Shown one piece after another: positions 1 to 38,762 of a stretch of DNA of 38,762 nt. Source of the DNA: an uncultured Deinococcales bacterium. GTDB taxonomy: Bacteria > Deinococcota > Deinococci > Deinococcales > JAAFIG01. Positions within the stretch are counted from its first letter, which is position 1. The number at the start of each line of letters is the position of its first letter. The notes under the pieces were generated by a model, which saw only the letters and a list, made by a program, of their open reading frames with translations, searched no databases and had not been told where the DNA came from. Both the position numbers and the translations under genes were made by a program. Location: NCBI GenBank assembly GCA_964247135.1, contig CAXTTL010000016.1, forward strand, positions 1 to 38,762. The letters are read 5' to 3'.

Positions 1-45
1 GGATTTCTGCAAGGCAACCGTGAGAGACAAATCATTGAGTGAACT

Positions 46-1527
46 TTATAAACGTTGATATTCTGGATTTGGATTGTCAAGCGTCAAAGCTCTTTCGTTC
101 GGGCTGCGCACACTGGCAAACTGTTCGAGACGTGTTTTCAAAGACACGTAAATGCCGTTGGCAATACTGGACTCGAGTTGTAAATCTGCCAATTGTTTAT
201 TGAGACTCGCGTTGTTGTTTCGTAAAGCGATCAGTTTTGGGTTGAGATCGGTTTTTTCGGCACCGATGGCAACCCGTTCGGTCTCCAGATTTTTAATATC
301 CGCTTGAAGCGAGATCGAGCTTTGCAACAAGCCCTGATAGAGAGGATTGATTTCCTGATTTCTAAGCTTGAGGTTGACCAAATCTGAAAACTTAGCTCCA
401 TTTTCTGTCGCCTTTGCCAGCAAAGTTGGGTCACTGGTAATTTCGCGTTCCAGAACCAGAAGTTTGGGTTGACCTGCCAGTTGAGTCCGTACCTCCACCA
501 ATTTTGAGCTGACAACCGTCAGATCGGTTGTGATTCCCTGCAAACGATTAAGAATGACGCTGATTCTAGAACTCATCGCCGCTTCTTGACCCGCCAAAAT
601 TCCCATATCATATTGTTTGTTGAACGCCAGCAAACGGTCTCGAGCGGCGTTGTACTTGATTTGGGCTTCATTCACTTGACGGGTCAATTGTGCACGTACC
701 TGCTCAAGGTTACCGCCCGCCAAAGACGCCGCCTCTGCTCCACTCACTTGGGCGATGACATTCTCGGCTTTGAGGTAATTTGCGGTCTGGGCGGTTTGTT
801 GAACTTGAGCCTGTTTTAGTGCCTGCTGGGCTTGAACAATCAAATTGATTAAATTGGTGCGTTCGGTGACGGCGTTGTTCAATTCGCCTTGGTCAAGGGT
901 CAAGGTGCTTTTTGTGGTGTAGTCCAAGTATCTGGTCTGAGCCAGATCGCGTGCCCGTGTCGATTTCTCGAGTTCATTTGAAACGGTGTCGATTGAGCTT
1001 TCCATGCGGACTTTTGGAAGTTTATTGAGTTCAATTAGTGTTTGCTTCATCCATTGATTTGACAGAAAGGCTGCCAAATTGCCCGTTGGGGCTTCCGCCG
1101 CCAAACTGATGATTGGAACCAAGACCTGATCGGTGGTCGCCCCAATTTGGGGCTTGGTGAATTTGATTTTGAGAAACTTTTGCAGTCGATCAATATCAAA
1201 ATCGTTTCCGAGCCATGAGGCTGGTACATCTGGCTGAGCTTGAACCAAGGTTAAGAGTGGCTTCAACACCTGATGGGAATTGGCAATGGCTTCAATTTGT
1301 GAGTTGCTAAAACCTTGAACATCGGTGGTTTGAATTTTGGATTCAAATGAAGCTTTGAGTTGGGTGCTTTGCACTGTAAAAGTTGATTCCGCTTTGAAAA
1401 TCGGAGACATCAAAAACAGGGCATAAACGACCCCCAAAATCGCAAAAACCAGCGGAAGAATCAGTATCCAGCGGAGGTGTTTACGAAGGACAAAGAAAAC
1501 GTCACGTATTGAAATCTCGTCTTGCAC
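46..1527 (-). CDS. Wzz/GumC-like polysaccharide chain-length determinant, probably cut by a premature TAA
   Basis: AAGGAG RBS before GTG 1527; N-terminus 'DEISIRDVFFVLRKHLRWI' plus TM helix plus long coiled coil; no second TM before the stop; the frame stays open after the TAA to the window edge. Confidence 0.75.
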   Translation of the reverse strand: MQDEISIRDVFFVLRKHLRWILILPLVFAILGVVYALFLMSPIFKAESTFTVQSTQLKASFESKIQTTDVQGFSNSQIEAIANSHQVLKPLLTLVQAQPDVPASWLGNDFDIDRLQKFLKIKFTKPQIGATTDQVLVPIISLAAEAPTGNLAAFLSNQWMKQTLIELNKLPKVRMESSIDTVSNELEKSTRARDLAQTRYLDYTTKSTLTLDQGELNNAVTERTNLINLIVQAQQALKQAQVQQTAQTANYLKAENVIAQVSGAEAASLAGGNLEQVRAQLTRQVNEAQIKYNAARDRLLAFNKQYDMGILAGQEAAMSSRISVILNRLQGITTDLTVVSSKLVEVRTQLAGQPKLLVLEREITSDPTLLAKATENGAKFSDLVNLKLRNQEINPLYQGLLQSSISLQADIKNLETERVAIGAEKTDLNPKLIALRNNNASLNKQLADLQLESSIANGIYVSLKTRLEQFASVRSPNERALTLDNPNPEYQRL

Positions 1528-1631
1528 TATCGCTCCTTTAACGCTAAAAACGTCTAAAACCAATTACAAAGCCCGAAGATCATACATCGCCAACATGAAA
1601 AACCTGTTCATCTTTTGTCAATCTTTTTAAA

Positions 1632-2321
1632 TCAAACGTTCAGCACTGTAGCATCGATCCACCACTGCGTTTGTGGCGAAATGACCCGGTCTGCTGGAAA
1701 CAAACCCTGTCCCAATTGCGCAAAAATGCTGGCTTTTCCAGCCCCAGTCACAAAAAATTGTACCGTCCGAGCCGCGTTGATCGTGGTCAATCCCAGGCTG
1801 ACCCGAGCGACTTGAGGGCTTAAATCTGGGTTGGGGAAAGCTTCGAGCACCAAGGCTGGATTCTCGAGGGTGGTTTGGTTTGGAAACAGGGATGCGGTGT
1901 GACCGTCGTTGCCCAGCCCAAGATGGATCAGGTCAAACATGGGCAGACCGTCAAACATGACCTCGAGTTGGGCTTGGTACTCGAGGGTGGCGGCAGTTGC
2001 GCCCAGTTCGCCTTTGATGCGGTGAATGTTTTCATGAGGAATGTCGATCTGGTCGAGCAAGTTGGCTCGAGCCATGCCAAAGTTGGAGTCTGGGTGGTCA
2101 GGCGACACACAACGTTCATCGCCCCAAAAGAGGTGAATGTTTGCCCAAGGAACGCCGCCCAGTTGCGCCAGAGCGGCATAAACACCTTTTGGCGTGCTTC
2201 CACCTGCGAGTGCCACACAAAACCGTCCTCGGGCAGCAATAGTTTGGGTCGCTCGAGTTTTAAAATCGAGCGCCGCCGCCTGATAGAGTTCACCCACGCT
2301 GGCAAAAACCTGCTGGTTCAT
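1632..2321 (-). CDS. pgl: 6-phosphogluconolactonase
   Basis: Motifs LAGGSTP, WGDERCV, GLGNDGHTASLFP; ATG 2321 overlaps the zwf stop (ATGA). Confidence 0.95.
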   Translation of the reverse strand: MNQQVFASVGELYQAAALDFKTRATQTIAARGRFCVALAGGSTPKGVYAALAQLGGVPWANIHLFWGDERCVSPDHPDSNFGMARANLLDQIDIPHENIHRIKGELGATAATLEYQAQLEVMFDGLPMFDLIHLGLGNDGHTASLFPNQTTLENPALVLEAFPNPDLSPQVARVSLGLTTINAARTVQFFVTGAGKASIFAQLGQGLFPADRVISPQTQWWIDATVLNV

Positions 2322-3826
2322 GAGGCTGGAAGTTCGCGCCAAACTCGAGGGAGTCTGTCCGAAGATTCGCCAATGAACGTTACCGCGCGTTCTGGTCCCC
2401 AAGTCCCTGCGGCATAGGTTTCTGGGCTGAGGGCAGCATCCAGAAGCGGTTGAATCCAAGCCCAAGAGGCGACGACTTCATCCTCCCTGGGGAACAAACT
2501 GGCATCACCGAGCAAGGCATCCAAAATCAGGCGCTCGTAGGCGGCGGGTCCAAGGTCGCCGTTGTCGCGGTAGTTAAAGTCCATCTCGACCACCCGCAAG
2601 CTCGAGTCCAAACCAGGAACTTTGGCATCGAAACGCAAGCTGATGCCCTCATCTGGGTTGATGTGCAAAATCAATTGATTGGGCGAGGTTTGCTTGGGGA
2701 ACATGTTGAGCGGAGGGCGTTTGAAGACAATCGTAATTTCGGTGTTTTTGACGGGCAAACGCTTGCCGGAACGCACAAAGAATGGCACGCCAGCCCAACG
2801 CCAATTGTCAATTTCGACTTTGATTGCAAAATAGGTGGGCGTTTTGGATTCGGGAGCGACTTTGTCCTCTTGCAAGTAACCGATCACGGGTTGAGGAGCG
2901 TTGTTCTTGTCCAGAATTGAGCCAGCCGTGTACTGACCCAAAATGCTGACCGCCGCCGGATCGGTCAGTGGGCGCAGGGACTGTATGACTTTGACTTTCT
3001 CGTCGCGCAGGGCATTCGCGCCCAAGGTAAAACCACCGTCTTTGTAACTCGAGACTGGTGGTTCCATCGCAATTAAGGTCAGGAGTTGCATCACATGGTT
3101 TTGCATCATGTCGCGCAGCACGCCAGCCTCTTCGTAAAAACCGCCGCGCCCCTCGAGACCCAGATTCTCGGCGACGGTAATTTGCACGTGATCGACGTAA
3201 GTTCGATTCCAGAGCGGCTCGAAGATGGTGTTGGCAAAACGCAGTGAAAGAATATTTTGTACGGTTTCTTTGCCTAGAAAGTGGTCGATGCGGTAAATCT
3301 GGGATTCCTTGAAGGCGGCATGAAGCACGGTATTGAGTGATTGTGCCGTCTCGAGGCTGGTGCCAAACGGTTTTTCGACGATGATGCGGGTGTAACCCTG
3401 GTCTTCGTCGTTTAAGCCCGTTGCCGCCAGTTGCTCGGCGATGATCGGAAACACACTGGGCGGCACCGAGCAGTAAAACAACCAATTGTGAAAACCGGCA
3501 GCCTCGAGCTTGTCGCGCAAAGCTTGAAATTGTTCTTTGCTGCCAAATTCGGTGGTTTGGTAATCGAGTGCGCTCGAGAACCGCAGCCATGCCGCCTCGT
3601 CAATCACTCCAACCTCGCTGGACGCCTCGAGCGCCGTGCGGGTCAGTGCCTGATATTCTTCTTTGGTACTGGCTGTTCGCGCCACGCCGATGATCGCAAA
3701 CTTTTCGGGCATGTTGCCGTCCTTGACCATGCGGTACAGGGCGGGCAGGAGTTTTCGCTTGGTCAAATCGCCACTCGCACCAAAAATCACGATGGCGGCA
3801 GGCTCGAGCACGTTTTGAAAAGTCAT
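2318..3826 (-). CDS. zwf: Glucose-6-phosphate 1-dehydrogenase
   Basis: GASGDLTKRKL, EKPFG, YRIDHFLGKE, RWAGVPF; AAAGGA RBS before ATG 3826. Confidence 0.97.
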   Translation of the reverse strand: MTFQNVLEPAAIVIFGASGDLTKRKLLPALYRMVKDGNMPEKFAIIGVARTASTKEEYQALTRTALEASSEVGVIDEAAWLRFSSALDYQTTEFGSKEQFQALRDKLEAAGFHNWLFYCSVPPSVFPIIAEQLAATGLNDEDQGYTRIIVEKPFGTSLETAQSLNTVLHAAFKESQIYRIDHFLGKETVQNILSLRFANTIFEPLWNRTYVDHVQITVAENLGLEGRGGFYEEAGVLRDMMQNHVMQLLTLIAMEPPVSSYKDGGFTLGANALRDEKVKVIQSLRPLTDPAAVSILGQYTAGSILDKNNAPQPVIGYLQEDKVAPESKTPTYFAIKVEIDNWRWAGVPFFVRSGKRLPVKNTEITIVFKRPPLNMFPKQTSPNQLILHINPDEGISLRFDAKVPGLDSSLRVVEMDFNYRDNGDLGPAAYERLILDALLGDASLFPREDEVVASWAWIQPLLDAALSPETYAAGTWGPERAVTFIGESSDRLPRVWRELPAS

Positions 3827-3928
3827 GGGTTTCCTTTGAAGGGAGGCATTACCCATTATCTTAGCGTTTTTGGAGTGTATGTGGAATGAAATACACCTTT
3901 GAGGGCTGCCAGCCCTTAAACTGATGCG

Positions 3929-5428
3929 GTGAGTGAGCCAAAGCTCGAGACCCTTGAATCCATTTTGAACGCCCCTCCAGTCATCAAACTCGAGGGTGTC
4001 AACGTTGAATTCAACGCTCGGGCGGTGCTCAGAAACGTCTCGCTCGAGGTGGCGCACGGCGAGTTTATCGCCATCATCGGACCGAGCGGCGGCGGCAAAA
4101 GCACCCTGCTGCGGGTGATCGCGGGACTGTTGAAAGCCAACGGCACGGTCAGTGTTCAAGGGCAACCCGCCGTGGTGTTTCAAGATTACCGTTTGCTGCC
4201 CTGGCGCACGGTGCGCCAAAACGTGGCACTGCCCAGGGAATTAAACGGCAAGGGTTTGGCTCCAGACGACGTGCTGAAACAGGTCGGAATGCTCGAGTAC
4301 GCCAATTTGTACCCGCATCAGCTCTCGGGTGGAATGCGAGCCAGGATTGCGATTGCCAGGGCACTCGCGCAAAATGCTGAGGTGATCCTGTTCGACGAAC
4401 CCTTCGCCGCTCTGGACGCCCTGGTGCGCGAACGCTTCAACCTCGAGACCAAAAAAATTCACCGCAAAACCGGCAAAACCATCGTTTTTGTGACCCACAG
4501 CATCCGCGAGGCGGTCTACCTGGCGGATCGTGTGGTCGTCCTCAAAGACGGCGTGATCGACACGATTCTCGAGACACGAGGGCAAGGACGAATCACCAGT
4601 TTCACCGAACCGCTCGAGGCAGAATTGCGCTCAAGGCTCGGTTTGGGCGACAGCACTTTTGTCGAACCCACGCCCAAAGTGGTGCGTTTCCCCTGGGAAA
4701 TTCTGGGCATTTTGGCGGTCATCAACGCGTTATTGATTGCCTGGAATATTCTTGTGCCGGAATCCAGCTATTTCTTCCCAAGCCCAGGCAAAGTCTGGCG
4801 GGCGCTCTTGGAGAACCGCGACAACCAATTTGTCACCGGCACCCTCGAGACGCTGCGCATCACGGGCTTAGGTCTTTTATATTCGCTCGGCATTGGCATT
4901 CCCATCGGTTACGCGATGGGCAAAATTCGGGTGCTCGAGCGGCTGCTCTCCCCTTTTGTGGTGGCGCTTCAAGCCGTGCCAATTGTTGTCATCACGCCGC
5001 TTTTGGTGCTCGGACTGGGTTACGGCACCAGCTCGAGGGTCTTGATCGCCACGCTGATTTCAATTTTTCCAGTCTTGATTTCCACGATGGTCGGCGTGCG
5101 CGAGGTGGACCGCGTTTATAGAGAAGTTTTTAAGACCATCGGCTCGAGCGCCTGGGGAATGCTCTCTAAACTCGAGTTCCCTGGGGCACTGCCCGTGATT
5201 TTGAGCGGTTTGCGTAGCACCGCGTCGCTGGCATTGATTGGCACGGTGGTCGCAGAATTCACGCTTTCGGGCGGAGGCGGACTGGGTTATATTGTGGTCA
5301 ACGCCAAAAATCAGGGACGCTACGATGTCTCATTCGCCTCGGTTTTTGTTTTAATGGCGCTCGGCATCGGTTTGTACGCCATCATTGCGATCCTCGAGCA
5401 AATTGCGCTGCGCTACCGCAGGCGTTAA
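3929..5428 (+). CDS. Fused ABC transporter ATPase + permease (TauB/SsuB- plus TauC/SsuC-like)
   Basis: Walker A GPSGGGKST, LSGGM, FDEPF, FVTH, followed by about 6 TM helices; TAAACT 6 nt before GTG. Confidence 0.88.
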   Translation: MSEPKLETLESILNAPPVIKLEGVNVEFNARAVLRNVSLEVAHGEFIAIIGPSGGGKSTLLRVIAGLLKANGTVSVQGQPAVVFQDYRLLPWRTVRQNVALPRELNGKGLAPDDVLKQVGMLEYANLYPHQLSGGMRARIAIARALAQNAEVILFDEPFAALDALVRERFNLETKKIHRKTGKTIVFVTHSIREAVYLADRVVVLKDGVIDTILETRGQGRITSFTEPLEAELRSRLGLGDSTFVEPTPKVVRFPWEILGILAVINALLIAWNILVPESSYFFPSPGKVWRALLENRDNQFVTGTLETLRITGLGLLYSLGIGIPIGYAMGKIRVLERLLSPFVVALQAVPIVVITPLLVLGLGYGTSSRVLIATLISIFPVLISTMVGVREVDRVYREVFKTIGSSAWGMLSKLEFPGALPVILSGLRSTASLALIGTVVAEFTLSGGGGLGYIVVNAKNQGRYDVSFASVFVLMALGIGLYAIIAILEQIALRYRRR

Positions 5429-5530
5429 CAAAAGCGTCAAAAGCCCCGAATGAAGTCGGCGTGGGCTGCTACAATCTGGGTTGCTCGAGGTTTGGTGAAT
5501 AGCCAAACGATGAAAATAAGGTCAAGGGCA

Positions 5531-5554
5531 GGGCGCAGCAAGCAGCGCCCCTAC
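5531..5554 (-). repeat. GTAG-type REP, second subtype
   Basis: Minus strand reads GTAG-GGGCGC-TGCTTGCT-GCGCCC (GTAG tag plus hairpin). Confidence 0.6.
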
Positions 5555-5580
5555 GGTCTGAAACGATCAAAAGGTGCATT

Positions 5581-7137
5581 TTGAATTATTGGCGTAAAAA
5601 CTTAAAACCGTTGCTCGACGACGAAATCGGCACGATGTTCACGCAAGCCTCGACCCGCGTGGCGTTGTGCTTTCCCAACAAATACTCGGTGGCGATGGCG
5701 TCGCTGGGCTTTCAAGTCATTTACCGCATGTTTAACCAAGAACCAGGTTTTGCCTGCGAACGCGCCTTCCTGCCAGACGATGTGGACGCCTTCAAGCAGA
5801 GTGGCGAATACCTGCCGATGCTCGAGAGTGGGAACCCCGTAGGCGGGGCGGATTTGCTGGCGTTCAGCGTCTCGTTCGAGCTTGACTTGACCAACATCAT
5901 CAGGTTTCTCGAGCTTTCGGGCTTAAACCCCTGGCGCGAGGAGCGCGACGAATCCGACCCCGTGGTGATCGTCGGCGGACCGCTGACCTCGAGCAACCCT
6001 TACCCGCTCGCGCCATTTGCCGACGTGATTTGCATCGGTGACGGCGAGCTGATCGTACCGATCATTGCCGAGGCGTACCGTGAAGCATCAACCCGAGAAG
6101 AATTTTATGAGATGCTCGAGGGTCGCCCAGGCATTTACCTGCCTGACCGCATGGGTTTTGAACCGATGTGGGCTACTGCCCCCGTCGAAAAACTGCCCGC
6201 CTACAGCCAGATTGTCACGCCGCGTTCCGAGCTTTCCAACATGTTTTTGGTTGAGGCGCAACGCGGCTGCCCACGCCCCTGCACCTTCTGCCTTGCCCGA
6301 ACGATGTACGGACCAAACCGCAACAACGAAGCACAAAACCTGCTGGACTGCATTCCCGACTGGGTGACCAAAGTTGGACTGGTTGGCGCGGCACTGTCCG
6401 ACTTTAAGCACACCAAATACGTTGGACGTACCCTGACCGAACGCGGCATCAAATTGGGTGTCTCGAGCATCCGTGCCGACACCGTGGACACCGAGCTTGC
6501 CCAGATTTTGCGCGACGGTGGCTTGCGCTCGTTTACTGTTGCCAGCGACGCCGCCAGCCAACGATTGCGCGACTGGATGAAAAAAGGTATTTCTGAAGCC
6601 GACCTCACCAAAACCGCGCACATCACCAAAGACCTCGGCTTTAGCGGCTTGAAGGTCTACATGATGATCGGACTGCCACCCGAAAACGACGACGATATTA
6701 CCGAACTGATCGAATTCTCGAGAAGCCTTTCTAAAATTACCAAAGTCGCAATGGGCATCAGTCCATTCGTGCCAAAACGCCACACGCCACACCACGCCGA
6801 CCCGTTCGCGGGGGTGGACGTGATCGAAAAACGCTTCAAACGCATTCAAAAAGAATTGCGCCGCGACCTCGAGCTGCGGAACGTCTCAGCAAAATGGGCG
6901 TGGGTCGAAAATGTTATTGCGAGGGGTGGTCCAGAGATCGGACGCGCCGCGTACCTTGTCAAGGACTTTGAGAGTTACAGCTCGTGGCGCAAAGCGCTCG
7001 AGGAAATCGGTTGGAAAGACGAATTTGCTCAGAATGTTGTGACGCTCGAGCAAACACCAGGACAAGTCATTAAACCCGACGTGCTCGAGATGCCACGGGC
7101 GAACATGACCGATTTCATGGTGGCAAGCGGGGATTGA
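5581..7137 (+). CDS. B12-binding-domain-type radical SAM protein
   Basis: RGCPRPCTFC (CxxxCxxC); N-terminal FPNKYSVAMASLGFQ and FSVSFELD; KVYMMIGLP; TTG start. Confidence 0.88.
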   Translation: MNYWRKNLKPLLDDEIGTMFTQASTRVALCFPNKYSVAMASLGFQVIYRMFNQEPGFACERAFLPDDVDAFKQSGEYLPMLESGNPVGGADLLAFSVSFELDLTNIIRFLELSGLNPWREERDESDPVVIVGGPLTSSNPYPLAPFADVICIGDGELIVPIIAEAYREASTREEFYEMLEGRPGIYLPDRMGFEPMWATAPVEKLPAYSQIVTPRSELSNMFLVEAQRGCPRPCTFCLARTMYGPNRNNEAQNLLDCIPDWVTKVGLVGAALSDFKHTKYVGRTLTERGIKLGVSSIRADTVDTELAQILRDGGLRSFTVASDAASQRLRDWMKKGISEADLTKTAHITKDLGFSGLKVYMMIGLPPENDDDITELIEFSRSLSKITKVAMGISPFVPKRHTPHHADPFAGVDVIEKRFKRIQKELRRDLELRNVSAKWAWVENVIARGGPEIGRAAYLVKDFESYSSWRKALEEIGWKDEFAQNVVTLEQTPGQVIKPDVLEMPRANMTDFMVASGD

Positions 7138-7224
7138 AACTCGAGCATCGAAACCTTTTTAAACCCCATCTTCTCGAGACTTTTCACTGCACAGTCATGC
7201 TCGAACCTGATAAGCTCTTTTGAG

Positions 7225-8046
7225 ATGGCTGAAATCAAGGCAAAACAAGTGACAAATACGCTCGAATCGGCTCGAGCCGATTCGGCTTTGTTGCTGGCTC
7301 GAGTCACCCCTCAAGGGCGGGTATTGATGCGGGGTTTGCACGCCAGTTTTGTCGAGCTGACCAAGCTGGCGGCGCATTTGGCTGGTTTTGACTTTGATGG
7401 TTACATTCTGGCACTCGAGCCTGATGACAGCGTTTGCGCGATGGCGTTGTTGTTTGAAGGCAATTTGGTTTGCGCCAGCGCCATCAACGATGGTCATACG
7501 CTGTGGGGTGACGGTGCATTGATTGAACTCGCGCAACGTTTTACCTCGGGTGCGGTGCTCGAGGTGAGTGCGCTCGAGCGAGATTTGATTCACACAGTTT
7601 GCGGTCTGTCAGATCGGGTCTGGCGCGTGCAACCTGGCGACAATTTTTCTGGCATTCGCGGTCTGGGCGACGGACGCGTGGCGTTGTATCACGATGGCAG
7701 TATTTTGGCGCACATCAAAGCCAATTACCGCGAGACTGGCGCATTTCCAGCACCGCTTCGACCCGCGCATTTGACCCTGCCCAGGGTCGTTGGCGCCTGG
7801 GCGACCGAACGATACGGTTTTACCCTGCGCGGACGCGATGCCGTCAACCCAATCACCGACCATTACAACCGTGCCAGAGCCGCTTACGGCAAACCCGCGC
7901 TCGAGGTTTTGGGACAATTGGGTCGCGGCAAAACCCCGCTCGAGGTGGCTCAGACGCTCGAGAAAGACATCGCAGGTCTTGAAGGTTTGGTCGAAACGTT
8001 TGTGCGTGAAGGATTGTTGCACCGTCGGCGCGATCCTGACATGTAA
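7225..8046 (+). CDS. Hypothetical protein with possible C-terminal winged helix
   Basis: 273-aa ORF with typical codon usage; 'GKTPLEVAQTL...FVREGLL' looks wHTH-like. Confidence 0.7.
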   Translation: MAEIKAKQVTNTLESARADSALLLARVTPQGRVLMRGLHASFVELTKLAAHLAGFDFDGYILALEPDDSVCAMALLFEGNLVCASAINDGHTLWGDGALIELAQRFTSGAVLEVSALERDLIHTVCGLSDRVWRVQPGDNFSGIRGLGDGRVALYHDGSILAHIKANYRETGAFPAPLRPAHLTLPRVVGAWATERYGFTLRGRDAVNPITDHYNRARAAYGKPALEVLGQLGRGKTPLEVAQTLEKDIAGLEGLVETFVREGLLHRRRDPDM

Positions 8047-8064
8047 AGCAAAGCTTGAGAAGTA

Positions 8065-8110
8065 GTAGGGTGCGCCTTGCGTACCGTCAGAGACGTGTCT
8101 TTGGTGCGTA
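8065..8110 (+). repeat. REPIN copy, right arm truncated
   Basis: GTAGGGTGCGCCTTGCGTACC + 17-nt spacer + GGTGCGTA; homologous to 30312-30370. Confidence 0.8.
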
Positions 8111-8202
8111 TAACTTCGAGCTTCAGGGGCTTTGGTTCATTTCTCAAGGGTTAACGTTTTTGTTCTGAAATCCCAAAAACCATGCTCCTTGAATTCAAAA
8201 CG

Positions 8203-8236
8203 AGGCTCGAGGATTTTCAACCCCTCGAGCCTTTTG
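8203..8236. terminator. Probable bidirectional terminator between convergent genes
   Basis: AGGCTCGAGG-10 nt-CCTCGAGCCT, with AAAA before and TTT after. Confidence 0.65.
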
Positions 8237-8250
8237 GTTGTTGCCAATGT

Positions 8251-9195
8251 TTACTTCAGCCCAAAAATTCCATCAATTTTCTCGAGCACATCAGCCTCGA
8301 GCTTCACGCCTGAACCTTTGAGGTTTTCGGTGATTTGTTCTTCTTTGGTCGCCCCAACAATCGCGCTCGAGACGCCCGTTTGACGCAGCACCCAAGCCAA
8401 AGCCAGGGTCGTGCGCGAAATCCCGAGTTCGTCGGCGATGGGTTTGAGTTGACGCACTTTTTCAATGATTTCTGGGGTGCGCAAATCCTGCCCGATCTTG
8501 GTGCTCGAGAGTCTTGCGCCTTCGACTTCGCCAGCGTCGAACTTGCCGGTCAAAACGCCCATGCCAAGTGGCGACCAGCAGACCAGTCCAATGCCGTGTT
8601 TTTCGGTGACGGGCAAAATCTCGGTTTCGACCCGAGTACGGTGCACCATGCTGTAATGCGGTTGCTCGGTCACGGGCGCGACCAGACCGTTTGCTTTGGC
8701 GATACCGACCGCCTCGGCAATTTGCGCACCCGACCATTCGCTTGTGCCCCAGTACAAAATCTTGCCTTGGTGCACAAGGTCGGTCATGGCGTTGACGGTT
8801 TCCTCGAGTGGCGTCTCGAGGTCGTAGCGGTGGCAAAAGTAAATGTCGAGGTAATCGGTTTGCAGGCGTTTCAGGCTGCCCTCGATGCTTTGCATGATGT
8901 GTTTTCTCGAGAGACCGCGTCCGTTCACATCCTCAGAAAAGGGCCAGTAGCATTTGCTCGAGATCACCAGGTTGTCGCGGTCAAATTTTTTCAGGATCGC
9001 GCCCATCATCTTTTCGGATTCGCCACGGGAGTACACGTCGGCTTGGTCAAAAAAGTTGACGCCGCCTTCATGCGCGATGTCGATGATGCGTTCGGCAAGT
9101 TTGGCATCTTCGATGCTGCCGCCGAAGGTCGTCCAACCGCCGAGTGAGATGACTGATATTTTCATGCCAGTGTTGCCGAGTCGTCTGTATTCCAT
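8251..9195 (-). CDS. Aldo/keto reductase (Kv-beta-like subfamily)
   Basis: YRRLGNTG, FFDQADVY, GLSRKHI, YFCHRYD, YWGTSEW, WSPLG. Confidence 0.93.
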   Translation of the reverse strand: MEYRRLGNTGMKISVISLGGWTTFGGSIEDAKLAERIIDIAHEGGVNFFDQADVYSRGESEKMMGAILKKFDRDNLVISSKCYWPFSEDVNGRGLSRKHIMQSIEGSLKRLQTDYLDIYFCHRYDLETPLEETVNAMTDLVHQGKILYWGTSEWSGAQIAEAVGIAKANGLVAPVTEQPHYSMVHRTRVETEILPVTEKHGIGLVCWSPLGMGVLTGKFDAGEVEGARLSSTKIGQDLRTPEIIEKVRQLKPIADELGISRTTLALAWVLRQTGVSSAIVGATKEEQITENLKGSGVKLEADVLEKIDGIFGLK

Positions 9196-9258
9196 AGGCG
9201 TTCAGCCTAACGCCGCAACACGTTTTTGGCTTGCATTCTGGGGAACAAAACTCGAGCT

Positions 9259-10032
9259 TCAACGTTTTTTCAGGCGCAGGCTTTCCCAACTTCCGTCACT
9301 CGCCCAGCCCCCATCGACCGAGAGGTTGTGACCGTTGATAAAACCCGATTGCTTGCCGTCCGCCAAGAATGCCACGGCTTGTGCGATGTCGTCGGGGCTG
9401 GCGTAGCGTCCCATCGGCACCCGACCTTCGATGTCGGCGTGGCTGTACGTGCCAACCCCAGTGTCTTTGTGATCCATTTCGGTCAAAACCCAACCAGGAC
9501 AAACGGCGTTGACCCGCACCCCTCGTCCGCCCCATTCGGCAGCCAAGGTTTTGGTCAAACCGATCAGACCGTGTTTGCTGGCATTGTAGGCGCTGCGATC
9601 ACTGACACCGAGCAAGCCAGCAACCGAGGCAATGTTGATGATGCTGCCCGCACCTCGAGCCAGCATGTGCTTGCCAAATTCGCGGCAGAGCAAAAAAGGT
9701 GCGGTCAAATTCACGTTGATGACCTGCTGCCATTCTGATAACGTGATGTCTTCGGCGGGTTTGATAAAACTGATGCCCGCGTTGTTGACCAGCACATCGG
9801 CGCGACCAAATTTTTCCAGGGTTCGCTCGAGCATGGTTTGCACCACAGATTCGCTCGAGATGTCGCCCAACACCACCAGGCATTCAGCATCACCCAACTT
9901 CTCGAGCGTCTGTTCTGGGTGACGCAAGTCGTTCAGCACGAGATTGAAGCCTTTTGCAGCCAGAACTTCAGCGGTGCGTTTGCCAATACCTTGGGCTGCG
10001 CCCGTTATTACTGCGACTTGAGTTTCGGTCAT
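9259..10032 (-). CDS. Short-chain dehydrogenase/reductase
   Basis: TGAAQGIG, NNAG, YNASK, VNAVCPG, VDGG. Confidence 0.93.
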   Translation of the reverse strand: MTETQVAVITGAAQGIGKRTAEVLAAKGFNLVLNDLRHPEQTLEKLGDAECLVVLGDISSESVVQTMLERTLEKFGRADVLVNNAGISFIKPAEDITLSEWQQVINVNLTAPFLLCREFGKHMLARGAGSIINIASVAGLLGVSDRSAYNASKHGLIGLTKTLAAEWGGRGVRVNAVCPGWVLTEMDHKDTGVGTYSHADIEGRVPMGRYASPDDIAQAVAFLADGKQSGFINGHNLSVDGGWASDGSWESLRLKKR

Positions 10033-10192
10033 GGTTAAATCTTGACACGAATCCAACTCGAGCGGCGCGTCTTGGTTGTAAAAAGCTCGAGTGTGGTTTT
10101 AAGCCGAGTTTAACGACCAGTGATTTGGCGTTAGCGGCAAAAGTGTGTTGACCTTGGTTTGTTCAAAGTTTTTCTTTAAACAAAGTTTATTG

Positions 10193-10245
10193 GTAGGGTG
10201 CGCCTTGCGCACCGTCAGTCACGTGCTCATGGTGCGCAAGGCTAC
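10193..10245 (+). repeat. REPIN copy with a 6-nt deletion in the right arm
   Basis: GTAGGGTGCGCCTTGCGCACC + 17 nt + GGTGCGCAAGGC[GCACCC missing]TAC. Confidence 0.85.
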
Positions 10246-10336
10246 AGTTTTGGAATTTTTGAAAGAAACATTCTGGTTTCTCGAGGGGCAACATACTTTT
10301 GGGGGTATCCCAACGATTTGTGCAAATGGTTTGCAG

Positions 10337-10606
10337 TCATGATTCGGAATTGTAAATCTTCTCGAGATCAATTTGGTAATGGTTGGCGAGCGCTATCAAA
10401 CAGTTCAGGACATGACTGATTTCTGTGCCGAGACGTTCCAGACTGGGTTCTTTTTGTCAGTGTGCTTTTGAACCAATCCGTCCGAGCAAGGCAACTTCTT
10501 GCGCAACCTCGCCAAGTTCTTCGGTGGCGGCAAGCATAAATTCTGCACCGCTAAAAGATGAATTATTCATTTTCCGCACTCGAGTTTGCAATTCCGAGAT
10601 CGTCAT
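10337..10606 (-). pseudogene. MazG-like nucleotide pyrophosphohydrolase interrupted by an in-frame TGA (10457-10459)
   Basis: Hand translation: MTISELQTRVRK...ATEELGEVAQEVALLGRIGSKAH*QKEPSLERLGTEISHVLNCLIALANHYQIDLEKIYNSES*; starts 3 nt after the GNAT stop. Confidence 0.8.
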
Positions 10607-10609
10607 GAT

Positions 10610-11167
10610 TCACCGCCGCTCGAGCCAAGCCGAACGCTCGAGGCTGTAATGCGCAAAATTGTAATGCCGCGTTTCGACGCTGATGCGCTCGAAAACAAAA
10701 CCGACTTTTTCAAAAGCTTTTCGGGCACGGGCATTGTGCTCGAGGGTTTTGAGGCGCAGTCGCTCGAGTTTGAGCTTACCAAATGCAATCTCGAGGATGC
10801 CTTTCATGGCGTCTGTGCCGTAACCCATGCTCCACAAGGTTTTTTCGCCGATCAGTATGCCCAGTTCGCCTCGGTACGGGGTTTTGACCGGCTCGAGGTC
10901 GTAAATTTCAACGCTGCCGATGAATTGATTTTGAAGGGTATAAATGCCGTATCCTTGGCGTTCGCCGCTGCGTTCCTCACCCATGACGACGCGTTTGAAC
11001 AGCCACAACGGCATGTACATTGGACTCGAGCCGTTTAAGAGCGCGATTTCTTTGTCCCGAAAATAGCGGTAAAACAACTGCCAATCGCGCGGGGTCATCT
11101 CGAGCAAGGGCTTTAAGAGCACTTTGCCGCTGATGATTGGTGGTGTTTGTGGTGGCGGGACACGCAT
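10610..11167 (-). CDS. GNAT acetyltransferase, RimJ/RimL family
   Basis: ELGILIGEKTLWSMGYGTDA, NARARKAFEKVGF. Confidence 0.9.
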   Translation of the reverse strand: MRVPPPQTPPIISGKVLLKPLLEMTPRDWQLFYRYFRDKEIALLNGSSPMYMPLWLFKRVVMGEERSGERQGYGIYTLQNQFIGSVEIYDLEPVKTPYRGELGILIGEKTLWSMGYGTDAMKGILEIAFGKLKLERLRLKTLEHNARARKAFEKVGFVFERISVETRHYNFAHYSLERSAWLERR

Positions 11168-11294
11168 TGGTTACAGTCTATGCGATATCTGGTTTGGGGA
11201 TGCAATCCAGCCAAATCTTCTGAATTGTTGTCTTGAGAAATGCTGCATTGCAAAATCAAAGGATCAAATTTTGTGCTGCAAGCTGAGCTGGTCT

Positions 11295-11346
11295 TGTTTT
11301 AATAGACGTCTTGACAATATCTGTTTTAACAAGTATTGTTTTGACA
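11295..11346 (+). promoter_or_regulatory. Sigma70 promoter overlapped by 15-bp-spaced TGT-N4-ACA boxes
   Basis: TTGACA (11311)-17 bp-TATTGT (11334); boxes CGTCTTGACA 11307, TGTTTTAACA 11322, TGTTTTGACA 11337. Confidence 0.7.
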
Positions 11347-11597
11347 GGTTTTCCAAGAAGATATTTCACTGCAAAATTTCATCATCAAGTTCAATCCAAA
11401 AACACCGCCAAGCCCATGAGCAACTTAAAAAATCAAGCTCGAGGGGCTGTGATCCACAATTTGTTTTGAAACACGGTCGCCAATTCAAAAAGCGTTTCGT
11501 ATTTTCAAGATTTTTGAATTGCTTTCACTTTGGTCGTTGCAGGCTCGAGCAGTTCAACCCTTCGCCCTCAAGTCAACAATTCATTAAGGAGAAAAAC

Positions 11598-12680
11598 ATG
11601 CAACGCAAACACATTCTTCTGGCATTCGGAGCCGCCCTCGCCACCACCTTAGCCGTCGCCCAAACGGGTCCGCTCGAGAAGGACGGCAACGGTCAGACCA
11701 TCCCCGAGTTGTATCAGGCAGCACTTCAGGAGGGCGGAGCGTTAACCGTTTATGCTGGCGGCGACGAGAAGAACCAGCAAGACAGCACGATTCAAGCCTT
11801 CAAAGCTGCCTTCCCGAACATCAATCTGAATTTGACGGTGGATTTGAGCAAGTACCACGACAGCAAAATCGATCAAGAACTTGCCGCCAAAGACCTCAAA
11901 GTCGATGTTGCGATGTTGCAAACCCTGCACGACTTTGACCGTTGGAAGTCTCAAGGCGTGCTTTTAAATTACAAACCCGTCGGTTCGGATCATGTGCCCG
12001 CCAAGTTCAAAGACAAGGACGGCTTTTACACGGGCATGACGATTTTCAGCTTCTCGAACGTCTCAAACAGCGACCTGGTGAAAGCCGAAGATGCCCCTCG
12101 AGACGCCACCGATTACCTTGATCCAAAATGGAAAGGCAAAATTGTTCTGACCTACCCCAACGATGATGACGCCGTGTTGTACGAGTTTTACAAGATCATT
12201 CAAAAGTACGGCTGGTCGTACATGGATAAATTAAAGACCCAAGATGTCCAGTGGGTTCGCGGCACCGCCACACCATTCACGCTGCTGTTGATGCAGAAAA
12301 AAGCGGTTTCGTTCACGACCTTTGCGCCCTTGGTTGCCCAACCTGGTCTGAGCGTGCGCTACACGATTCCAAAAACGGATTCGTTCTTGACTTGGGCGCA
12401 AACCGCCGCCATTTTCAAAGCCTCCAAGCACAAAGCCGCCGCAAAACTGTTCCTGGCATTTTTGCTGACCCAACAATTCCAAAGCTATTCGCCATTCTGG
12501 TCGGTGCGTGATGACATGCCAAATCCAAAAGGTTACAATGCACTCTCGAGTTACAACACCGATCACAGCGATTTCAAAAACTTTATGAAAGACCGCGTCA
12601 ATGCCGAGCGTTTCCGCTTTCAAATCGAGCGTTACATCGGTCCAGCCCAAGGACTTTCACCGCTCGAGGATGGCATTTAA
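11598..12680 (+). CDS. Extracellular solute-binding protein (Fe3+/thiamine/polyamine-type), orphan
   Basis: AAGGAG RBS, signal peptide ending AVA-Q, 'ELYQAALQEGGALTVY', 'DYLDPKWKGKI', 'AAAKLFLAFLLT'. Confidence 0.85.
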   Translation: MQRKHILLAFGAALATTLAVAQTGPLEKDGNGQTIPELYQAALQEGGALTVYAGGDEKNQQDSTIQAFKAAFPNINLNLTVDLSKYHDSKIDQELAAKDLKVDVAMLQTLHDFDRWKSQGVLLNYKPVGSDHVPAKFKDKDGFYTGMTIFSFSNVSNSDLVKAEDAPRDATDYLDPKWKGKIVLTYPNDDDAVLYEFYKIIQKYGWSYMDKLKTQDVQWVRGTATPFTLLLMQKKAVSFTTFAPLVAQPGLSVRYTIPKTDSFLTWAQTAAIFKASKHKAAAKLFLAFLLTQQFQSYSPFWSVRDDMPNPKGYNALSSYNTDHSDFKNFMKDRVNAERFRFQIERYIGPAQGLSPLEDGI

Positions 12681-12703
12681 GCCGTATCACTTTAAGTCAT
12701 TTG

Positions 12704-12730
12704 ATCCCCTCGAGAACCCGAGGGGATTTC
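12704..12730 (+). terminator. Putative terminator hairpin
   Basis: ATCCCCTCG-AGAACC-CGAGGGGAT, followed by a short U tract. Confidence 0.55.
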
Positions 12731-12773
12731 TGAATTTGAAGGGCGTGGCAGCAGATTTTGATTCAACGAAAAA

Positions 12774-12813
12774 TGTGTTGACAACATTCGTAATGACAGA
12801 TATTGTTACAACG
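12774..12813 (+). promoter_or_regulatory. marR promoter with the same 15-bp-spaced boxes
   Basis: TTGACA (12778)-17 bp-TATTGT (12801); boxes TGTGTTGACA 12774, CGTAATGACA 12789, TGTTACAACG 12804. Confidence 0.7.
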
Positions 12814-12852
12814 GTTATCAGAAAAACCCAGTCTGATACCAGGAGCAAGAAA

Positions 12853-13338
12853 ATGACCAGCAAATCAAGCAATGCGCCAAAAACCAATCCCCAAAAAGTC
12901 AACAAAGACCGAACCAAACTCGAGAATGATGTGGTCATCAATCTTGCACGCCTGTTGACCGAAAATGCAGATGAAATGTCAGCCCTCTTTGCTCATCATG
13001 GTTTGAGCGTGGCACACTTTAACGTCTTGAGGATTTTAAGAGGTGCCAAAAGTGACGGCTTGCCTTGTGGCACGGTTGGAGAGCGTCTGATCAACAAAGA
13101 GCCAGACATGACCCGTTTGCTGGACCGAATGGAAAAACAAAATTTGGTGATACGCACCAGGGACCAGACAGATCGGCGCATCGTGACGGCTCGAATTACC
13201 GAACACGGTCTAGCGATTCTCAAAGCCCTCGATGAGCCACTCGCCAACTTGCTGCACCAACATTTTGGGCATGTTTCCAGTCAAAAACTCGAGGCTTTGC
13301 TCGAAATGATTCAAGAATTGCGCCAACGCCCGAGCTAA
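12853..13338 (+). CDS. MarR family transcriptional regulator
   Basis: AGGAG RBS; GLSVAHFNVLRIL, PDMTRLLDRME, DRRIVTARITEHG. Confidence 0.92.
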   Translation: MTSKSSNAPKTNPQKVNKDRTKLENDVVINLARLLTENADEMSALFAHHGLSVAHFNVLRILRGAKSDGLPCGTVGERLINKEPDMTRLLDRMEKQNLVIRTRDQTDRRIVTARITEHGLAILKALDEPLANLLHQHFGHVSSQKLEALLEMIQELRQRPS

Positions 13339-13351
13339 AATTTGATTTAAT

Positions 13352-13381
13352 ACTTGTTTTAACAAGTGTTGTTTTAACAAG
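13352..13381. promoter_or_regulatory. Tandem palindromic operator upstream of the doxX operon
   Basis: ACTTGTTTTAACAAGT plus a second TGTTTTAACA 15 bp later. Confidence 0.7.
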
Positions 13382-13425
13382 CTGTCACCCATCGCCCTTA
13401 TTCCCAAGCTTCAAAAAGGAGTTTC

Positions 13426-13782
13426 ATGAACATTGTATTGTGGATCGTTTCCGCCCTGACAGCCCTCGCCTTCCTCGCCTCTGGCGCGATGAAACTGACG
13501 CAACCCAAAGAAAAAATGGCAGCCCAAATGAAATGGGTCGAAGATTTTAGCCAAAGCACCATTCAGGGCATTGGCGCACTCGAGGTGCTGGGCGCAATTG
13601 GTCTCATTTTACCGCGAGTGTTGAACATCCTGCCCTGGCTCTCGAGCCTTGCCGCCATCGGTTTGATCCTGACCATGATTGGCGGAGCGCTGGTTCATAT
13701 TCGCCGCAAAGAACCCATCGTGCCAAATGTTGTGCTGGGTTTGCTCAGCGCCATTTCCTTGTATGCCACGACCCAAGGCTAA
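13426..13782 (+). CDS. DoxX family membrane protein
   Basis: FLASGAMKL, IGALEVLGAIGLILP, HIRRKE; AAGGAG RBS. Confidence 0.9.
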   Translation: MNIVLWIVSALTALAFLASGAMKLTQPKEKMAAQMKWVEDFSQSTIQGIGALEVLGAIGLILPRVLNILPWLSSLAAIGLILTMIGGALVHIRRKEPIVPNVVLGLLSAISLYATTQG

Positions 13783-13818
13783 TCCCAAAACCCATCTCGA
13801 GTTCAAAAGGAAAATCAC

Positions 13819-14232
13819 ATGACCCAAGCAACCGCCAGCAAAAACAATGGTTTCAACATCGCCCTCTGGATCGTTCAAGTCTTACTTTTCGCGGCATTCA
13901 GCATTTCAGGATCCATGAAACTCACCGCACCCATAAGCCAGCTCTCAAGCACCCTGCCTTGGACGCCAGAGGTTCCTGAAATGCTGGTACGCTTTATTGG
14001 TTTGGCTGAAGCTGCGGGCGCTCTGGGCTTACTGCTGCCTTCAATCAGCAAAATCCAACCTCAACTGACCCCGCTCGCCGCCATCGGACTGGTCATTGTG
14101 ATGCTGCTCGCCGTGGCGTTTCACATCGGCAGGGGTGAAATCTCGATGATCATGCCGAGCCTGATTCTTGGACTGCTCTGCGCTTTTGTGGCTTGGGGTC
14201 GTAGGCAAGTGCCAATTCTGGCTCGAGCTTAA
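13819..14232 (+). CDS. DoxX family membrane protein
   Basis: LWIVQVLL..SGSMKL, FIGLAEAAGALGLLLP, FHIGRGE. Confidence 0.9.
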   Translation: MTQATASKNNGFNIALWIVQVLLFAAFSISGSMKLTAPISQLSSTLPWTPEVPEMLVRFIGLAEAAGALGLLLPSISKIQPQLTPLAAIGLVIVMLLAVAFHIGRGEISMIMPSLILGLLCAFVAWGRRQVPILARA

Positions 14233-14248
14233 CTCAAAGGAAAACCTG

Positions 14249-15154
14249 ATGTTTGAGTTCACCCCCAACCCTCAATTGTTATCGTTTGAATCCCGTTTGG
14301 GCGCGGTGCATATCGCCGTGACCGACGCTGGGCGTGCTCGAGAGTTCTGGACGAACACCCTGGGTTTGACCGAACTCGGGTCAAGCGATGACACGATTCG
14401 ACTGGGCGCAGGCACGGCAGAATTGGTGGTCTTGCACCCAAACGTCAAAGGCAGCGTCGAACCGCGCCGCACGGGCTTGTACCACCTCGCCATTCACTTT
14501 CCAAACCGCAAAGAATTCGCTCGAGCCGTGGCACGGTTGTTTAAGCTGCGCTACCCGAATTCGCCCACCGATCACACCATCACCCAAACCACGTACCTGT
14601 CCGACCCTGACGGCAACGGAATCGAATTGACCCTCGAGACGCCAGAGCGTGGCGGCACGGTTTGGCTCAAAAATGGCGACCCCGCCATCCAAACCAGCGA
14701 CGGCAGAATCGTCAGTCCAGTCGAACGCCTGGACGTTGCGCCCTTGTTTGCGCTCCTAAACTCGAGCGACGATTTACAGCAAGCCGTCCCTGCTGGCACA
14801 CGCATCGGGCATGTTCACTTGCATGTGCGAGACAAAAATGTCGCCACGGCTTTTTACCGCGACCTGATCGGTTTTCGGGTCTTGATGGAAATTCCACAAA
14901 TGGGCATGGTGGACTTTGGACTCGAGCAAAACAGCATTCCGCACACCCTGGCGATCAATGCCTGGCACGGCGCGAATGCACCAACACCTTCGGCAAATAC
15001 GGCAGGCTTGAGGCATTTTACGGTTCATGTTTCCCAGAGCGATTTGATTGGCGTCATCACGCGTTTGGAACAAGCCAATTGGAAGTTTGAAACGCTCGAG
15101 CGCGGGATAGAGGTGCGCGATCCATCCGAGAACGCGTTGCGAATCTTGGTGTAA
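14249..15154 (+). CDS. VOC family protein, CatE-like (catechol 2,3-dioxygenase-like)
   Basis: TGLYHLAI, DH..T..YLSDPDGNGIEL, IGHVHLHV, GLRHF, RDPSEN; AAAGGA RBS before ATG 14249. Confidence 0.87.
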   Translation: MFEFTPNPQLLSFESRLGAVHIAVTDAGRAREFWTNTLGLTELGSSDDTIRLGAGTAELVVLHPNVKGSVEPRRTGLYHLAIHFPNRKEFARAVARLFKLRYPNSPTDHTITQTTYLSDPDGNGIELTLETPERGGTVWLKNGDPAIQTSDGRIVSPVERLDVAPLFALLNSSDDLQQAVPAGTRIGHVHLHVRDKNVATAFYRDLIGFRVLMEIPQMGMVDFGLEQNSIPHTLAINAWHGANAPTPSANTAGLRHFTVHVSQSDLIGVITRLEQANWKFETLERGIEVRDPSENALRILV

Positions 15155-15338
15155 AAAAACTCGAATTTTCGGCAGCTCGAGCATTCTTAAGAAAATCCAG
15201 CTTAAAACCAACTCAAGTTCAAACTTTCCTTGAACCTCGGCTCGAAGTTCACTTTTTGCCAGTCCAGAACAAGCTTTCAGCCCAACAGACAGCGTTTCAC
15301 TCAGGAAGTGCTCAATCAGCAATCATAGACTTTTCATC

Positions 15339-16016
15339 ATGGCAGCCAGCCCACGCATTTTGATTGTCGAAGACGACGCAGGCATTCGTGAATACCTCGA
15401 GCTTGGACTGGAATTTGAAGGTTTTGAAGTCTCGAGCGCGGGCGTGGCATCCGAGGCGTTGCGTCTGTTTGAAACCAACCCGCCAGACATCGTGATTCTG
15501 GACGTGATGCTGCCAGGTTCGGACGGTTTTCATGTGCTCGAGAACATGCGGCTGCGCTCGAGGTTGCCCGTGTTGATGCTGACCGCCAAAGACGCGCTCG
15601 AGGATCGGGTGCGCGGTTTGACTTTGGGCGCGGACGATTATTTGGTGAAACCTTTCGCCTTCCCAGAATTGGTGGCTCGCTTGCGTGCCGTTTTGCGGCG
15701 CACCCGTCCCGACCTCGAGGAAGTTCTGACGTATTCGGACATCAGCGTGGACTTGCGTTCCCGCGAGGCGTTCAGGGCTGGGGTGTTGCTCGAGTTGCGT
15801 CCCAGAACCTTTGATTTGCTCGAGTTTTTACTGCGTTACCCTGAACGCACGTTGTCCAAAGAGGTGCTTTTAGATGGTGTCTGGGGTAAAGAATTTTTGG
15901 GCGATGAAAACGTGGTCGAGGTGTACGTGGGGTATTTGCGCCGCGCTTTGGGCGAACCGCTAATCGTTCATACGGTGCGCAGCGCCGGGTATTTGTTAAA
16001 AGTTCGTCATGAGTAA
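15339..16016 (+). CDS. OmpR/MprA-like response regulator
   Basis: ILIVEDD, ILDVMLP, GADDYLVKPF, NVVEVYVGYLRR. Confidence 0.95.
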   Translation: MAASPRILIVEDDAGIREYLELGLEFEGFEVSSAGVASEALRLFETNPPDIVILDVMLPGSDGFHVLENMRLRSRLPVLMLTAKDALEDRVRGLTLGADDYLVKPFAFPELVARLRAVLRRTRPDLEEVLTYSDISVDLRSREAFRAGVLLELRPRTFDLLEFLLRYPERTLSKEVLLDGVWGKEFLGDENVVEVYVGYLRRALGEPLIVHTVRSAGYLLKVRHE

Positions 16017-16073
16017 CTGGTTTATTACCCATGAATAACTGGTTTATTACCCATGAATAACTGGTTTTTATCC
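16009..16073 (+). repeat. 22-bp tandem repeat, about 3 units (ATGARTAACTGGTTTATTACCC)
   Basis: Units start at 16009, 16031 and 16053; the third unit diverges at its 3' end. Confidence 0.92.
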
Positions 16074-17402
16074 ATCAACAATTGGTCGTTGCGCAACAAG
16101 CTCTTGTTGGGTTTGCTGGTCGTCAACCTATTGGTTTTGATTCCAATGGGTGCAGTCTTGTACTGGCGGGTGCAAAATTATGCCGAGGTGGATTTGAATC
16201 CATCGCTCGCGCCCAGGATTCAGCAGTTGTTCAAAGAATTTCAGGTGGTGCAATCTGGATTTGGTGAATTCAGGATTTTGCGACCACCAAGTTGGTGTAC
16301 GCCCCGCGACAACCTGATTACGCCCTTGCCAGGTTTGCTCGATCAGGTGCGTCCAGAGTTGATTCAAGAATTTTGCAACTCGAGTTATTCACTCGATACC
16401 CAGGTTGTGCTGAGCGTGATTAGCGCCATTGCCGCCCGAGAAACGGTGTCCGATTTGCTCACCAGTTTACGTGGAACGTATTTGATCGGGGCGGCATTGC
16501 TCTTGCTGCTGGCGACCGCCGTCGGTTTGGTGCTGGTCAATCAGGGTTTAAGACCCCTGGAACGCATTTCGGCTCGAGCCGCGCAACTCAAATCCGATTC
16601 GCTGTCCGAACGCCTCGACGTGCCTCAAACCGGCGATGAGGTGCAGCAGGTGGCGCTCAGCATCAACGCCATGCTCGCCAGGCTCGAGGCTGGTTTTGCG
16701 CAGCTCAAACTCGAGGAATCACGCACCAGGCAGTTTGCCGCCGATGCCTCGCACGAACTTCGCACGCCAGTCACAGCGCTGCAAGGTTATTTAGAATTGC
16801 TGGCTCGAGCGCCCGACAACGCCGATACCAGGTCGCGTTTGTTGGCTGCCAGCCGCCGCGAATCTGAGCGCATCAACCGACTGATCGCCGATTTGTTGAC
16901 CATCACGCGACTGGACGCCGGCGAGTCCTTGCAGTTGCAAAACCTCGCGCTCGCACCCTGGCTCGAGCATTTTGCCGAACGCGTCCGAGATTTTGCGCCA
17001 GAGCACCGCATTTTGGTCAACCTCTGCAACCTTAGCCCGAATTTTACGCTGCCCGTCGATGCCGAGCGGCTCGAGCAAGCATTGTGGAATTTGGTCTCAA
17101 ATGCCGTGAAATACGGCGATGCGAAAGTGCTGGAATTGTTTATCACAACCAATCAAAATTCGCTCGAGATTGGCGTTTTTAACCCAGGCGCCGCCATTCC
17201 GAGCGAAGTGCAAAGCCGTCTGTTCGAGCGTTTCTACCGTGCGCCCAGCGCCTTTGACCGTGGTTTGAAAGGCGTGGGCTTGGGCTTGAGCATCGTGCAA
17301 GCCATCGCCACGGCACATAAAGCCAGCGTTTTTGTGCGCAGTCCGATTGTGCGCCAAGGATCAGTCGGCACCGAAATTGGAATTCAATTTCCGAGGGTTT
17401 GA
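16053..17402 (+). CDS. HAMP-domain sensor histidine kinase
   Basis: 2 TM, HAMP, H-box ADASHELRTP, NLVSNAVKY, GLGLSIV. Confidence 0.93.
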   Translation: MNNWFLSINNWSLRNKLLLGLLVVNLLVLIPMGAVLYWRVQNYAEVDLNPSLAPRIQQLFKEFQVVQSGFGEFRILRPPSWCTPRDNLITPLPGLLDQVRPELIQEFCNSSYSLDTQVVLSVISAIAARETVSDLLTSLRGTYLIGAALLLLLATAVGLVLVNQGLRPLERISARAAQLKSDSLSERLDVPQTGDEVQQVALSINAMLARLEAGFAQLKLEESRTRQFAADASHELRTPVTALQGYLELLARAPDNADTRSRLLAASRRESERINRLIADLLTITRLDAGESLQLQNLALAPWLEHFAERVRDFAPEHRILVNLCNLSPNFTLPVDAERLEQALWNLVSNAVKYGDAKVLELFITTNQNSLEIGVFNPGAAIPSEVQSRLFERFYRAPSAFDRGLKGVGLGLSIVQAIATAHKASVFVRSPIVRQGSVGTEIGIQFPRV

Positions 17403-17412
17403 AATGCGCCCC

Positions 17413-17832
17413 TCAAAGCTTGAACATGACTTTTTTGCCCAAACGATGAAGTCGAACATCAACCTCAAAACGCTCCGTCCCGAGGCTCGAGTAACCTTCA
17501 ATCGCCAGTTTCATCATGCCGCCCTCTTTGGGAATGATGTTGTCCCTGAAGTTTTGCAAGGTCGTGTCGCTCAATTCCGTCAGCCATTCCTGGTAGCTGT
17601 CAGACCCGAGCACGATTTTGCTCTCGCCCGGGGCAATCACAATGCTGCGTTCATTCATGACGCGGTGCTCGGTGTTGGCGCTGACAAAACCGACTTTGGA
17701 AACGTACAGGTGGCTGGGTCCAAAATTAAACAGCAAGAAATGCTCGAGCGTTTCCAAATCGGAGGGATTCACGGGACTTCCCAGCAGCAAGGTTTGACCC
17801 ATGTGGCAAAGCACCAGACGTTTTGGATTCAT
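17413..17832 (-). CDS. Hypothetical protein
   Basis: 139-aa ORF filling the gap between the kinases; TAGAAT 7 nt before ATG. Confidence 0.65.
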   Translation of the reverse strand: MNPKRLVLCHMGQTLLLGSPVNPSDLETLEHFLLFNFGPSHLYVSKVGFVSANTEHRVMNERSIVIAPGESKIVLGSDSYQEWLTELSDTTLQNFRDNIIPKEGGMMKLAIEGYSSLGTERFEVDVRLHRLGKKVMFKL

Positions 17833-17871
17833 GAAGCTAATTCTACGCGATCAAGCTTTGTTTTTCGAGGG

Positions 17872-19170
17872 TTAAGAACCAAGCAACTCGAGCGTGACTT
17901 TTAAACCGTGCGGCACAACATTCTCGAGCAGCAAACGACCGCCGTGGGCTTTCATGATATTCTCCACCACCGCCAAACCCAAGCCGCTGCCGTAGGCTTT
18001 GGTGCCTGGAGCGCGGTAAAACGCCTCCGAGGCTCGGGTGAGGGCGGCGGGTTTGATGCCTGCGCCCGCGTCGGTCACGCTGAGCAAAACCTTGCCCGCG
18101 CCCTTCTCGAGCTTGACCGTGATTTCGCTGTTCGGCGCGTGTTTGATGGCGTTCTCCAACAAATTCTCGAGCGAGCGTTCCAGTAAGATTTGATTGCCCT
18201 GAACAAGCAGTGAATCCAAACCGATATAGCTCGCGCCGCGCGATTTGGCGATGGTTTTTGCCAAGTCTGCCAGGTCGATTGGACTGAGTTCGGCGCGTCC
18301 CTCACGCGCCAGCACCAACAGCGCCTGACTGAGTTTGGTCATGCGTTCGACCTGATCCCTGGCGGTCTCGAGCGCCTCATCGGCGGTCGCCCAACCTTCG
18401 CGCTGCGCGTCCAGTTGCGCCCGCATGGCGGTCAGTGGCGTGCGAAACTCGTGCGCGGCGGTGCGGGTAAACCCAATCTCGCGTTCCCTGAACCCTTGCA
18501 GCCGCTCGAGCATCTGGTTAAAGGTTTGACTCAAGCGCTCGAGTTCACCCTTGCCCTGACGGGCTGGCACGCGCTGCGTCAGGTCGCCAGAATCGGCAAC
18601 GTGCTGGGTTGCGCCAATTAAATTCTCGAGCGGCTGCAACGCGGCGGCACTGAACAACCAGGCGGCGAACGCGCCCAGCAAGGAAAAAAGCGGCACGGTC
18701 AAAAACAGTGATTGTAAATAATTTCGCACGCCGCGCTGCTGGTCTTCGAGGTTGATGACCGCCTCCAGGCGTAAGGACTCGCCCAAATCGCGGCTGGCGG
18801 CACGCCACTGACCGACGGTGAGCATGGAGTTTTTGGGAATTTGAATCTGGTCTGGAAATGCCTCTCCAACCGTGGCAATCGGAACATCATTTTGCAGCAA
18901 ACGCGCCCTCAACAACCGATTGCGCGTCTCGAGGTTGCGAAACATGATTGGGGGCGGCGCTGACTGGTTGTCGGCATGATCTCCAAAGCGTCCGCCTTTG
19001 GGTCCCATCATTGGACGGTGCGTGACATCATCAAAATAGTTTGACAGTGCCTGATCGACCTCGAGCAGCCCAAGGCGTTCAAAGCGCTTGTAACCCACGA
19101 CCCCCTGCGCCAAAACCGCCAGCGCAATCAAAACCCCAATGAACACGGCTAAACGAAGCCTTAAACTCAT
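17872..19170 (-). CDS. HAMP-domain sensor histidine kinase
   Basis: AAHEFRTPL, NLLENAIKH, DAGAG, GSGLGLAVV; ATGA overlap with the regulator. Confidence 0.93.
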   Translation of the reverse strand: MSLRLRLAVFIGVLIALAVLAQGVVGYKRFERLGLLEVDQALSNYFDDVTHRPMMGPKGGRFGDHADNQSAPPPIMFRNLETRNRLLRARLLQNDVPIATVGEAFPDQIQIPKNSMLTVGQWRAASRDLGESLRLEAVINLEDQQRGVRNYLQSLFLTVPLFSLLGAFAAWLFSAAALQPLENLIGATQHVADSGDLTQRVPARQGKGELERLSQTFNQMLERLQGFREREIGFTRTAAHEFRTPLTAMRAQLDAQREGWATADEALETARDQVERMTKLSQALLVLAREGRAELSPIDLADLAKTIAKSRGASYIGLDSLLVQGNQILLERSLENLLENAIKHAPNSEITVKLEKGAGKVLLSVTDAGAGIKPAALTRASEAFYRAPGTKAYGSGLGLAVVENIMKAHGGRLLLENVVPHGLKVTLELLGS

Positions 19171-19829
19171 GAAACCTCACCCATCTGATAACCGTTCTTG
19201 AAACTGCGCACCACGTCCGCCGCCAGTTTTTCACGAAGGCGGTACACGGTCACCTTGACCACGCTGACCGACGAGGCGGCTTCGCCCCAAACGGCATCGA
19301 GCAGTTCTTCGGCAGAAAAGATTCTGGACGGCGACAGCGCCAGACGCTCGAGCAACGAGAATTCTCGGGCGCTCAACTCGAGCCTGACCCCAGCCAGCCG
19401 CACCTCTTGGCGCGTCAAATCGATCTCGAGCGAACCGAATGTCAACTGGGTCGAACGCGTTTCGGTCGGGCGGCGCAACAACGCCCGCACCCGCGCCATG
19501 ACCTCGAGCAACTCGAAGGGTTTGACCACATAATCGTCGCCGCCGCCGTCCAAACCTTGCACCCTGTCGGAAAGCGTGTCCCTGGCGGTGAGAAACAAAA
19601 TACTGCCCTTAAAGCCTGCCGCTCGAGCCTCCTCTGCCAGCATGAAACCGCCATCCTCGTACTCGTGAAGGCGAACATCCAAAATCATCAAGTCCGATTC
19701 CACCTCGAGCATCAATTCGCGGGCGGATTCCACGTCCCCAGCCAGCCGCACCTCGAGTCCCTGGGCTTTTAAAGCCCGTTGCAAGGGCATGGCGATGGCA
19801 GGTTCATCTTCGACGAGTAAAACACGCAT
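19167..19829 (-). CDS. OmpR family response regulator
   Basis: MRVLLVEDE, ILDVRL, GGDDYVVKPF, VYRLREKL; leaderless-type TAGTCT 7 nt upstream. Confidence 0.94.
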   Translation of the reverse strand: MRVLLVEDEPAIAMPLQRALKAQGLEVRLAGDVESARELMLEVESDLMILDVRLHEYEDGGFMLAEEARAAGFKGSILFLTARDTLSDRVQGLDGGGDDYVVKPFELLEVMARVRALLRRPTETRSTQLTFGSLEIDLTRQEVRLAGVRLELSAREFSLLERLALSPSRIFSAEELLDAVWGEAASSVSVVKVTVYRLREKLAADVVRSFKNGYQMGEVS

Positions 19830-19852
19830 ACAATCCAGACTAACGCAAACTG

Positions 19853-19893
19853 GTAACACCCGAGTAACAACAGCGCTGTTACCGACCCGTTAC
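19853..19893. promoter_or_regulatory. Back-to-back OmpR-type direct-repeat pairs in a divergent promoter
   Basis: GTAAC at 19853 and 19864; GTTAC at 19878 and 19889 (11-bp period). Confidence 0.6.
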
Positions 19894-19951
19894 CAAAAAT
19901 CTTTAACCTTTTTTCAGTGCTCGAGCTTAACATCGAGCAAAGGAGGATTTT

Positions 19952-20716
19952 ATGAAGAAATTTGAAGTGCTAGAGGATCACGAAGACAACGACGACGAAA
20001 TGGTGGGAACGCTGATCTCGAGGCGCACCGCCCTGCGCTTGTTTGGCGGCGCGGCGGGTGCGGGAACCTTGCTGGCGGCGGGCAAACTGGCAGGCGCAAA
20101 CGCCCAGACCAGCAGCTCGAGTAGCGCCTTGCCATCCTGCATCGTGCGCCCCGCCATGACCGAAGGTCCGTACTTTGTGGATGAAAAACTCAACCGCAGC
20201 GACATTCGCAGCGACCCCGCCACCAAAAGCGTTCGACCTGGAGCAGCCTTGCGTTTGACCTTTCTGGTCTCGAGTGTCGGCAGCAAAGGTTGCGCCCCGT
20301 TAAAAGACGCGATGATCGATATTTGGCAGTGCGACGCCGCCGGCACGTACAGCGACGTTCAGGGTGCGGTGGGGCAAAAATTCTTGCGCGGCTATCAAAC
20401 CTCTGACGCCAAAGGAATCGCCTCGTTCTTGACGATTTACCCTGGCTGGTATCCAGGCAGAACCGTGCACATTCACTTCAAAATTCGCTACGGGACGGGC
20501 GGCAGCCAAAAAGAATTCACCTCGCAACTGTTCTTCGACGATACCTTCACCGACTCGGTCTTTAAGACCGCGCCTTACAACTCCAGGGGCGCACGCAACA
20601 CCCGCAATGCCGCCGACGGCATATACCGCAACGGCGGCAGCCAACTGCTCTTGGACACCAAAAAAGACGGCACAGGTTATGCCGCAACCTTCGACATCGG
20701 TCTGAACTTGGGCTAG
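19952..20716 (+). CDS. Tat-exported intradiol ring-cleavage dioxygenase-like protein
   Basis: SRRTALRLF, TEGPYF, DIWQCDAAGTYS, FLRGYQ, YPGWYPGRTVHIH; AGGAGG RBS. Confidence 0.88.
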   Translation: MKKFEVLEDHEDNDDEMVGTLISRRTALRLFGGAAGAGTLLAAGKLAGANAQTSSSSSALPSCIVRPAMTEGPYFVDEKLNRSDIRSDPATKSVRPGAALRLTFLVSSVGSKGCAPLKDAMIDIWQCDAAGTYSDVQGAVGQKFLRGYQTSDAKGIASFLTIYPGWYPGRTVHIHFKIRYGTGGSQKEFTSQLFFDDTFTDSVFKTAPYNSRGARNTRNAADGIYRNGGSQLLLDTKKDGTGYAATFDIGLNLG

Positions 20717-20742
20717 ATTTCAAAACTCGAGCAGCGAAAAAC

Positions 20743-20772
20743 GGAATGGCTTCAAACCCATTCCATTTTTTT
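20743..20772 (+). terminator. Rho-independent terminator
   Basis: GGAATGG-8 nt-CCATTCC-A-T tract. Confidence 0.65.
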
Positions 20773-20843
20773 GGTCGTCAAATCTCGAGGTTTATCCACG
20801 TTTAAAACAACGTCTTTTGATTTTGAGCCATTCAGAAATCTTG

Positions 20844-20882
20844 GTTACAACCTGGTAACAAGCCATGTAACCCAGCAGTTAC
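20844..20882 (+). promoter_or_regulatory. Phased GTWAC boxes upstream of the exported protein
   Basis: GTTAC 20844, GTAAC 20855, GTAAC 20867, GTTAC 20878. Confidence 0.55.
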
Positions 20883-20939
20883 CAGCTCGAGATACCTTAA
20901 AACCCATGAACGCCAGACCGCGTTCAAAAGGAGAACAAC

Positions 20940-21653
20940 ATGAACCAGAAATTGAAAATCGGACTCGCCTCCCTCGCCCTGATCGCAACACCACTGACCT
21001 ACAATTTGGTCATGGCACAGACAACGGGCACACCAAGTGCAGCCGCGCAAGCATTTGATTACTCAAAAATCTTTGTGCAAAAACTCGCGGCGGCATTGGG
21101 CATCGACCAAGCCAAGCTCGAGGCTGCCATCAAAACGGCTGGCAACGCCACCGTGGACGAGGCACTGAAAAACCAGAGCATCACCCAAGACCAAGCCACG
21201 CAAATGAAAGCTCGGGTTGCCAGCGGTGAATTCGGTGTTTGGGAACACGCTGGACGTGGCGGCATGATGGGCGGACGCGGTGGCGCTCCTGGCATGGGCA
21301 TGGGAGGACGCGACGGCGCCCCAGGCATGATGGGCGGCAAAATGGGCGCGGACATCAGCCAAATCGCGCTGCTCGAGAGTGCCGCAAAAGCCCTCAACCT
21401 CAGCATCACGCAGCTCGATACCGAACTTCGGGGCGGTAAAACCCTGACCGAAATTGCGACCGCCCAAAAAGTCAGCCTCGAGACGGTCAAAAACGCGGTG
21501 CTGGCAAGCCTCAAAACCCAGTTGGCAGCCGCCGTCAAAGCCGGCAGCCTGACCCAAGCCCAAAGTGACCAAATCTACAAGAATGCCGAAGCCGACACGA
21601 ATTTCGGCTTGCACTTCGGCGGGCGCGGAGGTGGTTTTGGACCAGGACGATAA
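20940..21653 (+). CDS. Exported helical protein with a Gly/Met-rich linker
   Basis: Signal peptide (VMA-Q), two similar helical halves (LAAALGIDQAKLEAA / AAKALNLSITQLDTE; ITQDQA / LTQAQS), GGMMGGRGGAPGMGM repeats. Confidence 0.8.
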   Translation: MNQKLKIGLASLALIATPLTYNLVMAQTTGTPSAAAQAFDYSKIFVQKLAAALGIDQAKLEAAIKTAGNATVDEALKNQSITQDQATQMKARVASGEFGVWEHAGRGGMMGGRGGAPGMGMGGRDGAPGMMGGKMGADISQIALLESAAKALNLSITQLDTELRGGKTLTEIATAQKVSLETVKNAVLASLKTQLAAAVKAGSLTQAQSDQIYKNAEADTNFGLHFGGRGGGFGPGR

Positions 21654-21683
21654 GCTTCAAATCTGAAGGACCCTCCTCCCCAG

Positions 21684-21716
21684 AATCCTCTCGAGCAATC
21701 CGCGAGAGGGTTTTTT
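21684..21716 (+). terminator. Rho-independent terminator
   Basis: AATCCTCTCG-9 nt-CGAGAGGGTT-TTTT. Confidence 0.7.
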
Positions 21717-21737
21717 GTGAAAACCCATGTCACGTTC

Positions 21738-21766
21738 TTGCACTTGTCAAAACCTTGTGCTATCCT
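21738..21766 (+). promoter_or_regulatory. tRNA promoter
   Basis: TTGCAC-17 bp-TATCCT with an extended -10 TG. Confidence 0.6.
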
Positions 21767-21801
21767 TTCTCGGCTTAGGGCATTGCTCGAGCATCCCAAG
21801 T

Positions 21802-21880
<79 letters not shown>

Positions 21881-21883
21881 AAT

Positions 21884-21913
21884 TCCCGCGTTGTTAACGC
21901 GGGATTTTCTTTT
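21884..21913 (+). terminator. tRNA terminator
   Basis: TCCCGCGTT-GTT-AACGCGGGA-TTTTCTTTT. Confidence 0.75.
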
Positions 21914-22034
21914 GTCTCGAGGTTCGCGGGATTTGAGGTTTTGCTTTTATCCGGCGCAATCCAGGCTTGAACAATCTTGTCAGTTGGGCAAAACAGCGAT
22001 TGCACTTGAACACCACGCAATGTCAAAATAGCAC

Positions 22035-22850
22035 ATGTCAGATTGGACGCGAACACTTTTTGACCGCGCCTACATCAAGTCCGAAGGCGCGGGGTTGCAC
22101 CTTCGGCTCACGCGCCACGAATGCCGTCTTGCCATCAAGTTGCTCGAGTTAAAACCAACAGATCAAATTCTGGATTTGGCGTGCGGGCATGGTCGGCACA
22201 GCCTCGAACTGGCAAGACAAGGTTTTGAACAGGTGACAGGTTTGGATGCGAGCGCTGTGGCAATCGAACAGGCTCGAGCTTCTGGGGTGGGTACAACTGT
22301 CAGGTTTGTTCTTGGTGACATGCGAACTTTGGGGTTTGATGCCGAATTTGATGCGGTTTTCAGTTTTTACAATTCAATTTTTTACTGGGACGATCAAACC
22401 CATTTGAATATTTTTCAAGGCATTTACAGGGCATTAAAACCTGGCGGACGCTTTTTGATGGATTCACACAATCCGTTTTTGATTGTCCATAACAAATTAT
22501 TGCAACAGCATCGGATTTTTGGGCGAATGTTGAGGGTTCGTCAACAATTGGGTAATTTAAAAGCCTGGTTTCGCCATGTTTTTCGCAACCCTGGTCAACC
22601 CAGAGCGTGGCACAAAACGATTGGACAGTTTGATCCAAGAACGGGCGTGATGCGTGGCATCAAACACTTTCATACCGGCACCGAGCACGAAACACACCCG
22701 CTCGAGTTGCGATTTTATACCTTTACCGAAGTCAAAAAATTACTCGAGCAAGCCGGTTTTGAGGTTAAAAGCGTTGTGTCTCATACGGGTGGTCCCTTTG
22801 TAGACAGTAGCCCTCGTTTTGTAGTGACGGCGCTCAAAAAGCAATCCTGA
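22035..22850 (+). CDS. Class I SAM-dependent methyltransferase
   Basis: ILDLACGHGRH, VTGLD, GDMR, FDAV, ALKPGGRF. Confidence 0.92.
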   Translation: MSDWTRTLFDRAYIKSEGAGLHLRLTRHECRLAIKLLELKPTDQILDLACGHGRHSLELARQGFEQVTGLDASAVAIEQARASGVGTTVRFVLGDMRTLGFDAEFDAVFSFYNSIFYWDDQTHLNIFQGIYRALKPGGRFLMDSHNPFLIVHNKLLQQHRIFGRMLRVRQQLGNLKAWFRHVFRNPGQPRAWHKTIGQFDPRTGVMRGIKHFHTGTEHETHPLELRFYTFTEVKKLLEQAGFEVKSVVSHTGGPFVDSSPRFVVTALKKQS

Positions 22851-22920
22851 ACGGCGGCTGAAGGGTGATTTTCCAACACTGTGCTAACATCTGTAGACTG
22901 TATTCAGTAGGGGGAATCTC

Positions 22921-23121
22921 ATGAACAACCAAATTCTTAACGTTCAAATACAAGCAGACAACCGCGCTGTTTACGTCAAACCAAGTCTCGAAAACCATCC
23001 AAGTTACAAGGCAATTACCGCAATCCTTGGTGGCAGTTTCAGACCAATTGGTGATCCAGTAAATATCATTTCTGACCCGGGTCTGGAATTGATTCCTGAT
23101 CCTGTTGACATCGGAATTTAA
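22921..23121 (+). CDS. 66-aa small protein, RiPP-precursor-like
   Basis: GGGGGA RBS, upstream TAGACT, downstream terminator; contains YVKPSL...T. Confidence 0.65.
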   Translation: MNNQILNVQIQADNRAVYVKPSLENHPSYKAITAILGGSFRPIGDPVNIISDPGLELIPDPVDIGI

Positions 23122-23142
23122 CAAAACCTACCCTCGAGGTTT

Positions 23143-23169
23143 GCGGCGAATTTAGGTTCGTCGTTTTTT
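23143..23169 (+). terminator. Putative terminator
   Basis: GCGGCGAA-TTTAGG-TTCGTCGT-TTTTT (with G:U pairs). Confidence 0.5.
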
Positions 23170-23206
23170 CTGGTTTCTCGAGGTGCAAAAGCGTGTAAAA
23201 TCGGGC

Positions 23207-23644
23207 ATGAAAACAACTTTTGAAACCACCGTCAAAGCCATCGGCAACAACACCGGCATCGAAGTTCCGACACAGAACATGAACCAGCTCGGACCATCAA
23301 AAAAACCTGCCGTCAAGGTCAACCTATCCGGTTACGAATACCAAAGCACCGTGGGGGTCATGGGCGGCAAATTCATGATTCCCCTCAGTGCCGCGCACAG
23401 GGCAGCCTCAAAGCTCAAGGGCGGCGATGCCATCACGGTCACGCTCGAGCTTGACCTCGAGCCGCGCGGGGTTGAACTGCCAGAGGATTTGGCGGCGGCG
23501 CTCAAAGCATCTGGTGTCACGGCAGCGTTTGAAAAATCCGCGCCCTCAAAACGCAAGGAATTCGTGCGTCAAGTATTGGAAGCCAAAACCGATGAAACCC
23601 GAGCACGCCGGATTGAAAAGGTTGTGGCGCAACTTAACGCTTGA
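23207..23644 (+). CDS. DUF1905 + YdeI/OmpD-associated domain protein
   Basis: NNTGIEVP, YQSTVGVMGG, PEDLAAAL, AKTDETRARRIEK; TAAAAT 5 nt before ATG 23207. Confidence 0.85.
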   Translation: MKTTFETTVKAIGNNTGIEVPTQNMNQLGPSKKPAVKVNLSGYEYQSTVGVMGGKFMIPLSAAHRAASKLKGGDAITVTLELDLEPRGVELPEDLAAALKASGVTAAFEKSAPSKRKEFVRQVLEAKTDETRARRIEKVVAQLNA

Positions 23645-23757
23645 TGGGTCCAAACTCACGGATTTTGATTTAAACTCGAGTCAGACGATTTGAGCTTTCG
23701 CATGACCATCTTGATACCAGATATTCTCGGTTTGTTCACCTTCCAGGGAGTAAACTG

Positions 23758-24612
23758 ATGCAACCCGTGGATTCCAGCCTCCCCAAACCCCAACCCGCCC
23801 CAAGCTTCAAGAAGCGTCTGGTCCAAATTGCCAGGGCGCTGACCAAACCATTGTACGGTCTGTACGAATTGCGACTCGAACGTGAAGTCCGCGCGGCGAG
23901 CTTGCCGCAGCACATCGGTCTTATTTTGGACGGCAACCGCCGTTTTGCCAAGGCGCTCGGGCTGGACGGCAAACTCGGTTACGATTTTGGCGTCGACAAA
24001 GCCCACGAGGTGCTGGGCTGGTGTCTCGAGCTTGGGATTCCTGCCGCGACCATTTGGGTGCTCTCCACCGACAACGTCACCAAACGCGACCCGTCTGAGG
24101 TCAAGCACTTGATGCACCTGTTTGAACGCGAGGCACGCAACCTCGCCAAAGACCCGAGGATTCACAACAACCACGTGCGCGTCAGGGCAATCGGACGCCA
24201 CGACCTGTTCCCAGAGGACGTGCTCGCCAGTTTGCGTGACCTCGAGACTGCGACCGAACATTATGAGGGCATGTTACTGAACATTGCCGTGGGTTACGGC
24301 GGGCGCGAAGAAATTGTTGACGCCGTGAAAAACCTGCTCTCGAGCGGTGCAAAAAACGGTGAGACGCTCGAGCAAATTGCACAAAACTTAACCCCCGAAT
24401 TGATCGGACAGCACTTGTACACGGCGGGCATTCCAGACCCAGATTTTATCATTCGCACCAGCGGCGAAGTGCGCCTGGGCGGCTTTTTACTCTGGCAGAG
24501 CGCCTACAGCGAATACTATTTTTGCGACGCCTACTGGCCCGATTTTCGCCGCATCGATTTCTTACGCGCCCTGCGAGCCTATTCCGCTCGAGAAATCCGC
24601 CTTGGGCAGTAA
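23758..24612 (+). CDS. cis-isoprenyl diphosphate synthase (UppS family; short-chain Rv1086-like subtype likely)
   Basis: PQHIGLILDGNRR, LSTDN, YGGREEI, PDFIIRTSGEVRLGGFLLWQSAYSE. Confidence 0.92.
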   Translation: MQPVDSSLPKPQPAPSFKKRLVQIARALTKPLYGLYELRLEREVRAASLPQHIGLILDGNRRFAKALGLDGKLGYDFGVDKAHEVLGWCLELGIPAATIWVLSTDNVTKRDPSEVKHLMHLFEREARNLAKDPRIHNNHVRVRAIGRHDLFPEDVLASLRDLETATEHYEGMLLNIAVGYGGREEIVDAVKNLLSSGAKNGETLEQIAQNLTPELIGQHLYTAGIPDPDFIIRTSGEVRLGGFLLWQSAYSEYYFCDAYWPDFRRIDFLRALRAYSAREIRLGQ

Positions 24613-24618
24613 GGGCAC

Positions 24619-25335
24619 ATGGCAACATTACTCAGCCTTGACTGGGATTATTTTTCGGGCAGCGCCGAACTCGTTTTCGATTCGCCATTCTGGGGAACGC
24701 GAGACACGGATTTTGACCGAACTGAAGCCTGGATATCTCGAGCTTTAAAGCGTGGGGGCTTTGGCTTTGAGGTCTTAAAAGAAGATTTTCCTCTGTTTGG
24801 AAATCCTCTTCAACTCAAGAAACTTTTCGATCTCCCCTGTTATGCCAGCGTAACCCACAGCGACGCTTACGCCCTGATAAAACATTTGGGCATCTCGAGC
24901 GTGCTGAATTTGGATTCGCACCACGATTTGTTTTCCTCGAGCGGCGATCCAACTCGGGTGCGTCCTGGAAATTGGGCTGGGCTGGCGCTCGAGCACGGTC
25001 TAATCTCGAGTTACACTTGTTTTTACCCCACTTGGCACGAGCATGTGCGGGTGACTGAAGGTTTTGATCTGGGTCGTACCAGGCTGGAGCTAAACGAACA
25101 ATTTGCCCGTAGGGGATGGTCTGAGACCATCCCCTACACTATCCCTTCCTTAGAACGTGGAATGCCAAATCTCGAGAAAACCGAATTTGACGCGGTGTTG
25201 TTGGTGCAAAGCCCTGCCTGGACCAATCCACTTTACGATGCTGTGTTCCTCGAGTTATGCCAAAAGCTCAACGCACAAAGCCTCGCGCCAGTTCTCGAGA
25301 GAGCCTTCAGACACGACATCAAGTCGGTGGTGTGA
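24619..25335 (+). CDS. Hypothetical protein, arginase/UPF0489-like metal motif
   Basis: LSLDWDYF, NLDSHHD, QSPAWT. Confidence 0.6.
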   Translation: MATLLSLDWDYFSGSAELVFDSPFWGTRDTDFDRTEAWISRALKRGGFGFEVLKEDFPLFGNPLQLKKLFDLPCYASVTHSDAYALIKHLGISSVLNLDSHHDLFSSSGDPTRVRPGNWAGLALEHGLISSYTCFYPTWHEHVRVTEGFDLGRTRLELNEQFARRGWSETIPYTIPSLERGMPNLEKTEFDAVLLVQSPAWTNPLYDAVFLELCQKLNAQSLAPVLERAFRHDIKSVV

Positions 25336-25370
25336 CATTCGCCAGACACGGCAAGGTTAAACTAAAATCA

Positions 25371-26132
25371 ATGCCTTGGATTTCTTTTGACCTCGATGGA
25401 ACAATCTGCGACTGGCCCTTCAACAAAGCCGTTTTTATCCCAATGCGCTCGCACCTCGAGCCGTTTGTTCTCGAAGCCATGCGCCAAGAGTATTTCAATC
25501 GTTTAGGCTCGAGCGATCCGGTGAATGCTTTTGACTGGGACGGGATTCATGATCTGACCGCAGAGCAATACGGTTTGCCCATTTTTGAACCAATTCTCGA
25601 GTTTGCCGCGAAAGTGGATTTCCACCCCGAATTGGTGTACGCCGACACGCAACCCGCGCTCGAGAAATTACGCGCAAAAGGTTGGAAGATTGCCTGTGGC
25701 ACGAACGGTTACGCCAAATATCAGGGTTATGCGCTGACGCGTTTGGGGGTTCTAGCCGATGCCTTCATTGCGCCCGATACGGTCAACGCCTGCAAACCTC
25801 AAGCCGAGTTTTTAAATCGCTTGCCAGAGTTAACGGGCGATCAAACCGCGCTCGAGGGTCTGGTTCATGTTGGGGATTTGCTGACCCAGGATGTCCTCGC
25901 CGCAAACCGCGTGGGCGCGAAAGCCGCCTGGGTTTGGCGCGAAATGCCCGAGTTCATGCGTGAGATTCCGGTGCTCGAGCGAAACCAAAATCACGGGGTT
26001 CAAGCCGCGATTCTCGAGCAAACCGCGCACGAATTTGTCCACAACGGCAAGCTCGGCTCGAGCTATGAGGATTTGCCGCCAAAGCCAGATTTTGTGGTGG
26101 CGGACTTGCTCGAGCTGGTCAGTGTGCTTTAA
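25371..26132 (+). CDS. HAD family hydrolase
   Basis: FDLDGT, TNG, KP, HVGDLLTQD; TAAACT 7 nt before ATG 25371. Confidence 0.9.
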   Translation: MPWISFDLDGTICDWPFNKAVFIPMRSHLEPFVLEAMRQEYFNRLGSSDPVNAFDWDGIHDLTAEQYGLPIFEPILEFAAKVDFHPELVYADTQPALEKLRAKGWKIACGTNGYAKYQGYALTRLGVLADAFIAPDTVNACKPQAEFLNRLPELTGDQTALEGLVHVGDLLTQDVLAANRVGAKAAWVWREMPEFMREIPVLERNQNHGVQAAILEQTAHEFVHNGKLGSSYEDLPPKPDFVVADLLELVSVL

Positions 26133-26142
26133 AGCTCGAGTT

Positions 26143-26970
26143 TTAGTTTGGCAACAGCTCGAGCACCACAAGCTCGGCGGGGCAAAAGGTGCGAATTGGA
26201 ATGCCGGTCGTTCCCAAACCTCGAGAGACAAATGCGGTGCTTGCCTCTTTGACAAAACCCATCTGGTAGCGTTCGCCGTACTTGGAAATGCACGCCAAAC
26301 CCTGCCCGAACGGCGCTCGAACTTGACCGCCGTGCGTGTGTCCCGAAAGCATCAAACCGACCCGAGCCGGGACTTTGGGCAGAATGTCGGGGTTGTGCGA
26401 AAGGAGCATCAACGCCGTGTCGGGGGCAGCATTTTGAATGGCTCGAGCGACCCGCACCGTTCCTGCCCAGTAATCGTCCACGCCCGCCAAAAAGAAATCT
26501 GAACGCAAAGCCACACCTTGGTTGACCAGGTATTTTATTCCCACCCGCTCGAGCTGGGCGATCAGTATTTTGGCGTCAAATCTTGCGCCCGAAGGGTAAT
26601 AGTAATCGTGGTTGCCGAGCGTGGCAAAAACCCCGAGCGGTGCGTGTAGCCTTCCAAGCTCGAGCGCCAGAGACTCGAGTTTTTTTGCGGTTACGGCATG
26701 ATCGATAATGTCGCCCGTAATCACGATCAAATCGGGTTTCTCGAGGTTGGCGGCACCCACCCAAGCGCGGACTTCGCGTTCAAACATAAATTTGCCAAAG
26801 TGCAAATCGGTCATCTGCACCACCTTTAAGGGCGCTTGGAGATGCGGCATGTTGAAGCGGTGTTTGGAGATTTCAAACGAGTACGCCGACGCCCAGCCGT
26901 AACCACCTGCCAAAAACGGTGCGGCAACAAGGCTCGAGAGTGCGGTTTTTAAAAAACTCCTGCGTTTCAC
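26143..26970 (-). CDS. Tat-exported metallophosphoesterase (YkuE-like)
   Basis: KRRSFLK, TDLH, TGD, GNHD, SHNPD, SGHTHGGQ. Confidence 0.92.
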   Translation of the reverse strand: MKRRSFLKTALSSLVAAPFLAGGYGWASAYSFEISKHRFNMPHLQAPLKVVQMTDLHFGKFMFEREVRAWVGAANLEKPDLIVITGDIIDHAVTAKKLESLALELGRLHAPLGVFATLGNHDYYYPSGARFDAKILIAQLERVGIKYLVNQGVALRSDFFLAGVDDYWAGTVRVARAIQNAAPDTALMLLSHNPDILPKVPARVGLMLSGHTHGGQVRAPFGQGLACISKYGERYQMGFVKEASTAFVSRGLGTTGIPIRTFCPAELVVLELLPN

Positions 26971-27073
26971 GGCTCGAGTTTATAAAACCGTACATGAGAA
27001 TAAGCTCATGCGGTTTGAGAACTTTGAAATCAGCAAACTGCAATAGTCGAGATTTCATCCCGAGAACGATAAT

Positions 27074-27517
27074 TTAATCAAACGAATATCCAACAAAAAA
27101 CAATTCTTTGGGTTTCGTATTTTCAAAAACCGTAATACAAAAGCCTTTGCCACGGTCAATTCCCTCAAAATAATCCTGATTGTTCTCGAGCATTTCACGC
27201 GTTGGACTTTCAGTACCAAAGAAGGCAAGAAGTTCCTCTCTTTTTGGAATTCTTGCCGTGCAGTAATCATCATTCTCCGATACAGAGTTCATATCAAGAA
27301 TTGATCTCGTCCCAGTTGCATCAGCGTCTTCAATCGCTTTTTGAATACTTTTATGCTCTTTTCCTGGTGATTCAGATTTTTGGGTAATAGGAAACTCTGG
27401 GAACATCACAGCAGGGTAGTATCGTCCCGCATTGAATTCACGCTCCTTGAGCTTTTTTAAAGCCAAATTTTTATCTTCTTCGTAAGGTACAAAATACCAA
27501 TATGGTGATGATCCCAT
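27074..27517 (-). CDS. Hypothetical protein, AT-rich
   Basis: 147-aa ORF; AGGAG RBS overlapping the gdh stop; AT-rich codons. Confidence 0.75.
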   Translation of the reverse strand: MGSSPYWYFVPYEEDKNLALKKLKEREFNAGRYYPAVMFPEFPITQKSESPGKEHKSIQKAIEDADATGTRSILDMNSVSENDDYCTARIPKREELLAFFGTESPTREMLENNQDYFEGIDRGKGFCITVFENTKPKELFFVGYSFD

Positions 27518-27526
27518 CTTAATCTC

Positions 27527-28807
27527 CTATGGATACAAACCACGCAAGGCTCGAGCCTCCAAAACCCGAGTACAAGCCGTGATGAACGTGGCGGTGCGCA
27601 TGGTCACTTTCTTGTCGAGCGCAACATCCCAAATGCCTTTAAACGCTTCAATCATGATTTTCTCGAGCCGTTTGTTGATCTCGTCTTCGGTCCAGAAGAA
27701 ACTCGAGAAATCTTGCACCCATTCAAAGTAGCTGACCGTCACGCCGCCCGCGTTGGCGAGCACGTCTGGGATAATGATCGTGCCTTTTTCGGAGAGGATA
27801 TCATCGGCTTGGGGCGTGGTCGGTCCGTTCGCACCCTCGACAATGATTTTGGCTTTGATTTTATTGGCATTCGCAGCCGTGATTTGCTTCTCGAGCGCGG
27901 CTGGAATCAGAAATTCGGTTTCGATTTCCCAGAAGTCTTTGGGGTCAATCATTTCGGCGTCTTTATAGCCTGCGATGCTGCCCGTTTTGGCGATATGCTC
28001 GAGCACATCGTGCGGATTGATGCCGCTGGCGTTGTGAATCGTGCCGTTGACATCTTGAATCGCAATCACTTTTGCGCCGTGGTCGTGAAAAATCCTGGCG
28101 CTGGCGTTGCCGACGTTGCCAAAACCTTGCACGATCACCCGAGCGCCCTCGAGTGACAGGTTGATGCGCTTTGCCGCCTCCGCGCCCGCCACGAAAACAC
28201 CCCGCCCTGTCGCGTCACGTCGCCCCAGAGAGCCGCCGAGCGCGATTGGCTTGCCTGTGACCACACCGGTCGCCGTGCGCCCCTGGTTCATGCTGTAGGT
28301 GTCCATCATCCAAGCCATCGTCAATTCGTTGGTATTCACATCTGGCGCGGGAATGTCTTTGTCGGGTCCGATCAGAATGTTGATTTCACTCGTGTAGCGC
28401 CGCGTCAATTTCTCGATTTCATGAATTGAGAGCTTGCGCGGGTCAACCCGAATGCCGCCCTTCGCGCCGCCGTAAGGCAAGTTCACCGCCGCGTTTTTGA
28501 CCGTCATCCACGCGGACAGCGCCATCACTTCGGACAGCGTTACGTCTTGGTGGTATCGCACGCCGCCCTTGCCAGGACCCCTCGAGGTATTGTGTTGCAC
28601 CCTGTAACCCTCAAAATGCGCGATGCTGCCATCGTCGAGTTGGATCGGGCAATCGACAATCAAAATGCGCTTTGGACGCTTCAGGGTTTCGACCCAGTAC
28701 GCGAGTTTGCCCAGGTACGGCGTCACGCGGTCGATTTGCTCGAGGTAAATTTCCCAAGGTCCAAGGTTGTCTTTCGCCAGGTACGACGGAACTTCATGTG
28801 TGTGCAT
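27527..28807 (-). CDS. gdhB: Glutamate dehydrogenase (downstream paralog; GdhB in Thermus nomenclature)
   Basis: [49 protein letters not shown]. Confidence 0.93.
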
Positions 28808-28851
28808 TGTGACTCCTTCAATTGGGCGCATGACGATGCGCCACGAAATTT

Positions 28852-30135
28852 TTATGGATACAGACCGCGCAAATTCGTGCTCTCGTTAATCCTCGAGATT
28901 GCCAGCACGTAAGCGGCAGTCCGCAAATCAGTCTTTTTTTCGTTGGCAACGGCGTAAATCTCATCCAAGGCTCGAGCGATGTGTTTTTCGAGGTTGGCGT
29001 TGATCTCGTCCAAACTCCAGTAAAAATTATTAAAATCTTGCACCCATTCGTAATAGCTGACCGTCACGCCGCCCGCGTTGGCGAGCACGTCTGGAATCAC
29101 AATTCTGCCCTCTTGGCGCAAAATGGTATCTGCGTCTCGGGTGACCGGATGGTTCGCGCCCTCGGCAATGATTCGCGCCTCAACTTTGGCGGCGTTGCCC
29201 GCATGAATCGAACCTTCCCTAGCACTGGGCACGAGAATATCCACTGGAAGGGTAAAAACGCTGTCCCGATCAATTTTTTTTGCGCCCGCAAAATTCTTGA
29301 CCGATCCAGTCTCGAGCTTGTGGGCAATCAGGGCGCGAATGTCCAGCCCGTCGTGGCGGTAAATCGCGCCCGAACTGTCGGAAACCGCCACCACCCGCAC
29401 GCCGCGCTCGAGCATTCCCAGCGCGGCGTAACTGCCGACCACCCCAAAACCTTGCACGGCGGCGCTCGAGTTAGCCAAATCAATGTTTTCTCTGGCAGCA
29501 ACCCCAAAAATGCTGTTGGCAACGCCGCGCCCTGGGGCTTCGAGTCGCCCGAGGCTGCCGCCCATGCTGACGGGTTTTCCGGTCACGACGCCGGTGCTGG
29601 TCGTGCCTTTGTTCTGGCTGTAGGTGTCCATGATCCACGCCATGGTTTGCTCGTCCGTACCGGTGTCGGGCGCGGGAATGTCTTTGTCGGGTCCGATCAG
29701 ATCGACCAGTTCGCTGGTGTAGCGCCGCGTCATGCGCTCGAGTTCGTCGCGGGAAAGGGTTTTGGGATTGACGTCGATCCCGCCCTTCGCACCACCAAAC
29801 GGCAGGCTCATGACCGCGCATTTGATCGTCATGCTGGCAGCCAAGCCGCGCATTTCGTCCAGGTTTAAACCCGCCCGGTACCGTATGCCGCCCTTGCCTG
29901 GACCCCTCGAGATGCTGTGCTGAACGCGGTAACCCGTAAAAAACCGCACGCTGTTGTCGTCCATGCGCACCGGTACGCTGACCGTCACCATGCGTTTGGG
30001 GTGACGCAAATACTCGAGGGTTTCGCTGGCGGCGTTCAAATGCGGCAGTGTCGCCTCAATTTGCTCGAGGAACGCGTGCCAGAGGTTAAGTTGCTGATCC
30101 GGCGGTGAGGAGTTGTGGTCTTCGGGTTTTGTCAT
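28852..30135 (-). CDS. gdhA: Glutamate dehydrogenase (upstream paralog; GdhA position in Thermus nomenclature)
   Basis: [42 protein letters not shown]. Confidence 0.9.
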
Positions 30136-30311
30136 GCGGCTGCCTCCACAAGAATGTTCTGGGCGATGGACACAAGATTTGATGCTCGAGTTTAACGCTC
30201 GAGTTTGATGATTTGCCACTTCGATGTTGCGTGTTTGAGTATACAACTGGCGAACGTTTGTTTGTTTTGGGATTGTGACGAAAAACTTCTCGTCAAACTC
30301 GAGTTAAAGCC

Positions 30312-30370
30312 GTAGGGTGCGCCGTGCGCACCGTTGGACACGTACTCTTGGTGCGCACGGCGCACCCTAC
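30312..30370. repeat. Intact REPIN (two inverted GTAG-REPs)
   Basis: GTAGGGTGCGCCGTGCGCACC-17 nt-GGTGCGCACGGCGCACCCTAC; perfect 21-bp arms, each with an internal hairpin. Confidence 0.9.
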
Positions 30371-30415
30371 CAAACTCTACACTCCGCCCTCCACATTTCG
30401 CGTTAAACTCGAGAC

Positions 30416-30727
30416 ATGCAAAAAGTCTTGGCGGGTACACTGGCAGATTTCCCGATAGGCACACAAAAAATCGTTGAACTCGAGGATGATTTTGTGCTGG
30501 TGGTGCATTCGATTTCTGGGTTTTGGGCGATTGAAGACCGTTGTTCACACGATGACAACGAACTTTACGGCGGCGAGGTGACCGATAACACCATCAAATG
30601 CCCACGCCACGGGGCAAAATTTGACCTCGAAACTGGCAGGGCGCTCTGTCTTCCGGCGGTCAAAGCCATAAAATCCTTTGCCGTCAGCCTCGAGCCTGAC
30701 GGGGTTTACGTGCTGTCGCCAGAATAA
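30416..30727 (+). CDS. Rieske-type ferredoxin
   Basis: DRCSHD...KCPRHGAKFDL.TG. Confidence 0.92.
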   Translation: MQKVLAGTLADFPIGTQKIVELEDDFVLVVHSISGFWAIEDRCSHDDNELYGGEVTDNTIKCPRHGAKFDLETGRALCLPAVKAIKSFAVSLEPDGVYVLSPE

Positions 30728-30979
30728 GAATACCGTGCTGGACGCAATAAATTGAAATTACGGCTCAGGCTGAATCGGTCAAATTCTCATTTTGTACAAG
30801 GTTTCACAAAGCTCGCGCCTGACGTGACCAAACGTACACGATCAACGGTTCAACTCGGCTGCGAAGGGGTTTTTTACATTACACGAACAGCGCTCCCGTG
30901 TCAATCGGGCTTAATTCAACCCTAGGGGAGTTGACAAATTAGGTATCCACGTATCAAAGTATTGTTTGGAGGTAACAAA

Positions 30980-31258
30980 ATGGCAGATCGTATGGGCAAG
31001 GCTCACTTGGTGCAAGAAGTCTCCGCAAAAGCTGGCGTAACCCGCAAAGCCTCAGGCAATGCAGTTGACGCAATGATTGCCGCAATCATTGCTGGCGTCA
31101 AAAAGGGCAGCGTCACACTCCCAGGACTCGGTACGTTCAGCGTGGTGAAAACCAAAGCCCGTACTGGCGTCAAACCAGGCACCAAAGAGAAGATCAAGAT
31201 TCCTGCTGGCAAACGCTTGAAGTTCAAAGCCTCCAGCACCCTCAAGGGCAAAGTCTAA
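30980..31258 (+). CDS. hup: DNA-binding protein HU
   Basis: LPGLGTFSV, ARTGVKPGTKEKIKIPA; GGAGG RBS. Confidence 0.95.
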   Translation: MADRMGKAHLVQEVSAKAGVTRKASGNAVDAMIAAIIAGVKKGSVTLPGLGTFSVVKTKARTGVKPGTKEKIKIPAGKRLKFKASSTLKGKV

Positions 31259-31286
31259 ATCTCGAGTTTCAAAACCGCCACTCAGG

Positions 31287-31313
31287 ACAGCCACCAAATT
31301 GGTGGCTGTTTTT
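31287..31313 (+). terminator. hup terminator
   Basis: ACAGCCACCA-AAT-TGGTGGCTGT-TTTT. Confidence 0.75.
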
Positions 31314-31380
31314 CATTTGGCAATTCAAGGTAACAAAAAAGCTCGAGTCCTAAAACCCGAGCCTTGAAAATCAAAAAACT

Positions 31381-31869
31381 TTAAGCCAGAATTCCAACAG
31401 CCATAACCGCACCGTCTTTGACCTCGAGCTTGATGCCCGACAACGGTTTTTTGGCTGGACCGTGGGTTGCCGAACCGTCAGCAACACTAAAAGCGCTGCC
31501 GTGACAAGGGCAATTCATAGTATGGTCTTTATCGGGGGCGCCAATTTTGCAACCCATATGGGTGCACGTTAAACTGTACGCGGTCAAATAGATTTTGGTC
31601 TTGTCCACCATCACCTCGAGCACCCGACCAGCTTTTAAGAGTTTGTCGTCCTTGGGCATTGGCACCCGAGCCAGTTGTGCGGCTGCGCCCTGAAAATCGA
31701 ACGCCACCACATCCCAGTCCTTGGCGAGTTTCTCGAGCTTGGCAACGCTGACAGGTTTGATTTCGGCGGTTTGGGCGAACGTTGAAAGTGGTGCTCCAAA
31801 CGCAACACCTACGCTGCCAACAGCGATAACTTTGAGTGCTTCACGGCGGGATTTCGAGACTTCATTCAT
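31381..31869 (-). CDS. Tat-exported Rieske 2Fe-2S protein
   Basis: SRREALK, CTHMGC, CPCHGS, GPA; GGAGG RBS. Confidence 0.9.
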   Translation of the reverse strand: MNEVSKSRREALKVIAVGSVGVAFGAPLSTFAQTAEIKPVSVAKLEKLAKDWDVVAFDFQGAAAQLARVPMPKDDKLLKAGRVLEVMVDKTKIYLTAYSLTCTHMGCKIGAPDKDHTMNCPCHGSAFSVADGSATHGPAKKPLSGIKLEVKDGAVMAVGILA

Positions 31870-31954
31870 ACTGACCTCCTGTAACCTGTTTCAGACACGG
31901 TATACGGCGAAGATGATAAAACGGTTTTGCGAAAAGCTCATTGTTAATTTTGGC

Positions 31955-31983
31955 TTGCGCGACTTTGTTTTATAGGGTATATT
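31955..31983 (+). promoter_or_regulatory. rpmI operon promoter
   Basis: TTGCGC-17 bp-TATATT. Confidence 0.6.
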
Positions 31984-32089
31984 TCTACGGCTCTAAGCGA
32001 GCGCGGCTTAAGTGTCCTCGAGATTCACTCGAGACCGCCGCACTCCAGGGTTCGCAGATTCACTGCAACACCCTCGAGCGGAGGAACAA

Positions 32090-32293
32090 ATGGGTAAGTT
32101 AAAGACTCGTAAGGTTGCCGCCAGCCGTGTGAAAATCACGGGCACCGGCAAAGTCATGGCTTGGAAGGCTGGCAAACGTCACCTTTCGTACCACAAGTCC
32201 GGCGGAGAAATTCAGGGCAAGGGCGTCGCTTACGTGATGTCCGATCACGATCAACCTCGTATTAAAGGCATGTTGCCTTACGGGGTGAAATAA
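32090..32293 (+). CDS. rpmI: 50S ribosomal protein L35
   Basis: KLKT...[10 protein letters not shown]...GKRH; GGAGG RBS; precedes rplT. Confidence 0.95.
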
Positions 32294-32649
32294 TGCCACG
32301 CGCCAAGACCGGTATCGTCCGTCGCCGTCGTCACAAGAAGATTCTAAAACGCGCCAAGGGCTTCTGGGGAACCCGTTCCAAGAACTACAAGAACGCCTCA
32401 CAGACGCTTTTAAACGCTGCAACCTACAGCTACCGCGACCGCCGCAACAAGAAACGCGATTTCCGTCGTTTGTGGATTCAACGCATCAACGCCGCCACAC
32501 GCTTGCACGGCATGAGCTACAGCCTGTTCATCAACGGTTTGAAGCTGGCTGGCGTCGAGGTGGATCGCAAAATGCTCGCAGACCTCGCCGTGCGTGAACC
32601 CGTGGCTTTTGAAGCCCTGGTCACGATGGCAAAATCGGCTCGCGCTTAA
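32293..32649 (+). CDS. rplT: 50S ribosomal protein L20
   Basis: [39 protein letters not shown]. Confidence 0.98.
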
Positions 32650-32679
32650 TTTTTACAGGCTTAATTTTTAGGAGTTATC

Positions 32680-32919
32680 ATGGCGAAGACTTGTGTTGTA
32701 AGGGGCGTCTCGAGCATTGTGGTCAACACCGTGCAACGGCGCGGTAAAGCCAAAGCCGAGGGCGGCGTTGGTAAGAAAACCACTGGCATCTCTAAAGTTC
32801 GTAAATACGCGAACCTTCAAAAGAAAACCGTTCTGGTTGACGGCGTCAAGAAAACCGTTTGGTTGTCTGCCCGCGCCATGCGCAAATTGCCTGCCAATAT
32901 TGTTGTTGTCGGGAAGTAA
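32680..32919 (+). CDS. rpmB: 50S ribosomal protein L28
   Basis: [30 protein letters not shown]. Confidence 0.93.
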
Positions 32920-32931
32920 AAACCTTAAAAC

Positions 32932-32960
32932 AAAAAACCGCGCATTTGGCGCGGTTTTTT
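32932..32960. terminator. Bidirectional terminator
   Basis: AAAAAACCGCGC-ATTTG-GCGCGGTTTTTT. Confidence 0.85.
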
Positions 32961-32972
32961 ATGGCTCGAGTT

Positions 32973-33179
32973 TCATTTTGAGCTTGCGAGTTCCGAATTC
33001 GAGATTCGCATCGCTTCTTGACAGATCGGCTCGAGCCTGTCGGCGGTCTGACGTAACCACTTTGCCACTCGGGCTTTGAAACTTGGCGTCTCGAGTGCCA
33101 GCAGGTGACGGTTGTGGCTTTCTGCGAGCAAAGCTCGTTGACGTTCACGGGCGATGTGTTCAGTCATCAAATGGTTCAT
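32973..33179 (-). CDS. Small hypothetical protein
   Basis: 'ARERQRALLAES...RVAKWLRQTADRLEP'; TACAGT 6 nt before ATG 33179. Confidence 0.65.
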   Translation of the reverse strand: MNHLMTEHIARERQRALLAESHNRHLLALETPSFKARVAKWLRQTADRLEPICQEAMRISNSELASSK

Positions 33180-33211
33180 GCCCAAACTGTAATCCCAGGC
33201 ATTTAAAATTG

Positions 33212-33240
33212 GAATCTATTCGGTAAACCCCGAATCTATT
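33212..33240. promoter_or_regulatory. Putative operator for the ArsR-type regulator
   Basis: ATTCGG-N6-CCGAAT palindrome; GAATCTATT repeated at 20-bp spacing. Confidence 0.5.
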
Positions 33241-33273
33241 GGCTCGAGCCAGGTTTGGGAGTACAACTATGGC

Positions 33274-34326
33274 ATGAAAAAGCGCCTTCACCTTTCGACC
33301 CTCGACCTGACCCGCACACGCTTTGCGTTCAGTCCATTGTTTGAAACCGCAATGGGATTTGGCGTGATGAACGATCCAAGCCGTCACGCCATTCACCTGC
33401 CCTGGATTTGCGAGGCTCGAGACGCCACAGCCCATTTGGAATTTCCTTTTTTGAACGCTTTGGTTCGGGTTGCGCGGGTTGGTGGTTACATCCCCGATTT
33501 TTTGACCCCGCCGCCCGTGACCGCCCTGCCCGATTTTGCCGATGAAATCCGAGCTTTGCTGGCAACCCATCACGAACTTGTGCGCCGTGAAGTCAAACGC
33601 ACCTGGGAAGATCAAACCACCTTGCCTGCCAGCGCCCAAGTCTTCATAGACGATCCTCGAGCCGCCCTCGAGCAACTGGCATTTGAGCTTCAAGATTTCT
33701 GGAAACTGACCCTCGAGCCGCACTGGAACAAAATGCGGGCGTTGCTCGAATCCGACGTGTTGGCTCGAGCGCGAAATTTAGCGCTGGGCGGCGCGGAAGC
33801 CTTATTTTTGGATTTGAATCCCTTGGTGCATTATCAAGACGGGGTGCTCGAGTTGGACAAATCCATGTGCGCCGATGAAAGTGTAACCGCCGATATCGAA
33901 CTTGGCGGGCGCGGTTTGCTTTTGATGCCCTCCGCTTTTGTCTTCCCCAAATTCATGACCATCATCGACCCACCCTGGCAACCCGTGCTGGCGTACACCC
34001 CTCGCGGCGTGGCAAACCTTTGGATGAACCAACCGCCACCCGCCAACCAAGCCCTCGAGATGCTGCTCGGCGCTGGGCGCTCAGAGGTGCTTTTAAGCCT
34101 CGAGACGCCCTCGAGTACCTTGGAGGTCGCCACGCGGCTCAGACTCTCCTCCAGCGGCGTCTCAGAGCATTTGGGCGTATTGCGGCAAACGGGTTTGGTC
34201 GAAGCCAACCGGCGCGGCAGGTCGGTGTATTACAGCCTCAGCCGAACGGGTTGCGCCTTGCTCGATTTGTTCGTCGTGCCATCAAGTCCCGATCTCGAGT
34301 TTGGAGCAGAACTCGAGCGCGTTTAA
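33274..34326 (+). CDS. ArsR-type wHTH regulator with an N-terminal DUF5937-like domain
   Basis: RTRFAFSPLFET, YIPDFLTP, GLLLMPSAF, C-terminal 'VSEHLGVLRQTGLV..RRGRSVYY'. Confidence 0.88.
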   Translation: MKKRLHLSTLDLTRTRFAFSPLFETAMGFGVMNDPSRHAIHLPWICEARDATAHLEFPFLNALVRVARVGGYIPDFLTPPPVTALPDFADEIRALLATHHELVRREVKRTWEDQTTLPASAQVFIDDPRAALEQLAFELQDFWKLTLEPHWNKMRALLESDVLARARNLALGGAEALFLDLNPLVHYQDGVLELDKSMCADESVTADIELGGRGLLLMPSAFVFPKFMTIIDPPWQPVLAYTPRGVANLWMNQPPPANQALEMLLGAGRSEVLLSLETPSSTLEVATRLRLSSSGVSEHLGVLRQTGLVEANRRGRSVYYSLSRTGCALLDLFVVPSSPDLEFGAELERV

Positions 34327-34332
34327 ACCGTT

Positions 34333-34635
34333 TCAGTCAATGTTTTTGGCACTCAGCACGGTATGAAACTCGATTTGTGGCGGTTCGCTAAACCAAGTCT
34401 CGGCATTTCCCATCAGGGTTGCCGCAATCTGACCCGCAAGATGTGCTTGTCGCCCGCTGTCGTCTGGGTGAATATCAAAAATTCCAAACGTCGAATCTCC
34501 AATTTGATACGCCACCCAAACCTGGGTTCCAGCCTCTTGTTCCGCCAGCTTCACCGCCCCCTCGAGATACTTTGCAACCGTTTGTTCCTGCCCTGGTTTG
34601 GCTTGCAACCGCACCAACAATCCAACATGATTCAT
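34333..34635 (-). CDS. Antibiotic biosynthesis monooxygenase-family protein
   Basis: LLVRLQAKPG, EAGT..W, FGIFD, GRQAHLAG. Confidence 0.85.
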   Translation of the reverse strand: MNHVGLLVRLQAKPGQEQTVAKYLEGAVKLAEQEAGTQVWVAYQIGDSTFGIFDIHPDDSGRQAHLAGQIAATLMGNAETWFSEPPQIEFHTVLSAKNID

Positions 34636-34705
34636 CTGTGCCTGCTTCCTGGGGTTCGCCCAAAGTTCAGTATAGTCAGAATCTGAAACAACAAAGCTTT
34701 GGGGA

Positions 34706-35353
34706 TTACAGGTTTTTCTCGAGGTAAAACTCGACGTTCACTTCGCTTGTCAACTCTCGGGTGGCTTTGAATTCAGTACCAATTTCAACCCTGGCTCTTT
34801 TAGGTGCTCGAGAAAGTTCTTGGTTCATCCAATCCCCGCCAAAATTCAGGCTTTGGATTCGTTCTGGCATCTGACTCGAGTCGCTGGCACTGCGAATGCC
34901 CAGCACAGAATGCCCCACCGCATTCGCCATCGCGCTGGCTTTGTCAAACGCTTTTTTCATGGCTGCCGCACTCAACTCGAGCATGATGGCATCGGTTTCA
35001 AAAATCCATTCGAGTTGCTCGAGTTGCACATTTTTGGCACCGGTAATCACGCCCAAAAAGTCTGGGAGTTTGGAAAAATCAGTTAGGGTCAAATCGAGTT
35101 TGAATTCGGCTTTGGAGCTTTTGCCCAAAAGTCCAGCATCCACTCGGGCACTCACCGATTTGACGTTGAACTCGGCGTCTGTCGCACCGAGTTCTTTAAA
35201 TTTTGTCACCAAATCTTTGAGGATTCTCGAGCGGTCCAGCGCCGCGTTGCCAAACAAAAACGTTTCGCCCTCAACCGTAAAGTGCAGTTTGGCGAGGCTG
35301 GCGGTGATGTCCTGGCTGGCTTTGGCGCTGACGCGCAAAATGCTTTCGGTCAT
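34706..35353 (-). CDS. SIMPL (DUF541) domain protein
   Basis: 'AAAMKKAFDKASAMANAVG' and terminal 'SEVNVEF'; ATG 5 nt after the upstream stop. Confidence 0.7.
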   Translation of the reverse strand: MTESILRVSAKASQDITASLAKLHFTVEGETFLFGNAALDRSRILKDLVTKFKELGATDAEFNVKSVSARVDAGLLGKSSKAEFKLDLTLTDFSKLPDFLGVITGAKNVQLEQLEWIFETDAIMLELSAAAMKKAFDKASAMANAVGHSVLGIRSASDSSQMPERIQSLNFGGDWMNQELSRAPKRARVEIGTEFKATRELTSEVNVEFYLEKNL

Positions 35354-35358
35354 GTTTT

Positions 35359-36204
35359 TTAGTCTAATCCAAAACCATAAAACCTTGCCGCCGTGCCACC
35401 CAGGATTTGCGCCTTCTGATCGGCGGTCAGTTTCTCGAGCAACACGTTTGTCTCCTGCCAGACTTTGGTGTAATCCCCAGCCAAAATCGCCACAGGGTGA
35501 TCGCTGCCAAACATCAATCGTTCCGCCCCAAAACACCCAAAAGCATGAACCACATAAGGCTCGAGCTGGCTGGCGTTCCAAGTTTCCCAATCGGCGGCGG
35601 TGTTCAAACCCGAAACTTTGGCGTAGACATTTTCATGTTCACTGGCGGCTTTCAGCAAATCCGCCCAGGGTTGCCAGCCACGCGCAAAAATGGGCGGTTT
35701 GGACAAATGATCGATCACCATTTTCAGTTTCGGAATTTTGGTTGCCACCAGCGCCGCGATCTCGAGGTGACGCGGTAAAACGCTGACCACATCAAACGTC
35801 AAATTCTGTTCTGCAAGCATCTCGAGCGTCGTCAAAACTTCGGGCTTCAGCAAGTAATCCGCGTCGGGTTCGTCATGAATCAAATGGCGCACGCCTTTGA
35901 ATTTCGGGTGTGCTCCAAAAACCTCGAGCGCCCGAGCCGCAATTTCGGGTTCGGTCAGCGGAATCCAACCCACCACCGCTTTGATCCATGCAAACTGTTC
36001 TGCCTGCTCGAGCATTGAACGCGTGTCTTCAAAACCATTCGCCGCCTGCACCAAGACCGTCCCAGAAATGCCCGCCGCCAACAACTGAGGCTCAAGTTCT
36101 TCGGGCGTGAAGCTGCGATTTAAAACGCCATGCTCGGGTTTGAGCCAAGGGTAAGCAACCCGTTCGAGGTTCCAAAAATGCTGATGCGCGTCAATACATG
36201 CCAT
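35359..36204 (-). CDS. Amidohydrolase family protein (L-fuconolactonase-like)
   Basis: IDAHQHFW, VLVQA, GVRH, IDHLSKP, KVSG, FGSDHP. Confidence 0.88.
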   Translation of the reverse strand: MACIDAHQHFWNLERVAYPWLKPEHGVLNRSFTPEELEPQLLAAGISGTVLVQAANGFEDTRSMLEQAEQFAWIKAVVGWIPLTEPEIAARALEVFGAHPKFKGVRHLIHDEPDADYLLKPEVLTTLEMLAEQNLTFDVVSVLPRHLEIAALVATKIPKLKMVIDHLSKPPIFARGWQPWADLLKAASEHENVYAKVSGLNTAADWETWNASQLEPYVVHAFGCFGAERLMFGSDHPVAILAGDYTKVWQETNVLLEKLTADQKAQILGGTAARFYGFGLD

Positions 36205-36232
36205 GCTCGATCATATTGTATTAAACTCGGGC

Positions 36233-37420
36233 ATGAACAACTTGGACGCCCGAGCGCACTTTCCAGCTTTTCAAAACGGTTTTAGCTTCCTGGACAACGC
36301 CGCCGGCGCTCAAGTGCCAAAGCAGTGCATTGACGCGATCTCGGGTTTTCTGAGCACGGCATCTTGCAATGTCGGAATGCCGTACCCTGGTTCGCAAACC
36401 GCCACGAACATTAAAATCCAAACGCGCCTCGAGACGAGCGAATTTTTAAATTGCAAACCAAGCGAAGTTGTGATCGGCACGAGCGCCACATCACTCACCT
36501 TTCAACTCGCACGGGCGTTCTCGAGAATCTTCAAACCTGGCGACGAAATCATTATTTCCGAACTCGAGCACGAAGCCAACGCCAGCCCGTGGCGCAGCCT
36601 TGAGGCGCAAGGTGTCGTCATTAAAATCTGGCGGGCGAAATTTCCTGAAAGCCGTTTGGATTTGGACGATTTACGCGCCCTGATCTCGAGCCGCACCAGA
36701 TTGCTGGCGGTCTGTTCCGCCGCAAATTCTTTGGGAACAGCTCCAGATGTGACGGGCGCTGCCGCCATCGCCAAAACCGTAGGCGCTTGGACGATCACCG
36801 ACATGGTGCATTACGCCCCGCATCATTTGCCAGACGTGCAAAAACTCGGCGTGGATTTCGCGGTGTTCTCGAGTTACAAGGTTTTTTCGACGCACGCCGC
36901 GTTCATGTTCGTGAAAGAAGGCTTGCTCGAGCAACTTCCAGCCGACAAACTGCATTTTATTCCAGATGACAGCCCGCAAAAATTTGAGCCAGGCACGACC
37001 AACCACGAATGCTTGGCGGGCTGGCTTGGGACGCTCGAGTATCTGCGCACAGTGCTGGGCGGTGGCGCAACCGGACGCGCTGGCTTGCAAGCCGCCTACC
37101 AGCAAATCGAAAGCCTCGAGCAACCACTGATGGAATTTGCGCTCGAGAAATTCAAAGACATTCCAGGATTGAGTTTTTACGGCGAACCCAGCACTTCAGG
37201 GCGCGTCGGAACGTTCTGCATCAACATGCCAGGGCTGGAAGCCATGCAAGTTGCCGAACGGCTTGCCACGGCAGGTGTGGGCGTTGCGGCGGGGCATTAC
37301 TACGCCACCATGCCGATGACCGCGCTCGGGTTAATGCCAAACGGGGCGGTGCGGGTCAGTGTGGCGCATTACAACACCAAAGAAGACCTCGAGAAACTGA
37401 TGGGGGCGTTGAAGGATTGA
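36233..37420 (+). CDS. Cysteine desulfurase-like class V aminotransferase
   Basis: LDNAAGAQVP, EHEANASPW, DMVHYAPH, SSYKVF, AVRVSVAHYNT. Confidence 0.9.
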   Translation: MNNLDARAHFPAFQNGFSFLDNAAGAQVPKQCIDAISGFLSTASCNVGMPYPGSQTATNIKIQTRLETSEFLNCKPSEVVIGTSATSLTFQLARAFSRIFKPGDEIIISELEHEANASPWRSLEAQGVVIKIWRAKFPESRLDLDDLRALISSRTRLLAVCSAANSLGTAPDVTGAAAIAKTVGAWTITDMVHYAPHHLPDVQKLGVDFAVFSSYKVFSTHAAFMFVKEGLLEQLPADKLHFIPDDSPQKFEPGTTNHECLAGWLGTLEYLRTVLGGGATGRAGLQAAYQQIESLEQPLMEFALEKFKDIPGLSFYGEPSTSGRVGTFCINMPGLEAMQVAERLATAGVGVAAGHYYATMPMTALGLMPNGAVRVSVAHYNTKEDLEKLMGALKD

Positions 37421-37450
37421 ATACACACCCTTTTCTGCTAAACTGAACCC

Positions 37451-37702
37451 ATGCTCGCACTCGAGTCTCAAACACAAGAGATCATGGCATCGCTCGAACA
37501 AACCGAACCCGTTGCCATTCTACGAAACGGTGTTATCACGGGTTATTACGTGCCAGTCATGCCAGCACATGAGGACACGCAAGCCATTCGTCTGGCAGCC
37601 CAGAATATGCAGGAATGGTTGGAAGCTCGAGGGATCAGCGAAGATGATTTGATTGCCGATTTTAATACGTTGCAGAAAAGTCAACGTCATAAAACTGCAT
37701 GA
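37451..37702 (+). CDS. Probable antitoxin (Phd/YefM-like)
   Basis: 'EPVAILRNGVITGYYVP', acidic C-terminus, ATGA overlap with the PIN gene. Confidence 0.7.
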   Translation: MLALESQTQEIMASLEQTEPVAILRNGVITGYYVPVMPAHEDTQAIRLAAQNMQEWLEARGISEDDLIADFNTLQKSQRHKTA

Positions 37703-38124
37703 AGCGCATTGTCATTGATGCCAATGTTTTAATTCGTGCAATTCTTGGGGTCAAAGTTGCAAACCGCATTGCAGATCATGCCACATTCGTACAATTTTTG
37801 ACCACCGAGATCGCTTTTCTCGAGGCGCAAAAGCACTTACCAAACGTGCTCAGTCGGCGTGGCGCAGAGATTGAACGGGTACGATTGAGTTTAGAAGATT
37901 TGGAACGCTTAAAACAAAGCGTGATTGTGATTCCGACAGAAATCATTGCTCCTTTTGAAGCCCAAGCACGTCTACGGTTACTCGAGCGTGACCAAGATGA
38001 CTGGCATTTGTTGGCGCTCTGTTTAGGTTTGCAAACACCTTTATGGACAGAGGACAACGATTTTTTCGGGGTTGGGATTACAACCTGGAAGTCTGCGTTA
38101 ATTGATCTTTTCTTAAATGCTTAA
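37699..38124 (+). CDS. PIN-domain toxin
   Basis: IVIDANVL, E, RDQDDW, LWTEDNDF acidic PIN motifs. Confidence 0.88.
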   Translation: MKRIVIDANVLIRAILGVKVANRIADHATFVQFLTTEIAFLEAQKHLPNVLSRRGAEIERVRLSLEDLERLKQSVIVIPTEIIAPFEAQARLRLLERDQDDWHLLALCLGLQTPLWTEDNDFFGVGITTWKSALIDLFLNA

Positions 38125-38154
38125 CGTTCTTAGGCAAAATTACTTGGAACAATT

Positions 38155-38631
38155 TTAAAGACCATTGAACTGCTTCAGAATTTTTGGTTCGATTGGTGAT
38201 CCTTTGAAAAGATGGACTTCATAAAAATCATCGCCTGTTGAGCCATTCTCAAAAACTTTGTCAAGATCGTTATAGCAAATCAACGCTTCGTAAATTCCAG
38301 GATCAACTTCTATACGGGCAGCGTCTGGAAAATAATCTGTGCAGCCCGCAATAACAATCCGTCCAGTATCTACCTGAAGACTTGCTTCCACAACATGATC
38401 GCTGCTTGAAAAATCAATTTCTGGTCGGAAATCATGAATGACAACCAAAACTGGAACTTCCATATCCCTGACCGTGCCAATTCCAATTGCGTATGGAGCT
38501 ATGGCTAGCATTCGTTGCACTGCTGCTTTCGACCACGAATTCGCAAGACTTCCTTTTGTCATATCATCATCTCGAAGATAGAATTGGTGGTAATCTGCAA
38601 ATAATTTGTAGTCATAAACGCGAATAATCAT
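38155..38631 (-). CDS. Hypothetical protein, AT-rich
   Basis: 158-aa ORF (ADYHQFYL, DHVVEASL, GCTDY); AT-rich codons, no CTCGAG. Confidence 0.75.
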   Translation of the reverse strand: MIIRVYDYKLFADYHQFYLRDDDMTKGSLANSWSKAAVQRMLAIAPYAIGIGTVRDMEVPVLVVIHDFRPEIDFSSSDHVVEASLQVDTGRIVIAGCTDYFPDAARIEVDPGIYEALICYNDLDKVFENGSTGDDFYEVHLFKGSPIEPKILKQFNGL

Positions 38632-38762
38632 ATTTTCACCATCTTTCGAGCTTTTGGATATTCAGAGTTGCGCCTCGAGTAAATCCTAAACGCGTAACTC
38701 GGTTCTGCATCATTCGCTTCAAACATCAATTTCCTGCCAATCAATGGTTCGCTTCCAAGTCT

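Follow-up and report, generated by a model that had tools for sequence, protein, structure and literature searches.

The window considered here, a 38,762-nt stretch of a draft genome (G000; 5,091,702 bp in 386 contigs, 84% complete, largest contig 115.6 kb), is studded with the hexamer CTCGAG. This raises the question of whether the word is a highly iterated palindrome (HIP) outside the cyanobacteria, and what keeps it in place. What the cyanobacterial HIP1 does has itself been debated for three decades, with roles in methyl-directed repair, in chromosome architecture and in DNA uptake all under discussion. A preliminary description of the window had counted about 260 sites by hand, against roughly 10 expected. 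The exact count is 264 (Table 1), the sites extending from 172-177 to 38674-38679. In 100 dinucleotide-preserving shuffles of the window the expectation was 7.33 (sd 2.4, maximum 13), and none of the shuffles reached 264.

Table 1. Features of the window and the CTCGAG sites that they contain
Feature	Position	Strand	CTCGAG sites
Dispersed array in genes and spacers	172..38679	.	264 hexamers (exact count), about 1 per 147 bp
ORF without Pfam match	7225..8046	+	8: 6 CTC GAG (Leu-Glu), 2 GCT CGA Gxx (Ala-Arg-x)
Inter-ORF spacer (non-coding copies)	10057..10609	.	5: at 10057, 10086, 10280, 10361 and 10579
Glutamate dehydrogenase	27527..28831	-	8: 5 Leu-Glu, 2 xxC TCG AGx, 1 GCT CGA GCC
Paralogous glutamate dehydrogenase	28852..30246	-	11, in all three frames

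Across the genome CTCGAG occurs 33,925 times (6.7 per kb) and ranks first among all hexamers. It exceeds the expectation from base composition 24.8-fold and that from Markov models of order 1 and 2 by 35.2- and 14.4-fold. The ratio falls to 3.45 and 1.24 at orders 3 and 4, however high-order models are an unfair null, because they absorb the pentamers of the word itself. Permuted hexamers are not equally abundant, an outcome that would have spoken against the initial claim: among the 180 permutations of its letters CTCGAG comes first, followed by its own shifted words GCTCGA and TCGAGC, after which the next has 4,054 copies and the median is 1,176. GAGCTC, encoding Glu-Leu, has 0 copies. The bases next to the word are close to random, the strongest preferences being 38-39% for G at -1 and C at +6, and there is no dominant 10-12-mer; a longer repeat or mobile element was rejected on this basis.

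As CTCGAG reads Leu-Glu in one frame, it could be a by-product of proteins or their translation, arising from Leu-Glu content, a preference for CTC and GAG, or codon-pair bias. In agreement with this, 61% of the in-ORF sites of the genome lie in the CTC-GAG frame, and high-GC Thermus-like loci display a milder excess, mainly in that frame, which is matched by abundant GAGCTC. In the window, 142 sites are read as CTC-GAG, 28 as xCT-CGA-Gxx and 46 as xxC-TCG-AGx; 50 lie outside ORF calls, at least 7 of them within an ABC-transporter ORF (3929-5428) dropped by the ORF caller. The gene calls are a longest-ORF proxy, and DNA 'outside ORFs' takes in some missed genes. The codon examples first described, GCT CGA GCC in the ORF at 7225-8046 and TCG AGG (Ser-Arg) in both glutamate dehydrogenase genes, are present; the ORF at 27527-28831 carries ELFV_dehydrog domains and the two paralogues are 50% identical.

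Five synonymous-codon shuffles of the genome, preserving amino acids and codons, yielded about 3,150 sites in the CTC-GAG frame, 340 in xCT-CGA-Gxx and 580 in xxC-TCG-AGx, against 17,581, 4,582 and 6,703 observed. The excess of 5.6-13x in every frame upholds the earlier assertion that Leu-Glu codon bias alone is insufficient. Sites were also correctly said to be common in intergenic DNA: ORFs contain 6.52 sites per kb and non-ORF DNA 7.61 per kb, with 7.41, 9.13 and 8.80 per kb in divergent, convergent and tandem spacers, which reach these densities despite a GC content of 45-48%. The peak, 13.8 per kb, lies directly after stop codons. An RNA-level motif is unlikely, given that divergent spacers retain 7.4 sites per kb.

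Codon context points the same way. In this genome CTC and GAG are minority codons unless adjacent to each other: CTC makes up 15.5% of Leu codons overall and 91.7% when GAG follows, and 77% of Leu-Glu dipeptides are encoded as CTCGAG. Together, the shuffles, codon context and spacer density refute a codon, dipeptide or translation explanation, the probability of which is negligible. The force that maintains CTCGAG has been strong enough to add Leu-Glu dipeptides to proteins. The observed/expected ratio of Leu-Glu, 2.40, is the highest of all dipeptides. Orthologues in this genome contain 64, 75 and 44 Leu-Glu where three outgroup sets contain 27, 50 and 31, and at the G000 positions encoded by CTCGAG the outgroups have Leu-Glu in only 14 of 49, 23 of 61 and 8 of 34 cases. 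[quoted passage not shown] CTCGAG is thus a clear case of a DNA-level force changing protein composition (Leu-Glu up 2.4-fold), and very probably a motif whose maintenance takes place at the level of DNA.

Retention of individual copies was followed in a single 38.7-kb region, in which G000 was compared with five congeners (about 85% DNA identity, alignment coverage 65-85%). Site gain and loss in orthologues had been proposed as a check, and orthologous sites prove to be kept far above control level: CTCGAG is intact in 808 of 1,016 site comparisons (79.5%), as opposed to 41-46% of control hexamers. Non-ORF divergence is 0.057 inside sites and 0.171 outside, third-codon-position divergence 0.110 inside and 0.290 outside, and the codons CTC, GAG, CGA and TCG are 84-89% conserved in the motif against 50-55% elsewhere. 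Divergence is at or near background again 1-2 bases from a site, which leaves no flanking 'repair shadow'. Copies survive between species about three times as well as neutral positions do, and the protection is limited to the six bases. Positional conservation alone fits selection as well as it fits repair or conversion restoring mutated sites.

Of 178 site positions aligned in all six genomes, 69 carry a site shared by the whole set (39%; controls, 9%). Private presences number 27 and private absences 35. A stricter polarisation, in which an ancestral state was accepted if at most one lineage deviated, resolved 61% of columns and gave 77 losses against 3 gains. At face value this would mean net decay in the genus, but it is judged to be biased towards conserved columns, because site densities are equal in the six species and private presences are about as numerous as private absences. 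Gains and losses are roughly balanced.

Relatives, with which a comparison had also been suggested, share the trait throughout the family (f1). Iteration is found in 18 of 18 other family genomes from five genera, with 12,028-35,442 sites each; the density over all 19 genomes is 4.3-6.8 per kb, or about one site per 150-230 bp, and CTCGAG ranks first in 12 of 12 family loci with a GC content of 46-62%. In a survey of 301 Deinococcota genomes, a distant genome, G253, carries the trait while its genus-mate G197 does not. Enrichment is weaker in several further genera and not strong in Thermus-like genomes, and Deinococcus-like genomes are depleted.

Sites also influence one another at short range. 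A Leu-Glu dipeptide is encoded by CTCGAG with a probability of 0.33 if another site is present within 9 bp; this rises to 0.49 for a distance of 10-15 bp, to 0.70 for 16-24 bp and to 0.84-0.85 for 61-200 bp, and pairs of sites at 7-12 bp occur at about 0.3x the plateau count. Interference at up to 15 bp could alternatively reflect avoidance of small hairpins, because two close copies make an inverted repeat. The periodicity that was to be looked for in the spacing was not seen up to 600 bp, the FFT peaks being harmonics of the analysis window; what the spacing shows instead is this short-range repulsion. At the other extreme are long intervals free of sites. Five of the six longest that were inspected hold ORFs of 26-36% GC with 0 CTCGAG, bordered by dense CTCGAG, while those in the sixth, L180, are 44-51% GC; no Rfam match pointed to rRNA or structured RNA behind the long intervals. 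Newly acquired low-GC DNA lacks CTCGAG copies.

CTCGAG is a true highly iterated palindrome, a bare six-base element that pervades the resident genomes of an entire Deinococcota family. Like a HIP, it is a short palindrome and top-ranking word far above composition and low-order Markov expectation, it occurs in all frames and between genes and survives codon shuffling, it is conserved beyond neutral and codon controls (in the window region, among five congeners), and it is shared lineage-wide. The initial proposal of a HIP-like palindrome outside cyanobacteria, created or retained genome-wide, is therefore borne out by shuffle, permutation, spacer, relative and orthologue tests alike. HIP1 (GCGATCGC) and the alternate HIPs are likewise short GC-rich palindromes, hyper-abundant across a lineage in all frames and in intergenic DNA. 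HIP1 is an octamer, in contrast to CTCGAG, a hexamer without a GATC or CGATCG core and found in a different phylum. According to Xu et al. 2018 (PMC5861425), HIP1 is more conserved between genomes than codon conservation accounts for, its constituent codons are more conserved inside the motif than outside, the same test having the same outcome as for CTCGAG, and HIP1 is periodic at 10-90 kb. CTCGAG is the denser of the two, at about 4,300-6,800 copies per Mb, whereas Table 2 of Elhai 2015 (PMC4390886) gives 300-2,700 per Mb for HIP1. No earlier report of CTCGAG iteration was found, the supplementary tables of these two papers lying outside the scope of the search. CTCGAG represents a second, independent HIP case, in another phylum and with a different, shorter word at higher density, so that the phenomenon is tied neither to the HIP1 sequence nor, apparently, to the HIP1 methylases.

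How might the copies be maintained? The tentatively preferred explanation, which has something approaching an even chance of being correct, is that they are kept as the target of a lineage-encoded, CTCGAG-specific factor acting locally along the chromosome. Such a factor would target each copy, and the copy would be retained for that reason; it would probably be homodimeric, because the site is palindromic. Local action throughout the chromosome might, for instance, help to organise the nucleoid or label DNA as self. Sites would contribute independently of one another except at distances below about 25 bp, where the mutual interference is what a protein footprint would produce. Neither a classical conserved orphan methyltransferase nor an XhoI-type restriction system seems to fill this role.

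CTCGAG is the recognition site of XhoI and PaeR7I, and these systems therefore share their six-base sequence with the iterated palindrome. Restriction usually purges its own site, however, the opposite of the abundance seen here, and restriction-style purging is evident in this genome for GAGCTC, CCGCGG, CCSGG and GCGGCCGC. XhoI-type restriction-modification was rejected, as none of the 19 family genomes has an XhoI-family nuclease (PF04555), with a match in the related genome G021 as positive control. In G021 a true XhoI-family nuclease adjoins a PF01555 methylase, the sole methylase tied to CTCGAG by adjacency, and its best match in G000 is 25-26% identical. The window had been described as containing no responsible enzyme, and none was found among the 30 of its 40 ORFs that were scanned.

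Methylation could also maintain the sites without restriction, a mechanism that Elhai put forward for the HIPs of cyanobacteria: an orphan methyltransferase would methylate CTCGAG, and methyl-directed mismatch or very-short-patch (VSP) repair would create and restore sites, the methylase differing between genomes or having escaped detection in draft assemblies. This is possible, but rather unlikely. Restoring repair would explain conservation confined to six bases, and methylases are numerous in these genomes, with at least 11 in G000. In E. coli, Dcm/Vsr VSP repair raises the abundance of CCWGG, and resembles the present case as a repair process favouring one short palindrome; repair of this type predicts that transition-derived neighbours are depleted. 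The Dcm/Vsr effect is modest and its T:G-derived neighbours are depleted, whereas CTCGAG is enriched about 25x and its neighbours are undepleted (TTCGAG 1.76, CTTGAG 1.16 and CCCGAG 1.41 relative to composition in G000). Dcm/Vsr-type repair was therefore rejected, the more so as the Vsr endonuclease was not found in G000 (84% complete). Elhai 2015 (PMC4390886) reports that an alternate HIP, in the cyanobacteria that have one, is accompanied by its own methylase. For CTCGAG no cognate family-wide methyltransferase was found among six G000 enzymes and four enzyme classes, in assemblies 57-94% complete and with enzymes whose sequence does not reveal the word they recognise. The six enzymes have orthologues in at most 6 of the 18 other family genomes; five further G000 enzymes, C21, C192, C112, C169 and the BcnI-paired C189, lay outside this family test. 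The single-contig family genome G011 yielded no PF01555 enzymes and neither did G015, and no C5 methylases were found in G008 or G015 (E<=1e-10). Gamma-class methylases of about 500 aa from five good genomes are 22-41% identical, one pair reaching 68%, and so do not form one orthologous group; their G000 homologue is only 25-27% identical. The link to methyltransferases known for HIP1 thus failed to emerge, a family-wide methylase, an XhoI-family nuclease and Vsr all having been looked for and not found.

An alternative that dispenses with methylation is a molecular drive of the kind proposed for uptake sequences, in which a competence or recombination component prefers CTCGAG-containing DNA and motif alleles spread among relatives by transformation. 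Like the USS of Pasteurellaceae and the DUS of Neisseriaceae, CTCGAG is family-specific, present in genes in all frames and in spacers, imprinted on peptides and rare in foreign DNA, being absent from foreign cassettes; short-range clustering below random and maximal density directly after stop codons are likewise USS/DUS properties. Natural transformation occurs in cultured Thermus and Deinococcus and is not known to show any sequence preference there, and genomes like theirs lack strong enrichment. A 2026 paper proposes an uptake role for HIP1 (PMC13756078). CTCGAG nevertheless does not fit the description of known uptake sequences, which are asymmetric, span 9-12 nt and recur about once per kb: it is a palindrome of 6 nt and some seven times denser, with about 6.7 copies per kb. 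Foreign DNA will also contain any given hexamer at intervals of a few kb by chance alone, so that one copy discriminates poorly, and a benefit that saturates per fragment should do so over kilobases rather than over the 25 bp or so observed. Uptake-like drive is accordingly regarded as improbable. Neutral replenishment, in which context-dependent mutation or repair bias produces new CTCGAG without retention of old copies, is less probable still. It would account for the roughly 20% of sites that differ between congeners and for the private presences, but same-position retention is well above controls, one-mismatch neighbours are neither depleted nor enriched as precursors, and nearby sites suppress each other.

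A broader version of the favoured reading, that a CTCGAG-specific factor maintains its own targets, is that CTCGAG tags a genome-wide system without a dedicated methyltransferase, one gained or lost repeatedly within Deinococcota and rewriting proteins at the scaled advantage estimated above. This is more doubtful, although it has some plausibility. If this is true, bacteria in general, and not cyanobacteria alone, would use iterated palindromes to label or arrange their own DNA, and the within-genus contrast between G253 and G197 would offer a direct route to the responsible gene. That pair, the lineages with strong, intermediate or absent enrichment, and resident as opposed to foreign DNA provide natural contrasts for phylogenetic profiling.

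CTCGAG is also a sharp compositional marker for binning genomes of the family and for detecting their foreign DNA. When viral contigs were scanned for runs of three closely spaced sites, at least 120 stretches were returned. Among the viral matches listed, most dense contigs combine 17-76 GAGCTC with high GC, and their CTCGAG looks codon-driven. Only L286, which has no DNA match in 31 relatives, is family-like among these listed matches, with 57 CTCGAG and 0 GAGCTC.

CTCGAG occurs 264 times in the window, from 172-177 to 38674-38679, where 100 dinucleotide-preserving shuffles gave an expectation of 7.33 and a maximum of 13; the palindrome is thus iterated across the stretch far above expectation, as the preliminary description had claimed. 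The draft genome holding the window (G000; 5,091,702 bp in 386 contigs, 84% complete, 52.7% GC) contains 33,925 copies, or 1 per 150 bp, and they are found on all contigs at 2.6-11.3 copies/kb. CTCGAG is the top-ranked hexamer by more than 2-fold, ranks 2 and 3 going to GCTCGA and TCGAGC, shifted forms of the motif, and the 180 hexamers made by permuting its letters have a median count of 1,176. Observed/expected ratios are 24.8 from composition and 35.2, 14.4, 3.45 and 1.24 for Markov orders 1 to 4, although orders 3 and 4 are an unfair null because they are built out of the motif's own pentamers.

The flanks in G000 are near background, except for G at -1 and C at +6 (38-39%), and no longer word is dominant, so that the unit is the bare hexamer; membership of a repeat element was rejected on these grounds. 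Genes were approximated by the longest ORFs of at least 100 aa (4,550 ORFs, 86.9% of G000) and not by gene-finder calls. Within them, 17,581 copies are read as CTC-GAG, 4,582 as xCT-CGA-Gxx and 6,703 as xxC-TCG-AGx, against about 3,150, 340 and 580 in five within-gene synonymous-codon shuffles. All three frames exceed the shuffle, which bears out the view that Leu-Glu codon bias is insufficient. It had been proposed that the enrichment should be discounted if it disappeared on codon-preserving shuffling or if permuted hexamers were equally abundant; as the excess persists and permutations are rare, it stands. Copies are also common in intergenic DNA, as first noticed, with 7.61/kb outside ORFs and 6.52/kb inside by the same proxy. 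Density peaks directly 3' of stop codons (13.8/kb), and spacers of 40-400 bp, with a GC content of just 45-48%, carry 7.41/kb when divergent, 9.13/kb when convergent and 8.80/kb when tandem. Dense sites in all spacer types at low GC speak against a cause at the RNA or translational level.

The imprint on proteins is strong. In G000 ORFs, CTC accounts for 91.7% of Leu codons before GAG versus 15.5% before other codons, and GAG for 93.7% of Glu codons after CTC versus 32.9% generally. CTCGAG spells 77% of 22,872 Leu-Glu dipeptides, its odds there being 62-105-fold those of the background codons (ln = 4.1-4.7). Leu-Glu is itself the dipeptide in greatest excess (observed/expected 2.40; Ser-Ser 1.63). 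Across 37 orthologue pairs comparing G000 with outgroup loci in three sets, G000 has 64, 75 and 44 Leu-Glu against 27, 50 and 31, and the outgroups have Leu-Glu at only 14 of 49, 23 of 61 and 8 of 34 positions where G000 encodes it by CTCGAG. This excess in aligned sequences indicates that CTCGAG, as a DNA motif, has driven amino-acid replacement.

The conservation statistics all rest on one 38.7-kb region, the window. Five congeners supply orthologous DNA for 65-85% of it, 84.7-86.3% identical to that of G000, and the six genomes show a star-like relationship. CTCGAG is intact in the congener in 808 of 1,016 aligned comparisons (79.5%) versus 41-46% for control hexamers. Divergence is 0.057 inside the motif and 0.171 outside at non-ORF positions, and 0.045 versus 0.094, 0.028 versus 0.061 and 0.110 versus 0.290 at first, second and third codon positions, respectively. 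The codons CTC, GAG, CGA and TCG are 84-89% conserved within CTCGAG and 50-55% elsewhere. Protection stops at the hexamer edge, divergence being at or near background 1-2 bases out. Among 178 site positions aligned in all six genomes, CTCGAG is common to six in 69 (39%), while control hexamers (n=60) are kept in 9%. Private presences (27) and private absences (35) are similar in number, so density is at steady state and sites turn over slowly. With a stricter consensus ancestor the count was 77 losses to 3 gains; we regard that count as biased to conserved columns, though it is the sole result pointing to net decay.

Sites interfere with one another at short range. The probability that Leu-Glu is spelled CTCGAG is 0.33 with another site no more than 9 bp away, increases through 0.49, 0.70 and 0.75 between 9 and 61 bp, and is 0.84-0.85 at 61-200 bp. 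Pair counts in G000 are about 0.3 times the plateau at 7-12 bp and attain it near 70 bp; the spacing periodicity that the preliminary description had suggested looking for is not seen at distances up to 600 bp, where this short-range depletion is found instead. The six longest site-free intervals inspected gave no Rfam match. Five have very dense flanks, sharp borders and ORFs of 26-36% GC with zero sites, within a genome of 52.7% GC, and are probably recent horizontal acquisitions; the ORFs of the sixth (L180) have 44-51% GC.

Among named relatives, the window's glutamate dehydrogenase is closest to those of Deinococcus (72-75% identity), whose own loci for this enzyme hold 0-2 CTCGAG each. 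Within the family of G000 (f1), the motif is abundant in 18 of 18 other genomes searched, from five genera (12,028-35,442 copies each; 4.3-6.8/kb, computed with rounded genome sizes), and is top-ranked in 12 of 12 sampled loci at 46-62% GC, these genomes being one family and not independent samples. Across the phylum (301 genomes, G265 left out) abundance is graded and patchy. Genus g7, apparently Deinococcus-like, has merely 26-1,010 copies per genome (n=100). Genus g9, apparently Thermus-like and with Thermus-sized genomes, has roughly 0.6-1.6/kb, with GAGCTC about equally common; this is the pattern expected from richness in CTC and GAG codons, and at a g9 locus CTCGAG is essentially restricted to the CTC-GAG frame. 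Several f5 and f2 genera reach 2-3.5/kb, and at loci from two intermediate lineages (G030, G019) the excess is weaker and extends to every frame and to DNA outside ORFs. Two members of genus g36 (family f3) are 25-fold apart in density at similar GC (loci L302-L316). G253 has 24,536 copies in 3.5 Mb and, in a 47-kb sample (51% GC), 7.5/kb, in all frames, with 9.6/kb outside ORFs and no GAGCTC, whereas G197 has 683 in 2.3 Mb and 0.30/kb in a 96-kb sample (50% GC). Their median protein identities to G000 (48.5% and 47.4%) make them equally distant, and the pair offers a natural contrast for locating the gene responsible.

In line with the suggestion of a HIP-like system outside cyanobacteria, CTCGAG behaves like cyanobacterial HIP1 in the defining tests of abundance, reading frame, codon shuffling, conservation between genomes and spread over a lineage (Xu et al. 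2018, PMC5861425; Elhai 2015, PMC4390886). Its word, length, density and phylum are different, and no cognate methylase was detected. No published report of iterated or over-represented CTCGAG in Deinococcota was found in main texts from journals outside subscription, nor any linking HIP1 to the phylum. Titles and abstract openings on CTCGAG and Meiothermus held nothing relevant, as did the matches listed for CTCGAG as an over-represented bacterial hexamer. The main text of Elhai 2015 and of a 2026 GBE paper (PMC13756078) mentions neither CTCGAG nor Deinococc*, and m5C at CTCGAG is reported in a haloarchaeon only, in the accessible part of PMC8112702.

The window encodes ordinary metabolic and regulatory proteins, including a generic small-molecule methyltransferase. 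As in the first reading, no responsible enzyme is visible there, 30 of 40 ORFs scanned yielding no DNA methylase or nuclease. The wider search then advised, for a CTCGAG/TCGA methyltransferase or a XhoI/TaqI-like system, returned no family-wide methylase among six G000 enzymes and four enzyme classes examined. No XhoI-family nuclease, Vsr or TaqI_C domain was found in G000 (84% complete), and the XhoI profile had no match in 19 f1 or 14 control genomes; as positive control it recovered one nuclease in G021, adjoining a PF01555 methylase whose best G000 match is 25-26% identical. The methylases of G000 comprise two C5, four N4/N6, one Dam-class, two MmeI-like, one HsdM-like and one 1,499-aa enzyme. 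Six tested (on C14, C36, C178, C207, C320 and C4) have orthologues in just 2-6 of 18 other f1 genomes, mostly incomplete drafts, where a failed search is no proof of absence. The single-contig f1 genome G011 gave no PF01555 match and G008 and G015 no C5 enzymes, and the ~500-aa gamma-class methylases of five good genomes do not form one orthologous group. The 466-aa N4/N6-type methylase on C4 has orthologues in G005 and G012 with two stop codons each, so these look like decaying genes.

A DNA-level force acts on exactly the six bases CTCGAG. It keeps existing copies, permits slow turnover, saturates locally and alters proteins; it is missing from new DNA and has been gained or lost between lineages. 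Our leading explanation, held tentatively and at slightly under even odds, is that copies would be retained through selection for occupancy by a putative CTCGAG-specific factor, probably dimeric, that would work locally along the entire chromosome. A per-site benefit that is independent beyond ~25-60 bp would suit a protein footprint and the very high density better than it would a fragment-level uptake signal; spread by uptake or recombination drive is distinctly unlikely. Maintenance by a methylation-linked process, whose methylases would be non-orthologous or undetected, is a somewhat better prospect, if still an unlikely one. Pure mutational replenishment is poorly supported and very improbable, and the likewise poorly supported idea of a protein or translation by-product can be given almost no credence.

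Four restriction nucleases found in G000 each adjoin a methylase, Dam-class in the case of the SacI-family enzyme. The matching recognition sites are GAGCTC (SacI), CCGCGG (Eco29kI), GCGGCCGC (NotI) and CCSGG (MvaI/BcnI). GAGCTC and GCGGCCGC have 0 copies, CGGCCG, also matched to the NotI-family nuclease, 3, and CCGCGG 11, and CCSGG is at 0.07 of expectation. With nuclease-matched palindromes missing, the lineage efficiently purges restricted sites, which makes the CTCGAG excess all the more pointed.

Avoidance of palindromes is extreme in G000: about 18 of the six-base ones lie below 0.25 of order-4 Markov expectation, and four avoided palindromes correspond to its restriction-modification pairs. 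Also scarce in the 5.09 Mb are GGGCCC (1), CGTACG (5), GGATCC (7) and GGCC (only 380). GAGCTC has at most 25 copies in 16 of 19 f1 genomes and SacI-linked methylase orthologues were found in just 6 of 18 others, so avoidance exceeds the detected SacI-type system. Among other CTCGAG-rich genomes, GAGCTC is low in G253 (30), G207 (73) and G019 (62) and not in G196 (1,197) or G181 (4,391).

Coordinates of features in the window, in G000 and in two relatives
Feature	Location	Strand
G6PD ORF	window 2318-4219	-
499-aa ABC ATPase and permease ORF	window 3929-5428	+
Hairpin-type element	window 5523-5556	
Hairpin-type element	window 10193-10242	
Small-molecule methyltransferase	window 22035-22850	
Hairpin-type element	window 25108-25145	
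Glutamate dehydrogenase tandem pair	window 27527-30246	-
Hairpin-type element	window 30312-30370	
Low-GC site-free cassette, G000	C13:11892-14536	
Low-GC site-free cassette, G000	C70:14167-16418	
Low-GC site-free cassette, G000	C13:4757-6745	
Low-GC site-free cassette, G000	C1:102560-104482	
Low-GC site-free cassette, G000	C135:845-3324	
Restriction-modification locus, G000	C320:1061-2985	
Restriction-modification locus, G000	C178:2930-4752	
Restriction-modification locus, G000	C207:3-1650	
Restriction-modification locus, G000	C189:4077-5632	
466-aa methylase, G000	C4:28577-29977	
Its orthologue, G005	C76:182942-184300	
Its orthologue, G012	C72:42092-43402	

A 9.7-kb IMG/VR viral contig (L286) resembles the f1 signature, with 57 CTCGAG (5.9/kb), 33 of them outside ORFs, and no GAGCTC; it had no DNA match among 31 relatives searched. 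The window also contains four REP-like, hairpin-type dispersed elements with ends GTAGGG...CCCTAC, none of which carries CTCGAG. DNA searches found many copies in 5 of 5 congeners, and the central 16-mers of two elements have 47 and 17 copies in G000. The ABC ATPase and permease ORF, absent from the ORF proxy set, shares about 290 nt with the 5' part of the opposite-strand G6PD ORF; the starts as listed are probably too far upstream. The tandem glutamate dehydrogenase paralogues are 50% identical and are kept adjacent in most genomes of the order searched.
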